64,000 bases of DNA from Anaerolineae bacterium (GTDB lineage Bacteria > Chloroflexota > Anaerolineae > B4-G1 > SLSP01). The position numbers and the translations under genes were made by a program. Each line of letters begins with the position of its first letter. Position 1 is the first letter of the stretch. The notes under the pieces were generated by a model. It ran no database searches. It was not told the DNA's origin and worked only from the letters and a program-made list of their open reading frames with translations. This document shows positions 1 to 64,000 of this stretch, in pieces. The stretch is from NCBI GenBank assembly GCA_034429475.1, contig DAOUGD010000126.1, positions 32,818-96,817 on the forward strand, in the 5' to 3' direction.

Positions 1-1
1 C

Positions 2-1042
2 TACACCCATTACGCGCAATTGAAGAATCCCGGCGCGCCGTTCACCCTGCAAACCTGGCCGTATCGCAAGGAATTCCGCCTCTACGTGCGCCGCGATCTG
101 GCGCAGGACGTCTGGAATTACCGGCTGGGCGAGACGGCGGCGCCGGTGGTGAAGCCGCAGGCGACCGTGGCCCCCGACCCTTACCGCGCCGGGGAACAAA
201 GTTTGGCGACGACCGGCGTTGCGGCGCTGCCAAACGCGGCACCGCGCGGCATGGCAGTCTCGCCCGACGGCACACTCTACGTGGCCGATACGGCGCAACA
301 TCGCGTCTGGCATATCACGGCGCAGGGGGCCGTGTTGGGCAGCCTGGGCGGTTTCGGCGCAGCGCTGGGGCAGTTCAGCGAGCCGTGGGATGTGGCGTTG
401 GACGCGCAGGGGAATCTGTACGTCGCCGACACATGGAACCACCGCATCCAAAAGTTTGATGCGGCGGGGCAGTATGTGACGAGCTGGGGAACGCTGGCGC
501 AGGTGGCCGCGTTCAGCCCCAACGGCCAGAGCCTCTTCTTTGGCCCGCGCGGCATTGCCGTGGCGCCCAACGGCGAAGTGTTCGTGACGGACACCGGCAA
601 CAAGCGCGTCCAGGTGTTCGACGCCGATGGCAAGTTCCTGCGCGAGTTCGGCGGCAGCGGAACGTATCCGGGGCTGATGAACGAACCGGTGGGAATCGCC
701 GTGAACGAAACCGAAGTCTTTGTGGCGGACGCCTGGAACCGGCGCGTGCAAGTCTTCACACTTCAGGGAGACTTTGTGCGGCAGTGGCAAATTCCCTCGT
801 GGCGGCTGGACAACCCGGAGGAAAAGCCGTTCCTGGCGCTGTCCGGCGATTCCGTGTACGTGACCGAGCCGGGGCAGCGCCGCGTGCTGGCCTTTGCCGC
901 CGATGGGACGTTCCGCTGGGCCGTCACCGGCGGCGACGCCGGCATGTTGACCTACCCGGTGGGCGTCGCCGTGTATGAGAACATGCTGTACGTCGCCGAC
1001 ACGCACGCCGCGCAGGTGGTGGGGTATCGGCTGCCGGAGTAG
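2..1042 (+). CDS. NHL-repeat beta-propeller protein (5' end outside window; ORF track starts at TTG 20)
   Basis: Frame is open back to the window edge with no SD or signal peptide, so the gene is likely 5'-truncated. It carries repeated NHL motifs (YVADTAQHRVW, YVADTWNHRIQKFD, VTDTGNKRVQVFD, VADAWNRRVQVF). Confidence 0.7.
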   Translation, partial: YTHYAQLKNPGAPFTLQTWPYRKEFRLYVRRDLAQDVWNYRLGETAAPVVKPQATVAPDPYRAGEQSLATTGVAALPNAAPRGMAVSPDGTLYVADTAQHRVWHITAQGAVLGSLGGFGAALGQFSEPWDVALDAQGNLYVADTWNHRIQKFDAAGQYVTSWGTLAQVAAFSPNGQSLFFGPRGIAVAPNGEVFVTDTGNKRVQVFDADGKFLREFGGSGTYPGLMNEPVGIAVNETEVFVADAWNRRVQVFTLQGDFVRQWQIPSWRLDNPEEKPFLALSGDSVYVTEPGQRRVLAFAADGTFRWAVTGGDAGMLTYPVGVAVYENMLYVADTHAAQVVGYRLPE

Positions 1043-1057
1043 GGAATTGAATGAGCG

Positions 1058-1771
1058 ATGCAAGCCATCAAACAGACCTCTCGTGAGGAAAAGCTATATC
1101 TTTACGGCAGTATCTACGTGCTACTCTCAACCATTATCTTTGGCGTTATCAACTATTTCACATGGTCGCCGGGGGTGGTTACAGAAGTATCTGCTCTTTT
1201 CTTGCTGTCCTGGATACCTTTATACCTGCCTATGATAGTTTTCAACCAATTCGCCGATTGGAGAGTCAGCGAATTTGGGTTTGTGGTAGATAAGCGGACG
1301 GGAATTGTGGCGGCGATTTCCTTGTTGTTTGGCGTATGGGTGTGTGTCAAAGAGCCGACGCTGTGGATGTTTGACCGAGGTTACTATTCTTTGATCGAAG
1401 CTTTTGCGCGTGTGGGGGAAGAACTATACTTCAGAGGGTTTATTTACCTCCTCGTACTCAAGCTCTTCAAAGCTGAAAAGAAGCCGTATATCTGGGCTAT
1501 CGTTCTATCCAGTATCGTATTTGCGGCGATGCACACGCAGACTTTTCTGCCAGAGTATGGTACATCCCTATTCTCCGTATTTTTATCGGCGCTACTCTTG
1601 GCGTACCTGCGCCACAAAACCGATTCATTACTGCCTGGTATAACAATACACAGCTTTCTCAAAGGGAGCTTGCTCGGGATACTGTTTGGCTGGGCCATTT
1701 ACGCACTTTTCGTGCTTTGGGACTACATCGAAAAGCGTCATATCGCGCAGATGAATCTGCCAATCCGCTGA
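1058..1771 (+). CDS. CPBP (CAAX protease / Abi) family intramembrane metalloprotease
   Basis: A 237-aa polytopic membrane protein with the CPBP signature motifs EELYFRG and FAAMH. GC by eye is ~46% against ~65% for the flanking genes. Confidence 0.7.
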   Translation: MQAIKQTSREEKLYLYGSIYVLLSTIIFGVINYFTWSPGVVTEVSALFLLSWIPLYLPMIVFNQFADWRVSEFGFVVDKRTGIVAAISLLFGVWVCVKEPTLWMFDRGYYSLIEAFARVGEELYFRGFIYLLVLKLFKAEKKPYIWAIVLSSIVFAAMHTQTFLPEYGTSLFSVFLSALLLAYLRHKTDSLLPGITIHSFLKGSLLGILFGWAIYALFVLWDYIEKRHIAQMNLPIR

Positions 1772-1816
1772 TCCGCCGATCCGCTTTCTTAACCTTTCAA
1801 AAAGGAGTCCATTTCC

Positions 1817-3283
1817 ATGCCTCTTAGAATCGCCATGATTTCATCCGAATGTGCCCCGTTTGCCAAGACGGGGGGGCTGGCCGACGTGGTGGGCGCGCTG
1901 CCCCAGGCGTTGCGCGCGTTGGGCCACGAGGTGATCGTGATCATGCCCAAGTATGCCAGCATAGACGCTCAAAAGCACGAGTTGCACTCTTTCCTCGTGC
2001 CGCTGGGGGTGTGGATGGGTAACACGGAGGAATGGTGCGCCGTTCACGTCACCGAAAAGTACGGCGTGCCGGTCTACTTCATCGAATCGCAGAAGTACTT
2101 CGACCGTTCCGGTCTTTACCACGACGCCGACTTCAACGACTACCTCGATAACCCTCGCCGCTTCGCCTTCCTGTCGCGGGCGGCCCTGCAACTCTGCCGC
2201 GACATGGGCTTCGCGCCGGACATCGTCCACGCGCACGACTGGCAGGCGGCGCTGGCCCCGGCTTACCTGAAGGTTTGGCACTGGAACGACGCCGTGTTGG
2301 GCCGCGCGGCCAGCGTGTTGACCATCCACAACATCGGCTACCAGGGCGTGTATCCCGCTTCCCACTACGACTACATCGGCCTGCAATGGAGCAATTTTGT
2401 GTCGGACAAATTCGAGGCTCACGGCGCGATCAACTTCCTCAAGGGGGGTATCCAGTACGCGGACATGGTCAACACCGTCAGCCCGACGTATGCCGATGAG
2501 ACCCGCACCCCGGAACACGGCTGTGGGATGGCACCGTATTTGAACAACAAGGGCGAGAACTACATCGGCATCCTGAACGGCGTGGACTACCACGAGTGGA
2601 ATCCCGCTGTGGATCGGCTGATCCCGGCGCGTTACACACCTCAAGACCTGGCGGGTAAGGCCGTTTGCAAGCGGGAATTGCAGCGGCGCTTCAATCTCGC
2701 TGTGGATTCCCACATCCCCGTGATCGGCGTCGTGAGTCGCTTTGTGGATCAGAAGGGGCTGGATGTATTAGCCGGCGCTGTGGAGAATATCATCAAATCC
2801 ATGCAGGCGCAATTTGTGATCCTGGGATCGGGCGACAAGACCCTGGAATGGTATTACGGCAGCCTGCCGGCGCGCTATCCGGGCTACATCGGCAGCTACA
2901 TCGGTTACAGCAACGAGCTGGCGCACTGGATTGAGGCCGGCAGCGACTTCTTCATCATGCCCTCCCTCTATGAGCCGTGCGGCCTGAACCAGATTTACTC
3001 GCTCAAATACGGCACGCTGCCCATCGTCCGCGCCACCGGCGGGCTGGAGGACACCGTCCAGCAGTATGATGAAGCCACCGGGCGGGGCACCGGCTTCAAG
3101 TTTTGGGAACCCAGTCCTCACGCCATCTATTACACCGTCGGCTGGGCCGTGAGCACGTTCTTTGATCGCCCGTACCACCACCGACAGATGATGCAGCAGG
3201 CGATGGCTCAAGACTATTCTTGGGAGAACAGCGCCAGAGCGTATGAAGTCACCTACCAGCGTGCGCTGCGTAATCGGGGATAA
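1817..3283 (+). CDS. glgA: glycogen synthase (ADP-glucose type, GT5)
   Basis: 488 aa with the N-terminal KTGGLADVVGALP motif. An AAGGAG RBS lies upstream. Confidence 0.85.
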   Translation: MPLRIAMISSECAPFAKTGGLADVVGALPQALRALGHEVIVIMPKYASIDAQKHELHSFLVPLGVWMGNTEEWCAVHVTEKYGVPVYFIESQKYFDRSGLYHDADFNDYLDNPRRFAFLSRAALQLCRDMGFAPDIVHAHDWQAALAPAYLKVWHWNDAVLGRAASVLTIHNIGYQGVYPASHYDYIGLQWSNFVSDKFEAHGAINFLKGGIQYADMVNTVSPTYADETRTPEHGCGMAPYLNNKGENYIGILNGVDYHEWNPAVDRLIPARYTPQDLAGKAVCKRELQRRFNLAVDSHIPVIGVVSRFVDQKGLDVLAGAVENIIKSMQAQFVILGSGDKTLEWYYGSLPARYPGYIGSYIGYSNELAHWIEAGSDFFIMPSLYEPCGLNQIYSLKYGTLPIVRATGGLEDTVQQYDEATGRGTGFKFWEPSPHAIYYTVGWAVSTFFDRPYHHRQMMQQAMAQDYSWENSARAYEVTYQRALRNRG

Positions 3284-3337
3284 CCCGCTATCGCTTGCAC
3301 GATCCTTTACTTTGCACTATCATAAGGAAGCAAAAAA

Positions 3338-3373
3338 GTATTTTCGCGGACAGCACCCTATCCGCGAAAATAC
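3338..3373 (+). terminator. hairpin downstream of glgA (13-bp stem GTATTTTCGCGGA / TCCGCGAAAATAC)
   Basis: A perfect inverted repeat read directly from the sequence. The downstream T-run is weak. Confidence 0.35.
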
Positions 3374-3424
3374 GTCCCTACTCATCCGCCGCTTGAGCGG
3401 CTTATTTTTGAAGGAGGCACACCT

Positions 3425-3943
3425 ATGGGTTTGTTAGGTAAGCGCGATATGGGATCCCCGCAGCAAATGCACCGGGTTCACATGGCGAATGATGTGCTCT
3501 GGCTTACCGGGGAAATGGAGACGTTGGGCAACCCACACAACTACATCAACCAGGATGGCCTGAATTTCATCCGCATCAGCAACCCCCACATCACTCCATG
3601 GGGCTTCACCGGTCTGCCGGCCAGTCATACGCCGTTACTCATTATGACGCGGGAGCGCACCCAGTTGATCATCTTCCCTGACCCGGCGACGCAAGAACAA
3701 TTCCGCCCGCCGATGAAGACGGAATCCTTGATCATCAACCTCTCGCTGGCTGTGATCCGGGGAAAAGTGCCGTTTCTGAGCGAGGCCCAGGTTCACAACT
3801 TCCTGGATTTCTGGAAGGGAATCTTCTTTCCGGTGATGGATGCTTCCTTGTACTTCTTGACCGATGGCCCGGCAGAGTTACCCGGCGAGTGTGCGCTGGT
3901 TTACGTCAACCGCAACCTGATTCAAAGTTACATCGGCGGGTAG
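3425..3943 (+). CDS. hypothetical protein
   Basis: A 172-aa ORF with a strong AAGGAGG RBS 6 nt upstream. No family motif was recognised. Confidence 0.45.
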   Translation: MGLLGKRDMGSPQQMHRVHMANDVLWLTGEMETLGNPHNYINQDGLNFIRISNPHITPWGFTGLPASHTPLLIMTRERTQLIIFPDPATQEQFRPPMKTESLIINLSLAVIRGKVPFLSEAQVHNFLDFWKGIFFPVMDASLYFLTDGPAELPGECALVYVNRNLIQSYIGG

Positions 3944-3962
3944 GCCTGGGCGCCGGTTTAAT

Positions 3963-4313
3963 ATGAAAACACCGGAGGGGCGGGAGTGCCCTTACTACTA
4001 CGTGGACTATCATCGTCGGGCGATGTCGCACGAAGTTTGCCATCTCCTGGAAGGTCGTCCGGACGCCATGCGCTGGACGAGCGCGTTGTGCGCCACATGC
4101 GCCGTCCCCGACATCAAGCGGGTCAACGGCTGCCCTTTTATGCGCCTCCACATCTTCATCGGCAAACCCTGGTGGCGTTTTTGGGGCAAAGAATCCATCC
4201 AGTTGTACGCCGACTGCGAGCGCAGTCACAAAGTGGTTGAAAACCCCTACGTAGGATGTGGCGAATGTCACCCGCCGATGCAATTTGTCGTCGGCCAAGA
4301 CCCTAAAACGTGA
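3963..4313 (+). CDS. hypothetical Cys/His-rich small protein (possible metal-binding)
   Basis: 116 aa, 19 nt after the previous stop, with 8 Cys including CATC and CGEC pairs. No known family was recognised. Confidence 0.4.
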   Translation: MKTPEGRECPYYYVDYHRRAMSHEVCHLLEGRPDAMRWTSALCATCAVPDIKRVNGCPFMRLHIFIGKPWWRFWGKESIQLYADCERSHKVVENPYVGCGECHPPMQFVVGQDPKT

Positions 4314-4345
4314 AGTGTAAAAGCGATTGGATGAAAAAAACTTTC

Positions 4346-4405
4346 TCAACGGATGTAACGGAATTTAACGGATATTTTCTCCGTTTAATCCGTTCAATCC
4401 GTTGA
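4346..4405. repeat. palindromic AACGGAT-unit element, copy A (TCAACGGAT-GTAACGGAAT-TTAACGGAT ... ATCCGTTTAATCCGTTCAATCCGTTGA)
   Basis: A full two-armed copy sits 20 bp upstream of mtnP. Family members are at 21270, 23441, 37805 and 44493. Confidence 0.75.
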
Positions 4406-4427
4406 GGCTATTTTCAGGGGAGGTTTT

Positions 4428-5294
4428 ATGAATTCTGAACCTGTGCGTATTGGCGTCATCGGAGGCTCCGGCTTGTACCAGATGGAGGGTCTTGCGCATC
4501 TGCGGGAAGCACATCTCTCCACTCCCTTTGGCGATCCCAGTGATGTTATCTTCATTGGCGATGTGGAGGGTGTGCCGGTGGCGTTTCTCCCCCGCCATGG
4601 TCGAGGCCATATTCACAATCCGACTGAGGTGCCCTATCGCGCCAACATCTTCGCGCTCAAGCAGTTGGGCGTGCAACAGCTCATCAGCGTCTCTGCTTGT
4701 GGCTCCTTGCGTGAGCACCTCCACCCTGGCGAGATCGTCGTGCCAGATCAGCTTTTTGACTTCACCAAACGGCGCAATAGCTCGTTTTTTGAGACGGGGT
4801 GGGTCGCGCATGTTTCGGTGGCCGAGCCTTTTTGCAATGACCTGTCCGCGCTGTTGGCCGACGCCATTGGCGCTGCCGGAGGGGTGGCGCATCATGGCGG
4901 AACGTTTATCACTATCGAAGGCCCGCGTTTCAGCACCAAGGGCGAAAGCTACGTCTACCGCGCCTGGGGCATGGACATCATCGGCATGACCGCCAGCCCG
5001 GAAGCGTTCCTGGCGCGGGAGGCCGGGATGTGCTACGCCACGATGGCGCACATCACCGACTACGACGTCTGGCACGAAAGCGCCGAAGCTGTCACGGTGG
5101 ACATGGTGATCCAGTGCCTGAATCAGAACGTGCGCCTGGCGCAGGAAACCCTCCGTTGCCTGGCGCCGCGCCTTGCTGCGCGCGACATCACGTGCGGGTG
5201 CAGTCAAGCGCTGGCTAATGCGCTGATCACCGCCCCCGACCGCATCCCATCCGAAACGCGCGCTCGCCTGAACCCATTGCTGCCCACCGCCTGA
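4428..5294 (+). CDS. mtnP: S-methyl-5'-thioadenosine phosphorylase
   Basis: The N-terminus RIGVIGGSGLY and overall PNP/MTAP-family similarity over 288 aa support this call. Confidence 0.8.
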   Translation: MNSEPVRIGVIGGSGLYQMEGLAHLREAHLSTPFGDPSDVIFIGDVEGVPVAFLPRHGRGHIHNPTEVPYRANIFALKQLGVQQLISVSACGSLREHLHPGEIVVPDQLFDFTKRRNSSFFETGWVAHVSVAEPFCNDLSALLADAIGAAGGVAHHGGTFITIEGPRFSTKGESYVYRAWGMDIIGMTASPEAFLAREAGMCYATMAHITDYDVWHESAEAVTVDMVIQCLNQNVRLAQETLRCLAPRLAARDITCGCSQALANALITAPDRIPSETRARLNPLLPTA

Positions 5295-5463
5295 TCCTCT
5301 CTGTGGCGAGCATCCAAGCTGCATGAAAATGCCATTTTTTCGACCTGTTGCGCGCGAATCAACGCTGGACATAAAAACTCCTCAACTCCTGGCGAACTCC
5401 AGGCTTTCGCACTTGTTTGCGGCTTTATCCGGGCGGGCGCGCGGTGCGGACGGCGCTACCCCT

Positions 5464-8055
5464 ATGACTCAGCCGCTCTTGCTCCTGTTGGCCGGGCTGT
5501 TTGTGGCGCTCGGCGGGGCTGCCCTGCACTTCTCTATGCACATTCCCCTTTGGCGGCTGATCATCCTCGGCGGCGGCTGGACGCTGGCCTGGGGCGCAAG
5601 TTTCTGGGTGCTGCGCGCCCGTCTCCCTGACGCCGACCCCTTCATTCTGCCCATCGTCGCGCTGTTGACCGGGTGGGGCTTACTGCTGCAAGCACGCCTG
5701 GCTCCGGCGTTTATGCTGCGCCAGACGCTCTGGCTTCTCATCGGCTGCGGTGCGCTGTGCGGCGTGGCGCTCTATCCCCGGTTGCCGCGCCTGCTGCGCC
5801 GTTACCGCTACTCCTTCCTGGCGGCCGGATTGTTGCTCCTGGGCGCCACCCTGGTCTTTGGCGTGAATCCCTCCGGCTACGGCCAGCAGCTTTGGCTGGG
5901 AGCGTTTGGCGTCTACTTCCAGCCCTCGGAGCTGCTTAAATTGCTCCTGGTGATCTACCTGGCCTCGTACTTGTGCGACCGCCGTGAGGTGCTGGCGCAA
6001 AAGAAGGTACACCATCCCCTGTGGGGCGTTGTCCTTGGTCCGATGTTAGCGATGGTGGGCGTCGCGCTGCTGCTCTTGGGGTGGCAGCAAGACCTGGGCG
6101 CGGCGCTCCTCTTCTACCTGACCTTCGTGGCGATGCTGTACCTGGCCTGGGGAAAAGTCTGGTACGTGGCCCTCAGCCTACTTGTCTTTATCCCGGTGGC
6201 GGTAGCGGGATACTTCATCTCTGACCGTGTGGCGCTGCGGGTGAGCATCTGGCTCGATCCGTGGGCGCCCGCACAGGCCGACCGCGCCTTCCAAATCCTG
6301 CAATCCCTCTTTGCCCTGGCGTCCGGCGGCATCTTCGGGCAGGGATTGGGACAGGGCGCGCCGACGTTGATCCCTGTCGTCCACTCCGATTTTGTCTACG
6401 CCGCCCTGGTGGAGGAGTTCGGTATGCTCGGCGCGTTGGCGCTGCTGGCCTTGATCGGCCTGCTGATCTATCGCGGCCTCCTGTGGGCGCAGCGGGCGGA
6501 GTCGCCGTTTGAAGCGCTGCTGGCCGGCGGCATTGCCGCCATTTGGGGGATTCAAACCTGGGTAATTTTGGGAGGCAATGCCAAACTGATCCCCATCACC
6601 GGCGTGACGCTGCCGTTTGTCAGCTATGGCGGTTCGTCCCTGTTGGTGATGTTGCTGGCCACCGGCTTGCTGCTCAACCTTTCGGCCCCGCATCCGGCGA
6701 CCTTCGCCATCTCCCTGACGCCCGACAAGGCGCCATCCTTGGCGCGCACAGCGGGCCGGTTGGGACAGGGCCTGCTGTTCTTGTTGGTAACTGTGGCGCT
6801 CGATACCGGCTGGTGGGCAGTGCTGCGCAGCGACGACCTGCGCACGTATCTGGCGAACCCCCGCTACATCCTATCCGAGAGCCGGATTCGGCGGGGCCGC
6901 GTCCTGGATCGGGCGGGGGGAACGCTGGCGGACGTTCGCGTAGATGAAGACGGCTACGTCACCCGCGCCTATCCGGCGCCGTCGGCGGCGGCGGTGGTGG
7001 GCTACGCGACGCTCCAATACGGCGCCGCCGGCATAGAAGCCGCCTGTGACTCTCGACTGCGCGGCGACGTGACGCGCACGTCCTGGGATAGAGCGGTGGA
7101 GCAATTGCTGCACCACGATCCCATTGGCGAGGACGTGCGCCTGACGTTGGACGTGCATCTGCAACGCAGCGCGCACCAGCTTCTGGCGGAGTATCAAGGC
7201 GCGGCGGTGATGGTGGATGTGCGCACCGGCGAAATTCTTGCGCTGGCCTCATCGCCGGTGTACACCTCGGCAACGGTGGCCGAGGACTGGGAGACGCTGC
7301 GCGAAGATCCGGCGGCGCCCCTGCTCAACCGCGTCACGCAGGGCTTGGCGCAACCCGGCGCGATTTTGGAGACGGTGCTGCTGGGGAGCGCCTTGGAGCG
7401 CGGCGACTTGCCGACACCCACCCTGCCTTTCACCCAGGCCGTGATTTTCAACGGCGCGACGCTGACCTGCCAGCATCCGCCTGCCGGGGAAGATTGGGCA
7501 GCCGCGCTGACCGCCGCTTGCCCGGCGCCGTTTGTGGCGTTGGGGCAGGATTTGGGCTTACCGGCTCTGGCAGAGAGTTTCGCGGCCTGGGGGCTGACCG
7601 AGGCGCCGGCTTTGGAACTGCCCACCGTTGCCGCGCCCTGGGAGCCGCAAACGGCGGATGTGGCGCGGGAAGCCCTGGGGCAGGGCGCGTTGCTGGTCAC
7701 GCCGTTGCAAATGGTGGGCGTCGCCGCCGCGTTGGGAAATGATGGCGTGCGTCCGCCCTTGCATTTGCTGTCCCGTTCGACGCCCGGCTGTGTCACGCCG
7801 GCGACCAGTGCTGAGCGCATCCTTGCATCGGAGTATGCGGCGCAACTGCGGGCACTGTGGCCGCGTTTTGGCGGGGCCGCCGGTCATCAGGGGCAGTCTT
7901 TAGCCGGCCCGGAGCGTGTGCAGACGTGGTTCATCGGCTTGGATTCGCCGGTGGCGGCGCATTACGCGGTAGCGGTGGTGGTAGAGAACGGCCATGATCC
8001 CCAGGCGGCGGCGCGCATTGGCCTGGCCCTGTTGGAGCAGGGTGTGGTGCCCTAA
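5464..8055 (+). CDS. SEDS (FtsW/RodA/SpoVE) family protein fused to a C-terminal PBP2-like transpeptidase-fold domain
   Basis: The ORF is open from 5323, but GC3 rises from ~55% to ~85% at the MTQ start (5464). The N-terminal half is multi-TM with SEDS motifs (SGGIFGQGLGQG, LPFVSYGGSSLL). The C-terminal half aligns by eye to bPBP (VMVDVRTGEILALASSP, ALGQGALLVTPLQMVGVAAALGNDG). Confidence 0.65.
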   Translation: MTQPLLLLLAGLFVALGGAALHFSMHIPLWRLIILGGGWTLAWGASFWVLRARLPDADPFILPIVALLTGWGLLLQARLAPAFMLRQTLWLLIGCGALCGVALYPRLPRLLRRYRYSFLAAGLLLLGATLVFGVNPSGYGQQLWLGAFGVYFQPSELLKLLLVIYLASYLCDRREVLAQKKVHHPLWGVVLGPMLAMVGVALLLLGWQQDLGAALLFYLTFVAMLYLAWGKVWYVALSLLVFIPVAVAGYFISDRVALRVSIWLDPWAPAQADRAFQILQSLFALASGGIFGQGLGQGAPTLIPVVHSDFVYAALVEEFGMLGALALLALIGLLIYRGLLWAQRAESPFEALLAGGIAAIWGIQTWVILGGNAKLIPITGVTLPFVSYGGSSLLVMLLATGLLLNLSAPHPATFAISLTPDKAPSLARTAGRLGQGLLFLLVTVALDTGWWAVLRSDDLRTYLANPRYILSESRIRRGRVLDRAGGTLADVRVDEDGYVTRAYPAPSAAAVVGYATLQYGAAGIEAACDSRLRGDVTRTSWDRAVEQLLHHDPIGEDVRLTLDVHLQRSAHQLLAEYQGAAVMVDVRTGEILALASSPVYTSATVAEDWETLREDPAAPLLNRVTQGLAQPGAILETVLLGSALERGDLPTPTLPFTQAVIFNGATLTCQHPPAGEDWAAALTAACPAPFVALGQDLGLPALAESFAAWGLTEAPALELPTVAAPWEPQTADVAREALGQGALLVTPLQMVGVAAALGNDGVRPPLHLLSRSTPGCVTPATSAERILASEYAAQLRALWPRFGGAAGHQGQSLAGPERVQTWFIGLDSPVAAHYAVAVVVENGHDPQAAARIGLALLEQGVVP

Positions 8056-8107
8056 GTCCTTACCGTTTAGAGACAAACTGGTTGATTTCTAACCCAATCC
8101 CCATTTT

Positions 8108-8140
8108 AGGTTTGACAAACCTTTAATTTTAGCATATCAT
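8108..8140 (+). promoter_or_regulatory. sigma70-like promoter (-35 TTGACA 8112-8117, 17-bp spacer, -10 TATCAT 8135-8140) with a 15-bp perfect palindrome AGGTTTGACAAACCT over the -35
   Basis: Read directly from the AT-rich region upstream of the response regulator gene. Confidence 0.4.
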
Positions 8141-8219
8141 TGGGGATAGGGATGCATCCACAGATCGAATCAAACCTTTGCACTTCGGTCACAGTAAGTA
8201 GCACTTTTAGGAGCGAGTG

Positions 8220-8921
8220 ATGAACGAAAATATTCTGCTGATTGAGGACGACGAGGCCCTGGCGCAATTGGTGCAATTATTGCTGGAACGCGCCGGTTAT
8301 ATGGTGCGTGCGGCGAATAATGGGGAGGCGGGTCTGGAAATTGCGCGCGCCCATCTCCCTGATTTGGTGCTGCTCGATATTTTGATGCCGGATATGGATG
8401 GCTGGCACGTTTATGAGGCTTTGCGGCGGATCACCGACGCGCCGGTGCTTTTCCTCACCGCGTTAGGGGACGAACACAACATCACTTATGGCCTGGGGCT
8501 GGGTGCCGATGATTACATTGTCAAACCGTTTGGGTACAAAGAGTTGGTGACGCGCGTCAAGGCTTCGCTTTCCCGCGTCCGGCGCGCGCGGGGCGAACAG
8601 ACTATTTTCCAAACTGGCAACCTCTGGGTGAACCTGGATACCCATGAAGTAAAGATTGACAACCGAATGGTCAACCTCACGCCGACGGAATTTCAACTCC
8701 TGTCGGCCCTTATTCAGGACTCCGGGCGCACGGTAAATCACGATACGCTTTTGCGGCGGGTGTGGGGGCCGGAATATTCGAACCGCCGCGATTACCTCAA
8801 GCTCTATATCTGGTATCTGCGGCAGAAGATTGAAGAAGACCCGCGCCGGCCCTTGCGGATCGTCAGTGAACGTGGGCAGGGATACCGCTTACTGATCGAA
8901 CCGCAAGAATCTGAGGGGTAA
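8220..8921 (+). CDS. OmpR-family winged-helix response regulator
   Basis: A receiver domain (LLIEDDE ... LVLLDILMPDMDG) plus a C-terminal trans_reg_C domain (LTPTEFQLLSAL ... GQGYRLL). AGGAG RBS; the ORF track starts at GTG 8217. Confidence 0.85.
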   Translation: MNENILLIEDDEALAQLVQLLLERAGYMVRAANNGEAGLEIARAHLPDLVLLDILMPDMDGWHVYEALRRITDAPVLFLTALGDEHNITYGLGLGADDYIVKPFGYKELVTRVKASLSRVRRARGEQTIFQTGNLWVNLDTHEVKIDNRMVNLTPTEFQLLSALIQDSGRTVNHDTLLRRVWGPEYSNRRDYLKLYIWYLRQKIEEDPRRPLRIVSERGQGYRLLIEPQESEG

Positions 8922-8924
8922 CCG

Positions 8925-11327
8925 GTGCTGGCGGCGCGTTGCCTGGCAGAGGCGCCGTGGCGCTTCGATCTGTGGTCGGCGATCATTGGCGCGCTTCTGG
9001 CGTGGGGGATCGCGGGCTTTCTGTATACCCGCCGCGCGGCGATAAAAACATTCGCGCTGAAATTGTGGACGCCGCTGGTGGCGCTCCGCGCGCGGCTGCA
9101 ATCCAGCCAGGAAGAACGCTATGTGGATGATTTGCAGGAGGCTCTTCGGGGTCTCCTGCTTTTTGATCCGGTGGAGCCCCAGCTTGTCTTCTGCCCACCG
9201 ACTTTTCAGACGGCGGCCCCGGTGGTAGCGGCGTCCGTCGAAGGCGACAATTTCCTCGCGCTGCTGGAAATTCGCTTTGATGCCCTGCTGGAAGGTCACC
9301 CGCGCCTGCTGATTATCGGCCCCCAGGCTGCCGGCCGCACGACGACCCTGGTGATGGTTATGCGGCAGGTATTGGCGCAGGCCAAAGGCCGGAAACCCTA
9401 TACCCGCTTCCCGGTCTGGCTTGACCTGAATTATTTCAAAGAACTCCCCAATCCGCAGGCTTCGGCGCTGGATAAGCTCGCCGCGCTGGCGAATCTTTAC
9501 TTCCCCAGCCTGGCGCCCCAATGGGCGCTGACCCACCTCCGCCGTGATCCGGCGTTGATTTTGGTGGATAACTGGGAAGCGTTGCCTCCAAACGCTCGCG
9601 ATCAGGCGGCGCGATGGATTGGGGAGCTTTCCCGCGAATTGCCGGACAGTATCTGCCTGGTTTCCAGTGGGACGGAAGGCTATGGGCTGTTTGTGGAGGC
9701 CGGCTTTGTCCCGCTCACACTGGTTCCGGCAAAGGGCGCGGCGATGGTCGAGTCGCTCTACGGCGGCTGGGCGACGCTGCTTCAGCGGCCGGGGGCGATG
9801 CCCCCAGAACTGCGCCAGCTCCTGCTCTGGGCCGATCAGGCCGGAGCTTCGTTGTTGGAACTCAATTTGCGCCTTATGTTGTATCTCCTGACCGGCCAGG
9901 CGCCGGATTTCCTCATCGAAGTCCTCGACTATCTGCTGGACATCAAAATCCCTATGCTGAATCTGGGCGAGGGGCAGGAGACTGTCGCCGAACACGCCCG
10001 CACGCTGGCCATTGCGCTGGTCGGTCAGATTGCGCGCGAGCATCGGTTGGAAGGGCGCGTCATTATGCGGCAGGCCATTTATGACCGCCTGACCGCGATG
10101 CTGCCCCCGGAGGAAGAGCGTCCGCCTCGGCTGGAGGGCGCGGCGCGCAAGCTCATCTTTGACTCCGGTTTCTTGATGCAGCGGGGCAAAGCCTGGGAAC
10201 CCTCCCATTATTTGTGGGAAGATTTTCTGACCGCCTGGCATTTGAGCGGGGAAGACATCGGCCCGGACATGTTCAAGGCGCACCTCCACGACCCCAGTTG
10301 GAGTTTCCTCTTGGAGTTTTATGTGACGTTGGGGGATGTTACGCCGTTGGTTCACACGCTGCTTCAAGAGGCCGCCACGTATCAAAATGATGAGGCGGTG
10401 CTGCGCGCTGCGCGCTGGGCCACGCTGACGCCGGATGACGTTCCCTGGCGCAAGGATGTGATTAAAACCCTGGCGGAGGTCTTCGCCGATCCGGACTTGA
10501 CGCAGGAATGGCGGCTGCGTTTTGGGCGCTGTCTCTCCCTGGTCGCCGGCGGCGAGTCGGCTGCCTTCTTCCTTTCCAGCTTGCGTCATCGTAATATCGG
10601 TGTGCGCTGCGCGGCGCTGCGGGGCATCGGCTGGGTGGGCGGCGAGCGGGAAGTTGCGTTGCTGGAAGGCGCCCTCAAGGAATCGGAGCTGGAGATCGCC
10701 CAAAGCGCCGTGGAGGCTCTGGGCGACATGGGAACCGCGGAGGCGGCCAAACTGCTCAATCGCGTGCTGCCAACGGCCAACGAACATTTGATTTTGCCCA
10801 TCGCCCACGCGCTGGCTAAGATACCGGAGGGCCACGAACTGTTACAGCAGGCCGCCGAGAGCGAGGATTTCATGCTGCGCCGGGCGGCTGCGCATGGATT
10901 GGATTTGATTAATGAACCGTGGGCCGAAACTCTGCTGCAAAAGATGGCGCGCGAAGATGATGAGTGGCTGGTGCGTTCCGCCGCCGAAACGGCGCTGCAC
11001 GCGCGCGAGGAAAAGGCCGCTCACAAGACGGTGGTTCCGCCGCCGCCTAAAGTGGACGCTCTGGAATGGCTCATTGCCTGGGCTGCGGAGCAGGGCGTGG
11101 GTCTGGGGGTGGGGACGGCCGCCGTACAAATGCTGCTGCGCGCCGTGACCGAGGGCGACGCCCGCGCCAAAACTCTCGGCGCATTGACGTTGAGCCAGAT
11201 GGGGATTCCTAAGTTCCTGCCGTTGCTGGAGCCGCTGTTGGAAGATGAGGATTATCAGGTGAAGTACACTGCGGCTTATGCGGTGGAGCAAATTAAGCAG
11301 CGTTACGCTATTGATCAGGGGACGTGA
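8925..11327 (+). CDS. membrane-anchored STAND/NACHT-like P-loop NTPase with C-terminal HEAT/PBS-lyase repeats
   Basis: GTG start 4 nt after the regulator stop with a GAGGGG SD. There is an N-terminal TM helix, a Walker A-like GPQAAGRTTT (Arg where Lys is expected), a Walker B-like ALILVDNWE, and at least 5 HEAT-like repeats at the C-terminus. Confidence 0.6.
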   Translation: MLAARCLAEAPWRFDLWSAIIGALLAWGIAGFLYTRRAAIKTFALKLWTPLVALRARLQSSQEERYVDDLQEALRGLLLFDPVEPQLVFCPPTFQTAAPVVAASVEGDNFLALLEIRFDALLEGHPRLLIIGPQAAGRTTTLVMVMRQVLAQAKGRKPYTRFPVWLDLNYFKELPNPQASALDKLAALANLYFPSLAPQWALTHLRRDPALILVDNWEALPPNARDQAARWIGELSRELPDSICLVSSGTEGYGLFVEAGFVPLTLVPAKGAAMVESLYGGWATLLQRPGAMPPELRQLLLWADQAGASLLELNLRLMLYLLTGQAPDFLIEVLDYLLDIKIPMLNLGEGQETVAEHARTLAIALVGQIAREHRLEGRVIMRQAIYDRLTAMLPPEEERPPRLEGAARKLIFDSGFLMQRGKAWEPSHYLWEDFLTAWHLSGEDIGPDMFKAHLHDPSWSFLLEFYVTLGDVTPLVHTLLQEAATYQNDEAVLRAARWATLTPDDVPWRKDVIKTLAEVFADPDLTQEWRLRFGRCLSLVAGGESAAFFLSSLRHRNIGVRCAALRGIGWVGGEREVALLEGALKESELEIAQSAVEALGDMGTAEAAKLLNRVLPTANEHLILPIAHALAKIPEGHELLQQAAESEDFMLRRAAAHGLDLINEPWAETLLQKMAREDDEWLVRSAAETALHAREEKAAHKTVVPPPPKVDALEWLIAWAAEQGVGLGVGTAAVQMLLRAVTEGDARAKTLGALTLSQMGIPKFLPLLEPLLEDEDYQVKYTAAYAVEQIKQRYAIDQGT

Positions 11328-11356
11328 AAAGGTCGGTAGTTTTTCATCGGTAGATT

Positions 11357-11396
11357 GAGCAGATTAAGCAGGTTTTCGGCTTAATCTGCTCTTTTT
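11357..11396 (+). terminator. intrinsic terminator (13-bp stem GAGCAGATTAAGC / GCTTAATCTGCTC, then TTTTT)
   Basis: A perfect hairpin plus T-run after the STAND-HEAT gene. It overlaps the stop codon of the convergent parA-like gene. Confidence 0.55.
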
Positions 11397-12229
11397 GTGT
11401 CAGTCATTTTTATGTCCTCAGTCGGCGGCGTCCAGTTGACCTCGTGGCCGTCGCCGCGCAGTAACTCCCACGTTAAAATGCGGTAGGCCAGCGCGCCTGT
11501 CGAGCGCGGCGCGTAGAAGATGCCCGGCTCGCCATAGCTGGGCGCTTCGCTGAGCCGCACACTGCGGGGCACGATGATGTTAAACACCTTCTGGGGGAAG
11601 TGCTGGCGCACTTCGTCGGCCACCTGCCGGGAGAGCGCCGTGCGGCTATCATACATTGTCATCACCAGCCCCCGCAGCGTCAACCCCGCGTTGAGTCCCC
11701 GCTGCACCAGGGTGATGGTGTGCGTCAATTGCGACAGACCTTCCAACGCCAGGTATTCGCACTGCACCGGCACAATCACGCCCTGCGCCGCCGCCAACGC
11801 GCTGACGGTGAGGACTCCCAGGCTGGGGGGCGAATCAATCAACAGATAATCGTAGCCGTTGAGCGGCGCCAAAGCTTGTTTCAGTTGTTCGGCGCGCTCG
11901 CGTGGATCGGTCATGCGATTCAACTCGACCGTCGCGCCGGCCAGGGCGGGGGTGCTGGGGAGGATGTCCAATCGCTGCCAGCGGGTTCCCCGGACAACTT
12001 CGGGCGTGGTTTGTGTCCCCATCAGGACATCATAGATCGAAGAAGACAGGATGCGCGGGTCAATGCCCAGGCTGGTAGTGGCGTTGCATTGCGGGTCAAT
12101 GTCCACGACCAGCACGCGATAGCCCCAGTCCGCCATAGCCGCTGCCACGTTTACCACGGTCGTGGTTTTTCCCACTCCGCCTTTTTGGTTGGCGAAAACG
12201 TAAACGCGAGTCGGGCGCAGTTCATCCAT
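11381..12229 (-). CDS. ParA/Soj/MinD-family P-loop ATPase
   Basis: The KGGVGKTTTVVNVAAA deviant Walker A is present. Start was chosen at MDELRPT (12229), because the longer ORF's N-terminal extension is Pro/Arg-rich and overlaps the PfkB gene. Confidence 0.75.
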   Translation of the reverse strand: MDELRPTRVYVFANQKGGVGKTTTVVNVAAAMADWGYRVLVVDIDPQCNATTSLGIDPRILSSSIYDVLMGTQTTPEVVRGTRWQRLDILPSTPALAGATVELNRMTDPRERAEQLKQALAPLNGYDYLLIDSPPSLGVLTVSALAAAQGVIVPVQCEYLALEGLSQLTHTITLVQRGLNAGLTLRGLVMTMYDSRTALSRQVADEVRQHFPQKVFNIIVPRSVRLSEAPSYGEPGIFYAPRSTGALAYRILTWELLRGDGHEVNWTPPTEDIKMTDTKRAD

Positions 12230-13070
12230 GGGACAATCGAGAGGCGCAGAGCATCGCCTCTTCCGGGCGCGGCGTGGAGTCCAGCCCGGCGCGTGTGACC
12301 GAATACCCGGCCAGGCACGCGGCGTAGTCCGCCGCGCGCGGCGCGGGATTGCCGGCAGCCAGCGCGGCAAAGAAGGCGCTGGCGAAGATGTCGCCGGCGC
12401 CGGTGGGGTCAACTTCCGTCACCGGGAGGGCCGAGTACGTCTGAGCCTTGCCGTGGATGAACAGGGTGCCGCCCTGCCGGTTCTGAGTGACGACCAGGAT
12501 CGGGGTCTGTCGGGCGAAGTCGCGGGCCAGCGCCCAGTCGCCGCCGATGTCGTCAATGCTGAAGACGACGGCGGACGCCAGGGGCAGCACGTACTCTGCT
12601 TCAGCCCAGGCGCGCGGTATGACGTTGCCGTGCGCGTCGTGCGTGCGCATCCAGCCCTGGGGGGTGATGCCAATGAAGGTGTGCCCGGCGAAAGCCGCTA
12701 TCAGGGCGGGATCACATTCCGCCATCACCGGGCCAAGGTGCACCAGGGGACTTTGCTGCCACGCCGGGGGAATCTGGGCGGGCGTCAGGGCGGCGGCGAC
12801 GGTGTAGATCATCTGGCGGCGGCATCCGTTGGTGTAGATGTTCTCAAAAGTGGTGCTGGACGGCGCCGGGTAATTTACGATGGTCACGGCGCCGTCAAAC
12901 GCCGTGAGGCTGAGGTTGGTTTCAAAGCTGGTGAGGATGCCAACCCGACGGCCCAGCGCGGCCGCCGTCAAGGCGGCGTAGGACGCCGTTCCCCCAAGGG
13001 TGTGTCCGCCGCCTGGCAGCAGATCGCGTGTGATGTGCCCGATGACCAGGTAATCTACCGGCGTTGGCAT
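12222..13070 (-). CDS. PfkB-family carbohydrate/ribokinase-like kinase
   Basis: A GG motif near the N-terminus and the DPTGAGD anion-hole motif are both present over 282 aa. Confidence 0.75.
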   Translation of the reverse strand: MPTPVDYLVIGHITRDLLPGGGHTLGGTASYAALTAAALGRRVGILTSFETNLSLTAFDGAVTIVNYPAPSSTTFENIYTNGCRRQMIYTVAAALTPAQIPPAWQQSPLVHLGPVMAECDPALIAAFAGHTFIGITPQGWMRTHDAHGNVIPRAWAEAEYVLPLASAVVFSIDDIGGDWALARDFARQTPILVVTQNRQGGTLFIHGKAQTYSALPVTEVDPTGAGDIFASAFFAALAAGNPAPRAADYAACLAGYSVTRAGLDSTPRPEEAMLCASRLSHG

Positions 13071-13072
13071 CG

Positions 13073-14035
13073 TTATTTATCCAGTTTGCGGATGGGGATG
13101 ATGGTGATGGCGCGGTTTTCACCTTTGCCGATGCTTTCTGTCTGGACTCGCTCATCCTGACGCAGAAGCATGTGGATCACCCGCCGGTCGTGGGCCGGCA
13201 TAGGACGCAGCCGGATCGTGCGCCCGGTGTTGACGGCCTGATCGGCTTTCTTGCGGGCCAGAGATTCCAGGCTGCTGCGCTGGCGCTTGCGATAGCCGTC
13301 GGCGTCTATCACGACGTTGTAGTCGCCTTCGATGCGGTGATGGAGCAAGGTGCGGAACAGATATTGCACACTGTTGAGCGTCTGGGCGCGCGGCCCGACG
13401 AGCATATCCGCGTCGCGCCCGCGCAGGGAAATCCACAGGGTCACGCGCTCCTCCTGCCGCCAACTTAACCCCGTCTTGACGCGCAGTCCGGCGAACAGGT
13501 GTTCGGCCACTTCGTCGGCGACGGCTTCGATGGCCTGGTGATTCAGGTCGCCGGGCCGATGTTCCGCCTTCTCTCTGCGGATGGCGCTGGCAGGGCCGGA
13601 CTCTGCCCGGGCACCGGGTGCCGGTGTGGCGTCTTCCCATTCTGATTCCTCGTCGGTTTCTGTGCCTTCTTCCACTACATTGGTAATTTCTTCAGCCATT
13701 TCCAGGATGGCCTCATCCTCTTTTTCTTCCGACAAGGCGGTTTTCACGGCGGGCCGCGATGTAACCGGTTCCGCGACCGGGGCGGGCGGCGGCGCGACGG
13801 GGGTCGGCTCTACCGGCGCGGCAGGGATAGGCGCGCGAGTGACTTCCACCAGGCCGACCGGTCGCCGGGTGAGGCGCACGCGAGCCTGGCGCGCGCCCAG
13901 TCCGAGGAATCCCCGGCTGCCCTCGTCGAGTGTTTCGATAACTACATCGTCGCGGGTGACGGCCATGCGGGTCAATCCTAAAATGATGGCTTCATCAACC
14001 GAGGGCGCGGTAATTTCCATTGAGTCTTCAACCAT
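13073..14035 (-). CDS. jag: Jag/KhpB RNA-binding protein (Jag_N, KH, R3H)
   Basis: A Jag_N-like N-terminus, an acidic Pro/Ala linker and a C-terminal R3H (DRRVIHMLL ... GKGENRAITIIP). It lies directly downstream of yidC. Confidence 0.75.
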   Translation of the reverse strand: MVEDSMEITAPSVDEAIILGLTRMAVTRDDVVIETLDEGSRGFLGLGARQARVRLTRRPVGLVEVTRAPIPAAPVEPTPVAPPPAPVAEPVTSRPAVKTALSEEKEDEAILEMAEEITNVVEEGTETDEESEWEDATPAPGARAESGPASAIRREKAEHRPGDLNHQAIEAVADEVAEHLFAGLRVKTGLSWRQEERVTLWISLRGRDADMLVGPRAQTLNSVQYLFRTLLHHRIEGDYNVVIDADGYRKRQRSSLESLARKKADQAVNTGRTIRLRPMPAHDRRVIHMLLRQDERVQTESIGKGENRAITIIPIRKLDK

Positions 14036-14044
14036 AACTACCTC

Positions 14045-14827
14045 CTACTGCGCCGCCTTTTTTTGCCTAGCGGCAAGGTCTTTCTTTGGGGTGTCTTTTT
14101 CTCCATTGCCGTCGGTCGAGGCAGGGAGATGGTAATGTCTGCGGAAAAGGAAGTATTGCAAGATGCTGACCAGGTTGGAGATCAGGAAGTAGACGGCCAG
14201 CCCCGACGCATACGTTGCTGAGAAGAAGCCCATCATCAAGGGCATCATAAGCAGCATTTGCTTGTTCATGGCCTCGGCCTGCGGGTCGGTGGCCGGCGGG
14301 GTGATGAGTTTTTGGCTGTACCAGGAGGTTAGCACCACCAGGATCGGCAGGATGAACAACGAATCAGGCAATGCCAGGTCGAGCCAGAGGAACTGACTCT
14401 TTAAGGGGATCAGGGTGTTGAAGCTCGCGGCCCAGGGGTAGATGTCTTTGGACAGTTCTAGCAGTTGTAGGGGCGTTGAGGCCAGCGAGCGGATGATGGC
14501 CTGATAGGCACCGAACATCAGGGGCAGTTGCAACAGCAATGGCAGGCAGCCGCCCAACGGATTGATGCCGGATTCTTGGTAGAGTTTCATTTGCTCCTGG
14601 GCCAGCTTTTCCCGGTCGTCCTTGTACTTGCGCTGAAGTTCATCCATCTTGGGCTTCATCTCTTGCTGGCGCCGCGCCATTTTTTGCTGGTTGAGCATCA
14701 GAGGCGTGATTGCCAGGCGGAGCAGCAAAGTGATGAGGGCCACCGCCACCATCGTTTCGTGTCCCAAGAAACTATAGAATAACAACAACAGGTTGATCAG
14801 CGGTCTAACTATGAGTGTATCCCACAC
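14045..14827 (-). CDS. yidC: YidC/Oxa1-family membrane protein insertase (short form)
   Basis: 260 aa, multi-TM, with a basic C-terminal tail and a conserved position in the rnpA-yidD-yidC-jag cluster. Confidence 0.8.
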   Translation of the reverse strand: MWDTLIVRPLINLLLLFYSFLGHETMVAVALITLLLRLAITPLMLNQQKMARRQQEMKPKMDELQRKYKDDREKLAQEQMKLYQESGINPLGGCLPLLLQLPLMFGAYQAIIRSLASTPLQLLELSKDIYPWAASFNTLIPLKSQFLWLDLALPDSLFILPILVVLTSWYSQKLITPPATDPQAEAMNKQMLLMMPLMMGFFSATYASGLAVYFLISNLVSILQYFLFRRHYHLPASTDGNGEKDTPKKDLAARQKKAAQ

Positions 14828-14949
14828 GGTCCTTCTCCTGTGAACGAGTAAGAAAGTAATGAGTAATGAGAAATGAGTTGTCGGAAACTTGCACTGGTTA
14901 CTCGTTACTCATTACTTATTTCTGATTTCCGTTTGTGACAGCGAATGGC

Positions 14950-16125
14950 TTACTTCGACTCCGCTACTGGGTAAGTCCAGGCAACTTTGCCGCTTTCCAG
15001 TTCAAACACGCGGAGCCGTTCTTTCACCCAAATGGGCATGGTATAGAGCCGGCTGTCATCGGCGACGAGATCGCCGGGCAGCCGCCCCGGGTTGGCTAGT
15101 TCGACGCCCCAGTTCATCTTGTCGCCGGTTTCCGTGTCCAGGACGTGAATCGCGCCTTTTTCGTACCCTGCAATGAACAGCCGGTCGCCTTCCGTGTTGA
15201 GCACCGGGCGACCGCGGACGCTGTCGTCCACCCCCGTAGGATTGTCCCAGAGCATCGTCCGGGTTTCGGTATCGAGGGCGTACACGTGGCCGCCGACGTC
15301 GGTAAAGTAGAGGATATTGCCGTCTACCACCGGCGTCGCCCAGACCCAGTCCGTCGTGTCGTAGGTCCAGATGGCGGTGCGGGTTTCCAGGTCAATCTGG
15401 TAGAGTGTCTTGGCAAAGTCACCCATCCACAGGAAGTCGCCGACGAACACCGGCGTCGCCGCAATCGCTCCCTTCGTCTCGAACTGCCAAAGTTCTTTGC
15501 CGCTGGTCAGGTCCACCGCATAGAGGTGATGATCCAGCGCCCCAATGTAGACGACGTCATCTTTCACCACCGGCGTGGCCCACACGCGATCTTTGGTCGT
15601 AAACGTCCACGCCAACGCGCCGTCGGCGAGATTCAGGGCGTAAACTTTGCCGTCGCCGTTGCCGATGATGAACAGGCTGCCGGCCACTGTGCCGCTGCCG
15701 ACGTATTGCCCGGCAGCGCCGGGTGTCGTGCCGTCGGCGGGGGGGAACGTCCAGGCGAGGTCGGGTTGTTCGGTGGGGGATTCGCCCAGTTCCAGGGCGT
15801 ACACCACGCGATCCTTGAACCCGGCGATCAACAACAGGCCATTCGGCCCTGCGTCGGGCACCAGCACCGGCGTCGAATAGAAGGGACGCACATTGGTGTC
15901 ACTCTCGGGAGGATAACTCCAATACCACTTGCCGGTCTCGGCGTCGAGCGCCTGCACCCGCTCCAGGTTAGCCGCGTAGATGATGCCGTCATTGACGATC
16001 ATGCTGGGCCAGCTTTCGTGGCGCAGGGTTTTACCACCCATACAGCCGCTCAACGCTAATATCGCGCTCAACATCCCGGCGATCATCCAGAGAAGGCGGG
16101 ACCGTTTACTCCGCCAACGTTTCAT
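14950..16125 (-). CDS. PQQ-repeat beta-propeller lipoprotein (BamB-like fold)
   Basis: Start chosen at MKRW with an AGGAG RBS. It has a lipobox (LALSGC) and repeated PQQ-like WxxxxGxxxSxP units. Confidence 0.65.
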   Translation of the reverse strand: MKRWRSKRSRLLWMIAGMLSAILALSGCMGGKTLRHESWPSMIVNDGIIYAANLERVQALDAETGKWYWSYPPESDTNVRPFYSTPVLVPDAGPNGLLLIAGFKDRVVYALELGESPTEQPDLAWTFPPADGTTPGAAGQYVGSGTVAGSLFIIGNGDGKVYALNLADGALAWTFTTKDRVWATPVVKDDVVYIGALDHHLYAVDLTSGKELWQFETKGAIAATPVFVGDFLWMGDFAKTLYQIDLETRTAIWTYDTTDWVWATPVVDGNILYFTDVGGHVYALDTETRTMLWDNPTGVDDSVRGRPVLNTEGDRLFIAGYEKGAIHVLDTETGDKMNWGVELANPGRLPGDLVADDSRLYTMPIWVKERLRVFELESGKVAWTYPVAESK

Positions 16126-16180
16126 AGTGCCTCCTGTAAGAAACAAGAAATTTGAAACTGGAAATAAGCCATGAACATGA

Positions 16181-16390
16181 TCACGGCACAGGGTCATACC
16201 CACCCGGGTTAAAGGGATTGCAGCGCAGGATACGTTTGAAAGCCATCCACCCACCCTTCAACAATCCGTAACGCTCAATGGCGGTGTAGGCATACTGCGA
16301 ACAACTGGGGGTGAAACGACAACTCGGCGGAAAAAGTGGGGAAATTGAACGACGGTAGAATCGGATCAACCACAGCGCCCATGCCTTCAT
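16181..16390 (-). CDS. yidD: membrane protein insertion efficiency factor YidD
   Basis: The [19 protein letters not shown] motif is present. The ATG overlaps the rnpA TGA (ATGA coupling); the longer ORF runs to 16420. Confidence 0.8.
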
Positions 16391-16761
16391 TCTTGCTCGG
16401 TTATCTCCCTGGGCGACCACAAAGCTGCGCGATGCAGCAGTTGCTCAAGGCCGGCTTCCACCTGCGGCTCCCCGACAGCCAGGAGCGAAGCGCGCGCCAC
16501 CAACACGATGTCCCATCCGGTCACAATTCGGGGGTACAGCCGCCGCGCCGCTTCACGCAGCAAGCGCCGGGCGCGATTGCGCGCCACGGCGTTGCCCACT
16601 TTGCGGCTTGCCGTAAGTCCAATGCGCACCGTTCCCAGATGGTTGGGGAGCGCCCACAAAATACATAAGGGATGCGCCCACGACCGCCCTCCGGCCCAGA
16701 CTTGCCGGAAATCCGCAGAGCGACGCAGGCGCATATCCTTTTGCCAGGTTTCGCGCTCCAA
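16387..16761 (-). CDS. rnpA: ribonuclease P protein component
   Basis: A 124-aa basic protein placed between rpmH and yidD, with an RLRRSADF-type motif. Confidence 0.8.
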
Positions 16762-16771
16762 CTGATTTAGC

Positions 16772-16978
16772 TTAGTCGCGGCGTCGTGGCCGCTGCGCGC
16801 TTTCCTTCCAGTTGATGCGCTTGGCGCCGCCGAGGCTCACCACGGTCAGCTTGTGCCGGCCCTTCAGCCGCCGCCGCTTCAGGACGTTCCGTCCGTTGCG
16901 GGTCGCCATCCGCTGCATAAAGCCGTGAACCCGCATTCGCCGCCGTTTCTTGGGTTGATATGTCTGCTTCGTCGTCAT
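16772..16978 (-). CDS. rpmH: 50S ribosomal protein L34, ORF with ~20-aa C-terminal extension
   Basis: [46 protein letters not shown] matches L34. AAGGAG RBS. Confidence 0.75.
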
Positions 16979-17046
16979 TCCATTTACTCCTTTATATTAA
17001 CCTTGTCTCTCATGGGTTGTGGTGGATAGCGATAAGTCCCTTACGT

Positions 17047-17079
17047 AAAAACCGCGCGGTCATGGGCCGCGCCGGTTTT
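17047..17079 (-). terminator. GC-rich hairpin followed by a T-run on the minus strand, downstream of the FAD oxidoreductase gene
   Basis: AAAACCGCGCGG ... CCGCGCCGGTTTT with one indel in the stem. Confidence 0.4.
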
Positions 17080-17127
17080 ATCTTTCCTTCCCAGAGCAAG
17101 GACATTATACCGTATCAGGGGAGTAAG

Positions 17128-18534
17128 TCAATTGCCGTTCGGAACTTTTTCCAGCCGTTGGGCAATGGCCCGCGCCGCGACCAATCCCGCCGCCGACGCT
17201 TGAATCAGGCCGCGCGTGATCCCCGCGCCATCCCCGCAGGCGAACAGATTGCGGACTTCGGTCTCCAATTCCTGGGTCAAGTGCAGACGATTGGAGTAGA
17301 ATTTGACCTCCACACCGTAGAGCAGGGTGTGGGGCGCGGCCACGCCCGGCGCAATCTGATCCATCGCATGCAGCATTTCGAGGATGTTTTTGACGTAGCG
17401 ATACGGCAGCACCAGGTTGAGGTCGCCAGGCGCTGCGCCGGGCAGGGTGGGCGTGACCACGGAGCGCGTCAGCCGTTCGACGGTCGAGCGCCGCCCGGCT
17501 TCCAGATCGCCGAGGCGCTGCACCATCACGCCGCCGCTGAGCAGATTCGCCAGTCGCGCGATGCTTTTGCCGTAGGTGATGGGATCGTCAAACGGCTCGG
17601 TGAAGTTCTTGCTGACCAGCAGGGCGAAGTTGGTATTGGCGGTGCGCCGGTCGGCAAACGAATGGCCGTTCACCGTCGTGACGTCCCCGGCAAACTCCGT
17701 GCTGACCTCGCCGTAGGGGCACATGCAGAACGTGCGGATCTGGTCGTCGAAGGCGCGCGAGTAATAGATGAACTTGGATTCGTAGACCAACCGGGTGATC
17801 GGTTCCAGCACGGCGGCAGGCAGTTCAACGCGCACACCCAGGTCTACTGGATTGCGCGTCAGCGTCAGGCGCAGCTCGCGCGCGATGCTCTCCAACCACG
17901 CGGAGCCTTCGCGTCCCGGCGCGGCGATGACCCTACCGGCTTCGAGGCGCTCGCCCTTGTCCGTCTCCACGCCGACAACTTGACCATTTTCGGTAAGGAT
18001 GCGGGCGACGGGGGTGCGGGTGCGGACGGTGACGCCGCGCGCCAGCAGGGCGTCGCGCATTGAACGCATCACGTTCTCGCAGCGCTCCGTACCGATGTGG
18101 CGGATCGGCACTGAGATCAGGCGCAGTCCGGCCAGCGCGGCTTTGTGTTCCAGCGCCTCGATCTCGTCGGTGTAGGTCCCGTAGACGGTTTTGGGCGCGC
18201 CGAACTGGCGATAGATGGCGTCCGCCTCGGCGATCAACTTGGCGGTAGCCTGCTCTCCCAGGATTTCGCCCAGATGCCCGCCGACCGCCGGCGAGAGGGT
18301 CAGCTTACCGTCCGAAAATGCCCCCGCGCCGCCCCAACCGTTGAGGATGGCGCACGGCTGGCAGTGTTTGCAGCCGCCTTTTCCCTCGCGGATGGGACAG
18401 CGGCGTTTGTCAATGTCGTGACCCTTGTCGAGGATAGCAATCCGTAATCCCGAATAACGACTCAACTCCAACGCGGCAAAAATCCCGGCCGGCCCCGCGC
18501 CAATAATGATGACGTCAAAGGTCTTTGTCTCCAT
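17128..18534 (-). CDS. FAD-dependent oxidoreductase (COG2509-like)
   Basis: An N-terminal dinucleotide-binding fold ([16 protein letters not shown]), 468 aa. Confidence 0.7.
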
Positions 18535-18561
18535 TGGATCCTCCTGGCGAATGAACGAATC

Positions 18562-18593
18562 AGCGGATCAGCGGATCGGCGGATCAGCGGATC
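18562..18593. repeat. 8-mer tandem repeat (CAGCGGAT x4, one variant)
   Basis: Read directly from the sequence. Confidence 0.6.
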
Positions 18594-18602
18594 AACGCAT
18601 TA

Positions 18603-18762
18603 CTCCCTTCCAAACATCAAAATCCGCAAGTTGGGATAACTACAGGGGAGGAATGCCCTCCCCCATTTGGGGCGGAATGGCGCATGATGCCTCATCTAGT
18701 GCCACCGGTAGTAGTGATTCGACTACGCGAACTTGCGGATTTTGTCCCTTGGAAGGGAGTAT
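18603..18762. repeat. inverted repeat with ~31-bp arms enclosing a ~97-nt GC-rich hairpin-containing core
   Basis: The arms ACTCCCTTCCAAACATCAAAATCCGCAAGTT and AACTTGCGGATTTTGTCCCTTGGAAGGGAGTA are near-perfect reverse complements. Confidence 0.6.
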
Positions 18763-18770
18763 GCACCTAT

Positions 18771-18826
18771 TTCCTACTTCCTACTTCCTACTCCCTACTC
18801 CCTACTCCCTACTTCCTACTTTGACT
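18771..18826. repeat. 7-mer tandem repeat (TACTTCC / TACTCCC x8)
   Basis: Read directly from the sequence. Confidence 0.7.
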
Positions 18827-18831
18827 TGTAC

Positions 18832-18859
18832 CCCACGCCGACTATACTGGACGTTACAT
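18832..18859 (+). promoter_or_regulatory. sigma70-like promoter TTGACT-16 bp-TATACT upstream of ppgK-like gene
   Basis: Near-consensus hexamers, followed by a GGAGAAGGAGG RBS and an ATG at 18884. Confidence 0.45.
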
Positions 18860-18883
18860 TTTGGAGAAGGAGGCGATGAGACG

Positions 18884-19636
18884 ATGAAGATTTTAGGGGT
18901 GGACATTGGCGGATCGGGCATCAAGGGCGCGCCGGTAGACGTTGTGACCGGGCAGTTATTGGCCGAGCGACACCGGATTGATACACCCGAAGGGGCCGAG
19001 CCGGAGGCGGTGGCGAAGGTGGTCGGGAAGATCGCGCGCCATTTTGAGTGGACTGGCCCGATTGGGTGTTGTTTCCCGGCAGTGATTCAGCACGGGATTG
19101 CTCGCACGGCGGCCAACGTGTCGAAAGCCTGGATCGGGACGAACGCCGAGATGTTGTTTGCCCAGGCGACCGGCTGCCCGGTGCGGGTGCTCAACGACGC
19201 CGACGCGGCCGGGCTGGCGGAAGTTCGCTTTGGGGCCGGCAAGGGCGTGGCGGGTCTCATCTTGATCGTGACCATCGGCACCGGCCTGGGGACGGCGTTA
19301 TTCACGGATGGACATCTGGTGCCCAACACCGAACTCGGCCACATCGAGATCAACGGCGCGGACGCCGAACTCAGCGCCACCGACGCCGCGCGCCAGCGCG
19401 AAGACATGTCCTGGAAGCAGTGGGGCAAGCGCTTCAACGTCTATTTGCAGCGGATGCACGCGCTGCTCTGGCCCGATCTGATCATCCTGGGTGGCGGGGC
19501 GAGCAAGAAGCTCGACAAGTTTAGCGAGTATTTAACCGTGCCCACCAAAATCGTCCCGGCCGCCGCGTTGAACGACGCCGGCATGATCGGCGCGGCGCTG
19601 GCCGCCGAGTCGCTCAGCGCGCCGGATAGCCGGTAA
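18884..19636 (+). CDS. ppgK: ROK-family polyphosphate/ATP-dependent glucokinase
   Basis: [19 protein letters not shown], as in PpgK-type glucokinases. The longer ORF from 18506 only translates the repeat DNA. Confidence 0.7.
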
Positions 19637-21173
19637 TCTTCTGGATTTCCTCGTACAGCGGCTGGAGCCGCTTGTACATCTGGCGGTAGACCCGGCGATA
19701 GAGGCCGTCGTAGATGTCGCGCGTCGCCGGGTCGGGATCAAACACCTCCCCAACGTGCGTCATCTCGCGCACGGCGGTGGGGAAGTCCGGGTGCAGCTTC
19801 AACCCTACAGCGGCGTCAATGGCCGCGCCCAGCCCCGACGTTTCGTAGGTGTGCGGGCGGGCGGTGGGCAGGCCGAAGATGTCGGCGGTGAGCTGCATGG
19901 CGGCGTCGCTCTGGGAGCCGCCGCCGGAAACGCGCAGTTCGGTGATGGGGATGCCGCTGCGCTTTTCGGTGCGCTCCTTGCCCTCGCGCAGGGCGTAGGC
20001 CAGGCCTTCCAGCATGGCGCGGTAGAGATGCGCGCGCGTGTGGACGTCCCCAAAGCCGATGACGGCCCCCTTCGCCTCTGGGCCGGGCATCTTCAAGCCC
20101 GGCGACCAGTACGGTTGTAACAGCAATCCCATAGACCCCGGCGGCGCCTGCCGCACCAGCTCGTTGAGCAGCGATTCCGGTTCGACGCCCTCCTCGCTGG
20201 CGCGGTGCTGTTCCGGCCAGCCAAATTCCTCTTTGAACCAGTTGACCATCCAGTAACCCCGGTAGATTTGGACTTCCAGGCTGTAATGTCCCGGCACGGC
20301 GGAGGGGTAGGGGGGGATGAGCGGGATGACCTCGATGTAGTCCTTGTGCGTGGTGTTGATGGTGGCCGTCGTGCCGTAGCTCAGGCAGCCGATGTGCGGA
20401 TCGAGGCTGCCCGCGCCAATGACCTCGCAGGCTTTGTCGGCGGCGGCGGCGATGACGGGCAGACCGGCCGGCAGGCCGGTGGCTTCGGCGGCGGCGCGCG
20501 TCACCTCGCCCAGCCGCCCGGCGGGCGGGACGAGGTCGGGCAGGATGCGTGGTTCCATCGGGATGGCGCGCCATTTCCAATCCCACGCCCTGGCCCAGGT
20601 CAGCGACTTATAATCGAAGGGCAGGTAGCCGACCTGACAGCCGGTGGAATCCACGAATTTTCCGGTGAGTTTGTGGGTCAGGTAGGCGGAGAGGAACAGG
20701 TATTTGTGGGTGGCGTGCCAGATCTCCGGCTGATGGGTGCGGATCCAGTTGGCTTCCCCCTCGGCTTGCAGGTAGGCGACCGTCTGCGACATCCCCGACA
20801 GCCGGAACAGCAGCCCCCACAGACCGCCGACGGGCCGCAAGCCCTCGGAGCGACGCTGATCGAGCCAGACGATGGCCGGGCGTAGCGGCTTCCCCTGCGC
20901 GTCCACGTTGATCATCGTGGCGCGCTGCGTCGTCACGGCCAGCCCGGCGATGGCGTCTTTGGGGATGCTGCTTTTTTCCCAAAGCTGTTGGCACGCCGCG
21001 CAGAATTGCTGCCAGTAATACTCCGGGTCTTGCTCCGCCCACCCCGGCTGCGGGGAGACATAGGACGTCATCGGGATGCGGACTTTTTCCACCAGCGTCC
21101 CCTGCAAATCGAAAATCAGCGCGCGCACGCTTTGCGTGCCGCTGTCTATGGCGAGGATGTAATCTTTGGTCAT
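19614..21173 (-). CDS. FGGY-family carbohydrate kinase (xylulokinase/glycerol-kinase-like)
   Basis: N-terminal [17 protein letters not shown] and 519 aa. Confidence 0.75.
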
Positions 21174-21269
21174 GGTGCCTCCGGCAAGTGTGGTATGGGA
21201 GATGGGGGGAGGGGATGAGGGGGAGAAGCGTTTCCCTTACTTCCTATCTCCCATTTCCTAAATAGAAGC

Positions 21270-21299
21270 TCAACGGATTTAACGGATTCAACGGAAGGA
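21270..21299. repeat. AACGGAT-unit element, copy B (single arm: TCAACGGATTTAACGGATTCAACGGAAGGA)
   Basis: Belongs to the same family as the element at 4346. Confidence 0.6.
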
Positions 21300-21310
21300 T
21301 GCCGCCTTCT

Positions 21311-21691
21311 TTACTTGAAGTCTTCAAGGAAGCGCACGACATTCATCATTTCATCGGCGGTGACGGAGTTCAGCAGGTTAAGCACGCGGCGCAGCAGTGT
21401 GCCACGATCCAGTTGGGCCGAGATGATCAGGCCATAAAAGGGTTTGCTCGCGTAGAAGTAGTCCGCAGCCATTTCGACAAAACGCCCGCCATCTTTGTCG
21501 TAGGTCAGAAAGGCGCGACCCTCGGCAGCCGCATAATCCCATTGCGCTTCGTCCGCCAAACCGGCGCGGTTGACTTCATAGACGTTCACGACGTCAAAGC
21601 CGTGCTCGCGCAGTTGGGCGGACAATTTGCTCCAGACATGTTCATCTATGTACAGCCGGATGTAAAGGGGATCGGTGACAGCGTCGCCCAC
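21311..21691 (-). CDS. DUF5615-family (PIN-like) putative toxin
   Basis: 126 aa with the pattern typical of DUF5615 partners of DUF433. It is 3 nt downstream of the DUF433 gene. Confidence 0.55.
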   Translation of the reverse strand: MGDAVTDPLYIRLYIDEHVWSKLSAQLREHGFDVVNVYEVNRAGLADEAQWDYAAAEGRAFLTYDKDGGRFVEMAADYFYASKPFYGLIISAQLDRGTLLRRVLNLLNSVTADEMMNVVRFLEDFK

Positions 21692-21694
21692 AGG

Positions 21695-22132
21695 TTATCT
21701 CCGCTGCCCGGTAATTCGCAGGTAATCTTCGGTGGAATTCATTCGCTCGCGGAGCTGCTGTCGGGCGGCGGCTTCGGTGGCTTCGGCTATTTCGTGGTCA
21801 ACTTCGTCGTGATGATCGTAGTAGTAGCTCAGGGCGTCATGCACATGGGCCGGCGTCAAGGCCGGATGGACTTCTTCGGCAAACGCCTCTGGCGCTAATC
21901 CCTGCTGGCTATAGCCCACGATGACGCTCACCGGCGTCCCGGATTCTTTTACTACGGCGCGTTTGCCCCAGGGAGATTGTTCCAGGGTGATATAGGGGTG
22001 TGTCGGCTGTAGCTCACGGCGTAATACCTCGTCGGCCAGTACATCCGGCGAGGAGGCGATTTGTTTGGCGCGCTGCGCCAGCAAGGTGTAGGTATAGGCG
22101 GATAGTTGAACGGTCATTGTCACTGTCATCAC
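21695..22132 (-). CDS. DUF433-family putative antitoxin
   Basis: The C-terminal DUF433 core (YITLEQSPWGKRAVVKESGTPVSVIV ... LTPAHVHDALSYY) is present. The N-terminal extension leaves the start uncertain. Confidence 0.55.
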   Translation of the reverse strand: MMTVTMTVQLSAYTYTLLAQRAKQIASSPDVLADEVLRRELQPTHPYITLEQSPWGKRAVVKESGTPVSVIVGYSQQGLAPEAFAEEVHPALTPAHVHDALSYYYDHHDEVDHEIAEATEAAARQQLRERMNSTEDYLRITGQRR

Positions 22133-22177
22133 TCCCTCCGCTTTCTTTCAGTATACCATAGGTCTTGTGACTGGCTG

Positions 22178-23419
22178 TCAAAAGGGCAACAACGTCCCGT
22201 CGGCGTCAAACATTTCCTGCGGCTCACCGATGATTTCGATGTCGGGCCGGTCTTTGATTTCTTCCAGCACGGCCGGGGAGACGTAGACTTCGCTCAGGTG
22301 CAGGGTGTTGGGGATGCGCAGGATGCGTTCCTGGCCGGGCGGGAGTTGGTTGCAACTGATCCGCGCCCACTCGTAGGCCTGGGCGTCGGTGGCGGCGACC
22401 GGCGGGATTCTGGCGCGATCCAGGAAGGTGCTGGTGGTGACGTTGGCGTAGGTCGCGGCGAAGTCCAGTTTGTCGAACAGGCGGCGGGTGGTGACGTTCG
22501 CCATCCCGATGCCGGTCGCGTTGCCGTGGGAGCCGTCCGTCAGATCGTGGACGACGAGCGCTTTGATGCGCGGGCGCTCCGGTTCGGGGACGCCGCGGAT
22601 CATCATCCGCCCGATGATGTTGGGGTCAATGCCCGTCCCGCTGAGGTCTTTGCCCATGCGGTCAATGAGCAGTACGTCCACGTCATCTACCGGCAGGCAG
22701 GGCATATTGGCTTTGGCGAGGCCGAGCAGGCTGGGTTCTTCCGCCATGATGGCGTCTGCCGGCAGCACTTTGACCAGCATCGTCTCGTCGTAGGCGTTTT
22801 CGACGACGGCGACGCCGAACAGGATTTTGCCGGTCGCCAGGATGCGTTGCGCGGTGGGCGGCATCCATTCGCACAGACCGCGGACGCCGTAGCTGTGGAC
22901 GGCCGTGGCCTGCCGGTGCTTGCCCAGGCCGATGACGCTCATTTTGACCAGGCCGCTTTCGTAGTCGCCGTGAAAGGCCGTGTGCGGCTTGATGCGATTG
23001 AGCAGGATGACGCCGTCGGCCTCGGAGGCGTAGCGATCCATATACACGGCGTTGGGCAAGTCCGGGGCGGGGATGACGATGACTTCGAGGGACGAGCGGA
23101 TCGGCGCGCCCATCGCGGCTTCGGTGATGCCGTAGTCCGCCAGGACGTCGGCCTGTCCTTCCGGCGTCGCGCCGCCGTGGCTGCCCATCGCCGGGATGAT
23201 GAACGGTTCACCGTCCGCGCTGCGCACGAAATCCACCACCGTCTTGACCAGCGTGGCATAGTTGGCGATCCCCCGGCTGCCCGCCGTGATGGCGATACGC
23301 GCGCCGGGGTGGATGGCAGCCTGCATTGGCGTCAGCGCCGCGACGAGAGCACCCCGCACATCGTCCAGGCGCGGGCGGGGGAAGGTCTGCTTGATTTTGG
23401 TGAGGTGCAAGGATGTCAT
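22178..23419 (-). CDS. LarA-like (DUF2088) nickel-pincer racemase-family protein
   Basis: Motifs ITAGSRGI, IIPAMGSHGGAT and IKPHTAFHGDYESGLVKMSVIGLG resemble LarA N-terminal motifs. The assignment is tentative. Confidence 0.45.
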   Translation of the reverse strand: MTSLHLTKIKQTFPRPRLDDVRGALVAALTPMQAAIHPGARIAITAGSRGIANYATLVKTVVDFVRSADGEPFIIPAMGSHGGATPEGQADVLADYGITEAAMGAPIRSSLEVIVIPAPDLPNAVYMDRYASEADGVILLNRIKPHTAFHGDYESGLVKMSVIGLGKHRQATAVHSYGVRGLCEWMPPTAQRILATGKILFGVAVVENAYDETMLVKVLPADAIMAEEPSLLGLAKANMPCLPVDDVDVLLIDRMGKDLSGTGIDPNIIGRMMIRGVPEPERPRIKALVVHDLTDGSHGNATGIGMANVTTRRLFDKLDFAATYANVTTSTFLDRARIPPVAATDAQAYEWARISCNQLPPGQERILRIPNTLHLSEVYVSPAVLEEIKDRPDIEIIGEPQEMFDADGTLLPF

Positions 23420-23440
23420 GAGTGTACCTCCGAAAATAAC

Positions 23441-23494
23441 AGGATTTACGGAATGGTAGGATCAAAAATCCGTTTCAATCCGTTAAATCCGTTG
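23441..23494. repeat. AACGGAT-unit element, copy C
   Basis: The right arm ATCCGTTTCAATCCGTTAAATCCGTTGA is complete; the left arm is degenerate. Confidence 0.65.
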
Positions 23495-23767
23495 AGAGGA
23501 TTTTCGTTTGTCCTTAACTTTACTGCTTGATAGGCGAAACGTCAAATGCGGTGGGGGGACTGTAGCCGATTTTGTTGCTGGCAAAGTGAGAATAACGGCG
23601 GTCTGCGGTCTGTCGTCGGCGGTCAAAGTACATCAGGTAGCAACCCGAGTTACGTAATGTGATAAAATGCCCTCAGTATTTTTTATTCAAGCCGGCCTGA
23701 ATCTCTGGCCGACAACCCTCTGCCATACGCAGAGCGGCGCTAATCCACCATAGTAAGGAGGTTAACG

Positions 23768-26700
23768 ATGAAGTCTGTATTGAAGCATTGGCATCGCGTG
23801 TTGATGTTGGCAGTGTTGTTGGCTGCCCTCTGGTCGACGGGGGTGATGACCGCGCCGGTGGGGGACGAAAAAATACCCCCCGCTGCGGAAGTCGCCAGAA
23901 CCGCCGCGCTGGTGTGCAAGGAAGGGCATTGCTCGACCAGCGAGGTCCCCGCGCCCAATATGGCGCAGCCAGAGGTCGCCGACGGCGAAGGGCTGCTGCG
24001 CCTGCGCGCCGGCGCGTTCGACCCGGCGCTTGGGGAACCGGTCATGGCGCCCGCTTTGATGCGCGCGCTGGACAACGCCCAAACCGGCCTGCGGTTGGTG
24101 CAGTTCCCCGGCCCAATTCAGGAGGCGTGGTACGCAGCTCTTGAAGCGAGCGGCCTGCACATCATCACGTACATTCCTGATTACGCCTATCTGGTGTGGG
24201 GCAATGGAGCCGCGGTGGAGACAGTACGCATGGCCGCGCCTTTAGCCTGGGCCGGCGACTACCACCCCTTCTACGCGCTCCATCCCGATCTGACACAGGT
24301 TGACCGATTGCCGGAACGCGTTAAGGTGACGGTCCAGGTCTACGCGCACAGTGAAGCCGCTATCGTCATCAAGGACATCCTGGCGCGCGCGACTGTGATC
24401 CAGGAACCCCATCCCTCGTTGGTGTACCAGAACATGAAGATCGAGATTGCCGCGACCGACCTGACATGGCTAGCGGCCTTGCCCGGCGTGGTCAATGTGG
24501 AACCGGCCCTGGAATATCAGATGATGGACGAAATTCAGGGGCAGATTATGGCCGGCAACCTCAACGCAGCCGGCACGCGGCCCGCCGGAACCGGCTACCG
24601 GACCTGGCTGAACGGGCTGGGCTTCCCCACCGATCCGGCGAACTACCCCATTGTGGATGTCACCGACGATGGGATTGACGACGGCGACGCCACCCCGCTG
24701 CATACGGACTTCTACGAATTCGGCAGCACCAGCAACCCCGACCGGCTCATCTACAACTACAATGGCACGACTGACGCTTCGGCGGACGGCGGCGGTGGGC
24801 ATGGGAACCTCAACGCTTCCATTGTGGCCGGGTACAACACGACCACCGGTTATCCCTACGAGGACGCCAGCGGCTACAACTATGGCCTGGGCATCAACCC
24901 CTACGGGCGTGTGGCGGGCAGTAAGGTCTTCCGCAATTCCGGGTCCTGGGACTATCTCGGTTCCAACGCCGCTCTGATCGGCAATTCCTACACCCTGGGC
25001 GCGCGCATCAGCAGCAACTCGTGGGGCGCGGACACCGGCGGCGGGTACACGATCGATTGCCAGGAATACGACGCCCTGGTGCGCGATGCTTTGAGTGGGA
25101 CCGGCGGCAATCAGGAAATGATCGTCGTCTTTTCGGCCGGCAACGCCGGTTCGAGTGGTAGCAATACGATTGGGTCGCCAGGGGCGGCCAAGAATGTGAT
25201 CACGGTGGGCGCGTCCGAGAACTACCGCCCGCTGGACACGGATGGTTGCAGCATCGGCCCCACCGGGGCGAATAACGCGCAGGACATCATCAATTTCTCC
25301 AGCCGCGGCCCGACCGACGACAGCCGGATCAAGCCGGACGTGGTGGCGCCGGGCACGCACGTGATGGGCGCGGCGTCGAAGTCTCCCAACTTTGATGGCA
25401 GCGGCGTCTGCGGACCGGCGAGCGGTCTCTACTATCCCACTTCTCCGGCGCAAACGCTGTATACCTGGTCTTCCGGCACCAGTCACTCCACCCCCGCTGT
25501 GGCCGGGGCGGCCTCGCTCATTTACTATTACCATGAGACCAACTTCGGCGGCGTGGCGCCCAGTCCGGCGTTGATGAAGGCGTATCTGGTTCACGCGACC
25601 ACGTATATGACCGGTACCTATGCCAATGACACCCTGCCTTCCAACAACCAGGGATACGGTCTGACGAATCTGAGTCGCGCCTTCGATACGGTGGGTAAGT
25701 ACGTTGAGGATCAAGGTCAAATCTTTGGCGCGACCGGCGCGGCCTACGCCTACTATGGTAACGTCGAGGATTCGGGCGAGCCGGTGCGCGTGGTGTTGGC
25801 CTGGACGGACGCGCCTGGCCCGACGACCGGCAACGCTTACGTGAATAACCTGAACCTGACCGTGCAGATCAGCGGGGAGACCTACCTGGGCAACGTCTTC
25901 TCCGGCGGAGCTTCGACCACGGGCGGGACGGCGGACGCACGCAACAATGTAGAAAGCGTCTTTCTGCCGGCCGGCTTCAGCGGAGCGTTCACCGTCACCG
26001 TCGGCGCGGCCAACATCGCCGGCGACGGGGTGCCAGGCAACGCCGACACCACCGACCAGGACTTTGCGTTGTTGGTTTACAACACGAGCAACAGAAGCGA
26101 CCTAGTTGGATACATTGCGGGCACGGTGACGGACAGCAGCACCAGCGCGACCATCGCTAACGCGCGCGTTAGTGTCTATTTCAGCACCCTGACCGGCGCC
26201 GATGGAAAATACCGCCTCGCTGTTATCTCAGGTACCCACACGGTCACGGCGCAGGGGTATGGCTATATCCCGGCGTCTGCGACCGGTGTTGTCGTTACCA
26301 CAGGCATGACGACCACCCAGGACTTCACCCTGTCGCCCGCGCCGTCCTACATCCTCACCGGCACGGTGACGGACGCCAGCACCGGCTGGGCGCTTTACGC
26401 CTCGGTGGAGATTACGCCGGACGGCTATCCGGCGTTCACTGTGTGGACCAACCCCTGGACGGGCGTGTACAGCGTGACGCTGGCGGGCAGCTACCCCCAC
26501 ACCCTCACCGTGGAACCGTGGAGCGGCATCCCCGGCTACGTGGGTCAGAGCCGGCAGGTCAATTTGAGCGCGAATCGGTATAACGAGAACTTCGCGCTGG
26601 CGGCAGGCGCCCCGACGTGTAATGCGCCGGGGTATACCAGGGTTGGCCTGAACGAGGGGTTTGAATCCGCCACCTTCCCGCCCACCGGCTGGGCCAGCTT

Positions 26701-28171
26701 CCGGGGCGCAAATGGCTTGGGCACCGGCTATGATTGGGTGCGCACTACAACAGCCTATGCGGGCAGCGGCGCCGCGTATGTCCGTTATGAAGACGTGACG
26801 GGCGGCTTAGCGCAAGACTGGCTGGTGACGCCGCAAGTGCATCCGACGGCGGGGAATAGCCTCTTGAGCTTTTATATGCGGCAATACTATTCCTCCGACT
26901 GGAACACAACTTATACTATTCGTGTTTCTACGGGGAGTCAGACCACCCACGCGGATTTCACGACCGTGCGAACCTATACCGAGACTGACTTTGGCCTCAC
27001 CTACCAACCGTTCACAGTGGATCTGAGCGCGTATGTGGACCAGGATATCTACATCGCCTTTGTGATGGAACAGGACGATGGTGATAACTGGTATCTGGAC
27101 AATGTAGCGATGGCAGCCTGCATACCCCCCACCGGCGGCCTGATCGCCGGCAGTGTCTATAACCGCTACTCCCACGTTTCACTTACCGGCGCAACGGTCC
27201 GCAACCAGGATGGGTACACGCGCATCACCGCAGCCACGCCCGCCGATCCCGCGCGCAGCGAAAGCTTCTACGTCCTTTACTCACCGGCCGGTAGCAAGAC
27301 CTTCACGGCCACCATGAGCGGCTACGCGCCGGTCGTGCTCAACAACATCCCGGTGGTCGCCGGAAAAACCGGGCGGCAGGATTTCCTCTTCGGTAACGCC
27401 TTTGTCTCGCAGCAGACCGGCAATTGGAGCGGCAGCGCGTGGGCCAGCGGGACGCCCTCGGCCAACGACTGGGTCACGGTCACGACCGGGCACGTCGTCA
27501 CGGTGGATAGCGCGACGGCGGCCTGCTACGGGCTGACGGTCATGCCCGGCGGCACGTTGGTCATCCCGGCCGGTAACACGCTCACGGTGGAAGGCGTGGT
27601 GCAGAACAATGGCACGCTGCGTCAGACGCAGAACGTGGCGGCCAGCGGTTCTACCCGCTTCCTGAACCTTCAGAATCAGGCCGGCACGGCCAGCGCGTAC
27701 TACGGTGTGGACATCACGCCGGCCGCCGGGTCGGGCAGCACCACCGTGGAAGTGCGCGGCAATCAAGCCGCTTGCACGCAGAACGGCGGCGTCGGGGATA
27801 CTGCGCTGCTCAAGCGCTGCTTCGAGATTGATACCCCCGTCACCAACGCCACCGTGCGCTTCTGGTATACGACGCCCGAGCTGAACGGGCAGACGCCCAA
27901 CGCGCTGCGCCTCTGGCACTACGACGGCGCGCAGGTGTGGTCTGAGGCTGGCAGCGGCGCCTACAGCTACTCCGGCGCCACCTGCGCGGGTGATTGCTGG
28001 GTCCAGCGCGGCAACATCACCGCCTTCTCACCGTTCACGGTGGGCGGCGGCGCGGCCCCCACAGCCATCGAGTCGCTCGGCGCACGTGGGGAAAGCAGCC
28101 TGCTGCTCGCCGGTCTGGTGGTGATGGCGTTGGGACTCGTGGGCGTCGGGCGCAAACGCCTGCGCCGTTAG
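23768..28171 (+). CDS. secreted multidomain subtilisin-like (S8) serine protease with C-terminal TM anchor
   Basis: Perfect TAAGGAGG RBS and a signal peptide. Catalytic triad motifs VDVTDDGID, HGNLNASIVAG and GTSHSTPAVAGAAS are present. It also carries carboxypeptidase-regulatory-like repeats, a choice-of-anchor-J/MAM-like domain (NEGFESATFPPTGWASF) and a C-terminal hydrophobic stretch plus RKRLRR. Confidence 0.8.
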   Translation: MKSVLKHWHRVLMLAVLLAALWSTGVMTAPVGDEKIPPAAEVARTAALVCKEGHCSTSEVPAPNMAQPEVADGEGLLRLRAGAFDPALGEPVMAPALMRALDNAQTGLRLVQFPGPIQEAWYAALEASGLHIITYIPDYAYLVWGNGAAVETVRMAAPLAWAGDYHPFYALHPDLTQVDRLPERVKVTVQVYAHSEAAIVIKDILARATVIQEPHPSLVYQNMKIEIAATDLTWLAALPGVVNVEPALEYQMMDEIQGQIMAGNLNAAGTRPAGTGYRTWLNGLGFPTDPANYPIVDVTDDGIDDGDATPLHTDFYEFGSTSNPDRLIYNYNGTTDASADGGGGHGNLNASIVAGYNTTTGYPYEDASGYNYGLGINPYGRVAGSKVFRNSGSWDYLGSNAALIGNSYTLGARISSNSWGADTGGGYTIDCQEYDALVRDALSGTGGNQEMIVVFSAGNAGSSGSNTIGSPGAAKNVITVGASENYRPLDTDGCSIGPTGANNAQDIINFSSRGPTDDSRIKPDVVAPGTHVMGAASKSPNFDGSGVCGPASGLYYPTSPAQTLYTWSSGTSHSTPAVAGAASLIYYYHETNFGGVAPSPALMKAYLVHATTYMTGTYANDTLPSNNQGYGLTNLSRAFDTVGKYVEDQGQIFGATGAAYAYYGNVEDSGEPVRVVLAWTDAPGPTTGNAYVNNLNLTVQISGETYLGNVFSGGASTTGGTADARNNVESVFLPAGFSGAFTVTVGAANIAGDGVPGNADTTDQDFALLVYNTSNRSDLVGYIAGTVTDSSTSATIANARVSVYFSTLTGADGKYRLAVISGTHTVTAQGYGYIPASATGVVVTTGMTTTQDFTLSPAPSYILTGTVTDASTGWALYASVEITPDGYPAFTVWTNPWTGVYSVTLAGSYPHTLTVEPWSGIPGYVGQSRQVNLSANRYNENFALAAGAPTCNAPGYTRVGLNEGFESATFPPTGWASFRGANGLGTGYDWVRTTTAYAGSGAAYVRYEDVTGGLAQDWLVTPQVHPTAGNSLLSFYMRQYYSSDWNTTYTIRVSTGSQTTHADFTTVRTYTETDFGLTYQPFTVDLSAYVDQDIYIAFVMEQDDGDNWYLDNVAMAACIPPTGGLIAGSVYNRYSHVSLTGATVRNQDGYTRITAATPADPARSESFYVLYSPAGSKTFTATMSGYAPVVLNNIPVVAGKTGRQDFLFGNAFVSQQTGNWSGSAWASGTPSANDWVTVTTGHVVTVDSATAACYGLTVMPGGTLVIPAGNTLTVEGVVQNNGTLRQTQNVAASGSTRFLNLQNQAGTASAYYGVDITPAAGSGSTTVEVRGNQAACTQNGGVGDTALLKRCFEIDTPVTNATVRFWYTTPELNGQTPNALRLWHYDGAQVWSEAGSGAYSYSGATCAGDCWVQRGNITAFSPFTVGGGAAPTAIESLGARGESSLLLAGLVVMALGLVGVGRKRLRR

Positions 28172-28203
28172 TCGCTAAACGCGCTTAACCAACTTTTTCG
28201 GCC

Positions 28204-28240
28204 CTTCCCGGAAGTGGATTTGTCCATTTCCGGGAAGGGT
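28204..28240 (+). terminator. hairpin (12-bp stem CCCTTCCCGGAA / TTCCGGGAAGGG) after the protease gene
   Basis: A perfect inverted repeat with a weak T-tract. Confidence 0.4.
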
Positions 28241-28334
28241 GTGTATAGGGCGCGCAAGCTGATGGACCACGCCTGCTCAGCGGATTTTGCGACTGAAACC
28301 GCCGGTAAGAAGGGGGGGGGCGGGCGGTAGTTTG

Positions 28335-28362
28335 TTGACCTCCCTCCAAACCCCCGTATACT
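28335..28362 (+). promoter_or_regulatory. sigma70-like promoter TTGACC-16 bp-TATACT; a G-rich tract (G9-C-GGG-C-GG, ~28311-28327) lies just upstream
   Basis: Read directly from the sequence ~60 nt upstream of the TPR-AAA gene. Confidence 0.4.
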
Positions 28363-28420
28363 CTCACCCAACAGACTTTCAACTTTGAACTTGTAACTTT
28401 CGACTCTTATCGAGGAGCCT

Positions 28421-29836
28421 ATGGGTAAAAACGACGCAGTCATTCAAGCCTTGCGCACGGCGTTGACGGTGACGCCGGAATCGGCGCCGCTGCACAAGCA
28501 TCTGGCCGACTTGTTGATGGAGGACGGCGCGGGGGCGGAGGCGATTGCCGAATACCGCCGCGCCCTCAGCCTCGCGCCGGAGGATGACGGGTTGAAGTTG
28601 ACGCTCGCCGAGGCGTACTATCGCCAGTCGCGGGCGGACGTGGCGCTGGTGATTTTGGAGGAACTGCTGCACAAACCGTCACCGCCGGCGCTGGCGTATC
28701 TGCTGGCGGCGCGCGCCTACCTGGCGACCGGCGATGGGCAGACGGCGACGGACGCCTACCGGCATGCGCTGCGGCTGGATGCTTCGCTGGCCGACGCCGA
28801 CCTGGCCGCGCGGTTGCCCGCTGCGACGCCCGTCACGGTCAAGCCGGAATCCGCCGTGTCGGGGACGGTGTTGGACGTGGCTGCCGGTGGCGTCCCCGTT
28901 GCGGACGACGCACGGGTGTTCGTCACGGCGGAGGAATCCGGCGGACCGCCCGCGGTGGACATCGAGCGCCCGACCGTCTCGTTCCAGAACGTGGGGGGGA
29001 TGGATAAGCTGAAGGAAGAAATCCGCCTGAAAATCATCTACCCGCTCGTCCACCCGGACATTTACAAGGCTTACGGCAAGAAGATGGGCGGCGGCATTTT
29101 GATGTACGGGCCGCCCGGCTGCGGTAAAACGTACCTGGCGCGGGCCACCGCCGGGGAAGTGCGCGCCGCGTTTATGGCCGTCGGCCTACACGACGTGCTG
29201 GATATGTACATCGGCCAGAGCGAGCAGAATTTGCACGCGATCTTCGAGGCGGCGCGGCGTCACGCGCCCTGCGTGCTGTTCTTTGATGAAGTGGACGCCC
29301 TCGGCGCGAAGCGTTCCGATATGCGCTACAGTTCGATGCGGCAGGTCATCAATCAGTTCCTCTCCGAGATGGACGGTGTGACCACGTCGAATGAAGGCGT
29401 GTTGATTCTGGCCGCCACCAACGCGCCGTGGCACCTCGATTCGGCGCTGCGCCGGCCGGGGCGGTTTGACCGGGTGATCTTCGTACCGCCGCCGGACGTG
29501 CCCGCGCGCGCCGCCATCCTGCAATTGATGCTCGCCGACAAGCCCACGCAGTCCATTGACTACGGGCGGCTGGCGCGCGAGACGGAGGGCTTCTCCGGCG
29601 CGGACTTGCGCGGCATCGTGGACGTGGCCGTCGAGGGCAAGCTGCGCGTGGCGATGCAGACCGGCATCCCCAAGCCGCTGACGACGGACGACCTGCGGGC
29701 CGCCCTCAAAGCCGCGCGCGCCACCACCCAGGAATGGTTCGAGACCGCCCGCAACTACGCCATCTACGCCAACGAAGGCGGCACTTACGATGAGGTGCTG
29801 GACTATTTGAAGGTGGCGCGGAAGGGAAAGTTGTGA
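28421..29836 (+). CDS. TPR-repeat AAA+ ATPase (CDC48/FtsH-type ATPase module)
   Basis: N-terminal TPRs with canonical Walker A (GPPGCGKT) and Walker B (VLFFDEVDAL). Confidence 0.75.
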   Translation: MGKNDAVIQALRTALTVTPESAPLHKHLADLLMEDGAGAEAIAEYRRALSLAPEDDGLKLTLAEAYYRQSRADVALVILEELLHKPSPPALAYLLAARAYLATGDGQTATDAYRHALRLDASLADADLAARLPAATPVTVKPESAVSGTVLDVAAGGVPVADDARVFVTAEESGGPPAVDIERPTVSFQNVGGMDKLKEEIRLKIIYPLVHPDIYKAYGKKMGGGILMYGPPGCGKTYLARATAGEVRAAFMAVGLHDVLDMYIGQSEQNLHAIFEAARRHAPCVLFFDEVDALGAKRSDMRYSSMRQVINQFLSEMDGVTTSNEGVLILAATNAPWHLDSALRRPGRFDRVIFVPPPDVPARAAILQLMLADKPTQSIDYGRLARETEGFSGADLRGIVDVAVEGKLRVAMQTGIPKPLTTDDLRAALKAARATTQEWFETARNYAIYANEGGTYDEVLDYLKVARKGKL

Positions 29837-29845
29837 GACGAACTG

Positions 29846-29902
29846 CGAATTACGAATTACGAATTACGAATTACGAATTGCGAATTGCGAATTGCGAATT
29901 AC
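29846..29902. repeat. 8-mer tandem repeat (CGAATTAC / CGAATTGC x7)
   Basis: Read directly from the sequence. A similar array is at 60582-60646. Confidence 0.7.
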
Positions 29903-29920
29903 GTGCTGAGGTAGGCAACG

Positions 29921-31219
29921 ATGCAACAAGTGATCACTGATTTGGCGCGGGCGCAGGCTTTGGTGGATACGCGGCGGTACAAGGACGCTGAATCCGTGCT
30001 GCGGCGGGCGCTGGCGCAGGCGCCGCTGGCGGCGGAGGCGCATTCGCTGCTGGCGTTCACGCTCTATCACCAGGATCGCAACGAGGAGGCGCTGCTCGAA
30101 GCGCGCACGGCGGTGGGGCTGACGCCGGACGCCGCCGGCCCACATTACGTCGAGGCAGTGGTGCTGCTGGACATGGGGCAGCTCGATCCGGCGCTCCGCG
30201 CGATCAAGGAGGCGTTGCGGCTGGACCCGGAACGGCCGGCCTATTACGCCGTGCAGGGTCACATCTACGAGCGCAAGAAGGAGTGGGGGGCGGCCCTGCG
30301 CGCGGCGGAAGCCGGCTTGCAGTTGGATCCAACGCACGTCGGCTGTATAAACTTGCGGGCGATGGCGCAGGTGGGCCTGGGACGCGAGGACGCCGCCGGC
30401 GCGACGCTCAAGGCGGCGCTGGCGCAGGAGCCGGAGAACGCGCTCACACACGCCAACCAGGGCTGGGCGATGCTTCACCAGGGGCAATACGAGCAGGCTT
30501 TCATCCACTTCCGCGAGGCGCTGCGCCTGGATCCGACGTTGGAATGGGCGCGCGACGGCATCGTGGAAGCGATGCGGGCGCGCAACCCGCTCTACCGCCC
30601 GATCTTGATGTACTTCCTGTGGATGTCGCGCCTGACGACGGGGGAGCAGTGGGGCGTGATTGCGGCGCTCTCCGGCGTGCGGCGCGTATTGCGCATCGTC
30701 GCCCAGCAAGTGCCGGCGCTTTACGTGATCGCGATTCCGTTTTCGCTGCTGTTCGCCCTGTTCGCTTTTCTGACGTGGACGGGCCGCCCGCTGTTCGCGC
30801 TCGTCCTGCGGCTGGATCGGTTTGGCCGGCTGGCGCTGTCGCGGGAAGAGATCGCGGCATCCAACTGGGTGGGGGCGTGCTTGCTGGCGACGTTGCTTTC
30901 AGGGGCGGCGGTCGTGCTGGCGGTAATCCCGACGGGATTGTGGGGTTGGCCGCTGCTTTCGCTGCCCTTCCTGGCGTTCTCGCTGGCGAGCCTGCTGTTG
31001 ATGATGCCGGTGGCGGGCGTGTTCCGCGTCAAATCGGGGTGGCGGCGCGGTATCTTGACCACCTACACGCTCTTCCTGGTCATCACTGCGTTGGTGATGT
31101 TGGGCTTTGGGTTGACGACGACCCCCTGGGGCTACGGCATCGCCATCATCGCCGGCGGGGTGTTTTTAGTGCTGTGGTCGCTGTATTCGTTGGCGGCGAA
31201 TATTCTGCTCTCGGTTTGA
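29921..31219 (+). CDS. TPR-repeat protein with C-terminal polytopic membrane domain
   Basis: At least 6 TPR-like repeats followed by 5-6 predicted TM helices. Confidence 0.6.
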   Translation: MQQVITDLARAQALVDTRRYKDAESVLRRALAQAPLAAEAHSLLAFTLYHQDRNEEALLEARTAVGLTPDAAGPHYVEAVVLLDMGQLDPALRAIKEALRLDPERPAYYAVQGHIYERKKEWGAALRAAEAGLQLDPTHVGCINLRAMAQVGLGREDAAGATLKAALAQEPENALTHANQGWAMLHQGQYEQAFIHFREALRLDPTLEWARDGIVEAMRARNPLYRPILMYFLWMSRLTTGEQWGVIAALSGVRRVLRIVAQQVPALYVIAIPFSLLFALFAFLTWTGRPLFALVLRLDRFGRLALSREEIAASNWVGACLLATLLSGAAVVLAVIPTGLWGWPLLSLPFLAFSLASLLLMMPVAGVFRVKSGWRRGILTTYTLFLVITALVMLGFGLTTTPWGYGIAIIAGGVFLVLWSLYSLAANILLSV

Positions 31220-31237
31220 TTCTTGATGGAATTTAGC

Positions 31238-31265
31238 TTGACAAAGCATGCAAATGCTGTATAAC
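31238..31265 (+). promoter_or_regulatory. sigma70-like promoter TTGACA-16 bp-TATAAC with a palindromic spacer (AGCATGCAAATGCT)
   Basis: Read directly from the sequence. A second palindrome, CAACAAGCCATTTGTTG, lies at ~31290-31310. Confidence 0.4.
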
Positions 31266-31408
31266 GTTTCAAGTTGGTGACTTTCCTGTAGTGTTTGCAA
31301 CAAGCCATTTGTTGTTTAGCGATTGCCTCACACAAAAGGAGGTGTGAAATCGAAACTACAACCTCTCCAAAGTCAGCTCCGCAGAAGAAATCTCGGTGGA
31401 ACAGGAAT

Positions 31409-32350
31409 ATGGTCTACAGTAACTTATCTTATCTGACCATGGTTTTGCCGGGGGCAATCTGGTTGTTTCTGTTCTCGTATCTTCCCATGCCGGGCATCAT
31501 TATGGCCTTCAAAACCTATCGGCTGGTCAAACCTCCCGCCGACGCTTTTATTCAAAACAAGTTTATTTACAGCCTGATTAAAAGCCCCTGGGTCGGGCTG
31601 GATAACTTCAGATACTTGACCCTGCCCACGAATGTAGACGCCACGTTGACGTACATCCGCAATACGGTTTTGTACAACCTGCTCTTCATGGTGGTGGGGT
31701 TGGTGCTTTCGGTGGCGCTGGCGGTCATGATTTTCGAGATGACCAACCGGTTCCTGGCAAAGTTCTACCACTCCGTTTTCTTCCTCCCCTTCTTTATCTC
31801 CTGGATCGTGGTCGCTTACGTGGTTTATGCGTTGGGCAGCTCGGAGGGGATCATCAACGGCATCATCGAGCCGCTGGGAATGGCGCCGATAGAAGTCTAT
31901 AAAGAAAAGGCTTTTTGGCCGTTCATTTTCCTGATAGCCAACATTTGGAAATATACCGGCAATGGGTCTATTGTTTACCTGGCCACCATTACCGGTATTG
32001 ATCGGGAGCTTTACGAAGCTGCGGCTATTGACGGCGCCGGGAAATGGAAACAGTTTACCAATATTACATTGCCCCACCTGATTCCGGTCATCGTGTTGCT
32101 GCAAATTCTGGCCGTGGGGCGTATCTTCGGGTCCGACTTTGATATGTTCTATACCCTCCCGAATGGCGCCGCGCTCGTCAGGGATGTCACCCAGACGTTG
32201 GATGTCTTTGTGTACAGCATGTTGCGGAGCAATCAGCCGCTTGGTTATCCTGCGGCGGCCGGGTTCTTGCAGTCTATTGTCGGCTTCGTTCTTATTCTGA
32301 TCACCAATACTATTGTGCGCAAGACCCGCCCGGAAATGGCCCTGTTCTAA
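31409..32350 (+). CDS. carbohydrate ABC transporter permease (MalF/LplB-type)
   Basis: 6 TM helices with an EAA-like loop. The ORF is open from 31295, with an AGGAGG at 31337 that is not followed by a canonical in-frame start, so the start is uncertain. Confidence 0.7.
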   Translation: MVYSNLSYLTMVLPGAIWLFLFSYLPMPGIIMAFKTYRLVKPPADAFIQNKFIYSLIKSPWVGLDNFRYLTLPTNVDATLTYIRNTVLYNLLFMVVGLVLSVALAVMIFEMTNRFLAKFYHSVFFLPFFISWIVVAYVVYALGSSEGIINGIIEPLGMAPIEVYKEKAFWPFIFLIANIWKYTGNGSIVYLATITGIDRELYEAAAIDGAGKWKQFTNITLPHLIPVIVLLQILAVGRIFGSDFDMFYTLPNGAALVRDVTQTLDVFVYSMLRSNQPLGYPAAAGFLQSIVGFVLILITNTIVRKTRPEMALF

Positions 32351-32364
32351 AGGACTGACCTGCT

Positions 32365-33327
32365 ATGAATATACCGATGAAATCCGAAACGCAATCAATG
32401 GGTAAGCTTTTTTCGTCAAAGAAGCCGCGACAGCAGCGAGATATGCTGGCCCTTTCACCAACGACCAATATGCTGTTTACTATCGTGCTGGGCGTGTGTT
32501 GCATCCTGACATTAATTCCCATTTACGTGATCGTCATGGCCTCGCTCACGTCGGAGGCTTCGCTGACGGCAGACGGCTACCAGTTATGGCCGAAGGAGTT
32601 TTCGGTCATGGCCTATAAGTTCCTTTTTAGCCAGGGTTCGATTGTCATTACAGCTTATAAAAACACGATTATCTCCACTGTGGCCGGCACAATCCTCTCT
32701 GTTTTCATGGTGGCGTTCTATGCCTATCCGCTTTCGAGAGACAATTTTAAGTTCAGAACCTTCTTCACCTTTTATGCTTTTTTCACCATGCTATTCGGCG
32801 GCGGACTGGTTTCCTATTACATGGTAACCCGGCAGATTTTGAAAATTCAAAACAGCCTGTGGGCTTTGTTCTTGCCCTCCGCTTTCAGCCCTTTCTGGGT
32901 GATTGTCATGCGCACTTTCTACAAGGCAAATGTGCCCAATGAGGTCATCGAGTCCGCCCGTATGGATGGCGCCAGTGAATGGCGCACGCTTTTCGAGATC
33001 GTTATGCCGCTGGCTATCCCCGGTCTGGCAACGGTGGCGCTGTTTAGCGCGATCGGCATTTGGAACAATTTCTTCAACTGTCTGCTGCTGGTGGACGAGG
33101 CGAAGTATTACAGTCTCCAGTTTACGATTTACACAACGTTGAACAATATTCGCTTCTTGCTTGAAAATGCGGATAAGATGCCGGGGATCGTCAACATTGC
33201 CGAACTTCCCTCGCAGACGTTCCGCATGGCGATGGCGGTCGTGACCGTTGGCCCCATTGTCTTCGCATATCCCTTCTTTCAGCGGTACTTTATTCGAGGG
33301 TTGACCATCGGCGCGGTTAAGGGATGA
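32365..33327 (+). CDS. carbohydrate ABC transporter permease (MalG-type)
   Basis: 6 TM helices with an EAA loop motif (ESARMDGASEWRTLFEIVMPLAIPGL). Confidence 0.8.
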   Translation: MNIPMKSETQSMGKLFSSKKPRQQRDMLALSPTTNMLFTIVLGVCCILTLIPIYVIVMASLTSEASLTADGYQLWPKEFSVMAYKFLFSQGSIVITAYKNTIISTVAGTILSVFMVAFYAYPLSRDNFKFRTFFTFYAFFTMLFGGGLVSYYMVTRQILKIQNSLWALFLPSAFSPFWVIVMRTFYKANVPNEVIESARMDGASEWRTLFEIVMPLAIPGLATVALFSAIGIWNNFFNCLLLVDEAKYYSLQFTIYTTLNNIRFLLENADKMPGIVNIAELPSQTFRMAMAVVTVGPIVFAYPFFQRYFIRGLTIGAVKG

Positions 33328-33346
33328 AACATAGGTTTTCTGTAGA

Positions 33347-33406
33347 GGGGATCAGGGATTAGGGATTGGGGTGGCCCGATCCTTAATTTCTAATCCCCGC
33401 CACTAT
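33347..33406. repeat. GGGATTAGGG palindromic element, copy 1
   Basis: GGGGATCAGGGATTAGGGATTGGGG ... CCTTAATTTCTAATCCCCGCCACTAT. A second copy is at 35950. Confidence 0.65.
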
Positions 33407-33559
33407 TTTCAGGGCGTTGGAGAGGAGGTGTCACAGAATGCTCGGAGTTCCTTGACGTAGCTAGGGACGGGCAGCCATAATGATGAATCAATGGGTTTGG
33501 AAGATAGATCAACTGTGTGTTGCTTAAATTCAATTAGCTCAAAGAAGGAAGGAGAAACT

Positions 33560-35149
33560 ATGTCTAGCAAATTGTCACGTCGTCAGTTTATGCAGGTCGC
33601 TGGTTTGACCACGCTCGGTGGCGCGCTTGCCGCTTGTGGTAAACCCACCGCAGAACCCACCCAGGCGCCGGCTGCCGAGGCTACGAAGGCCCCCGAGCCT
33701 ACCGCTGCCCCTCCCGCCGAAACCGCGATTCTCGACTACTACATCGTCGGCGCCGGAGATACCGATCAGCGCCCGCTGGTTGAAGCTGCGATCAACGAAT
33801 ACATTCAACCCCTGATCAACGCCAACGTGGTCTTCCACGTCATCGGCTGGGGCGACTGGGCTTCCAAGTCCGTGACCGGCATCCAGGCCGGTGAGAAGAT
33901 GGATATCTTCTTCACCGCCGACTGGTATTACTACATGCAGTTGACCACCGAAGGGCTGTTCACCCCGTTGAACGACAACGATGGGCCGAACGGCAACCTG
34001 CTCGAGAAGTACGGCCAGGGCATTTTGAAGAGCTTAAATCCCGCGTTCATCACCGGCACGCAGATTGATGGCGTCAACTACGCGATTCCCACCAACAAGG
34101 AACTGACCGTTCCCGAAGGATTCCTCTACAACGTCGCGTGGGCTGAAGAAATCGGTTTGACCGAGGCCGAAGCCGCCAAGGTCAAGAGCTACCGGGATAT
34201 GGAACCCTGGCTGGAAAAGGCCAAGGCCGCTCACCCGGATGAGTATCCCTACCTGACGGATGGGCGGGATGGCTTCTCGCCCTGGCCGCAGGACCTCGCC
34301 AGTGGCGTCAATGGGCAACTGATCAACATGAAGTTGGCTCCCGATGCGAGTGGCAAGTTCGATGAGACTATCCTTAGCGTGATGGAACAGGATGTGACCA
34401 AGGAACGCCTGATGATCATGCACGAATGGTACAAAAAGGGCTGGATTCACCCGGACGCCGGCCTGACCACCTTTGACACCAGCGTGTACCTGAATGCGGG
34501 TAAGTTCTTGATCGAACCGATGCCGCTGAAAGGCAACAACATCAAGGCGCAGGAAATGATGAACGCTTCCGGCAATGCTGATCTGAAGCTGAAGGAAATC
34601 TACGGTCAACCCAAGGTCAACATCACCACCCACGCCGGCGGCTCCATGCTCGCCATCCCCGCCATGTCCGAGTACCCGGTGCAGGCCATGCAGTACATCA
34701 ACCTGCTGCACACCGATCCGAAAGTGATCAATATGCAACTGTTTGGCGTCGAGGGCACCCACTGGGAATACGAGGCCGATGGCCGCGTGAACCTCATCAA
34801 CAGCGCGTGGTACGGCGCGCACGCCGGCGCGTGGACGGTGGGGAACACCATGCTCCAGGCCGTCACCAACAAGGAAGACCCGGACAAAAACCGGATGCTG
34901 ATCGAGTACTCTAACGATTCGATCAACCATGTGGCGCTGGGCTTCCGCTTCCGCACCGGCCCCATTGACCCCGAGCTGACCGCAGTGAATGCCGTCGTTG
35001 ATGGCATGAACCGGGCGCTACAGACCGGCTACGTGGATCCCGAAGTCGAACTGCCCAAGTACATTGAGGACTTGAAGGCCGCCGGCCTCGACAAGATCAA
35101 GGCCGAGGTCGAGAAGCAGTACGGCGAGTGGAAGGCGAAGAAGGGCTAA
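33560..35149 (+). CDS. extracellular solute-binding lipoprotein (ABC family 1, sugar)
   Basis: AAGGAAGGAG RBS, a Tat-like RRQFMQ motif and a LAAC lipobox. ~530 aa. Confidence 0.75.
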   Translation: MSSKLSRRQFMQVAGLTTLGGALAACGKPTAEPTQAPAAEATKAPEPTAAPPAETAILDYYIVGAGDTDQRPLVEAAINEYIQPLINANVVFHVIGWGDWASKSVTGIQAGEKMDIFFTADWYYYMQLTTEGLFTPLNDNDGPNGNLLEKYGQGILKSLNPAFITGTQIDGVNYAIPTNKELTVPEGFLYNVAWAEEIGLTEAEAAKVKSYRDMEPWLEKAKAAHPDEYPYLTDGRDGFSPWPQDLASGVNGQLINMKLAPDASGKFDETILSVMEQDVTKERLMIMHEWYKKGWIHPDAGLTTFDTSVYLNAGKFLIEPMPLKGNNIKAQEMMNASGNADLKLKEIYGQPKVNITTHAGGSMLAIPAMSEYPVQAMQYINLLHTDPKVINMQLFGVEGTHWEYEADGRVNLINSAWYGAHAGAWTVGNTMLQAVTNKEDPDKNRMLIEYSNDSINHVALGFRFRTGPIDPELTAVNAVVDGMNRALQTGYVDPEVELPKYIEDLKAAGLDKIKAEVEKQYGEWKAKKG

Positions 35150-35192
35150 AAACCCGTCGGTTGGGTTCGTAACCTGACCAGTGTTTAAAACG

Positions 35193-35232
35193 AAAGGGGC
35201 CGCCCTTGTCAAGGGGTAGCCCCTTTCCTTAT
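35193..35232 (+). terminator. hairpin AAAGGGGC ... GCCCCTTTCC after the binding-protein gene
   Basis: An inverted repeat followed by a TT-rich segment. Confidence 0.4.
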
Positions 35233-35283
35233 CTGATTGCGCAACTCCGCTTCTGAAAAACCGTATTAAAGAGTAACGCCGGT

Positions 35284-35311
35284 TTGACTTTCTTTTGTTC
35301 CCTTCTACAAT
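35284..35311 (+). promoter_or_regulatory. sigma70-like promoter TTGACT-16 bp-TACAAT
   Basis: Read directly upstream of the DUF4870 gene, which has an AAAGGAG RBS. Confidence 0.4.
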
Positions 35312-35386
35312 GAGGCCAGCAAGGGTAAGCATTCTGGCGTCTATGACCCAAAATCTATTCAATACTGAAAGGAGTTAAGAAGTAAA

Positions 35387-35725
35387 ATGGATCCGCAAAT
35401 GCAAATGGATGTAACGGATGATGATAAGTTATGGGCTATGTTGAGTTGGCTTCCGTACCTGGGCTGGATCGCGGCCCTGATCGTTGTTTTTACGGAGGAT
35501 AAGAAACAGCGTAAGTTCATGATGTACAACGCCGTGCAATCGCTCGCTCTGAGTCTGGTGGGTGGCGTCTTGACGGCGGTGCTGAGCTTTGTGGTGATCG
35601 GCTGTGTCATTGGCGTCGCCTGGCTTGTCTATGCCATCTATCTGGCGATTCAGGCCTACCAGGGCAACTGGGTCACAGTGCCGGTGATTACCGACTTCTG
35701 CAAGAACCAGGGCTGGATCAGCTAA
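35387..35725 (+). CDS. DUF4870-family small membrane protein
   Basis: 112 aa with 2-3 TM helices and the pattern LSWLPYLGWIAALIVVF ... KFMMYNAVQSLAL. Confidence 0.6.
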   Translation: MDPQMQMDVTDDDKLWAMLSWLPYLGWIAALIVVFTEDKKQRKFMMYNAVQSLALSLVGGVLTAVLSFVVIGCVIGVAWLVYAIYLAIQAYQGNWVTVPVITDFCKNQGWIS

Positions 35726-35740
35726 CTGGTTGCGAGTCGC

Positions 35741-35779
35741 AAAAACGGCTTCCCTTACTCCAAGGGAAGCCGTTTTTTT
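35741..35779 (+). terminator. intrinsic terminator (AAACGGCTTCCC-loop-GGGAAGCCGTTT + T7)
   Basis: A perfect 12-bp stem followed by TTTTTTT. Confidence 0.75.
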
Positions 35780-35806
35780 GACGCGCGTTCATCCGTGTGG
35801 TATACT
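35778..35806 (+). promoter_or_regulatory. sigma70-like promoter TTGACG-17 bp-(TGG)TATACT overlapping the terminator T-run
   Basis: Extended -10 with TGn; read directly from the sequence. Confidence 0.4.
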
Positions 35807-35814
35807 CCTCTGAA

Positions 35815-35893
35815 AATAAAGACTATTTCACGCAAAGGCGCAAAGACGCAAAGTAAAAAACAAGAACTTGGCGAGCTTGGCGTCTTTGCGTGA
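35815..35893 (+). ncRNA. candidate structured small RNA / leader
   Basis: A long hairpin with ~17-bp stem (ATTTCACGCAAAG(GCGCAAAG)ACGC ... GCGTCTTTGCGTGAAAT) and CGCAAAG x3 sits just downstream of the predicted promoter. There is no coding capacity. Confidence 0.25.
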
Positions 35894-35949
35894 AATTTTC
35901 ATTCGACCGCTGGTGAACGGCCGGTTAATGATGAATTCCCTTGAAAATT

Positions 35950-36005
35950 GGGAATGGGGATTAGGGATTAGGGATTGGGTACCCCCAATCCCTAATCCCC
36001 ACTAT
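35950..36005. repeat. GGGATTAGGG palindromic element, copy 2
   Basis: GGGAATGGGGATTAGGGATTAGGGATTGGGT ... CCCCAATCCCTAATCCCCACTAT. Confidence 0.65.
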
Positions 36006-36073
36006 CTAATCCTCCCGTGTTTTACGTTTTACGAAATGGGGTAGATAGTGTGCTCCCCAGATTGGAGTATCTG

Positions 36074-37792
36074 ATGGAAACTTTAGGCATCAAACGCTGG
36101 CAGATTGCCCCGCCGGCGCCAGCGGCTTTCTTTGAGCGGCTGCCGGCGATTCATCCTCTGATCGCGCAAATCCTTTACAACCGCGGAATCACTGAGACCG
36201 ACGCCGTGGCCGCCTTCCTGGATTGTCAACTTGTCGCCGACAACCCATTTCAGATGCATGGGATGGAAACGGCGGTCAGGGTGGTGCGCCAGGCGGTGGC
36301 GCGCGGCGACCTGATCGTGGTATATGGCGACTACGACGTGGATGGCGTGACGGCGTGCGCGATTCTCATCCAGACGTTGCGCGCGCTGGGAGGTCAGGTG
36401 ACGCCTTACATCCCCAACCGCGAGGACGAAGGCTACGGTCTCAACAAGGACGCCATCACGCTGCTGTCGGAAGATGGCGCGCGCCTGTTGATCACGGTGG
36501 ATTGCGGGATCCGTTCGCTGGACGAGGTGGCGTGGGCGCGACGCCAGGGTATGCAGGTGATCGTCACCGACCACCATCATCTGGCCGACGCACTGCCGCC
36601 CGCCGACGCCGTCCTCAATCCCCGCCGCCCAGAGTGTCCCTATCCGTTCAAAGACCTAGCCGGGGTGGGGGTGGCCTACAAGCTGGCGCAAGCGTTGTTG
36701 CGCGTCAACCGGCAGTCGCCGCTGCCTACGACTCGCGCGGAATTGGACGAGGTCGAACTGCTCGACTTGGTGGCGTTGGGTACGGTGGCGGATATGGTGC
36801 CGTTGTTGGGCGAAAACCACGTCCTGGTCGCCAAAGGGGTAGAAGCCATCAACGCCGCCCGCCGTCCCGGCGTGAATGCCCTGCTGGCCGTGTCCGGCGC
36901 GGAGGTCGGGCAGGTCACGACCAACACCATCGGCTTCATGCTCGCGCCGCGCCTCAATGCGGCGGGACGTATCAGCGAGGCAATGACGGCCCTGGACTTG
37001 TTGTTGGCCCCGGATATGGCGTCGGCTATGCCGCTGGCGCAAGAATTGGATACCCTCAACCAGGAGCGGCGCACGTTGACGACCGATGTGCAGGATCGCG
37101 CGCGCGCCCTGATTATGGAGACGGACGAGACGCCGCCCCTGCTCTTTGCCGCTTCCGCCGATTTCCCCCACGGCGTGGTGGGATTGGCCGCCAGCCGCCT
37201 GTTGGACGAGTTCTACCGCCCGGCCATCGTCGTCTCCATTGAGGGCGAGTGGAGCAAAGGGTCGGCGCGCTCGATCCCGGAATTTCACATCACCCAGGCG
37301 TTGGATACGATGGCGGACATGTTGTTGCGTCACGGCGGCCACGCGGCGGCGGCCGGCTTCACCGTGCGGACGGAGCGGCTGCCAGAACTCAAGGCGCGGC
37401 TCCTGGCGTTGGCCCGCGAGCAACTGGCCGGCCTGATGCTGACGCCGACGTTCCAGGTGGATGTGGAGGTTCCGCTGGAGATGCTCTCGTGGGAACTGTA
37501 CCGGGAAATGGAAAAGTTACAGCCTTTCGGCTACGGCAACCCGACGCCGGTATTCGTCAGCCGCCGGGTGCGGGTGCGCAGCGCGCGCGCCGTCGGCGCG
37601 GATGGCCGTCACCTCAAGCTCTTCCTCTCCGACCAGCAGGGCCGGACGTGGGACGCCATTGCCTTCCGCCAGGGTGAATGGATCGGGCGATTGCCGGATT
37701 TGATTGATATCGTCTACGTGCTGAAAGTCAACGAGTGGAACGGGCGCGTCAACTTACAACTGGACGTGCATGACATTCACTTTTCCGAATGA
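36074..37792 (+). CDS. recJ: single-stranded-DNA-specific exonuclease RecJ (DHH/DHHA1)
   Basis: Motifs VVYGDYDVDGVTACAIL, ITVDCGI and VIVTDHH. Start chosen at METLG (the ORF is open from 36017). Confidence 0.8.
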   Translation: METLGIKRWQIAPPAPAAFFERLPAIHPLIAQILYNRGITETDAVAAFLDCQLVADNPFQMHGMETAVRVVRQAVARGDLIVVYGDYDVDGVTACAILIQTLRALGGQVTPYIPNREDEGYGLNKDAITLLSEDGARLLITVDCGIRSLDEVAWARRQGMQVIVTDHHHLADALPPADAVLNPRRPECPYPFKDLAGVGVAYKLAQALLRVNRQSPLPTTRAELDEVELLDLVALGTVADMVPLLGENHVLVAKGVEAINAARRPGVNALLAVSGAEVGQVTTNTIGFMLAPRLNAAGRISEAMTALDLLLAPDMASAMPLAQELDTLNQERRTLTTDVQDRARALIMETDETPPLLFAASADFPHGVVGLAASRLLDEFYRPAIVVSIEGEWSKGSARSIPEFHITQALDTMADMLLRHGGHAAAAGFTVRTERLPELKARLLALAREQLAGLMLTPTFQVDVEVPLEMLSWELYREMEKLQPFGYGNPTPVFVSRRVRVRSARAVGADGRHLKLFLSDQQGRTWDAIAFRQGEWIGRLPDLIDIVYVLKVNEWNGRVNLQLDVHDIHFSE

Positions 37793-37804
37793 TTGAAGAT
37801 TTTT

Positions 37805-37861
37805 CTCAACGGATTCAACGGATTTGAACGGATTTTTCCGTTAAATTCGTTAAATCCGTTG
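37805..37861. repeat. AACGGAT-unit element, copy D (full, both arms)
   Basis: TCAACGGATTCAACGGATTTGAACGGAT-TTTT-CCGTTAAATTCGTTAAATCCGTTGA. Confidence 0.75.
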
Positions 37862-37884
37862 AGATATTGTTATGGAGGGAGACT

Positions 37885-38847
37885 ATGCGAGTGTTGGTGA
37901 CCGGCGCGGCGGGATTTATCGGAAGTAATCTAGCGGAAACGCTGCTGCGACGCGGCGATACGGTGGTGGGGCTGGATAATTTCTGCGACTATTACAGCCC
38001 GGCGCGCAAACGCGCCAACGCAGCGGTCCTGGCGGCTTATCCTGCCTTTACGCTGCACGAGCTGGACCTGCGCGACGAAGCCGGTGTGGCGCGCGTCATC
38101 GCGGAGGGCGTCTTCGACGCGGTGGCGCACCTGGGCGCGTTGGCGGGTGTGCGCTATTCTATCGAGCGCGCGCCGCTCTACACCGACGTGAACATCCGGG
38201 GCACGGTCAACGTGCTGGAGGGGATGCGCCACGCCGGGACGCCGCACATCGTCTTTGCCTCAACCTCGTCGGTTTATGGCAAGACGGAGCGACTACCTTT
38301 TAAAGAAGACGATCCCCTCGGCCAACCGTTGGCGCCCTATCCGGCCAGTAAAATCGCCGGGGAGTTGATGGGCTACACGTATCACAATCTCTTCAAGCTA
38401 TCCTTCACGGCGGTGCGCTTCTTCAGCGTCTACGGCCCGCGCGGGCGCCCCGATATGATGCCCTACACCATCACCGACAGCATTGTGCATGACAAATCTT
38501 TCAAGCTGTTCAACGCGGGCGAGATGTACCGCGACTGGACCTACGTGGGCGACATCGTCCAGGGCCTCATCGCCGCGCTGGAACGCCCGTTGGATTACAT
38601 CCGCCTGAACCTGGGGCGCGGCGAGCCGGTGCGCATGGCCGACTTCGTCACCCTGGTGGAGAAGCTGGTGGGCAAGTCCGCGCGGATGGAGACGCCGCCC
38701 GCCCCCGCCAGCGAGCCGCCCATCACCTACGCCGACATCACCCTGGCGCGTAATCTGCTCGGCTACGATCCGCACGTCTCCGTAGAAGAAGGGATGACGC
38801 GGTTCTGGGAGTGGTATCAGCGTGAGGCGTTAGGAGTGGCGAGTTAG
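37885..38847 (+). CDS. NAD-dependent epimerase/dehydratase (extended SDR, UDP-sugar 4-epimerase-like)
   Basis: GGAGGGAG RBS, a VLVTGAAGFIGSNL Rossmann motif and YxxxK. Confidence 0.75.
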   Translation: MRVLVTGAAGFIGSNLAETLLRRGDTVVGLDNFCDYYSPARKRANAAVLAAYPAFTLHELDLRDEAGVARVIAEGVFDAVAHLGALAGVRYSIERAPLYTDVNIRGTVNVLEGMRHAGTPHIVFASTSSVYGKTERLPFKEDDPLGQPLAPYPASKIAGELMGYTYHNLFKLSFTAVRFFSVYGPRGRPDMMPYTITDSIVHDKSFKLFNAGEMYRDWTYVGDIVQGLIAALERPLDYIRLNLGRGEPVRMADFVTLVEKLVGKSARMETPPAPASEPPITYADITLARNLLGYDPHVSVEEGMTRFWEWYQREALGVAS

Positions 38848-38884
38848 GAGTTAGTGCTGAGGACTGAGTGTTGAGGACTGAGTC
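38829..38884. repeat. left copy of an inverted repeat flanking the ammonia-lyase gene (coordinates +/-1)
   Basis: GTTAGGAGTGGCGAGTTAGGAG ... GCTGAGGACTGAG. It overlaps the last codons of the epimerase and is followed by 7-8-mer repeats (CGCTGACT / CGCTTTTT) running into the ATG. Confidence 0.6.
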
Positions 38885-38930
38885 TTCGTTGACTCGCTGA
38901 CTCGCTGATTCGCTTTTTCGCTTTTTCGCT

Positions 38931-40469
38931 ATGGAAACGATCATCATCACCGGTGAACATTTGACGATGGAGGATGTGGCCGCCGTGGCGGGGGGGGCGC
39001 GGGCGACGTTGGCGCCTTACGCGGCGGAGGCGATGGCGCGGTCGTGGGCGGGCGTGCAGACGCTCCTGGCGCACGGCGAGATCGCTTACGGGATCACGAC
39101 GGGCTTCGGCGCATTCAAGGGTCGCATCATTCCGCTGCACGAGGTGGCGGCGTTGCAGCGCAATCTGGTGTTGAGCCACGCGGCAGGCGTCGGGCCAGCG
39201 TTGGACGAGCGGACGGTGCGCGCGGTGATTGCGGTGCGTGTCAATACGCTGGCGATGGGCTATTCCGGCATCCGCCCACAGACGGCGGAGGCGCTGCTGG
39301 CGCTGTTGAACGCCGGCGTCACGCCGGTGATTCCGGCGTATGGCTCGCTGGGCGCCAGCGGCGATCTGGCCCCGCTGGCGCATCTCGCGTGCGTCCTCAT
39401 TGGCGAGGGCGAGGCGTGGTATGGCGGCGAGCGACTGCCCGGCGGCGTGGCGCTGCGCCGTGCCGGATTGACGCCGGTGGAACTTGGCGCGAAGGAAGGG
39501 CTGGCCCTGATCAACGGCACGGCGGTGACGACGGCCCTGGGCGCGCTGGTGGAGTTGCGGACCGAGAATCTCATCCGCGCCGCCGACATCGCGGGCGCGC
39601 TCTCGCTGGAGGCGTTGCGCGGCACCGTCGCCGCCTTCGACCCGCGCCTGCACTTCGTCCGCCCGCACCCGCGCCAGGTGGACGCGGCGGCGTACATGCG
39701 GCGCATCCTCGCCGGCAGCACGTTCGTCCGCCCCCACGATCCCCGCGACATTCAGGACGCCTATAGCTTGCGGTGCATCCCCCAGGTTCACGGCGCGGTG
39801 CGCGACACAGTGGCCTATGCGCGCTGGGCGCTGGAAATCGAACTCAACGCGGTGACGGATAATCCGTTGATTTTCTTCGACGCGGAAGGCCGCCCGGAGG
39901 TGCTGTCGGGCGGCAATTTCCACGCCGAGCCGGTAGGGCTGGCGCTGGATTACCTCAAGCTGGGGATGGTGGAACTGGGCAACATCAGCGAGCGGCGCAC
40001 GGCCCGGCTGGTGGACGAGGCGCTGAGCAACGGCCTGCCGCCGTTCCTCACGCGCTACGGTGGGCTGGAAAGCGGCTTTATGCTCGCGCAGTACACGGCG
40101 GCGGCGCTGGCCTCGCAGAACAAGGTGCTGGCGCATCCGGCCACGGCGGACTCGATTCCCACGTCCGCCAATACCGAGGATCACGTCAGCATGGCGACCA
40201 ACGCGGCGCACAACACCCGGCAGGTGGTGGACAACGTCGAGTGCATCGTCGCGGTGGAATTGTTGGCAGCCGCGCAGGGGATTGACTTGCGCCGCGCGCA
40301 GTTAGGGCGGACGGCGCAGTTGGGCAAGGGCACGGCGGTGGCCTACGAAGCCGTGCGCTCCTGCGCGCCCTTCCTGGAACACGACGCCCCGCTCGCGCCG
40401 CTGATCGAATCCGTGCGCGCCCTCATCGCCGGCGGAGAGCTGGTGAAAGCCGTGGACGCGGCGGTGTGA
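38931..40469 (+). CDS. MIO-dependent histidine/aromatic-amino-acid ammonia-lyase
   Basis: GSLGASGDLAPLAHLA carries the Ala-Ser-Gly MIO triad, 512 aa. No hutU or hutI is nearby, so substrate is unassigned. Confidence 0.8.
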   Translation: METIIITGEHLTMEDVAAVAGGARATLAPYAAEAMARSWAGVQTLLAHGEIAYGITTGFGAFKGRIIPLHEVAALQRNLVLSHAAGVGPALDERTVRAVIAVRVNTLAMGYSGIRPQTAEALLALLNAGVTPVIPAYGSLGASGDLAPLAHLACVLIGEGEAWYGGERLPGGVALRRAGLTPVELGAKEGLALINGTAVTTALGALVELRTENLIRAADIAGALSLEALRGTVAAFDPRLHFVRPHPRQVDAAAYMRRILAGSTFVRPHDPRDIQDAYSLRCIPQVHGAVRDTVAYARWALEIELNAVTDNPLIFFDAEGRPEVLSGGNFHAEPVGLALDYLKLGMVELGNISERRTARLVDEALSNGLPPFLTRYGGLESGFMLAQYTAAALASQNKVLAHPATADSIPTSANTEDHVSMATNAAHNTRQVVDNVECIVAVELLAAAQGIDLRRAQLGRTAQLGKGTAVAYEAVRSCAPFLEHDAPLAPLIESVRALIAGGELVKAVDAAV

Positions 40470-40602
40470 AGAGGGGGAGAGGAGGAGAGGAGGAGAGGGG
40501 GAGAGGGGGAGACTCAGTCCTCAGTCCTCAGCACTCAGCACCCCTAACTCGCCACTCCTAACTCCTAACTCCTAACTCCTAACTCCTATTTCCTATTTCG
40601 CT
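40470..40602. repeat. composite repeat block: (GGAGA/GGGGA)n purine array, right inverted-repeat copy (40511-40570), then CTAACTC x5 and CTATTTC x2 heptamers ending at the ATG
   Basis: Read directly from the sequence. Its reverse complement matches the block at 38829-38884. Confidence 0.65.
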
Positions 40603-41586
40603 ATGGACGCTTTAGTAACCGGAGCCACCGGGTGTGTGGGGGCCAACATTGTGGAGGCGCTGCTGGCGCGGGGGTATGGCGTGCGGGCGCTGCGGCGGGC
40701 AACGTCGCGGCTGGACGCGCTGGCGGGCCTGACGCCGGAATGGGCGGTGGGGGACGTGCTGGACGAGTCCGCCCTGCGCGCCGCGATGGACGGCTGCGCG
40801 TGGGTGTTCCACGCGGCGGCGGTGTCGCAATACTGGCGCAGCCACCCCGACGAGATTTATCGCGTCAACGTGACGGGGACGCGCAACGTGCTGTGGGCGG
40901 CGCAGGCGTGCGGCGTGCGCCGGGTGATTTTCACCAGTTCCGTGGCTGTGTTAGGCGTGCCGACGCAGCCGGGGCGAATCCTGGACGAGACGGCGACGTT
41001 CAACCTGCATCCGGCGCAATTCCATTACGGGCACAGCAAGTGGTTGGCCGAGGCGGACGTGCAGCGCGCCGTGGCGCAAGGATTGGACGTCGTCATCGTC
41101 AATCCGGCGTCCGTCATCGGGCAGCGCGATGTGAATTTTGTGGGGGGCGAAATTTTGCGGCTGGTGGCGCGGGGGCTGATGGTCGTCGCGCCGCCCGGCG
41201 CGATGGGGATCGTGGGGGCGCGCGCGGTGGGACTGGGCCACGTCCTGGCGGCGGAGCGGGGGCGCACCGGCGAGCGGTACATCCTCAACGGCGAAAATGT
41301 GCCTCATCGCGCCCTGCTGACGTTGATGGCTGAGGTGACGGGCGCGCGTCCGCCATTGATCACACTGCCGTCGGCGCTGGTGCGTCTGGCGGCGGGGGCG
41401 GTGCGCCTGGCGGGGCGGCTGTGCGGCAAGCCGCTGCCGGTGGACGCGGCGCAGTTGGAGTTGAGCGCGCGGGCGATGTGCTTTGACGGCGGCAAGGCGC
41501 ACCGGGAGTTGGATTTTCCTTTGGTGCCGGCGCGCGCGGCGGTGCAGGAGGCGTGGGACTGGTATGGCGCGCATGGCGGATTGTGA
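40603..41586 (+). CDS. NAD-dependent epimerase/dehydratase family protein (SDR)
   Basis: VTGATGCVGANIV Rossmann motif, 327 aa. Confidence 0.7.
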   Translation: MDALVTGATGCVGANIVEALLARGYGVRALRRATSRLDALAGLTPEWAVGDVLDESALRAAMDGCAWVFHAAAVSQYWRSHPDEIYRVNVTGTRNVLWAAQACGVRRVIFTSSVAVLGVPTQPGRILDETATFNLHPAQFHYGHSKWLAEADVQRAVAQGLDVVIVNPASVIGQRDVNFVGGEILRLVARGLMVVAPPGAMGIVGARAVGLGHVLAAERGRTGERYILNGENVPHRALLTLMAEVTGARPPLITLPSALVRLAAGAVRLAGRLCGKPLPVDAAQLELSARAMCFDGGKAHRELDFPLVPARAAVQEAWDWYGAHGGL

Positions 41587-41601
41587 ACGGGGTGTGGCAG
41601 G

Positions 41602-43113
41602 ATGCAGTTAAAGTCGGAGCGGGAGTTGTACCGCCGACGGCGGGAGACGCCGTGGGTGCAATGGTTTGTGGTGATGCTGCTGCTGGGCATCGGTGGCTAC
41701 ATCGCATATTTAATCCTGGTGCGTATCGAGGCGCGGGTAGTGACGCCGGCCACCCCGACCCCGGCGCCGACGGCCACGCCCTCACCCCTGCTGCATATCG
41801 CGGAGGCGGAAGAGGCCTACTTTAGCGGTAATTTGGGGGCCGCAATCGTTGCCTACCAGCACGCGTTGGATTTGGAGCCTAATCAGACTGAACTGTACGT
41901 GATTTTGTCGCGTCTGCTAACGTTGCAGGAGCAGCCGGAGCGGGGGCTGTTGATGGCGAAGGAGGCGCTGCGCCGTCAGCCAGATAACGCGCGAGCGTGG
42001 GCGTTGGCAGGGTTGGCGTATGACTGGCTGGGGCTGCCCTACGAGGCGATTGCGGCGTGCGAAAAGGCGTTGGAACTCGATCCGACGTTGCCGGAGGCGT
42101 ATGCGTATCTGGCCGAAGCGTATATGGATGTCGGGAACTGGTTTGCCGCGAATGACGCTATCGGCACGGCGATGGAATTGGACGACGCCAATGTGGACGT
42201 GCTGCGCAATTACGGCTACGTATTAGAAAACCAGGGCAACTATTATGGGGCGATTGAGTCCTATAAAAAGGCGTTGGAGATTCAGCCGTTGGGATATGTT
42301 TACACGTCTATCGGACGCAACGCCGGCGCCGTGAACAATTTGCCGATGGCGCGGGATGCTTACAAAGAGGCGATCCAGTTTGATCCGGGCAACGCGCTGT
42401 TGCTGGATAACCTGGGATGGGTGTATTTGTTGATGGGGGACTACGACAATGCCCGGTCGGTGCTGCGCCAGGCATTGGATCTCGATCCCATCAACTCTGA
42501 CGCGGCTGCGCATCTGGCGACTCTGTACTATTACCAGCGCAATTACGAAGGCGCCATTGAACTGTTTCAACCGGCGATCCGCTACGGCGAGGCCCGCTCG
42601 CGGCGCCGGACGGTATTTTTTGTGATTACAGAAGAAGATTTGGGGCAGATAGGCGCAAAGCCCTCGGCCACGGAAGTGGCGCGTGCGGAATTTGTGCATC
42701 CATTAAATGTGGATATGCCCCTGCGCGCCGCGTTCGACGGCACTGAAGCAAATAGGGGGGGTCGGGGATACGTGCGGCTGGATGTGGGCAATGGGCGGTA
42801 TTCGTTGCGGTTGACGCAGATAGCGCCGCCGTCGCCCGCCAAGGTGTACGTAGGATGGTTCCTCCCTTTGCTGACGCCGGAGCGCGCGACGGTGCGCACG
42901 GAGCCGATTTTCCTGACTCCCGATGGCCGGGCAGAACTCGAAGGCGAAACTGGGACGGTGAAGGGTCCGCCGATTGAGACGTATTATACTTTGGCGCTGT
43001 GTTATTATTTTTTGGATGAGTGCAACAATGCGCAACCTTACATTCAGACTGCGCTGCGCCTGGACCCGGAAGACGCCAACGCCCGGCAAACGCTGAGCCT
43101 CTGTCAGCAGTGA
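41602..43113 (+). CDS. TPR-repeat protein with N-terminal TM anchor
   Basis: A TM helix (WFVVMLLLGIGGYIAYLIL) followed by multiple TPRs. Confidence 0.65.
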   Translation: MQLKSERELYRRRRETPWVQWFVVMLLLGIGGYIAYLILVRIEARVVTPATPTPAPTATPSPLLHIAEAEEAYFSGNLGAAIVAYQHALDLEPNQTELYVILSRLLTLQEQPERGLLMAKEALRRQPDNARAWALAGLAYDWLGLPYEAIAACEKALELDPTLPEAYAYLAEAYMDVGNWFAANDAIGTAMELDDANVDVLRNYGYVLENQGNYYGAIESYKKALEIQPLGYVYTSIGRNAGAVNNLPMARDAYKEAIQFDPGNALLLDNLGWVYLLMGDYDNARSVLRQALDLDPINSDAAAHLATLYYYQRNYEGAIELFQPAIRYGEARSRRRTVFFVITEEDLGQIGAKPSATEVARAEFVHPLNVDMPLRAAFDGTEANRGGRGYVRLDVGNGRYSLRLTQIAPPSPAKVYVGWFLPLLTPERATVRTEPIFLTPDGRAELEGETGTVKGPPIETYYTLALCYYFLDECNNAQPYIQTALRLDPEDANARQTLSLCQQ

Positions 43114-43142
43114 AAGTCTATCTGAAAATTCGGTTTAACCCG

Positions 43143-43187
43143 CGCTTTGCGCCTAAAGGCGCGAGTTGAAGGGCGTTTTTTTGGGCG
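43143..43187 (+). terminator. GC hairpin (GCGCC-TAAA-GGCGC) followed by a T7 run
   Basis: Read directly from the sequence. The T-run is ~12 nt from the stem, so this is weak. Confidence 0.3.
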
Positions 43188-43238
43188 GCGGGCGCAACTC
43201 GCTGCCCAAAGTCCCTCTTGAAATGAGATGGTTTCACA

Positions 43239-45971
43239 ATGAAAATTCTGCGAGAAAACTTTTTCCGTCAGTGGGCCGCGCCGGTAGGCGTGATGGGGTC
43301 GGCAGTGGCGCTGATCTACCGACGGTTGATCGCTGGTCAGGTGTTGGCCGGCGGCGACTTGCATCTGTATTTTTTCCCCTATTGGATGGCGGCGGCGCGG
43401 TCGTTCCTGGCCGGGAAGCTGCCCCTGTGGACGCCTGATCTGTTTGCGGGGGCGCCACTGCTGGCAAACTCGCAGATCGGCGTATTTTACCCCCTGAACT
43501 GGCCGTTGTGGTGGTTGTCGGGCGGCTCGTTGCTGGGGGTGACGCGCGCCCTGCACATCAGCGTGCTGCTGCATCTGGCGCTGGCGGCGCTGACAGCGTG
43601 TGTGTTGGCCCGGCGGGTGGGCGCTGCACCGTGGGGCGCAGCGCTGGCAGGACTGCTTTATGCCGGCGGCGGTTACCTGGGTCTGCACGTCGAACACTTG
43701 AACCAGTTGCAGGGATTGGCCTGGCTGCCCTTGGTGCTACTGCCGGGGCAAAAGGCGCAGTTTCACGTTTTGCGTTTCACGTTTCACGTTTCATTCCCCT
43801 CGCCTATAAGCATCATCGCCCTGACCCTTATGCTCCTGGCCGGTCACACCCAAATGGCCTTTATGGCCGGCGTCGGCCTTCTTGTCTGGAAAGCGGTGGA
43901 CTGCGGTTTCTGGAGCTTAGGGAATCGTTATTCCGTTTCTCGCGTGTCCTATTCCCTATTTCCTATTTCCTATTTCCTGTCCTTGCTTCCCTATGCCCTG
44001 GCCCCCTTGATCGCCGCCGTGCAACTGTTGCCCACCCTTGAGTTAGCGCAGTTTTCGCTTCGCAGCAGCGGTCTGCCGTGGCGGGAGGCGGTGTCGTTCT
44101 CCATCCGCCCGTGGGATTTGCCGGAAGCGTTGCTGCCGACTTATCTGGTCACGCCGCTGCTGCCGGAAGGTGTCGCCTACCTGGGGCTGGTGGGGATGGC
44201 GTTGGCGGCGTGGGGGGCGTGGCGGGGGCTGCGCCGCCGTGATAGGGACGCTTGGGCGGTGGTTGTGCTGGCCGGGGTGGGGGTGTTCCTGGCTCTGGGC
44301 GCTTACAACCCCCTGTATTTGGCGGCGATACGTCTGGGGATACCGGGCTTGATTCACTTCCGCGCTCCGGCGCGCTTCCTGGTGCTGTACACGCTGGGGA
44401 TGGCGCTGCTGGCCGGGCGTGGTTTCTCTGAGCTGCCGGAATTGTTGGGTGAGCTGCGGGGGCTTCTTTTTCGTCAGCAGATTAGAACGGAAGGCGGGGA
44501 TCAACGGAATACAACAGAAATCCCAAAAATCCGTTCAAATCCGTTCAATCCGTTGATACATTTGATCGGGGGTATCACAATCGTCCTGGCTTGCGTCGAA
44601 CTGTTGATTTCCTCCGCTTCCCTGCCGCACGCCGACGCGACGGCGGCGCGCGCTTACACCGACCTGCGCCCGGCGACCGCGCATCTGGTGGCGGCGACGC
44701 AAGCGGCATTGGCGGGCGAATGGCCGGGACGCTTTCTCAGTATTTCCAAGACGCTTTTCGACGCCGGGGACGAGGTGGACATGACGGCCATTTACGGGGA
44801 CGCGCTTTCGGCGGATGCCCTGTGGCAGTACAAGGTAGCGGCCAAACACCGAGAAGTGCTGTCGCCCAACCTGGCGTTGGCGTTTGGCGTCCCGGCGGCG
44901 GATGGCTACGATGGCGGCCTGCTGCCGTTGCGGCACTACAGCGCTTTCTCGCAGTTGATGTTGCCCGACGGCACGCTGGATGGCCGGCTGCGAGAGAATC
45001 TGACGAGCATCCCGGAAGCGCGCTGGCTTTCCCTGTTGGACGTGCGCTTCGTGATGACCGACAAGACCGGCGATGCCTGGGTGGAGGACGTGTTTTACGA
45101 CCGGCAATTTCAGCCGGCGCTAGCCGCTGACGCGTCGTTGTCGTTGGGATGGTTGCCGGACGATTTCACTGCCGATGCGTTGGGCCTGTTGTATGCCGGT
45201 GCCGGTAACGTCACGTTGACGTTGGGAGATGGGCGCGCGCTCACCGCAACGCTACCGGCTCAGGTGGCCGAGTCGCCGTATCGTGTGCGATGGGTTGCCG
45301 CCGCTCGCGTGACCGGCGTGACCTTGCAGGCCTCCACCCCCGGTTTGACGTTAACCGGCGCCAGTCTGTTAGACGAGCGGGCCGCCGCTTTCTATCCTCT
45401 GACGCTTTCAGCGCATTTCCGGCTGGCTCATTCCGGCGATGTGAAGATTTACGAGGCATTGGCGCCGTCATCCCGCGTATTCTGGACGCCGACCTATACG
45501 TGTGTGGCCGACGATGCGGTGGCGCTGGCGGTGATGCGCGATCCGGCTTTCGATCCGACGACAAACGCGGTCGTGCAGGGCTGTGAGGGCGGCGAGAGCG
45601 TGGCCGAGGAGGGCGGCGCGGCAGACATCCGGCTCATCCGGCGCAGCGCTACCGAGGTGCGGCTGGCCGTTACGACGCCCACGTCCGGCCTGTTGACCCT
45701 GGCTGAGGCGTGGTATCCCGGCTGGCAGGCGCGGGTGACTTCGGAAACGAACGACCTACTGTTCACATCGGTACTACAGGTGGATATTCTCTTTCGCGGG
45801 GTGCGGTTAGGGCCGGGAAACTGGTGGGTTACTTTTGCCTATCGGCCTCACGGATTGTTGGTGGGCGGCTGGCTCAGTTTAGTGGGCATGGCGGGATTCG
45901 GCGGGTATGCCGTGCGCTTGCGGCGAAGGCGCGGGACTGCTGCGTTAGAACCTTCTGACATATCATCGTGA
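43239..45971 (+). CDS. YfhO-family polytopic membrane protein (putative glycosyltransferase)
   Basis: The N-terminal YfhO-like pattern (LYFFPYW ... LWTPDLFAGAPLLANSQIGVFYPLNW) and many TM helices support this. The 910-aa ORF is intact despite three in-frame repeat insertions. Confidence 0.7.
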   Translation: MKILRENFFRQWAAPVGVMGSAVALIYRRLIAGQVLAGGDLHLYFFPYWMAAARSFLAGKLPLWTPDLFAGAPLLANSQIGVFYPLNWPLWWLSGGSLLGVTRALHISVLLHLALAALTACVLARRVGAAPWGAALAGLLYAGGGYLGLHVEHLNQLQGLAWLPLVLLPGQKAQFHVLRFTFHVSFPSPISIIALTLMLLAGHTQMAFMAGVGLLVWKAVDCGFWSLGNRYSVSRVSYSLFPISYFLSLLPYALAPLIAAVQLLPTLELAQFSLRSSGLPWREAVSFSIRPWDLPEALLPTYLVTPLLPEGVAYLGLVGMALAAWGAWRGLRRRDRDAWAVVVLAGVGVFLALGAYNPLYLAAIRLGIPGLIHFRAPARFLVLYTLGMALLAGRGFSELPELLGELRGLLFRQQIRTEGGDQRNTTEIPKIRSNPFNPLIHLIGGITIVLACVELLISSASLPHADATAARAYTDLRPATAHLVAATQAALAGEWPGRFLSISKTLFDAGDEVDMTAIYGDALSADALWQYKVAAKHREVLSPNLALAFGVPAADGYDGGLLPLRHYSAFSQLMLPDGTLDGRLRENLTSIPEARWLSLLDVRFVMTDKTGDAWVEDVFYDRQFQPALAADASLSLGWLPDDFTADALGLLYAGAGNVTLTLGDGRALTATLPAQVAESPYRVRWVAAARVTGVTLQASTPGLTLTGASLLDERAAAFYPLTLSAHFRLAHSGDVKIYEALAPSSRVFWTPTYTCVADDAVALAVMRDPAFDPTTNAVVQGCEGGESVAEEGGAADIRLIRRSATEVRLAVTTPTSGLLTLAEAWYPGWQARVTSETNDLLFTSVLQVDILFRGVRLGPGNWWVTFAYRPHGLLVGGWLSLVGMAGFGGYAVRLRRRRGTAALEPSDISS
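43760..43794. repeat. 7-mer tandem repeat (TTCACGTTT units) inside the YfhO-family CDS
   Basis: Read directly from the sequence. It encodes FHVLRFTFHVSF in-frame. Confidence 0.6.
43947..43982. repeat. 7-mer tandem repeat (CTATTTC x4) inside the YfhO-family CDS
   Basis: It encodes SLFPISYFLS in-frame. The same heptamer occurs in the intergenic block at 40586-40600. Confidence 0.6.
44493..44548. repeat. AACGGAT-unit element, copy E, inserted in-frame in the YfhO-family CDS
   Basis: TCAACGGAATACAACAGAAATCC-CAAAA-ATCCGTTCAAATCCGTTCAATCCGTTGA. It translates as ...DQRNTTEIPKIRSNPFNPLI... Confidence 0.65.
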
Positions 45972-46081
45972 AACCTTGTAGGCTTTCGGCAATGTTTGTG
46001 GATGTTTTTTGCATTCTACCGGGGAATTGGATATAATTAAATTGGTTATTTTGATTTTGCTTGCTACTTAGTTCGTTTGAG

Positions 46082-46112
46082 AGGTTGGAAATCGCCAACC
46101 TACTTTTTCTTC
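46082..46112 (+). terminator. hairpin AGGTTGG-AAATCG-CCAACCT followed by a T-rich run
   Basis: Read directly downstream of the YfhO-family gene. Confidence 0.4.
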
Positions 46113-46162
46113 AAACGTTAACCAAACGTTCATTCTATAACTTTATCTTGCATGGGGTTTCG

Positions 46163-46171
46163 TGATATAAT
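46163..46171 (+). promoter_or_regulatory. extended -10 element TGaTATAAT in an AT-rich region upstream of the receiver genes
   Basis: A perfect TATAAT with upstream TG. No clear -35 was found. Confidence 0.35.
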
Positions 46172-46204
46172 TTAGACAGTCACGAGACAACGTAAACAGG
46201 AGTC

Positions 46205-46621
46205 ATGAAGGGAGCAGACATGTTTTTGGACGAAGAAACGAGCGGTCGTGGTGAAAAAATTTTGTACATCGAGGACAATCCCGGCAATCGTATGTTGGTG
46301 CGCCGTATCCTGTTAGTGGAAGACTACGTTGTCATTGAGGCCGAGAATGGCCGGGAAGGCGTAGCGGCGGCTTTGCGTGAAAACCCGGACTTGATCCTGA
46401 TGGATATGAACTTGCCCGAGGTGGATGGTTATGAATTGACCAAGCAGATTCGCGCCATCCCCGAAATTAAAAACATCCCCATTATCGCTATGACGGCGAA
46501 CGTGATGTTGGGGGACAAAGAGAAAACGTTAGAGGCCGGTTGTGATGGCTATATCCCCAAGCCGATTGATGTGGACGAGCTACCACGTCAGATTCGGCGT
46601 TTCCTGGATGCGCGGGGTTAG
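46205..46621 (+). CDS. single-domain CheY-like response regulator (receiver only)
   Basis: ILYIEDNPGN ... LILMDMNLPEVDG ... IAMTA ... KPID. GC is ~52%. Confidence 0.8.
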   Translation: MKGADMFLDEETSGRGEKILYIEDNPGNRMLVRRILLVEDYVVIEAENGREGVAAALRENPDLILMDMNLPEVDGYELTKQIRAIPEIKNIPIIAMTANVMLGDKEKTLEAGCDGYIPKPIDVDELPRQIRRFLDARG

Positions 46622-46664
46622 GGCAGCGCTGGCTGCTTAGGGATCTTTTTAAAGGATTGTACTC

Positions 46665-47084
46665 ATGGCATGGAAGCCGACACTTCCCAAAGACGCGGTC
46701 ATCCTGATTGTGGAGGATAACCTCAATAATTTCATCTTGATGACCCGCTTACTGGCCTTTTTGGGCGTGAAAAAGTGTGAGTGGAAGGCTTCCGGTTGGA
46801 AAGTGTTGGAGTTTGCCGAAACGCTGGGGAACGTCAGCCTGATTCTGATGGATATGAATCTACCAGAGGCCGACGGTTTTCAAGCGTTGGCGTCGTTACG
46901 TTCGCATCAGCGTTTCGTGGATGTGCCGATTGTGGCGGTAACGGCTCACGTATCTAGGGAAAATCTCAGCCGCGCGCGGCAGGCTGGATTTAACGGTTTT
47001 ATCGGCAAGCCTTTGGACCCGGAGCGTTTTCCCGAACAAATCCGCCGCGCCCTGCAAGGTGAGGAGGTATGGGAGCCGGAGTAG
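46665..47084 (+). CDS. single-domain CheY-like response regulator (receiver only)
   Basis: ILIVEDN ... LILMDMNLPEADG ... VAVTAH ... KPLD. Confidence 0.8.
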   Translation: MAWKPTLPKDAVILIVEDNLNNFILMTRLLAFLGVKKCEWKASGWKVLEFAETLGNVSLILMDMNLPEADGFQALASLRSHQRFVDVPIVAVTAHVSRENLSRARQAGFNGFIGKPLDPERFPEQIRRALQGEEVWEPE

Positions 47085-49462
47085 GGGGGGGGCGTTTATC
47101 TGCGAACGTTCCCCGGTCAGTCCCTACCACCGGTATGCGCGGCGGCCTGGGTCGTACCTTGCTGACTGCGTTTCTGATTTTAACTATTTTGCCGCTGACG
47201 TTAACTGTTAGTTATGCCGTCCAGCAGAATCGCCAAAATGTGCAACGTGAAGTCGAAAGCAAGTTGCTGGCGGTTGCCACCCTCAAGGGAGAGGAACTGG
47301 AACGCTGGGTTGACGATTTGCGGTCGGTGTTATTGTTATCGGTAAGGCTGGCCGGCGATACCGACGACTACACGGAATGGTGGACGACCCTCACGCAGCA
47401 AATACCCGATTTGACTGGCGTGGTGGTGTGGAGACCGGAGGAACAGTCCCGCTGGACTGCCGGTGAGTGTGTACAAGCTTGGGATCAATTTCGCCTCACG
47501 GTCTCAGGCGCTAATTTGTTCTCTTCCCCGGCGGAGTTTGCCGTTTCTGACTTTGGCGCAACTGTTTTTTTACCAATCAAATATCAAGACCGTTCCCTCC
47601 TTTTTTGCATGGATGGCGCCATATTGGAGCGGGTGATCCACCATGGGATAGACGGAACCGGCGCGACGCGGGCCTACCTGATCCACAACATGTGTGCCTG
47701 GCCGAGCGCGACGACGCCATGCGCGCCGCCAATGGGGGAGTGGCCCCCGGCAGGGCAATCTGGTAGCGGCGTCTACGTGAACGCGCAGGGTATCTCGGTC
47801 ACAGGCGCGTATTACGCTCTGGCGGCAGAAGTCGGCATCCTGGTGGAACAACCCGAGGCGCACACGTCGGAATCGGTCGAGCTGATTGCGGCGACGTTCA
47901 TCGCCCTCGTGCTGGCCGTGGCGCTGGTCACCACGACGATTGCCGCGTTGGTGATCCGGCAGATCACCCTGCCGGTGATTCGCCTGACGGAGTCGGCGCT
48001 GGCAATGTCAGAAGGAGAACTGGATCAACACCTGGAGGTCACCTCGCGCGATGAGATCGGCATCCTGACGTATGTGTTCAACGACATGGCAGCGCAGTTG
48101 AAGTCGCTGTATGAGGACCTGGAAGCGAAAGTGGTGGATCGCACGCGGCTGCTCCAACGGGCTAACTACCAGATTCAGCGGCGCGCGCTGCACTTGCAGG
48201 CCAGCCAGGAAGTGAGTCAGGCGATCACGTCGGTGCGCGACCCGAATTTGTTGTTTATGCAGATGGCCGATCTCATCCGCGACAGTTTTATGTATGCGTC
48301 GGTCGCCATCTACATGGTGGAGCCGGGGGGCGGTGCGGCGGCGTTGAACGCCCTCAGCCCGGATGTGCGCGGCGCTCGTCCCAGCACCGAGGGGGAAATC
48401 GGTGGTTGGGCGGATTACGTGTACCCCGGCGACGGTTCGGCGGTGGAGCAGGCCATTCGCAAACGCGCTTCTCAGGTCGAGTATCAGGAAACCCGTGAAG
48501 AAGTGGATTGGTATCGCCGCACCTTAAGCCGGGTGGCTGTGCCGCTGCGTATGGGAGATCGGGTCATTGGGGCGATCGCAGCTTTGAGCACCGAGCACGA
48601 AGGCGTGCAGTCCGACGAATTAGAGGTGTTGGAACTGTTAGCCAACCAGATCGCGATTGCGGTGGAAAATGCTCGCGCTTACGAACGGGAGCGAGCGGCC
48701 ACCCACCATCTGGAAGAGGCCGAAGCCTTCAAGGCGCGTTTCCTGGCGAATATGTCGCACGCTTTGCGCGAACCTTTAAACACGGTGATTGGGTTCTCGC
48801 GCTTGATGATCAAGGGCGTAGATGGGCCGCTGACGGATTTGCAACAGCAGGATATGGGGCGCATCTACGAAGACAGCCAGCGTTTGTTGTTCTTGATCAA
48901 CGACATTCTGGCTATTTCCCAAATTCAGGCCGGGTTGATGGAGTTGAAACTGCAACCCATCCATCTTTCCGAAGTGGTCGCCGGCGTGATGCCCACCGCG
49001 ACGGCGTTGGTGCAGGGCAAGGACGTGGAACTGGTGCGCGATATTCCTGATGATTTACCCTTGTTACGCATTGACCCTTCGCATATCCGGCAGGTGTTGG
49101 TGCATTTACTGAACAATGCCGCCAAATTTACCGCTAAGGGGCGGATCACGTTACGGGCCTGGTACCGGGATGATTGGGTGTATGTCAGCGTCAGCGACAC
49201 GGGGGTGGGGATTCCCCCGGAGGATTTGGAGCGTATTTTCGTGCGATTCAATCAGGGCGCCTCGCGGCGCAACGCGCAGCAGGGGGCAGGACTGGGGTTG
49301 GCGCTGTGCAAGGAATTCGTGGAGATGCACGGCGGGCAAATCTGGGCGCAGAGCCGCGTGGATGAAGGCAGCATGTTTACATTTTCACTTCCCTGTTACG
49401 TAGACGGTCAAACCGCACCAGCCAATGCTACGGAATCGCCGGCAGGAGGCCAGGATGAATAA
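47069..49462 (+). CDS. membrane sensor histidine kinase (periplasmic loop, HAMP, GAF, HisKA, HATPase_c)
   Basis: AGGAGG RBS 5 nt before ATG 47069, overlapping the receiver stop by 16 nt. An alternative start is MRGG at 47135. HAMP (LPVIRL ... FNDMAAQLKS), GAF, H-box (FLANMSHALREPLN) and G-boxes (DTGVGI ... GLGLAL) are present. A G9 tract occupies codons 6-8. Confidence 0.8.
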   Translation: MGAGVGGGRLSANVPRSVPTTGMRGGLGRTLLTAFLILTILPLTLTVSYAVQQNRQNVQREVESKLLAVATLKGEELERWVDDLRSVLLLSVRLAGDTDDYTEWWTTLTQQIPDLTGVVVWRPEEQSRWTAGECVQAWDQFRLTVSGANLFSSPAEFAVSDFGATVFLPIKYQDRSLLFCMDGAILERVIHHGIDGTGATRAYLIHNMCAWPSATTPCAPPMGEWPPAGQSGSGVYVNAQGISVTGAYYALAAEVGILVEQPEAHTSESVELIAATFIALVLAVALVTTTIAALVIRQITLPVIRLTESALAMSEGELDQHLEVTSRDEIGILTYVFNDMAAQLKSLYEDLEAKVVDRTRLLQRANYQIQRRALHLQASQEVSQAITSVRDPNLLFMQMADLIRDSFMYASVAIYMVEPGGGAAALNALSPDVRGARPSTEGEIGGWADYVYPGDGSAVEQAIRKRASQVEYQETREEVDWYRRTLSRVAVPLRMGDRVIGAIAALSTEHEGVQSDELEVLELLANQIAIAVENARAYERERAATHHLEEAEAFKARFLANMSHALREPLNTVIGFSRLMIKGVDGPLTDLQQQDMGRIYEDSQRLLFLINDILAISQIQAGLMELKLQPIHLSEVVAGVMPTATALVQGKDVELVRDIPDDLPLLRIDPSHIRQVLVHLLNNAAKFTAKGRITLRAWYRDDWVYVSVSDTGVGIPPEDLERIFVRFNQGASRRNAQQGAGLGLALCKEFVEMHGGQIWAQSRVDEGSMFTFSLPCYVDGQTAPANATESPAGGQDE

Positions 49463-51389
49463 GAAGCAGACATCCATTGCCGAGGAACCGATGTCTCGGG
49501 ATGCCATGGAATCGTGGCAGCGCGATCTGTTCGCGCGGATGCTGCGGATGATCACGGTGGCGACCTTCCCCGTGGTGCTGACCGGGCTGTATTACGCCTA
49601 TGTGACTCAAAATCTCTGGCTGGCGCCGGCGATTTGGGGGGCATACAGTGTGATTATCCTCAGCGCCTTTGTCCCTCGGATTCCTTATTCCTTGCGCGTC
49701 TGGGCTTTTCTAGCAGTCCTGCTGGTGATGGGGCTGGGGGACTTGTTGACCTACGGCTGGGGGCGGGATGTGCGCATTTATTGGATCGGCGCCATGCTGT
49801 TTGCCACGCTCTTTCTGGGCGGACGTCATGGGCTGATGGTGTTGATAGGCACTTGCCTCCTCTTGGGCGCGTTTGTCGTGGGCGTCGTCACCGGACTATT
49901 GGTCCCCTCTTATGATTCGATGAGCGCCTATCCGCCTTTTGCCCTGATCGTTGGGTGGATTGTTTTCGTAGTCCTGGCGATAGGACTCTATGCCACGTTC
50001 AATTATCTGTTCCCCCGGCTGCTGACCGCTTTGCAAAAGAGCGCCGCCCTATCCGCCTCCCTGGAGGAGCAGCAGAACGTCCTGGCCGAGCGCACACGGG
50101 CACTCCAGGAAGCCAACACGAATTTGCAGCGGCGGGCCATGTACCTGGAGGCCAGCACACAGGTTTCTCAGGCATTGGCGACGGTGTTTGAGTTGGAGAT
50201 TCTGTTGGAACAGGCGGTGAACCTCATCGTGCAGCACTTTGATTTCTACCGCGCGGTCATTTTCCTGGCAGAAGAGGATGGGCAGTCGGCGCGGCTCTAC
50301 GCCTCCGCGTCGGTGGGCGGGCGGCGGATGACGCTGCGGACACAACGTTGGCGCGCCGGGGAACACAATGCGGTGGGGGTGGCGTTGGCTAATCGTCAAC
50401 CGTGTGTCATGACCACCGGCAAACGCACGATGCCCTATGCGACAGAAGTGGACCTCTCTATGGTGCGGGCGGAAGCGGCGCTGCCGCTGCTGGTGGGCGA
50501 GCGGCTGCTCGGCGTGTTGGACATATATAGCGGGGAAGAAGCCGCTTTCGATCCCGACGATGTGCGCGCCCTGCAAGGCCTGACCGGCCTGCTGTCGGTG
50601 GCGGTGGACAATGCGCGCCGGCTCGGCGACGAGGCGGCGGTTCTGGAAGCCGCCAGCCCCTTGTACCGGCTAGCGCATCGCCTGGCGACGACGCGCACCG
50701 AGCGCGAGATTTACGCAGCGATGTTGGAATCGCTGCGTGACTTCAACCCGGCGCGCGTCTTCATCTTCCGCCAGAGCCGCCTGCCCCATGCGCACATGTC
50801 CGCGGCGGAACAAGCCTATCTGGTGGCCGAAATGCGCGGTGCCGAAATCAATTTCCACGATCAGTATCTCACGGCCGCCAACATCCGCCACATCGGAGAT
50901 TTGATCAATTTCGGGGTCACGTTGGAATCTGCCGTGGTGATCGGCGATTTGAGCGCATCCTACCATTCCGGCGACGCCGATGTGGATCGTGTCCTGGTTA
51001 ACCTGGCTACCGAACTGGGCATTTTGGCGTTGGCGCTGGCGCCGATGCGGTTGGAGTCACAGTGTTTGGGGGTGGTTTTGATCACCTACAACACCCCCCA
51101 TCAGTTCACCCCGTTGCAGGGGCAACTCCAGCGCGTGTTGGCGAACTTGGCGACGGTGGCGTTGGAGCGGATCCGGCTGCTGCACGAGGCGCAGACCCGT
51201 GTGAGCCGGGAACGCTGGCTGCGGGAGTTCGGCGAGCAGGTGATGCGCATCCCTGACCTGGAAATGATGGTTGCGCAATCGGCCCAAATGCTCCAGGACG
51301 TGGTACAGGCGGATGGCGTCCTGCTGTCTCTCGCGCCGCCGGACACGGATGCGGGAAGGACGGCCTGGGGAGGCAAAGGTGCGGGATAG
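49455..51389 (+). CDS. polytopic-membrane (5-6 TM) coiled-coil protein with three GAF domains, no output domain (paralog 1 of 8)
   Basis: GGAGG RBS and an ATG overlapping the kinase stop by 8 nt. TM bundle, then a coiled coil (LEEQQNVLAERTRALQEANTNLQRRAMYLEAS), then GAF (FDFYRAVIFLAEEDG ... LPLLVGERLLGVLDI). No H-box or ATPase motif was seen. Confidence 0.65.
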   Translation: MNKKQTSIAEEPMSRDAMESWQRDLFARMLRMITVATFPVVLTGLYYAYVTQNLWLAPAIWGAYSVIILSAFVPRIPYSLRVWAFLAVLLVMGLGDLLTYGWGRDVRIYWIGAMLFATLFLGGRHGLMVLIGTCLLLGAFVVGVVTGLLVPSYDSMSAYPPFALIVGWIVFVVLAIGLYATFNYLFPRLLTALQKSAALSASLEEQQNVLAERTRALQEANTNLQRRAMYLEASTQVSQALATVFELEILLEQAVNLIVQHFDFYRAVIFLAEEDGQSARLYASASVGGRRMTLRTQRWRAGEHNAVGVALANRQPCVMTTGKRTMPYATEVDLSMVRAEAALPLLVGERLLGVLDIYSGEEAAFDPDDVRALQGLTGLLSVAVDNARRLGDEAAVLEAASPLYRLAHRLATTRTEREIYAAMLESLRDFNPARVFIFRQSRLPHAHMSAAEQAYLVAEMRGAEINFHDQYLTAANIRHIGDLINFGVTLESAVVIGDLSASYHSGDADVDRVLVNLATELGILALALAPMRLESQCLGVVLITYNTPHQFTPLQGQLQRVLANLATVALERIRLLHEAQTRVSRERWLREFGEQVMRIPDLEMMVAQSAQMLQDVVQADGVLLSLAPPDTDAGRTAWGGKGAG

Positions 51390-53055
51390 TCAGAAGCAGA
51401 TCGAGCCAGAAGTCGCCGCAGCGGACGCCGAAATCCGTGAGCTGCAGCATACCCTGTTGACCCACGTGATCCAGGTACTCTTTTGGGCCGGGATACCGGC
51501 GTTGGTGATGGGCATCTATTACGTCGTCACCGATGGCGATTGGATCTACGGCCTGGCGTATATCGGGCTTTTTCTCGTCCTGGGAATCCTCCGTCTGGTC
51601 AAGCGTATCCCCTACGGCGCCCAAATCGGCAGCCTGTTGGCGCTGGCCTATGGCCTGGCCCTGTTATCGGTCTTTCGCGGGGGATTGTCGAGCAACGTGC
51701 GCCTGTTTTTGCTGATGCTGCCCTTTATGGCCGTGGTGTTCTTGGGCGCGCGGGCCGGGCTGGTGCTGCTGCTGCTTTCCCTGTTGACCCTGGGTGAGTT
51801 TGCCGGGCTGTTTTCACTGGGGATCATGGAAATATCCACCGACGTGCAGGTCTTGTCCCACAAACCGGTGGCCTGGTTCAGCTACACCTTGACGTGGCTG
51901 TTTGCCAGTGTTTTTGTGGTAGCCTCCTTGACCCAACTGCTCACCCGTTTCCGGGCAACATTGATCAAAAGCCATGATCTGACCTACAAACTGGACACGC
52001 AGCGAATGCAGGCAGAGCAGAGCGCCGAATATGCGAACTTGCACGCCGTGCGGATGCAGTGGGTGGCCGAATTTGGCAATGCGTTAGCCTCACTGCGCCG
52101 GCGGGAAATGGTAGCATGGCGCACAGTGCGGGAGATGGAACGCAGCCTGAACCTCTATCAGGTGAATGTCTTCCTGGCCGACCGCACTGGCTCTACGTTG
52201 GTGCTGGCGGCGGCCGCCGGCGTGCAGGGCGAGACGCTGGTCGCCGAGGGCCTGTCGGTATGGGTGGGGGAACGATCGCTGTTGGGGAAAGTGGCGCAGA
52301 CCGGACGTGAACAAATTCGCGTGTTGTCGCCCGACGAAATGGAATACTTCCCGTTGAGCCGGGTGGAGACAGCCCTACCGCTGGTTGTGCGCGGTGAACT
52401 GTTGGGCATCTTAGACATTCACAGCACGGAATCCACATTTTCGGAGAGCGACATGCAGCTCTTTCGCGTGGTAGCCGGGTACGTGACGACTTCCCTGGAT
52501 ATGCTGGCCGCGCTGGAAGAGATCAACGGGCAGCTTCAGGAGATGCGCGCGTTGTATAACCAATACACCATCGCTTCGTGGCGTTCCTTGTTGGCGGAGA
52601 AGCTGAAATTGTCCTACGCCACCGGCGCGCTTTCTGAGGATCCCATCCAAACCCTGGCGGCCGAGGCGTTGCAGACCCGCACGGTGCGTTCCCGTCCGCC
52701 GGGTGAGGGGCTGGACGAGTACCTGCTCGTCGTGCCGTTGATTGCGCGGGACCTGCCTTTGGGCTATGTGGCCTTTACCCGTTCGGGAGAGCTGGGCGAC
52801 TGGGACGCTGAGACGCGCGTTTTCATCGAAGCCGCTGCCGAGCGTCTGGCGCTGGCGCTGGATAACACCCGCCTGTTGGTACAGACACGGCGGCAAGCCT
52901 TCTATCAGGAACAGTTGGGCCGCCTGGATGACGTGGTGTGGCGCAACCCGAGCACCGCTGCTATTATGGAGGGCAGTGTGCAGGAACTGGGGCGCGTCCT
53001 GGATGCCAGTGAAGTGCAAGTTTACCTGACGCCGATGGTGTGGGAGGCGCAATGA
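51379..53055 (+). CDS. polytopic-membrane coiled-coil protein with two GAF domains, no output domain (paralog 2)
   Basis: GTG start after GGGGAGG, overlapping the upstream stop by 11 nt (the ORF is open from 51271). ~6 TM helices. GAF (LNLYQVNVFLADRTG ... LPLVVRGELLGILDIHS) and a second GAF. Confidence 0.6.
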   Translation: MRDSQKQIEPEVAAADAEIRELQHTLLTHVIQVLFWAGIPALVMGIYYVVTDGDWIYGLAYIGLFLVLGILRLVKRIPYGAQIGSLLALAYGLALLSVFRGGLSSNVRLFLLMLPFMAVVFLGARAGLVLLLLSLLTLGEFAGLFSLGIMEISTDVQVLSHKPVAWFSYTLTWLFASVFVVASLTQLLTRFRATLIKSHDLTYKLDTQRMQAEQSAEYANLHAVRMQWVAEFGNALASLRRREMVAWRTVREMERSLNLYQVNVFLADRTGSTLVLAAAAGVQGETLVAEGLSVWVGERSLLGKVAQTGREQIRVLSPDEMEYFPLSRVETALPLVVRGELLGILDIHSTESTFSESDMQLFRVVAGYVTTSLDMLAALEEINGQLQEMRALYNQYTIASWRSLLAEKLKLSYATGALSEDPIQTLAAEALQTRTVRSRPPGEGLDEYLLVVPLIARDLPLGYVAFTRSGELGDWDAETRVFIEAAAERLALALDNTRLLVQTRRQAFYQEQLGRLDDVVWRNPSTAAIMEGSVQELGRVLDASEVQVYLTPMVWEAQ

Positions 53056-55277
53056 GTCTGACGCCATCTTTTAGCCAGATATTACAATGGCTGGCCCTGT
53101 CGTTGGCCCTGTTGGAAATCATCCTGCTGGGGTATCTCGTGGCGTTGAACCTGGGGCGCTCCCCCCTCCAGTTTGCGCGGCAGTGGTTATTGCGCACGCG
53201 CCTGCTGGTCTTGTTGCTGACGATCACCACCCCCCTGTTGACGGCCGGCATCGTGTGGGTGGTGGCCCAGGCGATGCAGTTGGTGGAAGCGAATGAGGCT
53301 CGGCGCCTGGAAGCGCTGAACGCGGCCCTGCTCTCCAATGCCGAGTTGTGGTACGAACTCCATACAGACGCCTTGAGCCAGTTAGTATCCGCACCGGCCA
53401 TCGTTAGCATGGATCCGGCGCAGCAGAAGTCTTTTCTGAAAATCATGGCCCAGACGCATCCCGACATGTACCTGGTAAGCACTCTAAATCTGACAGGGAT
53501 GAACGTCACACGCAGCGACGCCCTCCCTTTGACCAATTACGCCGACCAATCCTGGTTCCAGGCGGTGCAGTCCGGCGCCCCTCAGGTTTTCCAGGTAGTG
53601 GTGGAATCTACCGCCGGTATTCCCGCGTTGATAGGCGCCATGCCCATTTATGACAGCCGTGAGAACCTCGTGGGCGTCGGTATGTTCGCCTGCGCCCTGA
53701 CCGACATGGCTTCCCAGATGCGCCCCCAGACGGTGGGCAACACAGGGTATGCGTATATGGTGGACAGCAAAAATCGCCTGTTGGTGCATCCCGATCCGAC
53801 GGTGATGGCGCAGGCCGGCGACCTTGGCGAGTATCCATCGGTGAAAGCCCTACGCGCGCACACCGGCCCCTTGGTGAAATTCGAGAGCGAGGGCCGCCGG
53901 TGGTGGGCCGCCGTCAGCGAGGGTGGCCCGGACTGGGGCATTGTAGTGCAGCAGCAGGAGTTGGAACTGTTGCGGGACATGCGCACGTTTATGCAACTCG
54001 CGTGGCTGGTGGGGTTGGTGTGCGTGGGACTGTTGGCCCTGGCAAGCTACCTGGCGTTGCGTCAGGCCTTCCAACCCATCGTGGCATTGACCGGGACGAT
54101 CAATGCCGTTGTGGCAGGCGATTGGAGCCGCAGCCTCCCGGTGGAAAGAGGGGACGAATTGGGCGCGCTGGCGCGAGCCTTTAACGGCATGACCTCTCAA
54201 ATCCGGGACCTGATTCACACGTTGGAGTCGCGCGTGGCGGATCGCACCCGCGACTTGGAACAGCGTGCGACGTACCTGGCCGTCACGACCCAGGTCAGTC
54301 GCGTCGTCAACGCCATCCTGGACGTAGACGAATTGCTGCCGCGCGTCGCGCACCTGATTACCGATCGGTTCGGATTTTATCACGTCGCCATCTTTATGTT
54401 GGACGAAAGCGGCGAATGGGCCATTCTGCGCGCGGCCTCTTCTGAGAGGGGGCAGGGCATGGTGGCGCGCGGCCATCGCTTGCGCGTGGGTGAGCAGGGT
54501 ATCGTGGGCTATGTATCGAGTTCCGGGCGCCCGCGCATTGCGCTGGACGTGGATGTGGATGCCGTGTGGATGAAAAGCCCGGACTTGCCGACTACCCGCT
54601 CGGAAATGGCCTTGCCCTTAAGTGTGGGCGACCGGGTGTTGGGTGTTCTGGACATTCAGAGTGAGACGCCATCTGCCTTTTCCATAGAAGATGTGGAAAC
54701 GCTGCGGGTCCTGGCCGATCAAATCGCCATTGCAATTCAAAATGCACGACTGTTTCAAGGCAGCCAGCGGGCGCTGCGGGACTTGCAGCGCGCTTATGGC
54801 GAAACGGGGGCGCGGGCCTGGCGCACGCGCGCCTCGGCCCTGTTGGGGTACCGTTACACCCCCGAAGAAACCCGCCCGATTCTCGAATTACCCGAGACGC
54901 CGACGGATGCGATGAACTCCACCCACGTCACGCCCGCTAACACGTTGGTGGCGCCGCTGCGGATGCTCGGTGGGCGATCCTTTGGCGTTTTGCGGCTGGC
55001 CCGGCTTCCGGCGCAGCCCTGGACGGCGCAGGAGATTCAATTTGTCCAGCAGGCGGCGCAGGGGATAGCCCAGGCTTTGGAAGTTGGGCGTCTGTTAGAG
55101 GAGACCCGCGACCGGGCGGCACGCGACCATCTGGTCGGAGAGATTGGGGGGCAATTGCGCACAACTTTGGATCCCGATGCCATCATGAAGACGACGGTGC
55201 AGGCATTGGGACGCTTGTTGAAGGCCGAGTTGACCACCATTGAAGTCAGTGGCGGCTATGATGGAACGGATGGATAA
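53052..55277 (+). CDS. Cache-like, HAMP, GAF, GAF membrane sensor protein without output domain (paralog 3)
   Basis: GGGAGG RBS and an ATG overlapping the upstream stop. TM1, then a Cache-like periplasmic domain (NYADQSWFQAV ... GYAYMVDSKNRLLVHPDP), then TM2, HAMP, GAF (FGFYHVAIFMLDESGEWAILRAASS ... LPLSVGDRVLGVLDIQS), a degenerate GAF, and a C-terminal ELGRLL module. Confidence 0.65.
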   Translation: MSLTPSFSQILQWLALSLALLEIILLGYLVALNLGRSPLQFARQWLLRTRLLVLLLTITTPLLTAGIVWVVAQAMQLVEANEARRLEALNAALLSNAELWYELHTDALSQLVSAPAIVSMDPAQQKSFLKIMAQTHPDMYLVSTLNLTGMNVTRSDALPLTNYADQSWFQAVQSGAPQVFQVVVESTAGIPALIGAMPIYDSRENLVGVGMFACALTDMASQMRPQTVGNTGYAYMVDSKNRLLVHPDPTVMAQAGDLGEYPSVKALRAHTGPLVKFESEGRRWWAAVSEGGPDWGIVVQQQELELLRDMRTFMQLAWLVGLVCVGLLALASYLALRQAFQPIVALTGTINAVVAGDWSRSLPVERGDELGALARAFNGMTSQIRDLIHTLESRVADRTRDLEQRATYLAVTTQVSRVVNAILDVDELLPRVAHLITDRFGFYHVAIFMLDESGEWAILRAASSERGQGMVARGHRLRVGEQGIVGYVSSSGRPRIALDVDVDAVWMKSPDLPTTRSEMALPLSVGDRVLGVLDIQSETPSAFSIEDVETLRVLADQIAIAIQNARLFQGSQRALRDLQRAYGETGARAWRTRASALLGYRYTPEETRPILELPETPTDAMNSTHVTPANTLVAPLRMLGGRSFGVLRLARLPAQPWTAQEIQFVQQAAQGIAQALEVGRLLEETRDRAARDHLVGEIGGQLRTTLDPDAIMKTTVQALGRLLKAELTTIEVSGGYDGTDG

Positions 55278-55298
55278 CCTGCCCCGGGTGCGGAGGCT

Positions 55299-57146
55299 GT
55301 GATGCTGGAAACGTTGAACCCCTTTCTGGTAATCGCCGGTGTACTGCTGGCCGTCGCTCTCTTGCTGACGCTGGGGATAGCGCTGGCTTTGACGCGCGAT
55401 CTCCGGCGCACCCTGCGTGCGCTGACGGACGCGCTCGCACAGATGGCGGAAGGGACCTGGCCGCGGCTGCCGGCCCTAGGGCGGCAGGACGAACTCGGTG
55501 AGTTGGCGCGCGGGCTATCGGCGCTGTCTGCGCAGTGGCGGGAGCGCCTGGAGCGTATGAGTCAGGAGACCGTCGCGCAAACTACCCGCGCGGCGCAGCA
55601 AGCTGCCCGCGTGGCCGCAACCGCACGGGTGTCGCATCACCTGCTCGCCGTCGTCGGGACCGACGACTGGCTGGCTGTCTCCGTCCGCCAGATTTCGGAA
55701 CAGTGCAAGTTTTATCACGTGGGCGTGTTTTTGTTGGACGATGCGCGCCAGGCAGTCATCCTGCGCGCCGCCTCATCGGCGGTGGGACAGCGCTTGCTGG
55801 CCGGCGGCTACAAAGTGCTTCTGGCGGAATCCCCCGATTTCGACGCGGTGGTGGCGCACCGGCGGGCCATCATTCCGACCGTCGCCACCCCGACGCCCGC
55901 CGATTCCCCCTTCCCGCAGACGTGCTCCGCAGTGTTGCTGCCTTTGAACGTGGCCGGCGACGTGATCGGGGTGTTGGATATCCACTCGACGGAAGCGGCG
56001 GCTTTCGACTTTGAACAGGTGGCGCCTTTGCAAATGCTGGCCGACGCTTTGAGCCTGGCATGGCACATGGCGCACATCCAAACCACCGCCGCCGCCCAGA
56101 TTGACGAACTCAACCGCCTGCTGCGCACCCAGGGTGAAGAAGGGTGGGGGCTTTTAACGCGGGAACGGCGGCATTGGGGGTACGGGTATGACGGCGTTGA
56201 GGTGCGGCCCGCCGCCGAATTGGCCCTGGACGACCGCCCTCCCCAGTGGGTGCTGCCGCTCCAGGGGGGGCGTGAGGCAATGGGGGCGCTGAAAATCTTT
56301 GCCGACCCCGACGCGCTCGACGCCAATGACTTGGACCTGGTGCGCGCGGTGGCGGATCAGGCCGGCCGTGCGATGGAAAGCGCGCGGCTGTTCAGCAAAA
56401 TGCAGATCGCTTTGGAGGAAGTCGGCGTATTGTACCGGTGCAGCCAGGCGTTGGGCGTGGCGCGCACCGAGGAGCAAGTGTTGCGCGCGTTTGTGGATTA
56501 TTTGATAGCCCCAGAGATTGATCGCTGTGTGTTGGCCTTGATCGAGCCGGGCGCGGTTGAATCCAACCGCATCGTGCGCCTGGCGGCAGCCTGGGATGCG
56601 GGCAAGGCCCATTCGCCTCTCCTGGGGGATCGCTGGGAGGTGGCGAAGATTCCGATGATGGCCCAGACCACCACGGCGCCGCTGGCAATTCCGGATGTTG
56701 CGGCGGCCAAAAACCTGGACCCCGTCTCCCGGCAAGTTTTTCAGGAAGCGTTGCAACTGCGCGCGCTCATGTTGGTTCCCCTGGCAGCGGGAGGACAATT
56801 ATGGGGCTGGCTGCTGGCGGCTGCCACGCGCGCTCCCTACCATTTCACTGAGAGAGAATGGCGCGTATACCGCAGTCTGGCCGACCAGGCCGCCCTGGTG
56901 TTACAAAGCATCCGCTTGATGGAGGAGGTGACACAGCGCGCCGAGCGGGAACGGCGCGTGACCGACATCACGGCGCAGATTCGCCGTAACACGGACGTGG
57001 ACACGATTTTGCAGACTGCCATCCGGGAGTTAGGGCGGACGCTGCGTGCTTCTGATGGATTGATCCGCCTGGGATTGGGAGCGGATCGTCATGTCGGGCA
57101 TACTCAACCCTTGCGGCTTCCCGACGGCGTGGAGGATAAATCATGA
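55299..57146 (+). CDS. TM, HAMP, GAF x3 protein without output domain (paralog 4)
   Basis: GGAGG RBS. One TM helix, HAMP (LTRDLRRTLRALTDALAQMAEG), GAF (CKFYHVGVFLLDDARQAVILRAASS ... LPLNVAGDVIGVLDIHS), two further GAF-like modules and a C-terminal IRELGRTL module. Confidence 0.65.
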   Translation: MMLETLNPFLVIAGVLLAVALLLTLGIALALTRDLRRTLRALTDALAQMAEGTWPRLPALGRQDELGELARGLSALSAQWRERLERMSQETVAQTTRAAQQAARVAATARVSHHLLAVVGTDDWLAVSVRQISEQCKFYHVGVFLLDDARQAVILRAASSAVGQRLLAGGYKVLLAESPDFDAVVAHRRAIIPTVATPTPADSPFPQTCSAVLLPLNVAGDVIGVLDIHSTEAAAFDFEQVAPLQMLADALSLAWHMAHIQTTAAAQIDELNRLLRTQGEEGWGLLTRERRHWGYGYDGVEVRPAAELALDDRPPQWVLPLQGGREAMGALKIFADPDALDANDLDLVRAVADQAGRAMESARLFSKMQIALEEVGVLYRCSQALGVARTEEQVLRAFVDYLIAPEIDRCVLALIEPGAVESNRIVRLAAAWDAGKAHSPLLGDRWEVAKIPMMAQTTTAPLAIPDVAAAKNLDPVSRQVFQEALQLRALMLVPLAAGGQLWGWLLAAATRAPYHFTEREWRVYRSLADQAALVLQSIRLMEEVTQRAERERRVTDITAQIRRNTDVDTILQTAIRELGRTLRASDGLIRLGLGADRHVGHTQPLRLPDGVEDKS

Positions 57147-59365
57147 AGCGGCTGTCATTCATTACGAAGAATCTGCTCAACCGGATGATCGCCTATGTAC
57201 TGGTGTTGCTGCTGTTGACCATCAGCCTGATGGGGTATTTGGCTTACATCCTCGCGCGTCAAAACCTGACCGACTCGGTCTTCAATCGCCTGGAATCGGT
57301 GGTGACACTCAAGGAAGACGAATTGCAGCGTTGGGTAGCGGATCAGCGGCAGAACGTTACCTGGATGGCAGGGCAAGAGCCGGTGCGTCGCTGGACCGCG
57401 CAACTGCTTCAAGGCGATGTTGAACGAGCGACCGTTTACACCACGTTTTGGGCTTATTTACGGGCCGCCGTGACGCAAAGAGCCGGACTGCGGGAACTCT
57501 TTGTGCTGTCTGTGCCGGAGGGTCAGGTGTTGATTTCCTCCACTCAAGCGCACGAAGGGCAATCTCAGGCGGCCGCCGAGTACTTCATCCAGGGCCGTGC
57601 GGGAATTTATGTCCAGACCATCTACGTGGCGGAGGATGGCGAGCCGACCATCACCATCGCCAACCCGATATTTAACGCCGCCGGAGAATGTATCGGCGTA
57701 CTGGCGGCGCATCTGAATTTGGAGCGGATGCAACAGATTATCCTGGAAGGACCGGGCATGGGCGCCCGCAGTGAGGTCTTTCTGGTGGATGGCGCCGGCG
57801 ACTTCGTCGTGGCGCCCCGCGCGTTGTTGGCCGCCGGCGTGGACCTGGGGGCGTTGACTGCCGGGGTACGGGCGGTGATCGCGGGGCAAGACGGGCAGGC
57901 CACTTATTCAACCTATGAAGGTCATTCGGTGCTGGGCGCCTATCATTGGCTGGATGAGTACGGCCTGGGGGTCGTGGCCGAGGTGGGTGAAGATTACGCC
58001 ATTCTGGCGCCAGCGCGTCGCTTGTCGGCAACGGTGTTGGCGGTTGGATCGGGCGCGTCCATCCTGTTGCTGATCGGTGCAGTCTTGCTGATGCGACAAG
58101 GAATGCAGCCGTTGCGCGCGCTGACCGAGGTCGCCCGTGAAGTCGCGCAGGGACGGCTGGACCGACAGGCCCCTGTCGTCACCGAGGATGAGTTGGGCGT
58201 CTTCGCGCAGACGTTCAATCAAATGACCGCGCAACTGCGCGCGTCGTATGCCGAACTGGAACAGCAAGTGCGTGTGCGGACCCAGACTCTGGAAAAACGT
58301 TCACGTCAGTTGGAGGCGGCGGCGCGCGTCGCCAGCGCCGTCTCGGCCATCTACAACGTGGACCAACTGTTGGACGAGACCGTGCGCTTGATCCCGACCC
58401 ACTTTGACGTAGATCATGCCGGCATCTTCCTTTTGGATGAGGCCGAGGAATACGCCGTTCTGCGGGCGGCCTCTTCGGAGGGGGGGCTGCGGATGTTGGC
58501 GCGCGGCCACCGGCTGCGGATCGGGCAGGGGATTGTCGGCTCCGTGGCGCACACCGGTCAGCCTCGCATCGCCCTGGATGTGGACGCCGACGGCGCGTTC
58601 GTACCTAACCCAGACATTCCGGCGACGCGCTCGGAAATGGCGCTGCCCCTGCGGGCGCGCAACCGGGTGATTGGCGTGCTGGACGTGCAGTCGGAGCAGG
58701 CGGCAGCCTTCGCTGAAGAGGATGTTTCGGTGTTGCAGACGATGGCGGAGCAGGTGGCCCTGGCGATTCAGAATGCGCGTCTGCTGCGAGAAAGTGAGTT
58801 CGCGGTGCGCGAGTTGGAGCGACGCTATGGAGAGCAAATTCATACCGCGTGGCAGGCGCGGCTTTCCCGTGAGGCGGCAGCCTATCGCTACACCGGTGTG
58901 CGGGTGGAACCGGCCGGGGGGCGCACCCTACAAAAGTTCCCGGCCATTCCGCCCGATCACGTCACGTTAGTGAATGAGGGTGAGGCGGGGCGGCGTCTGA
59001 CCGCGCCGATTCGGATGCGGGATCACATTTTGGGTTCGATTGTGTTGCAGCAGAACCCGGACGAGCCGCCGTGGTCGGAGGCCGACATGACGCTGTTAGA
59101 AGCCACCTGCGATCAGATTGGTATGGCGTTGGACAATGTCCGCTTGTTGGATGAGTCACGGGAACGGGTGGCCCGCGAGCGGCTGACCGGCGACCTGGCC
59201 GCGCGGATTCGGGCGGCCTCCACCGATATAGACGTGGTGTTGCAGACCACCATCCGCGAGTTGGGTCGGCTGTTGCACGCCACCGGCAAAATTCACCTGA
59301 GCGGGCCTTCTGCCTGGGCCTCCACCGCGGCGGAGAATTCTGCCGAGAGCGAAAGGCAGGCGTAA
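57143..59365 (+). CDS. Cache-like, HAMP, GAF, GAF membrane sensor protein without output domain (paralog 5)
   Basis: ATGA overlap with the upstream stop. TM1, a Cache-like domain, TM2, HAMP (LRALTEVAREVAQGRLDRQ ... FNQMTAQLRAS), GAF (HFDVDHAGIFLLDEAEEYAVLRAASS ... LPLRARNRVIGVLDVQS), a second GAF and a C-terminal IRELGRLL. Confidence 0.65.
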   Translation: MKRLSFITKNLLNRMIAYVLVLLLLTISLMGYLAYILARQNLTDSVFNRLESVVTLKEDELQRWVADQRQNVTWMAGQEPVRRWTAQLLQGDVERATVYTTFWAYLRAAVTQRAGLRELFVLSVPEGQVLISSTQAHEGQSQAAAEYFIQGRAGIYVQTIYVAEDGEPTITIANPIFNAAGECIGVLAAHLNLERMQQIILEGPGMGARSEVFLVDGAGDFVVAPRALLAAGVDLGALTAGVRAVIAGQDGQATYSTYEGHSVLGAYHWLDEYGLGVVAEVGEDYAILAPARRLSATVLAVGSGASILLLIGAVLLMRQGMQPLRALTEVAREVAQGRLDRQAPVVTEDELGVFAQTFNQMTAQLRASYAELEQQVRVRTQTLEKRSRQLEAAARVASAVSAIYNVDQLLDETVRLIPTHFDVDHAGIFLLDEAEEYAVLRAASSEGGLRMLARGHRLRIGQGIVGSVAHTGQPRIALDVDADGAFVPNPDIPATRSEMALPLRARNRVIGVLDVQSEQAAAFAEEDVSVLQTMAEQVALAIQNARLLRESEFAVRELERRYGEQIHTAWQARLSREAAAYRYTGVRVEPAGGRTLQKFPAIPPDHVTLVNEGEAGRRLTAPIRMRDHILGSIVLQQNPDEPPWSEADMTLLEATCDQIGMALDNVRLLDESRERVARERLTGDLAARIRAASTDIDVVLQTTIRELGRLLHATGKIHLSGPSAWASTAAENSAESERQA

Positions 59366-59367
59366 CC

Positions 59368-60591
59368 ATGGCGACGTGGGGTTGGTTGGTTATCATCGCG
59401 GTAGTGCTGGCGGTGGCTGGCGGCGTGGTGGCGTGGCAGTGGCGGCGCGTTCAGGCGCTGCTGGCCCAACAGCACCTATTGGAACGGCGCATAGCCGAGC
59501 TAATGGACGTCCAGACGACAGAACGGCAGCACTTGACGCAGCAGGCTGAAGCCTTTGCGCAGCGCCTGGAGCGTTTCCGGGCGGCAGCGCTGGTGGCGCG
59601 GGATGCCGCCGCCATTCGTAACTTGGACGAATTGATGCAGGCGTTGGTGACGCTGATCTCGCAGCGCTTCGACTTTTATCATGCCGGGGTGTTCTTGTTG
59701 GATGATGCCGGCGACTTCGCGGTGATGCAGGCGGCGTCATCCGAAGGGGGGCGGCAAATGCTGGCGCGGGGACACAAACTGCGGGTGGCCGAGCAGGGGA
59801 TCGTGGGGTACGTGGCGGCGCGGGGGGAAGCGCGCATTGCCCTGAACGTCGGCGAGGACGCGGCCTGGGCCAGCGCGCCGGAACTGCCGAAAACTCGCTC
59901 AGAGATGGCGCTGCCTTTGAAGGTGCGCGAGCAGGTCATTGGCGTGCTGGACGTGCAGTCTACCGAACCGCAAGCCTTTATCCAGGAGGACATTGAAGTA
60001 CTCCAAACAATGGCCGATCAGTTAGCCTTGGCGATTCAGAGCGCGCGGCTGTTTGAGGAAAACCGGCGCACCGTCGAGCGGTTGGAGATCCTGTACCGGG
60101 AGCAGATGGGGGAAATATGGCGCAGCCGGGTCGGCACGCGCACCTACATCTACGATGGCCTGAACGTCGCGCGCGCGCTGGCGGAGGAGACGCCGGCGTT
60201 GGTCAATAGCCAGCACGTGGTCACGTCACACCAGTTGGTCATCCCGATCTTCCTGCGCGAGCACGTCATCGGTTCGATCACCCTGGAACGCGATCCGATA
60301 CAACTGCCCTGGTCGGATGAAGAGGTGGCGTTGGTGGAAGAGATCGGCGTGCAGGCCGGCCTGGCGCTGGACAATGCACAGTTGTTGGCCGACAGCCGGC
60401 AGCGCGCGACGTACCAGCAGCAGCTCAGCGACGTGTCACGGGTCTTTTCCGGGGCCGTGAACATGGAAGCAATGTTGCAGGCCGCCGTGCGTGAGTTGGG
60501 GCGGCTGCCGGGGGTGGCGGAGGTGGCCGTCCACATTGACGCTCCCCGCGCCGTTGCGAATGACATTGAGCAAGCGGCGAATGACGAATAG
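59368..60591 (+). CDS. single-TM coiled-coil GAF, GAF protein without output domain (paralog 6)
   Basis: N-terminal TM (WGWLVIIAVVLAVAGGVVAW), a coiled coil, GAF (FDFYHAGVFLLDDAGDFAVMQAASS ... LPLKVREQVIGVLDVQS), a second GAF and a C-terminal VRELGRL module. Confidence 0.65.
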   Translation: MATWGWLVIIAVVLAVAGGVVAWQWRRVQALLAQQHLLERRIAELMDVQTTERQHLTQQAEAFAQRLERFRAAALVARDAAAIRNLDELMQALVTLISQRFDFYHAGVFLLDDAGDFAVMQAASSEGGRQMLARGHKLRVAEQGIVGYVAARGEARIALNVGEDAAWASAPELPKTRSEMALPLKVREQVIGVLDVQSTEPQAFIQEDIEVLQTMADQLALAIQSARLFEENRRTVERLEILYREQMGEIWRSRVGTRTYIYDGLNVARALAEETPALVNSQHVVTSHQLVIPIFLREHVIGSITLERDPIQLPWSDEEVALVEEIGVQAGLALDNAQLLADSRQRATYQQQLSDVSRVFSGAVNMEAMLQAAVRELGRLPGVAEVAVHIDAPRAVANDIEQAANDE

Positions 60592-60646
60592 CGAATTACG
60601 AATGACGAATAACGAATTACGAATCACGAATTGTGAATTTCGGATG
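60582..60646. repeat. 8-mer tandem repeat (CGAATNAC variants x8) spanning the stop codon of paralog 6
   Basis: Read directly from the sequence. It belongs to the same family as the array at 29846. Confidence 0.65.
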
Positions 60647-60656
60647 AGGCAGGTCA

Positions 60657-63470
60657 ATGGCTGCTAAAAAGAGAGAGACGCTGATATCGGTGAAACCATC
60701 GAGCAGCGCGCGCCCCCGCCCGACGGTGGGGTTGCTGCTTTCCTGGCTGCGGGATGATTATCAAAGCGGCCTGGTGATGGATATGCATACGATAGCCCAA
60801 AAATTGGGGGTGGACTTGCTGTGTTTTGTGGGCGGCGATTTGCGCGAGGCGTATCCGCAAAACGTGATCTACGATCTGATCTCCTCCCAATGCGTGGAGG
60901 GTCTGATCATCAGTCCTTCCCTGTCGCACGCTTGCGACCCCGCCGTCCTGCACAATTTCTACGCCCGGTTTGCGGACCTCCCGCTGGTGAGCGGCGCGTT
61001 TGGCGTGCCGGAAATCAATCAGATTTTGTGCGACAACCTGGTGGGGATGCGCCGGGCGGTCGAACATCTTATTGTCGAACACCACTATCGCCGGATTGCC
61101 TTCGTCCGAGGGCCGGTGGGCCAGCCGGAGGCAGAGGCGCGGTATCAGGCATATCAAGAGGTGCTGGCCGCGCACCAGATTCGCCTGGATGAGAAATTAG
61201 TCATATTGGGCGACTTTACCGGCCCTGGTTCTCGCGCGGCTATTACCGAATGGCTCCAAAAGGGTGAGATTGTGGACGCCATTGTGGCTTCCAATGACGT
61301 CAGCGCGATGATTGCCATGGAAATATTGACGGCCCATGGCCTGCGGACGCCGGAGGACGTGGCAATAGTGGGGTTCGATGATGTGCCGGCCGCGCGCGCC
61401 CTGAGTGTGCCCCTGACGACCGTGCGCCAGCCGTTCTCCCAGATGTCGGAAATGATGATGGCGAACTTGCTGGCGCAGATCCGGGGAGAAACGCCGCCGG
61501 TCATCCAGATGGTGCCCTCTGAGTTGATTGTGCGTCGTTCGTGCGGCTGCCTGCCGGCATCGGTCCAACAGGCGCAGTTGGAAATGAGCGCGTATGTTGG
61601 CAAGGAAATCCTGGTGATGTCACGGGAGACCGTCCCGCAGGACGTTCCAGAAGTGCTGTGGTATGCCATGGTGGACGAGTTGGAAGGTGTCCTGGAGGGC
61701 AAATTCCTGGTCGCCTTTGACCAGATGTTGCACCAGACCTACCAGATGCATGGCGATATGGAGCGCTGGCAGGGAGTATTATCCTCTCTGCGCCATGCGG
61801 CGATGCTGTATGGGGTGCGGCAGCGTGCGGCGCGCCCGGAGTTCTTCGGCGCGCCGTTGGTGATGCGGCTGGAGACGCTCATACAGCAGGCGCGGATTCT
61901 GGCCAGCGAGGCAGCGTTGCGTATGAGCACTCGGCTGCGCCAGGACGACCGGGTGTATGTAGCCAATTCTCAGGCGTTGGATAGGGCGATGAACGCAGTG
62001 TTGGATTTATCTGAGCTGCCTGGGGTGTTTGCCCGTTTTTTGCCTCCCATTCCCATGAACATTTGCCACATAGCCCTCTATGCCGGAGATGGGCCAGCGT
62101 TCACTTCCCGCGCCCGGTTGGCGGTGAGTTACACACGCGGCCAATCGCAATTCCACCCAGACTCGGCTGCTTACCCGGCTACTGATTTGTTGCCGGCGCC
62201 TCTGTGGCCGCCGGCAGAACGGACGACCGTGGTGATTATGCCGTTGTTGATGCAAAACCAACAGTTGGGATTCGCCTTTCTGGGGCATGACTCTCCCCAC
62301 ATCTGGGTTTATGACCAGCTCAGCAGCCAATTGAGCGGGACTGTTTTTCGCGCCCTGCTGATCCAGCAACAGCAGGAAGCGCAGCGCGATGTGGAGCGGC
62401 TGTTGGCCGACCTCCAGCGGCGCGCTCGCTTGCTGGCCGGCGCTGCCGAGATTTCACGGGCCGCCACCTCGCTCACCCACCTGAGTGAGTTGCTGCCCCG
62501 TGCGGCGACGTTGATTTGTGAGCATTTCCGGTTGTACTATGTTGGAATTTTCCTGCTGGACGAGAGCCGGCAGTGGGCCGTGTTGAGTGCGGACGCCGGG
62601 GCGGCCAACCATCGCCTGTTGGAGCAGGGGTACAAACTGTCTGTCGGCCCTTCGTCCCTGGTGGGAACGTGTATGGCGACGGGGCAGGCTCAGGTGACGG
62701 CGGATGTGACGACGCAGGTCTCCTCTTACCTGGCGCACCCCTTGCTGCCGGACACTCGTTCCGAAGCCGTGCTGCCTTTGCTCAGCCGGGAGCGCGTGGT
62801 GGGCGCCATGAGCATCCAATCGGCCGAGCCGGAGGCCTTTTCCGCAGATGACCTGACGACGCTCCAGACGATGGCCGATCAGTTGGTCAATGCGATTGAA
62901 AATGTCCGCTTACTGGAACAAATGACGGAGAGCCGTTATGAATTGGAGATGGCCTCCGGGCAGTATACGGCCGAATCGTGGCGGGAGTACGTGAGTCACG
63001 CGGCGCAGCAGTTGGGGTATCGTTACCGGCAGGTGGCCGTGGAGCCGACCGCCGAAAAATCCCCTGAAGCGCAAATAGCCTTGGAACGCAATGTACCGGT
63101 GCTGGTGCCCTTGCTGGAAACCCCCGGTGTGCGCAGCGCGTTGGCTACTCCCATCCGCCTGCGCAATCAAATCCTCGGCGTGCTGAATGTGCGTTTTGAA
63201 GAGAGCGACGTGCCGCCCGAAACGGTGGAGTGGGTGAACCAGGTCGCTGATCGTCTGGCGATCTCGTTGGAGAGCGTGCGTTTGTTGCAGGAAACGCGCA
63301 GCACGGCCGAACGTGAGCAGTTAGTCGGGCGGGTGACGGCCCAAATGCGGGCGAACCTGGATGTGGACGCGGTCCTCAGAACGGCCGCCGCTCAGATCCG
63401 TGAGGTCATGGACCTGTCGCGGGTCACGATCCGCCTGGCGACCCGACCGCAAAAGTCAGACGAAGGCTGA
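60657..63470 (+). CDS. cytoplasmic LacI-type periplasmic-binding-fold (PBP type 1) domain fused to GAF domains, no output domain (paralog 7)
   Basis: The N-terminal ~330 aa resemble a LacI/sugar-binding core (LLLSWLRDDYQSGLVMD ... VGFDDVPAARALSVPLTTVRQP). Then GAF (FRLYYVGIFLLDESRQWAVLSADAG ... LPLLSRERVVGAMSIQS), further GAF-like modules and a C-terminal module. Confidence 0.6.
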   Translation: MAAKKRETLISVKPSSSARPRPTVGLLLSWLRDDYQSGLVMDMHTIAQKLGVDLLCFVGGDLREAYPQNVIYDLISSQCVEGLIISPSLSHACDPAVLHNFYARFADLPLVSGAFGVPEINQILCDNLVGMRRAVEHLIVEHHYRRIAFVRGPVGQPEAEARYQAYQEVLAAHQIRLDEKLVILGDFTGPGSRAAITEWLQKGEIVDAIVASNDVSAMIAMEILTAHGLRTPEDVAIVGFDDVPAARALSVPLTTVRQPFSQMSEMMMANLLAQIRGETPPVIQMVPSELIVRRSCGCLPASVQQAQLEMSAYVGKEILVMSRETVPQDVPEVLWYAMVDELEGVLEGKFLVAFDQMLHQTYQMHGDMERWQGVLSSLRHAAMLYGVRQRAARPEFFGAPLVMRLETLIQQARILASEAALRMSTRLRQDDRVYVANSQALDRAMNAVLDLSELPGVFARFLPPIPMNICHIALYAGDGPAFTSRARLAVSYTRGQSQFHPDSAAYPATDLLPAPLWPPAERTTVVIMPLLMQNQQLGFAFLGHDSPHIWVYDQLSSQLSGTVFRALLIQQQQEAQRDVERLLADLQRRARLLAGAAEISRAATSLTHLSELLPRAATLICEHFRLYYVGIFLLDESRQWAVLSADAGAANHRLLEQGYKLSVGPSSLVGTCMATGQAQVTADVTTQVSSYLAHPLLPDTRSEAVLPLLSRERVVGAMSIQSAEPEAFSADDLTTLQTMADQLVNAIENVRLLEQMTESRYELEMASGQYTAESWREYVSHAAQQLGYRYRQVAVEPTAEKSPEAQIALERNVPVLVPLLETPGVRSALATPIRLRNQILGVLNVRFEESDVPPETVEWVNQVADRLAISLESVRLLQETRSTAEREQLVGRVTAQMRANLDVDAVLRTAAAQIREVMDLSRVTIRLATRPQKSDEG

Positions 63471-63473
63471 GCA

Positions 63474-64000
63474 ATGATGAAACCACGCGAGAGAAACTGG
63501 GATTTAGGGATTGCCCGCTGGCCTATTTTCTATAAGGTCTTTGTCTTCGTCGGCCTGATTGCCCTGTTGGGCATTGGCGGCGTCAGCGCCGCTCTGATGA
63601 AGTTTTCCTACGACCGCTTGCAGGAACAGGCCCACACCGCGCTGCTCAACTCGGCCAGGCAACAGGCCGACTGGGTGGCCACTCTGTTGCTGGAGCAAGT
63701 CGCCTTTGTGCGGCACATCGGGCTGGATAGCGCGCTGACGACCGAGGCCGCCGCCCGCAGCCGCGAGTACGATCTGACGGCGGCGTTGACGCGGGCGGAG
63801 GAATGGCGTCAAGCCGCGGACGACAGCGAGTTGGTACGGCAAGTCGTGTCTGCCGACCTGAACCCCCTAGTCGGCGTGTTGCAGACTTATGCGCAGGAAT
63901 ATCCGGCGGTAGTGGCGTTGTTGGTGGTGGAGCGCCATGGCAACACGTTGGCGGCCACCTATCGTCCGGAGGCTTACCACCAACAGGAGGCGGACTGGTG
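63474..64000 (+). CDS. membrane sensor protein, N-terminal part (TM plus Cache-like extracellular domain); 3' end outside window (paralog 8)
   Basis: ATG 4 nt after the upstream stop; hand translation (MMKPRERNW...) is open to the window end. A TM helix (IFYKVFVFVGLIALLGIGGV) and a Cache-like start are visible. Confidence 0.5.
   Translation, partial: MMKPRERNWDLGIARWPIFYKVFVFVGLIALLGIGGVSAALMKFSYDRLQEQAHTALLNSARQQADWVATLLLEQVAFVRHIGLDSALTTEAAARSREYDLTAALTRAEEWRQAADDSELVRQVVSADLNPLVGVLQTYAQEYPAVVALLVVERHGNTLAATYRPEAYHQQEADW

Follow-up and report, generated by a model that had tools for sequence, protein, structure and literature searches.

Small repeats that colonize genes in frame are best known from Rickettsia. 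The Rickettsia palindromic elements (RPEs; Ogata et al. 2000), as summarized in PMC10969869, are ~100-150 bp long, code for a peptide that is conserved within each family, and have entered many unrelated genes. Among tandem repeats, the cyanobacterial STRRs and the TAACTGA repeats (Beggiatoaceae and cyanobacteria) are presented in PMC4679880 as mostly intergenic 7-nt arrays, with TAACTGA sometimes overlapping ORFs and stop codons in the unit limiting its placement. According to the same source, which cites Mrazek and colleagues, no long simple repeat is commoner than the heptamer in many bacterial genomes, and slippage of the polymerase has been proposed as the cause. Our literature search found no paper linking heptanucleotide repeats with Chloroflexi, or describing palindromic intergenic repeats in Anaerolineae. 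The locus described here extends in-frame colonization by small repeats to a free-living phylum, and to tandem heptamer arrays that give rise to 7-residue periodic peptides.

Three repeats within a YfhO-like reading frame

The window, by which we mean the whole 64-kb stretch of Anaerolineae DNA that was analyzed, contains a single stop-free frame of 910 aa. The original prediction, made from the letters of the DNA, was that three different repeats lie in frame within this one ORF, and the uninterrupted frame, Tandem Repeats Finder (TRF), and the sequence itself confirm it. The features are as follows:

43239..45971, + strand: YfhO-like host gene carrying all three repeats (ORF, homologue profile matches, AlphaFold, Foldseek, dN/dS)
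43760..43794, + strand: array 1, (GTTTCAC)x4.9, imperfect (TRF: period 7, 85% matches, TRF span 43760-43793)
43946..43978, + strand: array 2, (TCCTATT)x4.6 (TRF: period 7, 92% matches, TRF span 43947-43978)
44485..44521, + strand: left arm of the in-gene AACGGAT palindrome, decayed (GAACGGAAG, CAACGGAAT, CAACAGAAA), aa ~416-428, in variable stretch 3 (sequence)
44527..44557, + strand: right arm of the same palindrome, three good AATCCGTTC/A units, translated KIRSNPFNPLI and leading into TM helix 438-459 (sequence)

Assignment of the host protein to the YfhO family holds at the level of homology but not of its own profile score. Against PF09586 it reaches 12.8 bits (E = 0.037), at its C-terminal end only and below the gathering score of 28.5, and NCBIfam profiles gave nothing relevant; however, 29 of 38 aligned homologues, which are 42-59% identical to the host protein over ~95% of its length, match PF09586 (E <= 0.01, best 9.2e-22; 34.5 bits for P0045). 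The repeat insertions themselves may contribute to the sub-threshold score. The nearest relatives are from Anaerolineae/Chloroflexota MAGs. An AlphaFold model of the full-length protein (pLDDT 80, pTM 0.81) has AftD (E = 3e-9) and AglB (E = 2.5e-5) as its top Foldseek matches, with TM-scores of just 0.3-0.4, and ~150 positions, G39-D40 of the first loop among them, are invariant over the 38 homologues. The model shows the polytopic N-terminal membrane module used to recognize GT-C enzymes, and the invariant G39-D40 provides the conserved acidic residue sought in their first extracytoplasmic loop. The protein is predicted to be a polytopic membrane protein, YfhO-like but divergent, with the fold of GT-C glycosyltransferases.

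Array 1 translates to QFHVLRFTFHVSF (aa 174-186, variable stretch 1) with its unit read in all three frames, and an array of heptamers read in this way yields a 7-residue periodic peptide. In the AlphaFold model this region is a beta-hairpin (171-186) between helices 154-166 and 189-200. The unit had been given as (TTCACGTTT)n, which has nine letters and is wrong, although the heptamer array itself is present, with GTTTCAC as the TRF unit. Array 2 translates to SYSLFPISYFLS (aa 237-248, variable stretch 2) and extends into the start of helix 241-258, which follows residues 227-236 of pLDDT <50. The real gene has two period-7 TRF arrays scoring at least 50, whereas 300 codon shuffles of the gene have none. 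A search for inverted partners of arrays 1 and 2 within the host gene found none; a GGTAGAC/GTCTACC pairing of that sort is seen in the orthologous loci L004 and L008.

The third repeat had been described as a complete AACGGAT element at 44493-44548. It reaches past that end (arm coordinates are approximate, ~44485-44521 on the left and ~44527-44557 on the right), its left arm is decayed, and its hairpin is weaker, at -19.9 kcal/mol versus -32 to -36 kcal/mol for two intergenic copies that are intact (4345-4406 and 37805-37863). Palindromes of this kind are 55-75 nt in size, each arm consisting of three units of ~9 nt that share the core AC(G/A)GA. AACGGAT is present in 23 copies in the window versus 7.1 +/- 2.8 expected, and none of 100 shuffles got to 23. 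Palindrome copies were checked by eye for terminal duplications, and none was evident.

All three repeats occupy parts of the protein that vary in length. Over the 38 homologues, the repeat-bearing segments span 25-53, 37-115, and 47-108 aa, as against 48-49 and 57-72 aa for control segments, and they are the only strongly length-variable stretches in the N-terminal membrane part of the alignment. In the AlphaFold model, all three lie between helices, and two extend into the start of the next one. These indel-rich, inter-helix positions support the proposal that repeats found elsewhere between genes have been tolerated, or exapted, as coding parts of a polytopic membrane protein. The peptides covering the repeat-encoded segments are FHVLRFTFHVSF, YSLFPISYFLS, and IRSNPFNPLIHLIGG, and in a comparison specified beforehand as a check on that proposal, more distant orthologues do not share them. 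The expectation that the repeats are lineage-specific insertions in loops was borne out as to position, in that they lie in variable stretches, but they are not one-off events, and other arrays or related palindromes occupy the same sites in many orthologues.

Selection on the host gene and stability of the arrays

Comparison with a sister lineage at 14% nucleotide divergence, here termed lineage B, gives a dN/dS of 0.197 for the host gene (2718 aligned sites). Arrays 1 and 2 and the palindrome right arm together have eight non-synonymous differences in ~83 sites, a constraint like that on the rest of the protein. Both arrays are unchanged in length, with seven substitutions in array 1 and two in array 2. 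After its first two bases, the right arm is identical at 29 of 29 nt; the left arm has 12 non-synonymous differences in ~34 sites, which is roughly the neutral rate, and in-frame 12- and 18-nt indels lie directly upstream of it.

The gene had also been suspected of being a pseudogene in the making, a recent one still open by chance, and the lack of a Pfam match above threshold and the presence of three repeat blocks could be taken in that sense. Purifying selection of this strength (dN/dS 0.20) shows otherwise, and the ~150 invariant positions, the confident full-length model, and the intact ORFs of the orthologues (single-frame and stop-free in 79 of 81, with none broken at an array) all count against a loss of function. 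We consider the pseudogene reading to be effectively refuted, with scarcely any probability left to it.

Array copy numbers are identical in three assemblies of the window lineage and four of lineage B, and lengths differ only between more distant lineages; the strain-level length polymorphism that had been anticipated is thus not seen. These data bear on whether the gene is a contingency locus, in which one-unit slippage of 7 nt would switch a surface glycosyltransferase on and off, as in Haemophilus and Neisseria. A unit length that is not a multiple of three would suit such a switch, as would hosts that are envelope glycosyltransferases, which are classic targets of phase variation (PMC2651432), and the involvement of two GT-C families. 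The tracts are nonetheless short and imperfect (4.6-4.9 copies, 85-92% matches), no array-bearing orthologue is frame-broken at its array, and the constant length in seven assemblies, with the same copy number across 14% divergence, gives no sign of phase variation, with the proviso that these are consensus assemblies in which rare minority variants are possible. We regard a contingency locus as very improbable.

A metagenome search with a pattern that covered both arrays and included a long N stretch gave no match; a simpler pattern recovered two contigs, both of lineage B and identical to L002, and the population sample is therefore small. An assembly artefact is ruled out, as the same DNA is present in independent assemblies: L083 has no mismatches in 5839 nt and L082 has one in 22,733 nt, eight contigs encode the identical protein, and the sister lineage was recovered four times.

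Related repeats in the window and in orthologous loci

Both kinds of repeat recur between genes of the window, and those most closely related to the in-gene copies are as follows:

40584..40604, + strand: intergenic (TCCTATT)x2.9 array (TRF) with the unit and orientation of array 2, adjoining the epimerase start codon
36019..36033, + strand: intergenic (GTTTTAC)x2.1 array (TRF) of the array 1 unit family, upstream of recJ; GTTTCAC in lineage B
4345..4406, no strand assigned: intergenic AACGGAT palindrome, intact with 3+3 units, located 22 nt before the ATG at 4428; -31.8 kcal/mol
37805..37863, no strand assigned: intact AACGGAT palindrome in the spacer that separates recJ from the epimerase gene, with 95% conservation in lineage B; -36.2 kcal/mol
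23441..23496, no strand assigned: intergenic AACGGAT palindrome with its left arm decayed as in the in-gene copy (sequence, folding)
21269..21296, no strand assigned: intergenic half element, three AACGGAT units only (sequence)

The TCCTATT spacer array, which lies 3.3 kb upstream of array 2 and adjoins the ATG of the next gene, corroborates the observation that the unit of the second block is also intergenic. There are five AACGGAT palindromes or half-palindromes in the 64 kb and, according to the gene calls, the four outside the host gene are all intergenic. The window has ~20 period-7/8 arrays; those with 7-10-nt units that were checked outside the host gene are all intergenic, and the other membrane-protein genes of the window contain none. 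Intergenic arrays often adjoin start codons. The spacer upstream of the host gene contains a palindrome in lineage B that is absent from the window.

We counted strict arrays in 81 orthologous loci totaling 1.32 Mb. YfhO-like genes (210 kb) contain 33, other ORFs (844 kb) contain 13, and the remaining 268 kb contains 26, such that arrays are ~10-fold denser in YfhO-like genes than in other ORFs and no sparser there than in non-coding DNA. Most of the coding arrays found elsewhere belong to genes of a second GT-C family, PMT_2. In-gene arrays and flank arrays go together (Spearman 0.65, P = 7e-10; Fisher odds ratio 51), and genomes with in-gene arrays are almost exclusively those that have them in the flanks too. 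In query coordinates, the orthologue arrays fall at aa ~168-189, 209-255, and 433-462, apart from a few at ~500 and ~795, and the same sites hold different heptamer arrays in L004-L010, L014, L026, L051, and others.

At the third site, related palindromes are present in many orthologues down to 40% identity, and the element there is therefore either ancient or recurrent. The encoded peptides vary among genomes (TTETQRTQ...LRVSVVK versus ...IRSNPFNPL), and the stretch is short and without a palindrome in some orthologues (17 aa in L003, 12 aa in L014). Related palindromes are also found outside the gene in L009, L035, L049, L066, and lineage B.

Units containing stop codons make up 6 of 66 in-gene arrays versus 32 of 88 outside (P = 1e-4), and all six carry a mutation in the copy that would place the stop in frame, such as TAG to CAG in L004 and L008. 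This stop-codon filter makes selection visible, the lone offending copy of an array having been repaired. Across the 154 arrays there are 107 distinct units, so that most are unique to one locus; recurrent units include GTTTCAC-like ones in 11 loci and ACGAATT-like ones in nine. Between L054 and L069, an identical C/T change is found in every unit of an array, which indicates that arrays are homogenized locally. A single mobile source with a common heptamer vocabulary was also considered, and with 107 distinct units in 154 arrays it fits poorly.

An alternative is that the embedded repeats are functional nucleic-acid elements kept preferentially in GT-C genes, either as sites for DNA- or RNA-binding proteins or as mRNA structures at which translation would pause between one transmembrane segment and the next. 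Protein-binding sites are suggested by the 9-10-nt spacing of the AATCCGTTC units and by the position of spacer arrays next to start codons. Consistent with such a function, array-made spacers are 3-10% diverged between the two lineages, whereas four-fold sites in the genes on either side are 11-26% diverged, and in four of six genome pairs with shared arrays, array pS is 0.13-0.16 versus 0.29-0.56 in the rest of the gene. The palindrome right arm, besides its identity between the window and lineage B, is identical at 37 of 37 nt among L032, L035, and L041, these matches spanning genomes that are only 84-88% identical overall; L032 and L035 keep palindromes of -42 to -48 kcal/mol within the ORF; and only two GT-C families show the enrichment. 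However, the arrays are replaced in two of the six pairs, the synonymous divergence of array 1 is ordinary (4/7.8 sites), and the in-gene palindrome of the window is half decayed. Folding of 18 palindromes in sense and antisense showed no consistent asymmetry, hence no consistent advantage in stability of the sense strand, and a search of Rfam families across the window gave no match. We do not accept the low array pS as proof of function, because requiring arrays in both genomes biases the sample toward low divergence and concerted evolution, as in L054 and L069, suppresses divergence too. We think that a nucleic-acid function of the embedded repeats is unlikely. It is similarly doubtful that YfhO-like and PMT_2-like GT-C genes are preferred, long-lived hosts across this Anaerolineae clade because the repeats act at the DNA or RNA level, as a second conserved nucleic-acid layer within coding sequence. 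An internal promoter or terminator was also sought, with consensus-level matches only, at background frequency.

Origin of the embedded repeats and comparison with known systems

The explanation that we favor, and consider probable, is that genome-wide repeats have been tolerated in permissive segments of a GT-C gene and are now constrained like the remaining protein. The genome and many of its relatives carry two kinds of repeat, tandem arrays of 7-nt (and 8-nt) units and 55-75-nt AC(G/A)GA palindromes, both normally intergenic, and copies of both now sit in three inter-helix stretches permissive of length and sequence, where they are translated as protein. Two filters act on them, with survival only of total lengths that preserve the frame, and only of stop-free units or orientations, an offending in-frame copy being mutated. 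Once in place, the segments evolve under the same purifying selection as the rest, two of them now forming the start of the following helix, and the unneeded left arm of the palindrome decays. The repeats with their frame and their location in variable stretches, their intergenic counterparts, the purifying selection, the stop-codon filter, the constant copy number, and the recurrence throughout the family are direct results of the analysis. Beyond these, we infer that the repeats entered the gene by insertion or ectopic copying, as opposed to originating in place, and that tolerance alone is the reason that GT-C genes collect them. Tolerance alone nevertheless leaves unexplained both the approximately tenfold enrichment over other ORFs and the concentration of the other coding arrays in PMT_2. 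The low array pS, the identical right arms, and the slow array spacers hint at constraint on DNA or RNA, although ascertainment or concerted evolution could yield the same pattern, and the 107 units in 154 arrays are no harder to reconcile with local birth than with a mobile element that spreads.

Birth in place differs from the favored explanation in origin only: slippage would have amplified 7-nt motifs already present in unconstrained coding loops, and the likeness to intergenic arrays would reflect a shared 7-nt mutational bias. The diversity of units is consistent with this, as are the local homogenization in L054 and L069 and the reported prevalence of heptamers among long simple repeats of many bacteria (PMC4679880). 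Single 7-nt steps break the frame, and birth within a gene under selection therefore needs 21-nt jumps or paired compensating events. Moreover, array 2 has the unit and orientation of the spacer array upstream, array 1 matches the recJ spacer array, GTTTCAC-like and ACGAATT-like units recur among loci, and the palindrome is clearly a member of a dispersed family. We view birth in place as possible, if somewhat unlikely.

The repeats offer a natural system for studying how non-coding repeats turn into protein sequence, including the beginnings of helices. They show a strong preference for GT-C glycosyltransferase genes, and in the 1.3 Mb sampled their density in the YfhO-like gene is no lower than in non-coding DNA. 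On the practical side, repeat masking, or rules that place gene boundaries at repeats, would wrongly split such genes. The intergenic arrays, which evolve more slowly than four-fold sites and are often at start codons, merit study themselves.

Of the systems described previously, contingency loci of Haemophilus and Neisseria (PMC2651432) likewise have a non-triplet repeat unit inside a surface glycosyltransferase gene, but here the tracts are short and imperfect, their copy number is stable, and no out-of-frame alleles were found. REP, BIME, and REPIN sequences and MITEs such as ERIC (including intragenic ERIC, PMC10969869) resemble the palindromes in being dispersed, short, imperfect, and hairpin-capable, and in being gained and lost between close lineages; unlike REP, the palindrome arm here is built of three direct sub-repeats. 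With the STRR and TAACTGA repeats, as described in PMC4679880, the arrays share tandem 7-nt units, several unit types per genome, and a mainly intergenic location, often directly upstream of start codons. They differ in their host phylum, Chloroflexota (Anaerolineae), in having other and very diverse units of which none is dominant, and in lying well within the coding sequence of a conserved enzyme, where they are read as 7-residue periodic peptides and are no sparser than in non-coding DNA. The RPEs, as summarized in PMC10969869, are similar in being small dispersed palindromes, both intergenic and in frame within functional genes that are under selection, at positions compatible with the fold. 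In contrast to RPEs, two of the three segments here are tandem heptamer arrays and not palindromes, and the palindrome is smaller, at 55-75 bp with three ~9-nt units per arm, and has no family-specific conserved peptide. The repeats here are also concentrated, in the sampled DNA, in GT-C genes, where the same site is filled across orthologues down to 40% identity.

Repeat blocks within a YfhO-like gene

The YfhO-like gene at 43239-45971 (+) is a single reading frame without stops, encoding 910 aa, within which three repeat blocks were located:

43760-43793, +, heptamer array 1: (GTTTCAC)x4.9 by TRF, 85% matches
43947-43978, +, heptamer array 2: (TCCTATT)x4.6 by TRF, 92% matches
~44485 to 44557, +, AACGGAT-based palindrome, located from sequence

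The original prediction of three repeat elements inside one open frame is thus real, with two corrections. The array 1 unit, previously given nine letters, is the heptamer GTTTCAC, and the palindrome, described as complete, has three clean AATCCGTTC/A units in its right arm and a decayed left arm (GAACGGAAG, CAACGGAAT, and CAACAGAAA), with a predicted hairpin of -19.9 kcal/mol versus -32 to -36 kcal/mol at 4345-4406 and 37805-37863, where the element is intact. The repeats are not chance occurrences, as period-7 arrays appeared in 0 of 300 codon shuffles of the gene, and AACGGAT occurs 23 times in the window, a three-fold excess over the 7.1 +/- 2.8 expected. An assembly artifact was ruled out, as the same DNA is present in other assemblies (0 mismatches in 5839 nt for locus L083; 1 in 22,733 nt for L082), and eight contigs encode the identical protein.

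The protein has no above-threshold Pfam match; the best is YfhO (PF09586), which scores 12.8 bits where the cut-off is 28.5. Hundreds of proteins from Anaerolineae/Chloroflexota MAGs share 42-59% identity with it along the entire length, and PF09586 is matched by 29 of 38 aligned homologues. An AlphaFold model from the 38-homologue alignment (pLDDT 80, pTM 0.81) has its best solved-structure matches in the GT-C enzymes AftD and AglB. Together, these homologues, the model, and its matches identify the protein as a GT-C glycosyltransferase, YfhO-like and divergent, whose activity is predicted only. Comparison with a sister lineage (L001, L002, L084, and L085; four mutually identical assemblies with 85.5% nucleotide identity to the window) gives a dN/dS of 0.197, and we therefore reject the reading of this gene as a pseudogene.

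Placement and divergence of the repeat segments

Each of the three blocks lies in its own indel-rich inter-helix stretch of the protein.

Segment lengths in the 38-sequence alignment
Variable stretch 1: 25-53 aa
Variable stretch 2: 37-115 aa
Variable stretch 3: 47-108 aa
Control segment 1: 48-49 aa
Control segment 2: 57-72 aa

In the AlphaFold model, array 1 forms an inter-helix beta-hairpin (171-186). Array 2 covers a coil modelled with low confidence and continues into the opening turns of helix 241-258, and the palindrome corresponds to a coil (418-437), its right arm leading into a TM helix (438-459). Confidence in these local features is limited, just two alignment sequences sharing them. 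In the window's clade, the third stretch is short and polar and holds the palindrome; in distant orthologues (P0100, P0111, P0116, L036, L038, L042, and others), the region at query positions ~400-440 is instead hydrophobic and 70-85 aa long, apparently two extra transmembrane helices.

Both arrays recur in the sister lineage, unchanged in position and unit number, and in-frame indels are confined to the third stretch (12 and 18 nt). The original prediction held that repeat-length variation would make the protein vary in length; a metagenome scan over array 2 allowing +/-2 units returned only the sister lineage, unchanged. Relative to that lineage, the two arrays and the right arm have 8 non-synonymous differences in ~83 sites, like the gene average, and the left arm, with 12 differences in ~34 sites, diverges at a roughly neutral rate. 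Given the unchanged copy number and gene-average non-synonymous divergence, the repeat segments are not hypervariable tracts; they are now under constraint as part of the protein or of its DNA.

Repeats in spacers and orthologues

Across the window, 7- and 8-nt units form abundant tandem arrays, and there are four further AACGGAT palindromes. Comparison with the gene calls of the identical JGI contig, and with ORFs at three doubtful places, showed that every array or palindrome checked outside the YfhO-like gene is intergenic, with several spacers built almost wholly of arrays that reach the start codon (e.g., 40470-40604). Each in-gene array is matched by a spacer array of like orientation: TCCTATT at 40584-40604 for array 2, and GTTTTAC at 36019-36033 (GTTTCAC in the sister lineage) for array 1. 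The central proposal of the original prediction, that intergenic repeats are tolerated or exapted as coding segments, stands with the amendments made here. An Rfam search of the whole window gave zero family matches.

Palindromes or arrays lie 0-25 nt from start codons at 4345-4406 (ATG 4428), 37805-37863 (ATG 37885), 40584-40602 (ATG 40603), and 38909-38930 (ATG 38931); for the lyase gene and the second epimerase gene, arrays extend to the ATG, and a Shine-Dalgarno sequence is not visible. On either side of the aromatic amino-acid lyase gene (38931-40469), the spacers at 38822-38885 and 40510-40587 are mutual inverted copies, the upstream one built of TTAGGAG/CTGAGGA arrays and the downstream one of TCCTCAG/CCTAACT arrays; these arms are 84-90% complementary, ~1.6 kb apart, and arranged the same way in the sister lineage, and could form a cassette-like structure or pair over a long range as RNA. 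A ~110-nt block in the spacer upstream of recJ (35829-35938), containing (ACGCAAAG)x3 and then its inverted copy (GGCGTCTTTGCGTG), is missing from the sister lineage and resembles an octamer-based palindromic element gained recently.

The pattern is general across orthologue DNA sampled from 80 species-level genomes. Many orthologues have different heptamer arrays within these variable stretches, encoding 7-residue periodic peptides (e.g., SSIQHPA x8, QRSAVSG, and NGKWQMA). On the query, the arrays correspond to residues ~168-189, 209-255, and 433-462, and a few others fall at ~500 and ~795.

Array census, strict array definition
YfhO-like genes: 33 arrays in 210 kb
Other ORFs: 13 arrays in 844 kb
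Remainder: 26 arrays in 268 kb

Two of the 13 arrays in other ORFs represent upstream leaders rather than true coding sequence, and about nine of the others are in genes matching PMT_2, another GT-C family. Among more distant relatives, five genes with in-frame heptamer arrays (L075 7912-9693, L064 8256-9968, L053 918-2351, L061 3799-5346, and L055 2903-4597) all match PMT_2, with arrays of up to (TCAAATA)x13.9 and (GCCATTT)x10; most of these five genes are located just upstream of the YfhO-like gene.

In-gene arrays are almost confined to loci with flank arrays (Spearman 0.65, P=7e-10; odds ratio 51). Among in-gene arrays, 6 of 66 have a unit with a stop in at least one rotation, versus 32 of 88 outside (P=1e-4), and in 6/6 of these exceptions the copy that would put a stop in frame is mutated, such as TAG to CAG in L004 and L008. 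Overall, 79 of 81 genes are open in a single frame, and none is interrupted at an array. The L004 and L008 YfhO-like genes also carry reverse-complementary arrays, (GGTAGAC)n and (GTCTACC)n, at nt ~430-490 and ~660-800, in the first and second variable stretches and bracketing a conserved GHTQ helix; such pairing is absent from the window gene.

Palindromes at the third site are found in orthologues down to 40% identity. Nine loci (L004, L005, L008, L009, L025, L026, L030, L032, and L035) have three ~9-nt units per arm with an AC(G/A)GA core, and are of CACAGAG/CACGGAG type, whereas the window and sister lineage have the AACGGAT type; several genomes also have same-family palindromes outside the YfhO-like gene. 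Right arms are identical between window and sister (29/29 nt) and among L032, L035, and L041 (37/37), whereas left arms decay. Folding of both strands gave no consistent sense-strand advantage. The spacer upstream of the YfhO-like gene (43113-43238; ~9917-10000 in L002) contains an AACGGAT palindrome in the sister lineage and none in the window, indicating that elements are gained and lost; in the window its place is taken by a terminator-like arrangement of a GC-rich hairpin and then a T run.

Function, origin, and relation to known repeats

Where both members of a genome pair have arrays, four of six pairs have less synonymous divergence in the arrays than elsewhere in the gene, and in the other two the arrays are replaced; L054 and L069 differ by an identical base change in every unit, reflecting concerted evolution. 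Spacers built of arrays or palindromes (38848-38930, 40470-40602, and 37793-37884) are 3-10% diverged from L002, compared with 11-26% at four-fold sites of flanking genes, and the intergenic repeats therefore seem constrained or homogenized. This low divergence of arrays and spacers allows that the repeats may function at the nucleic-acid level, but ascertainment and homogenization could produce it without such a function. As to origin, the 107 distinct units among 154 arrays suggest that arrays grew in place, and the frame constraints and the identity of in-gene arrays with neighboring spacer arrays suggest import from elsewhere.

We found no description of such repeats in Chloroflexota in the searchable literature. 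By the tests for a contingency locus (PMC2651432), the in-gene arrays do not qualify, as copy number is unchanged across the assemblies compared and no orthologue frame is broken at an array. The window heptamer arrays resemble the cyanobacterial STRR and Beggiatoaceae TAACTGA repeats, which are mostly intergenic and adjoin start codons (PMC4679880). The in-frame repeats have their nearest precedent in Rickettsia, whose palindromic elements sit in frame inside functional genes (PMC10969869).

Follow-up and report, generated by a model that had tools for sequence, protein, structure and literature searches.

What do sensory proteins signal through when they carry no output domain of their own? 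The question is raised by positions 46205-64000 of the window, the 64,000-nucleotide stretch of DNA analysed here. Eleven closely spaced genes lie there in one direction on the + strand, as an earlier note had claimed and the ORF calls bear out. From 5' to 3' they encode two single-domain receivers, a kinase, seven complete sensor-GAF proteins without output, and the N-terminus of an eighth that is cut by the window end (Table 1). The window carries the 5' part of a very long signalling operon that is conserved in Anaerolineae (Chloroflexota); in this lineage, the array reaches its 3' end beyond the sequence covered.

Alternative ORF starts are listed at 49425/49455, 51271/51379, 53040/53052 and 55299/55302. 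With starts that are preceded by a Shine-Dalgarno sequence, the overlaps of 8, 11, 4 and 4 nt described previously are reproduced, and the remaining junctions are gaps of 24, 2, 65 and 3 nt. Paralog A overlaps the kinase stop by 8 nt and has AGGAGG upstream of its start. Paralog B has an inferred GTG start within an 11-nt overlap, with GGAGG upstream, and its ortholog has 558 aa. Paralogs C and E begin in ATGA overlaps.

The AT-rich region upstream of the first receiver is likely to be the operon promoter region. Its best sigma-70-like match (46008-46037, TTTGCA-18-TATAAT, 10/12) is no more than consistent with a promoter, since a scan of the region gave no statistical enrichment. A terminator-like hairpin (46082-46101) lies 3' of the upstream gene. 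Between paralogs F and G, a tandem heptamer repeat starts within the final codons of F and occupies most of the 65-nt gap. Heptamer arrays resembling it are found elsewhere in the window, again between genes.

Table 1. Features of the 5' part of the operon and its upstream region, in window coordinates.
Feature	Position	Strand	Basis
Intergenic region, AT-rich, 233 bp, upstream of first receiver	45972..46204	+	
Receiver 1, single-domain response regulator, 138 aa	46205..46621	+	Pfam Response_reg 3.3e-28
Receiver 2, single-domain response regulator, 139 aa	46665..47084	+	Pfam Response_reg 6.1e-20
Membrane histidine kinase: periplasmic sensor, HAMP, GAF, HisKA, HATPase_c	47069..49462	+	Pfam
Paralog A: MASE11 multi-TM sensor, GAF, reduced GAF, C-terminal GAF stub	49455..51389	+	Pfam MASE11 and GAF, family module matches
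Paralog B: MASE11 sensor, GAF, reduced GAF, stub	51379..53055	+	Pfam, module matches
Paralog C: dCache_1, TM, HAMP, GAF, reduced GAF, stub	53052..55277	+	Pfam, module matches
Paralog D: one TM, HAMP, GAF, reduced GAF, second GAF, stub	55302..57146	+	Pfam, module matches
Paralog E: dCache_1, TM, HAMP, GAF, reduced GAF, stub	57143..59365	+	Pfam, module matches
Paralog F, minimal form, 407 aa: one TM, long coiled coil, GAF, reduced GAF, stub	59368..60591	+	
Tandem heptamer repeat ACGAATN, ~10 copies	60578..60647	.	Tandem Repeats Finder
Paralog G: LacI-type ligand-binding domain, long linker, GAF, reduced GAF, stub	60657..63470	+	Pfam
Paralog H, N-terminal 175 residues: one TM and start of periplasmic domain	63474..64000	+	Translation; window ends

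Response_reg is the sole Pfam domain in both receivers, and receiver 1 contains the phospho-acceptor motif LILMDMNLP. The two represent distinct ortholog groups, both of which retain the acceptor Asp. Their order is fixed in 15/15 loci, the receiver 1 type coming first and the receiver 2 type second.

That these receivers are followed by a HisKA/HATPase kinase with a GAF domain is confirmed by Pfam, which adds a HAMP domain. The kinase has a periplasmic sensor flanked by two TM segments, near residues 27 and 278, and its H-box FLANMSHALREPL is readable in the translation. The order receiver-receiver-kinase-receptor recurs in two other loci (L006 and L046). The GAF of the kinase had been taken to be of the same type as that of the paralogs, but it is a distant relative: it matches the family GAF profile at E=1e-19, compared with 1e-47 to 1e-84 for the receptor paralogs, and is 24-32% identical to their GAFs. 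Because the kinase also lacks the reduced GAF and the stub found in the receptors, the case for a module-matched pairing with it is weak.

The cytoplasmic module common to the receptors begins with a conserved GAF, which a helical linker joins to a reduced GAF; it closes with a short stub of one helix and one strand, the beginning of another GAF. The consensus motif quoted earlier for the first GAF is nearly exact in three paralogs, and the remaining four match it more loosely. What had been described as one or two degenerate GAFs is one reduced GAF followed by a truncated one, helix 1 plus strand 1, which ends the protein. In a profile alignment, this stub matches positions 1-49 of the family GAF (probability 78%, E=2e-5). 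Fold searches on the receptors return GAF folds only, and in both AlphaFold models the stub strand is undocked, at low confidence. In the closest relative (L001), the reduced GAF plus stub also occurs as a stand-alone protein of 216 aa, which suggests that it is an autonomous interaction unit.

Paralog D gives a weak HAMP and three GAF stretches in Pfam, and paralog F gives GAFs. In paralog G, Pfam detects Peripla_BP_3 (1.9e-29), Peripla_BP_1 and GAF; TM prediction found no segment in this protein, and its sensor is cytoplasmic. The visible 175 residues of paralog H have no Pfam match. With the beginning of the collinear protein of the closest relative they share 53% identity; that protein, from a related metagenome contig, has 783 aa and shows a faint dCache plus GAF. 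Thus, the claim of eight output-less paralogs stands for the seven complete ones; for the eighth, the core is visible only in this counterpart.

At Pfam E<0.01, genes 4-10 contain no kinase, cyclase, GGDEF/EAL, HD-GYP, phosphatase or HTH domain, in line with the earlier note, and no output domain was found in 65 randomly sampled family members from more than 40 genomes. The ends of the reading frames are real: 394 members stop a median of 11 residues past the same stub motif, and dN/dS between the window paralogs and the relative at ~78% identity is 0.08-0.19. The paralogs are under purifying selection. They do not stem from the recent tandem duplication for which the earlier note proposed a test, since they are mutually 25-45% identical and positional orthologs in distant genomes (L032, L006 and L046) reach 34-50%. 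For instance, the orthologs of C, D and E in L032 are 50%, 46% and 50% identical, and that of G in L006 (939 aa) has the same sensor at 34%.

Similar arrays are widespread in Anaerolineae, with about 400 family members in 78 loci among GTDB species genomes. All 357 of 357 adjacent family pairs are co-directional, and in 328 of the 349 complete members one or more TM segments are predicted before the GAF. The family draws on Cache, MASE, PAS and binding-protein types of sensor. Databases annotate the family merely as 'GAF domain-containing protein', and no description of the arrangement was found in the literature searched, whose coverage is incomplete; this agrees with the earlier note, which knew of no such system.

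A usual cluster begins with receiver 1, receiver 2 and, in some cases, a kinase. After 5-17 receptors come a ParA-like ATPase and a hybrid kinase, which in most cases is soluble and multi-GAF; the cluster closes with a threonine-synthase-like enzyme-receiver fusion and an EamA transporter. In the 23 loci with a visible upstream edge, this edge shows receiver(s) in 16 and a kinase in 3. The downstream edge, visible in 40, shows a kinase in 27, often after the ParA-like gene, and a PLP-enzyme gene in 13 (receiver-fused in 11). In some cluster kinases, the receptor architecture runs on into HisKA-HATPase; an example is L045:12836-16252, with the order dCache-HAMP-GAF-reduced GAF-GAF-HisKA-HATPase. 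Each of the 14 soluble kinases encoded directly downstream of the ParA-like gene opens with a conserved basic peptide and a disordered linker, followed by no more of a GAF than its last third (profile positions 120-170). A basic peptide with a disordered linker is the usual mark of ParA-positioned cargo (cf. ParB, TlpT/PpfA, McdB). By analogy, the ParA-like ATPase and these kinases would fit organised signalling clusters.

The arrangement of the window recurs gene for gene in the closest relative at ~78% identity (78% for paralog A). With the arrays in 78 further loci, this places the arrangement far beyond chance expectation. The relative has at least 17 receptors, and its array embeds a module of a GAF-PP2C phosphatase, a SiaB-like slr1658-family protein and an slr1659-family protein, beside which the stand-alone 216-aa protein lies. 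Its gene order is identical in three independent assemblies. Within ~45 kb of this cluster, neither a ParA gene nor one for a soluble kinase or a PLP-receiver fusion was found.

Because some cluster kinases consist of the receptor architecture fused to a kinase core, the operon may encode a system in which many receptors feed few kinases, with a logic like that of chemoreceptor arrays or the stressosome. The probability of this reading is put at about 0.5. Each receptor would take its own input through a differing sensor (MASE11, dCache, LacI-type, PAS, or none), placed in or across the membrane in most members and coupled to the common module by a HAMP and/or coiled coil. As helical dimers, the receptors would associate through the shared GAF/linker module with cluster kinases built from the same modules and, in the lineage of the window, probably also with the GAF-PP2C phosphatase. 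This association would set the phosphorylation state of the two conserved receivers. In most genomes, the receptors would also control the threonine-synthase-like enzyme-receiver fusion beside the EamA-type transporter. We infer the direction of signal flow, the final output and the physical association of receptors with kinase or phosphatase.

The earlier note had proposed the single kinase or the two receivers as partner. A kinase or receiver partner is indeed the most economical reading, since the receivers are fixed, kinases flank the arrays and fused receptor-kinases exist. The kinase of the window is, however, not the only candidate and probably not the main one, because most genomes place a kinase at the 3' end, between the ParA-like ATPase and the threonine-synthase-like fusion with its transporter.

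The same architecture lends itself to another, though unlikely, reading, in which the receptors are truncated-kinase-like decoys whose non-productive heterodimers with full-length cluster kinases let stimuli lower activity, much as RetS inhibits GacS. The receptors correspond to the N-terminal part of the fused kinases, cut just inside the last GAF. A dimeric histidine kinase requires a pair of DHp helices, of which a heterodimer of receptor and kinase would supply just one; such pairing, with the dimerisation helices of the kinase monomer left unpaired, predicts inhibition rather than activation, and this counts against the many-to-few reading. Yet 8-17 different inhibitors kept in fixed order under purifying selection would be hard to explain, and the kinase of the window has no reduced GAF and stub with which to pair. 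It is highly improbable that the array consists of decaying remnants of kinase duplicates, or of assembly or frameshift artefacts, even if its members resemble kinases stripped of their catalytic end. The data contradict this: the frames are intact at the low dN/dS given above, 394 proteins from independent assemblies share the C-terminal end, and the gene order of the relative is reproduced in three.

Two further readings turn on the GAFs. Small molecules are the classical ligands of GAF domains. Between window paralogs, conservation is highest in the first GAF (mean identity 37%; reduced GAF 23%, stub 27%), and the best structural matches are ligand-sensing GAFs such as PtsP and NifA-type. 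The receptors might act outside the kinases, the first GAF binding one shared small molecule, or else making direct contact with the two receivers or with other targets. Each protein would in that case be an independent sensor-effector, clustered through shared ancestry and co-regulation only. This reading is rather doubtful, for it leaves unexplained the conserved stub at every C-terminus, the fused receptor-kinases and the constant receiver, kinase and ParA-like flanks. It is less probable still that the stub completes the incomplete GAF of a partner in trans and so recruits it to a membrane receptor, the obvious partner being the orphan GAF third that opens the soluble kinases. The stub does match the beginning of the GAF profile, its strand is undocked in the monomer models, and the orphan third is present in 14/14 of these kinases. 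However, arrays with a membrane, fused-type kinase have the same stubs and no orphan piece, the kinase of the window has none either, and the piece, where it stands beside a full GAF, may be just a reduced GAF.

Chemosensory arrays (methyl-accepting chemotaxis proteins, CheW, CheA and CheY), among which the cyanobacterial Tax and Pix operons are counted, similarly combine many output-less TM receptors, with diverse Cache, HAMP and PAS sensors and one conserved cytoplasmic module, with few kinases and single-domain receivers. In gene order, the two receivers, receptors and hybrid kinase parallel pixG-pixH-pixI-pixJ-pixL, where PixJ controls the kinase PixL and two response regulators (PMC11181946). 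One sensor type is common to the family and to cyanobacterial methyl-accepting chemotaxis proteins, and the ParA-like ATPase of most related clusters recalls arrays with ParA-like positioning proteins (PpfA, ParC). In contrast to chemosensory arrays, the clusters described here lack the MCPsignal domain, CheW, CheA, CheR and CheB, their kinases are of the HisKA type without Hpt or P5 domains, and the conserved module is GAF-based rather than a four-helix hairpin.

The stressosome (RsbR paralogs, RsbS, RsbT) also joins variable N-terminal domains to a conserved C-terminal module in paralogous sensors that have no enzymatic output and feed one kinase/phosphatase switch. The GAF-PP2C, slr1658 and slr1659 proteins of the closest relative resemble RsbU/PP2C partner switching. 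Unlike stressosome proteins, the receptors lack a STAS domain and are mostly membrane proteins, and the partner-switch genes lie outside the window and are missing from the majority of related loci.

Among the closest structural matches are tandem-GAF kinases and enzymes (DosS/DevS, NarX/NarQ-type HAMP-GAF-like kinases, CyaB2, PDE2/5), parallel helical dimers in which GAFs joined by long helices signal to a C-terminal catalytic domain. The kinase of the window and the fused cluster kinases belong to this type; the paralogs, by contrast, stop inside the last GAF, without a catalytic domain. Finally, in multi-kinase networks under heteromeric control, such as RetS/LadS/GacS of Pseudomonas and the LovK/SkaH type of Caulobacter, several sensors converge on one phosphorylation output by way of sensor-sensor contacts. 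Those sensors retain kinase cores and are scattered in the genome, whereas the sensors described here have no kinase core and lie together in one long operon.

Every long open reading frame between 46205 and 64000 of the window lies on the forward strand. The earlier note had described these genes as one operon of co-directional, overlapping genes, in which two receivers and a kinase are followed by eight paralogous receptors that lack an output domain. The open reading frames and their Pfam matches bear out this layout: starts preceded by Shine-Dalgarno sequences give junction overlaps of 8, 11, 4 and 4 nt, and the remaining gaps measure 2-65 nt. The operon is preceded by a 233-bp AT-rich gap, and the best promoter-like match of the region is located at 46008-46037. 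A scan for promoters and terminators yielded no enrichment over shuffled sequences and is weakly informative. An Rfam scan of the whole window returned zero RNA elements.

Genes of the operon, with positions in the window
Gene	Position	Strand	Domains or sensor	Basis
Receiver 1	46205-46621	+	single-domain receiver, Response_reg E=3e-28	Pfam
Receiver 2	46665-47084	+	single-domain receiver, Response_reg E=6e-20	Pfam
Membrane kinase	47069-49462	+	HAMP, GAF, HisKA, HATPase_c	Pfam
Receptor A	49455-51389	+	MASE11	Pfam
Receptor B	51379-53055	+	MASE11	Pfam
Receptor C	53052-55277	+	dCache_1 + HAMP	Pfam
Receptor D	55302-57146	+	one TM + HAMP	Pfam
Receptor E	57143-59365	+	dCache_1 + HAMP	Pfam
Receptor F	59368-60591	+	one TM only	Pfam
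Receptor G	60657-63470	+	cytoplasmic LacI-type binding domain	Pfam
Receptor H	from 63474, cut by window end after 175 residues	+		no Pfam match

Both receivers have the receiver fold by Pfam and by their translations, with the acceptor motif LILMDMNLP, an ED pair, the threonine (AMTA/AVTA) and the lysine (PKP/GKP). The kinase carries both HisKA and HATPase_c. Its GAF had been taken to be of the same type as that of the receptors, and this was mistaken; it is merely a distant relative.

Several other features of the window were recorded. Tandem heptamer repeats occupy intergenic positions at 18766-18821, 29838-29903, 40543-40588, 43760-43793, 43947-43978 and 60578-60647, with units that include CCTACTT x8, ACGAATT x9, CCTAACT x7 and ACGAATN x10, among others. 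One array starts within the final codons of receptor F, the sixth, and takes up most of the space between it and receptor G. These repeats are reminiscent of the short tandemly repeated heptamers known from filamentous cyanobacteria. On the forward strand at 5323-8055, a single 910-aa reading frame joins an FtsW/RodA-type (SEDS) polymerase domain to the dimerisation and transpeptidase domain of a penicillin-binding protein; these partners are usually encoded by separate genes. Immediately 5' of the operon (43239-45971, +) is a multi-TM protein without a Pfam match, also of 910 aa. Despite their equal length, the two proteins are unrelated. At 8217-11327 (+), the gene after an OmpR-type response regulator (234 aa) encodes an 800-aa HEAT-repeat protein instead of a kinase.

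All seven complete receptors of the window have GAF domains, a fold defined by a six-stranded antiparallel sheet flanked by helices. No catalytic or DNA-binding domain was found beside the GAF in these seven proteins (Pfam, E<0.01), nor in a random sample of 65 family members from more than 40 genomes, whose domains are limited to GAF, HAMP, Cache, MASE11, PAS, binding proteins and sensors of similar kind. In particular, neither the seven proteins nor the 65 sampled members match HisKA, HATPase_c, STAS or the chemoreceptor signalling domain MCPsignal (PF00015). The claim that the receptors lack an output thus holds for the seven complete ones; in receptor H, the core lies beyond the window end. 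CheA (Hpt, P5) and CheW are absent from the eleven genes of the window and from the scanned accessory genes of related loci.

MCPsignal was seen solely in unrelated proteins that have a sensor domain in common with the receptors. For instance, the periplasmic sensor (HK_sensor_dom_bact/dCache) of the 15th receptor of the closest relative (L003:19941-21305, or P0121) is 27-36% identical to those of methyl-accepting chemotaxis proteins (P0127-P0133), among which the single one with a named source comes from the cyanobacterium Coleofasciculus. This sensor thus occurs in combination with a GAF module in one case and with a chemoreceptor signalling domain in the other.

The architecture of the shared module can be seen in the minimal receptor F (407 aa), for which AlphaFold gives a model with a pLDDT of 84. 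From the N-terminus, the model consists of a transmembrane helix continuous with a helix of 80 residues, then a canonical GAF, a long linker helix, a small sheet of four to five strands, another long helix and a short helix. Foldseek matches it to GAF, tandem-GAF and GAF-containing phytochrome structures. In profile-profile comparison, the end of the reduced GAF matches the last third of the family GAF (98%, E=6e-14), and the final 50 residues match the first third of a GAF, namely the linker helix, helix 1 and strand 1 (78%, E=2e-5). Each receptor thus stops just inside a further GAF, and this C-terminal beginning is called the stub. Mean identity among the window's receptors is 37% in the first GAF, 23% in the reduced GAF and 27% in the stub.

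A possible interpretation is that the reduced GAF and the stub form one circularly permuted GAF. For the monomer this is not supported. In both AlphaFold models, of the full-length protein and of the C-terminal module alone, the stub helix forms and the strand stays undocked, so the predictions do not support a stub that completes the reduced GAF within the same chain.

The earlier note proposed a check for recent tandem duplication, and such a duplication was rejected. The receptors of the window are 25-45% identical to one another, and positional orthologs occur in distant genomes. In a metagenome relative (L001, L002, L068), gene content and order are unchanged, with identities of 67-82%. 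Among other loci, L032 keeps C, D and E consecutively (46-50% identity), L006 keeps A (39%) and the LacI-type G (34%), and L046 keeps A, D and E. Judged from these sequence comparisons, the array is ancient and ordered. Approximate dN/dS values, with dS near 1, are 0.08-0.19 for all seven pairs against the 78% relative. This constraint and the retained gene order rule out that the receptors are kinases broken by frameshift artefacts at their ends.

A database search with the minimal receptor returns thousands of relatives named merely 'GAF domain-containing protein', some with '/HAMP', from Anaerolineae, Thermoflexales, Ardenticatenales and unclassified Chloroflexota. In NCBIfam the receptors are not covered by a specific model. 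A scan covering each GTDB species by a single genome yielded 497 confirmed stretches, of which the best 80 were kept, making 78 distinct loci. Among these best 80 of 497, all loci are from Chloroflexota, and one belongs to the cultured Anaerolinea thermolimosa IMO-1. To annotate every open reading frame of the 78 loci, separate profiles were built for first GAF, reduced GAF and stub; they identified about 400 family proteins. Adjacent family pairs are co-directional in 357/357 cases. The stub ends a median of 11 residues from the C-terminus (394 proteins with an intact C-terminus), and at least one transmembrane helix is predicted before the GAF in 328/349 complete members.

The size of the family was also sought with a profile of the C-terminal module, which gave 112,852 matches among 1.84 billion representative proteins. 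Giant multi-GAF proteins with 8-22 matches each top the list, so the profile detects GAF-GAF junctions generally and does not count the family. Giants of 1,400-3,950 residues (P0134-P0283) match it 6-22 times each, so this GAF subtype also occurs in very long tandem multi-GAF proteins. A 3,283-aa multi-GAF hybrid kinase is encoded in L008.

The genes around the arrays recur as well. By profile, the window has the pattern that defines the cluster here: an RR1-type and an RR2-type receiver, then co-directional proteins with family GAF, reduced GAF and stub. While 78 loci overall carry arrays, this receiver pair occurs in 15. The two receivers form distinct ortholog groups in a fixed order in 15/15 loci, and the acceptor aspartate is kept in all. 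An upstream edge is visible in 23 loci, and consists of two receivers in 12, two receivers and a kinase (the arrangement of the window) in 3, one receiver in 1 and a kinase in 3. The downstream edge, visible in 40 loci, has a kinase in 27/40, preceded in most of these 27 by a ParA/MinD-type ATPase of about 261 aa. In 13/40, a threonine-synthase-like PLP enzyme of about 555 aa with a C-terminal receiver (detected in 11/13) comes next, usually followed by an EamA-family transporter. A receiver-controlled enzyme of this kind adjoining an exporter suggests regulated making and release of an amino-acid-like compound. NMT1-type binding proteins are dispersed within some arrays.

The common 3' set, as seen in L061:11177-19526, L038, L040, L048, L050, L063 and L076, comprises the ~261-aa ATPase, a hybrid multi-GAF kinase with two receiver domains, the ~555-aa PLP enzyme-receiver fusion and the EamA transporter. 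In A. thermolimosa IMO-1 (L061) the cluster is compact, with one receiver, four receptors, the ParA-like ATPase, the hybrid kinase, the threonine-synthase-like receiver fusion and EamA.

Cluster kinases are of two kinds, membrane and soluble. A membrane kinase at L045:12836-16252 reads dCache-HAMP-GAF-reduced GAF-GAF-HisKA-HATPase. This is exactly the receptor architecture, except that the third GAF is complete and leads on to a kinase core. Such fusions are classical evidence of a functional link. The soluble kinases are found 3' of the ParA-like gene, have no transmembrane helix and carry several family GAFs; examples are L038:14733-18083, L048:13608-18425 and L061:11928-16880, with 11 others. 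All 14 begin with the basic peptide MSKKxKINKRLDKLFxDIxxEE, followed in 14/14 by a disordered linker of 50-70 residues rich in Pro, Ala, Ser and Lys, then only the last third of a GAF, then the first full GAF. A basic N-terminal peptide beside a ParA-type gene is the usual mark of ParA-positioned cargo, as in ParB, TlpT with PpfA, and McdB. By this analogy, the peptide probably mediates interaction with ParA.

Two extensions trace the closest relative (78% identity) beyond the part that corresponds to the window. Its kinase is followed by 15 receptors, one of them 1,520 aa long with six PAS domains. Next come a membrane GAF-PP2C phosphatase, one protein of the slr1658 family (SiaB-like kinase superfamily), one of the slr1659 superfamily, and a soluble protein of 216 aa that consists solely of coiled coil, reduced GAF and stub. 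Another two receptors and an NMT1-type binding protein complete the traced stretch. At L082:12289-15756, the four genes from GAF-PP2C to the 216-aa protein interrupt the receptor array. Over the ~45 kb followed, the contigs run on with further receptors and the 3' end was not met. Since the array extends past the equivalent part, the window holds about the first third of a cluster of more than 45 kb. The most unusual components of the arrays sit at the 3' end, outside the window.

The signalling cluster is real and conserved. The best-supported reading is that many output-less receptors signal to few transmitters. Differently tuned receptor-like proteins, mostly membrane-anchored (328/349), would work as helical dimers and relay their state through the shared GAF and linker module to a few co-encoded transmitters. 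These would be kinases built of the same modules and, in the lineage of the window, the GAF-PP2C phosphatase. They would set the phosphorylation of the two conserved receivers and, in most genomes, may also control the PLP enzyme-receiver fusion adjoining the exporter. Gene anatomy, conservation, gene order and kinase fusions are established, whereas physical association, regulatory sign and final output are the putative parts of this model.

Other explanations can be considered. The receptors may be inhibitory decoys of the kinase, which is unlikely. That they are independent GAF ligand-binders, or bind the receivers directly, seems quite improbable. An array of non-functional remnants is contradicted by the data. 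The receptor stub could also dock with the orphan GAF fragment of the soluble kinases, which complements it. However, the stubs are no different in arrays whose kinase is of the membrane type, where the orphan fragment is absent, as it is from the window kinase; split-GAF docking is possible but unlikely. Also improbable is the most far-reaching version, a previously undescribed kind of apparatus in which ordered arrays of up to 17 or more GAF-based membrane receptors would dock soluble multi-GAF hybrid kinases by split GAF, be positioned by a dedicated ParA-like ATPase, and control by phosphorylation the threonine-synthase-like enzyme and EamA exporter, that is, the regulated synthesis and release of an amino-acid-derived compound. 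If true, the apparatus would be a counterpart of chemoreceptor arrays that is built from GAF domains and has a metabolic or secreted output.

Few filamentous bacteria of activated sludge, anaerobic digesters, sediments and aquifers are as abundant as Anaerolineae. To our knowledge, little is known of how they sense their surroundings. A cluster spanning tens of kilobases may be their main sensory integrator, and is notable for its size, with 8 receptors in the window and at least 17 in the relative, for the abundance of its hosts and for its compact version in a cultured species. Input-only signalling proteins are common in genome censuses. Here, sensors without output build a large, ordered and conserved system, which makes the question of how such proteins relay their signal testable. 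The compact cluster of A. thermolimosa IMO-1 offers a direct way into the biochemistry. If docking through the GAF module or a split GAF is true, it would be a new mode of receptor-kinase assembly and a possible modular scaffold for synthetic sensors.

The domains of the cluster are all of known kinds; their arrangement is apparently undescribed, and no description at system level was found in the literature that could be searched. Tandem-GAF kinases and enzymes share the fold of the receptors, which are missing the catalytic end. Like the stressosome, the cluster has sensors that are paralogous, share their C-terminal module and feed into a PP2C partner switch, but it contains no STAS domain. 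Its gene order is similar to that of the cyanobacterial Tax/Pix operons, which encode two response regulators, a receptor and a hybrid kinase (PMC11181946). Although the cluster lacks MCPsignal, CheW, CheA, CheR and CheB, it is nearest in logic to chemoreceptor arrays, and likewise combines many output-less Cache/HAMP receptors with few kinases, CheY-like receivers and a ParA-like positioning protein.

Follow-up and report, generated by a model that had tools for sequence, protein, structure and literature searches.

A putative phytochrome-class GAF fragment forms the conserved C-terminus of kinase-less multi-GAF sensors

Bacterial signal transduction has long posed the puzzle of sensors in which input domains are present and no output can be recognised. 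Among the described elements found between such domains, the signalling helix (S-helix) is a coiled coil of about 40 to 50 residues with a central ERT motif, and it joins two signalling domains. Such helices, or coiled-coil linkers that connect a sensor with its output domain, were reportedly described by Anantharaman, Balaji and Aravind in 2006. In the tandem GAF proteins PDE2A, PDE5A and CyaB2, the sensory part regulates a fused catalytic domain. Here we describe a family of multi-GAF proteins that end in a short conserved tail, from this point on referred to as the GAF stub. Literature searches on permuted or truncated GAFs, on MASE11, and on GAF together with ParA-like proteins in Chloroflexi returned nothing that describes such an element, and the stub appears to be previously undescribed and its family unannotated.

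The window, by which we mean the whole stretch of 64,000 nucleotides that was analysed, carries seven successive genes on the forward strand (P2 to P8) whose products each terminate in a conserved tail, a variable extension of 6 to 21 residues and a stop codon (Table 1). The conserved unit of about 50 residues consists of helix 1, a turn (S-x-D), helix 2 and a G-x-S-R-x-x-V-x-L segment, and in an alignment of 95 tails the residues R33, D37, T44, E48 and L49 are conserved. An external tail HMM, built solely from metagenome loci and 'giant' multi-GAF proteins with window sequence excluded, was run against the 1153 six-frame segments of the window. It matched exactly the seven C-termini of P2 to P8 (E 3e-19 to 4e-5), with matches ending 2 to 21 residues ahead of the stop, and no other segment. 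An earlier, sequence-only reading of this DNA had pointed to a shared C-terminal motif in the paralogues, and all five strings that it quoted were found at the C-termini of P4 to P8; with P2 and P3 in addition, the tail is present in seven of seven output-less paralogues. The distance from these strings to the stop, given there as 10 to 20 residues, is actually 18 to 33, the variable residues beginning beyond V-x-L. The array is headed by a histidine kinase, P1, in which alpha5 of the GAF domain ('ENARAYERERAA...') runs into the DHp helix at the position held by the stub in the paralogues. Upstream in the stub-bearing proteins, a 'DRT'-type S-helix lies between HAMP and GAF1.

Table 1. Coordinates of the P1 to P8 reading frames and of their GAF-related segments in the window.
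Feature	Position	Strand	Residues (aa)	Remarks
P1 histidine kinase	47069..49462	+		HAMP-GAF-HisKA-HATPase (Pfam); heads paralogue array
P2 ORF	49425-51389	+		Ends in tail
P2 GAF stub	51189..51341	+	589-639	External tail HMM E 4.3e-5, match ends 12 aa before stop; 15-aa variable extension, stop codon ending 51389; preceded by canonical second GAF, no W-YxY module
P3 ORF	51271-53055	+		Ends in tail
P3 W-YxY module	52516-52884			Equivalent of P6 module
P3 GAF stub	52885..53034	+	539-588	External tail HMM E 7e-7; 6-aa extension, stop
P4 ORF	53040-55277	+		Ends in tail
P4 GAF1	54318-54740			Equivalent of P6 GAF1
P4 W-YxY module	54756-55103			Equivalent of P6 module
P4 GAF stub	55104..55253	+	689-738	External tail HMM E 9e-15; 7-aa extension, stop
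P5 ORF	55299-57146	+		Ends in tail
P5 W-YxY module	56082-56399			Equivalent of P6 module; upstream of canonical GAF
P5 canonical GAF			389-536	Pfam GAF; precedes stub
P5 GAF stub	56928..57080	+	544-594	External tail HMM E 3e-19, best in window; 21-aa extension, stop
P6 ORF	57143-59365	+		Ends in tail
P6 GAF1	58355..58774	+	405-544	Canonical FhlA/PtsP-like GAF, upstream of W-YxY module
P6 W-YxY module	58787..59155	+	549-671	Minimal degenerate GAF: long helix with invariant W570, YRY/VEP beta-hairpin, three further strands, alpha5
P6 GAF stub	59156..59305	+	672-721	External tail HMM E 3e-14; 19-aa extension, stop
P7 ORF	59368-60591	+		Ends in tail
P7 GAF1	59617-60039			Equivalent of P6 GAF1
P7 W-YxY module	60055-60393			Equivalent of P6 module
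P7 GAF stub	60394..60543	+	343-392	Most divergent tail; external tail HMM E 5.6e-7; 15-aa extension, stop
P8 ORF	60657-63470	+		Ends in tail
P8 GAF1	62481-62903			Equivalent of P6 GAF1
P8 W-YxY module	62916-63293			Equivalent of P6 module
P8 GAF stub	63294..63443	+	880-929	External tail HMM E 2e-16; 8-aa extension, stop

As judged by profile comparison, the tail is the alpha1-alpha2-beta1 portion of a GAF domain of the phytochrome/cyanobacteriochrome (CBCR) class, cut off by the stop codon. Searched against the PDB, the tail profile matched the N-terminal 40 to 44 residues of solved phytochrome and CBCR GAFs (E 2e-11 to 1e-6), namely 6OAP at 138-181 (E 2e-11), 8W26 at 11-53, 2LB5, 8K9O, 6BHN and 6UV8, and the N-terminal signature of that class, 'ERL..I...IR.S.D...IL.T.V.E.R..L..DRV', is present in the tail. 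These matches, together with those of the external HMM, bear out the proposed homology of the tails with one another and with the beginning of a GAF domain, while extending the likeness from the first helix only, as had been supposed, to alpha1, alpha2 and beta1. A further claim, that the tails resemble the opening of the full GAFs upstream in the same proteins, stands in so far as alpha1 to beta1 align in register, but the likeness is weak (hhalign P 2e-4, probability 47%) and the upstream full-GAF N-termini score no more than 3 bits with the tail HMM. The GAF subclass of the tail is different from that of the FhlA-like GAF1, for which the Pfam matches are GAF, GAF_2 and GAF_3 (E 1e-29 to 1e-21) and the top Foldseek matches are PtsP and NifA-like GAFs. 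A complete GAF fold has about 130 to 150 residues and a five- to six-stranded antiparallel sheet; because the tail has only about 50 residues, modelled by AF2 as two helices and no strand, we regard it as a GAF fragment and not as a GAF domain. The body of the domain is missing from the stub, and the bilin-binding pocket and its Cys are absent. Weaker tail-like matches also occur internally in the giant proteins, where complete GAFs come after them. Two other identities were rejected. A DHp/HisKA origin finds no HisKA match even at E<=1 in tail-containing sequences, and the tail alignment has no H-box. The reading of 'ELGRALGTSRALVRL' as an HTH DNA-binding element fails because this pattern is the GAF alpha2-beta1 signature of solved GAFs and because consensus-type tails match no HTH family at E<=1.

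Word-index homologue searches are nearly blind to the stub family (1, 15 and 13 matches), and homologues came from an exhaustive profile search, which gave 76,974 matches, and a peptide-pattern scan of metagenomes. As a stand-alone HMM the motif is indeed found elsewhere, and it is common in metagenomes: 124 of 134 metagenomic matches, a set in which the consensus subtype is over-represented through retrieval via the most conserved motif of the stub, sit at most 70 residues before a stop. Among loci found by tail peptide patterns, the stop lies 0 to 62 residues past the match in 66 of 68, and on the window's own 204-kb contig all 12 paralogues end in the tail. A large family of multi-GAF sensors that lack a kinase thus has the stub as its obligate C-terminal element. 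The stub is also modular, being preceded either by a degenerate W-YxY GAF or by a canonical GAF (P2, P5, P0060, P0073 and L011/L012/L017). In 150 giant multi-GAF proteins, a HisKA/HATPase core was found in 103 and a terminal stub in 22, with no protein having both. The stub occupies the slot of the DHp/CA histidine-kinase core in sister proteins, as anticipated by the suggestion that the tail stands in place of an output domain.

The stubs of P3 to P8 are 90-98% identical to those of their orthologues in a Chloroflexota MAG, whereas the remainder of each protein reaches 65-81%. The individual values, stub versus rest, are 94% versus 81% for P3 (orthologue in L001), 92% versus 72% for P4, 90% versus 65% for P5, 96% versus 77% for P6, 98% versus 78% for P7 and 94% versus 75% for P8. 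Stubs of different paralogues are on average about 28% identical, and the extension past the stub diverges between orthologues. These comparisons indicate that, among orthologues, the stub changes at a slower pace than the remainder of the protein, although it has diverged among paralogues. They also bear on the notion that the tail is a functionless relic or an artefact, its GAF lost to a nonsense or frameshift mutation or to an assembly error. Such errors do occur, as one public assembly of a near-identical locus has frameshifted tails (P0159 and P0167). The same truncation point, however, is shared by the seven paralogues of the window, the 12 on the full contig, 10 genes from a Chloroflexota MAG and over 120 from metagenomes; the stops of P4 to P8 are followed by the next gene at spacings from a 4-nt overlap to a 66-nt gap, with no room for the remainder of a GAF; and conservation is higher in the stub than in the remainder of its protein. 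A relic is hardly credible on these grounds, and an origin by pseudogene formation, frameshift or artefact is effectively refuted by the conservation data.

Two independent monomer AF2 models, both built on shallow MSAs (19-20 sequences), were obtained for P7 aa 54-407 (me988474a0eea, pLDDT 81) and P6 aa 545-740 (ma67e00b97bae, pLDDT 85.5, with 85-91 across the tail). In both, alpha5 of the preceding domain and helix 1 of the tail form a single continuous helix of 46 residues, and helix 1 is not the separate element that it had been taken for. The long helix is followed by a turn, a helix 2 of 13 to 16 residues, and coil for the beta1 segment. In P6 these parts correspond to aa 646-691 (long helix), aa 696-711 (helix 2) and aa 712-721 (beta1-like, coil), and P7 has the same topology. 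We infer the packing of helix 2 from pLDDT and DSSP only. The amphipathic character suggested for the tail holds for helix 2, in seven of seven window tails, but not consistently for helix 1, whose RRAERER stretch is fully charged and atypical for a coiled-coil core.

The module that precedes most window stubs raises another possibility. The YRY motif, earlier described as a linker between GAFs, is real and recurrent (W26 is invariant and the Y conserved among 46 sequences), but it is a beta-strand inside a degenerate second GAF and not a linker. The W-YxY module might then be a GAF without alpha1-alpha2-beta1, with the tail supplying these either in cis, after a circular permutation in which the domain was duplicated and truncated, or in trans, where protomers, or different paralogues of the array, exchange a strand or a domain. 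Module and tail match complementary parts of the GAF profile without overlap: Pfam GAF is restricted to positions 56-133 when the native order is kept, whereas a tail placed ahead of the module aligns to the first ~30 positions of the Pfam GAF profiles (PF01590/PF13185/PF13492) and produces a single stretch 1-133 in four of five sequences, albeit for a small gain of 1.7-7.6 bits. In addition, the single-domain CBCR GAFs 6OAP, 6BHN and 2LB5 give two-stretch profile matches in permuted order; P0072 787-940 shows the canonical order, with a tail-like segment ahead of a G/P/S linker and then a GYVF module; about 44 of 66 metagenomic tails come directly after a W-YxY module; and AF2 confidence in P7 is low around the YxY strand (pLDDT 46-55). 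Nevertheless, the better model, that of P6, shows a five-stranded sheet that is complete with the YRY/VEP hairpin and needs nothing from the tail. The tail beta1 segment is coil in both monomer models and is not part of the module sheet, and the helix formed by alpha5 and helix 1, straight and without a conserved breaker, keeps beta1 well away from the module to which it belongs. The stub is found, too, after complete canonical GAFs in proteins with no detectable W-YxY module (P2, L011/L012/L017, and 12 of 22 giants that fall below the HMM threshold). Counts of module and stub together are lower bounds, because some divergent modules that the eye can recognise escape the 18-sequence W-YxY HMM; a 5-sequence version was too insensitive. 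The monomer AF2 models do not favour fold completion by the tail, be it within one chain or in trans, and a split GAF seems unlikely overall, circular permutation being less likely than a helical end-cap or interaction surface.

On balance, the best explanation is probably that the GAF stub serves as a helical cap and protein-protein interface of the dimer spine in output-less sensors. In the AF2 models helix 1 of the tail extends alpha5 seamlessly, in the manner of the GAF-to-PHY helical spine of phytochromes, and is followed by the S-x-D turn and the amphipathic helix 2. The resulting small helical hairpin would cap a dimeric helical spine and keep it in register. It may at the same time act as an interface, from stub to stub in the homodimer and/or with neighbouring kinases or giant multi-GAF proteins, such that movement of the spine induced by the sensor would be read out via association and not catalysis. 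A purely helical cap offers no explained partner for the conserved V-x-L 'beta1' segment (V60, L62). Across the wider family the stub is so highly conserved that a specific partner may exist.

Gene neighbourhood lends some weight to a stronger form of interaction, in which the stub is itself the actual output and docks a P1-type kinase, the giants or an adjacent ParA/MinD-like ATPase, gathering many sensors into one signalling complex. Stub genes occur in same-strand arrays, with at least two in 45 of 69 loci and 12 on the window's contig. A kinase gene heads the array in the window, and kinase genes adjoin stub genes in L027, L036 and L050. In 25 loci, the gene for a ParA/MinD-type ATPase starts directly after the last stub gene and is followed by a PAS/multi-GAF giant. 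That the stub is the best-conserved part of its proteins fits docking as well. The low identity among paralogue stubs of one array is, however, better explained by paralogue-specific self-association than by one shared partner, and on the window's contig the 10 kb that follow P8 contain no ParA-like gene; a 1520-aa PAS/GAF protein is encoded downstream of the array. We consider docking as the actual output rather unlikely. A more ambitious proposal, which must be called speculative and quite improbable, sees in the stub the part that assembles a so far undescribed signalling apparatus and provides its output. Arrays of a dozen output-less membrane sensors and the giants, each with either the stub or a kinase core at its end, would co-assemble via contacts of stub and spine, possibly with trans-completion of W-YxY GAFs, into a large multi-input complex feeding a few kinases. 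In many genomes a dedicated ParA/MinD-like ATPase would position this complex. Such an apparatus, if it exists, would be a GAF-based analogue of chemoreceptor arrays.

Whichever role applies, a large family, with Chloroflexota of the window's lineage among its members, shares a precisely truncated and strongly conserved GAF fragment. The stub represents a natural case of a domain fragment kept as a functional unit, and its 50 residues provide a concrete, testable handle on how output-less sensors transmit signals. Its sequence profile could find and annotate thousands of such proteins.

Four known systems invite comparison with the cap and interface proposed here. The DHp (HisKA) hairpin is like the stub in running on without a break from alpha5 of the final GAF and in its helix-turn-helix topology, which in both could pair in a dimer, and the two are mutually exclusive in sister proteins; the stub, unlike DHp, has neither a phospho-acceptor His nor a CA domain, and its sequence is GAF-derived. 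Like the S-helix, the stub region is a long helix that leaves a sensory domain and has a charged conserved core, but nothing follows helix 1 of the stub except a short hairpin, its motif is RAERER and not ERT, and the charged residues break the heptad register. Foldseek matches aligning over more than 250 columns comprised the PDE2A, PDE5A and CyaB2 tandem GAFs along with GAF-PHY and full-length phytochrome structures. The tandem GAFs share the layout of GAF, long helix and GAF; they differ in their fused catalytic domain, whereas here the second GAF is minimal and lacks the helices of the ligand pocket, and all that is left of the third is a stub, without catalytic output. With alpha1-alpha2-beta1 of phytochrome and CBCR GAFs (6OAP, 8W26/2LB5 of SyB-Cph1, 4BWI of Cph2, and 6BHN) the stub shares '(R)ERL..I...IR.S.D...IL.T.V.E.R..L..DRV', but it ends after beta1, at the C-terminus, without the sheet, bilin pocket, Cys, or a downstream PHY domain or kinase. 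The profile of module plus tail aligns contiguously over the GAF-to-PHY junction of knotless phytochromes (8W26, 147-248; Cph2 4BWI, 141-245), and in the AF2 models, as in the phytochrome spine, the junction of alpha5 with the next alpha1 is one long helix.

Eight consecutive genes, all on the + strand, occupy the final 17 kb of the window. The first, P1, encodes a histidine kinase, while no output domain is recognizable in any of the paralogs P2-P8. Their input regions differ (MASE11 in P2 and P3, dCache and HAMP in P4 and P6, HAMP in P5, a single TM in P7, and a LacI-type periplasmic-binding fold in P8), and each is followed by a canonical, FhlA/PtsP-like GAF domain (GAF1). The P8 fold (aa 1-608, LacI/RbsB-type) lacks the LacI HTH and is separated from GAF1 by about 300 residues without a family match; this cytoplasmic, sugar-sensor-like input is unusual among GAF proteins. 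HAMP-to-GAF1 linkers in P1, P4, and P6 hold a helix with a V(A)DRT(R)xLE motif, which we take to resemble the ERT signature of signaling helices. Mechanical assignment of ORF starts places that of P3 at a TTG, overlapping P2 by 119 nt, and also makes P1 and P2 overlap; a gene caller gives 568 aa for P3 and 644 aa for P2 on the window's own longer contig (L071), and the P3 ortholog ORF in a Chloroflexota MAG (L001) is 558 aa. The mechanical starts of P2 and P3 are probably too far upstream.

All five strings quoted in the sequence-only reading occur at the C-termini of P4-P8, and P2 and P3 bear the same element. This tail, or stub, of about 50 residues runs from a charged helix start (T/S-x-R-x-A-x-R-E) through L..(E)I...IR, an S-x-D turn and xxIL.T(A)..EL(G)..L to G.S...V.L, after which 6-21 variable, mostly polar residues precede the stop. 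As a stand-alone HMM, trained solely on tails from outside the window (66 from metagenomic and 22 from giant proteins) and run against the 1153 six-frame segments of the whole window, the motif matches exactly the seven C-termini of P2-P8 (E-values 3e-19 to 4e-5), ending 2-21 aa ahead of the stop, with no further match among those segments. Full GAFs in P2-P8 score at most 3 bits at their N-termini. Across P4-P8, the next gene begins anywhere from a 4-nt overlap to 66 nt beyond each stop, leaving no space for the remainder of a domain.

Below an E-value of 1e-3, an exhaustive profile search with an alignment of the tail and the preceding W-YxY module returned 76,974 cluster representatives. 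Its best 150 are giant proteins of 1,269-3,952 aa with 6-21 GAF repeats: the tail terminates 22 of them, a HisKA/HATPase core is present in 103 (close to the C-terminus in 101), and none of the 150 combines the two; the other 25 are mostly fragments or have other outputs. Past the last alpha5 helix (ALENARL.E.), the kinases go on to the DHp helix ('..ETAERLKEVDRLKSQFLANMSHELRTPL') and the rest to the stub ('TQRRAERERLIGEITAKIRASTD...'). As this alpha5 leads to one or the other, and in none of the 150 to both, the stub stands in the place of the kinase core, just where the earlier reading expected an output domain. A peptide-pattern scan of metagenome contigs gave 68 loci, with a stop 0-62 aa past the match in 66, and 124 of 134 tail HMM matches lie within 70 aa of a stop, the remainder being low-scoring beginnings of complete GAFs or ORFs leaving the contig. 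The module precedes about 44 of 66 tails; a canonical GAF does so in P2 and P5, in the giants P0060, P0073, and P0055, and in metagenomic loci L011, L012, L017, and L025.

The resemblance of the tail to the start of the upstream GAFs, when the seven tails were compared with the nine full GAFs of the window by profile-profile alignment, is in register from alpha1 through beta1, but weak (P 2e-4, probability 47%). Far stronger matches were obtained against PDB sequences, all in the first 40-44 residues and all to phytochrome/cyanobacteriochrome-class GAFs, and the module+tail profile runs contiguously over the GAF-to-PHY junction of two such structures. The tail is thus very probably alpha1-alpha2-beta1 of a phytochrome-class GAF, cut directly after beta1, rather than a first helix only. 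Its GAF subclass differs from that of GAF1.

Coordinates of genes, motifs and structural matches
Sequence	Position	Strand	Feature
Window	47069-49462	+	P1, HAMP-GAF-HisKA-HATPase histidine kinase
Window	49425-49462	+	P1/P2 overlap, mechanical starts
Window	51271-51389	+	P2/P3 overlap; P3 TTG at 51271
Window	54200-54320, 58250-58350	+	HAMP-to-GAF1 linkers
Window	60657-62480	+	P8 aa 1-608, Peripla_BP_3 1.9e-29
Window	11381-14827	-	Region of chromosomal ParA/Soj-like gene
Window	12222-13070		ORF between the ParA/Soj-like gene and the jag- and yidC-like genes
L071	1-22814		P1 and stub-ending paralogs (window part 47069-64000)
6OAP	138-181		Tail profile, E 2e-11, 'QRIERERVVSQITQKIHQTLDLEEILQTTVTEVRQFLQADRVFV'
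8W26/2LB5 (SyB-Cph1)	11-53		Tail profile
8K9O, 6BHN			Tail profile
8W26	147-248		Module+tail profile
4BWI (Cph2)	141-245		Module+tail profile
L050	3135-3983		ParA/MinD-type ATPase locus
L014, L015, L019, L020, L022, L024, L030, L033, L034, L039, L040, L043, L045, L047, L051, L053, L055, L056, L059, L062, L065, L066, others			ParA/MinD-type ATPase loci
L056	3974-6121		PAS/multi-GAF gene after ATPase
L020	4027-6138		PAS/multi-GAF gene after ATPase
L062	1362-3509		PAS/multi-GAF gene after ATPase
Others			PAS/multi-GAF gene after ATPase

In two independent AF2 models, of P7 aa 54-407 (pLDDT 81) and P6 aa 545-740 (tail blocks pLDDT 85-91), alpha5 of the module and helix 1 of the tail form a single unbroken 46-residue helix, followed by a 3-4-residue turn, a helix 2 of 13-16 residues ('IDVVLQTTIRELGRLL') and a beta1-like segment modeled as coil. 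The amphipathic character proposed earlier holds for helix 2 in each of the seven tails (hydrophobic moments of 0.38-0.65, significant against shuffles at p<0.05 in five), but not consistently for helix 1; the packing of helix 2 is a prediction read from model confidence values alone. The module itself (106-126 aa, between GAF1 and tail) consists of a long helix in which one Trp is invariant, a strand reading G-Y-x-Y, and a beta-beta-alpha5 end that is GAF-like and bears a P-W-s-x-E signature. In the P6 model (pLDDT 85.5), YRY and VEP form a beta-hairpin that joins three more strands in a five-stranded sheet. The module is therefore a minimal, degenerate second GAF without pocket helices, of which YRY, previously taken for a linker, is the first strand.

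A split or permuted GAF, in which the tail would supply, in its own chain or in trans, the alpha1-alpha2-beta1 that the module is without, would account for several matches: with the tail moved ahead of the module, Pfam GAF spans profile positions 1-133 unbroken in four of five (gain 1.7-7.6 bits), CBCR GAFs match the module+tail profile in permuted order, and in one giant (P0072, 787-940) a GYVF module comes after a tail-like segment, which is the canonical order. Yet the P6 model has a complete sheet to which the tail does not contribute, the strand of the tail stays unpaired in the models, the alpha5/helix-1 helix is straight, and stubs also occur behind complete GAFs where the protein has no detectable module; we regard this arrangement as quite improbable.

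Proteins of a syntenic cluster in Chloroflexota MAG JAKQHY010000129 (L001) are 67-89% identical to those of the window. In P3-P8, identity to the L001 orthologs is 90-98% over the stub and 65-81% over the rest of each protein; the extension after the stub is divergent. Mean stub identity between window paralogs is 28%. The stub is under purifying selection and paralog-specific, a combination consistent with self-association specificity. A relic or artefact is effectively excluded. A second public assembly of a near-identical locus (a JGI contig of 32,281 bp; P0159, P0167, P0168) has frameshifts within the P6 and P8 tails ('...RERLTATWPRGFGRPPPI', '...RTAAARSVRSWTCRG...'), and agreement among the window, L071, and L001 suggests that these are assembly errors.

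On the window's own 204-kb contig (L071; JGI Ga0255811_10372811), 12 consecutive stub-ending paralogs on the same strand come after P1, namely P2-P8 and five past the window end, and then a 1520-aa PAS/GAF protein. Gene order in L001 is the same for the 10 paralogs covered. At least two tandem stub genes occur in 45 of 69 metagenomic loci, and kinases adjoin stub genes in three. A ParA/MinD-type ATPase gene (Pfam AAA_31 1.4e-47, CbiA) directly follows the last stub gene in 25 of the metagenomic loci, starting on the same strand about 0-50 nt beyond it; on the window's contig, the 10 kb downstream of P8 contain none. The gene 3' of the ATPase encodes a large PAS and multi-GAF protein with a conserved basic N-terminus, MSKKxLxNRLxxLFADLE, and stub-ending giants (P0012, P0094) begin with the same peptide. 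It is reminiscent of the N-terminal peptides through which ParA-type ATPases recognize cargo. Specific docking of the stub to a kinase, the giants or the ParA-like ATPase, for which gene neighborhoods are the sole support, seems unlikely to us. The window's ParA/Soj-like gene, which matches the locus ParA-like protein at E 5.5e-40, is found some 660 nt downstream of jag- and yidC-like genes, a single ORF intervening, and cumulative GC skew rises near-monotonically over the window; the gene is probably an ordinary partition ATPase, unconnected to the GAF array 35 kb off.

What the tail represents is a GAF N-terminal fragment, conserved and precisely truncated, that runs on from the preceding alpha5 and takes the output position in multi-GAF sensors lacking a kinase. 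It matches no Pfam or NCBIfam family (those reported for P2-P8 are GAF, HAMP, dCache, and MASE11), and a full-text literature search found no description of such a C-terminal element. As a GAF-derived C-terminal element it is a modest surprise in itself; the system it marks, of output-less sensor arrays, giants and a ParA-like ATPase, could be of greater interest. We are much less sure of its functional role than of its structural identity. The most likely reading, which we favor with modest confidence, is a composite one in which the stub, as a helical hairpin, would extend and cap a dimeric spine and offer an interaction surface, by analogy with the helical spine in phytochromes and in tandem GAFs, whose dimer axis is built from alpha5/alpha1 helices.
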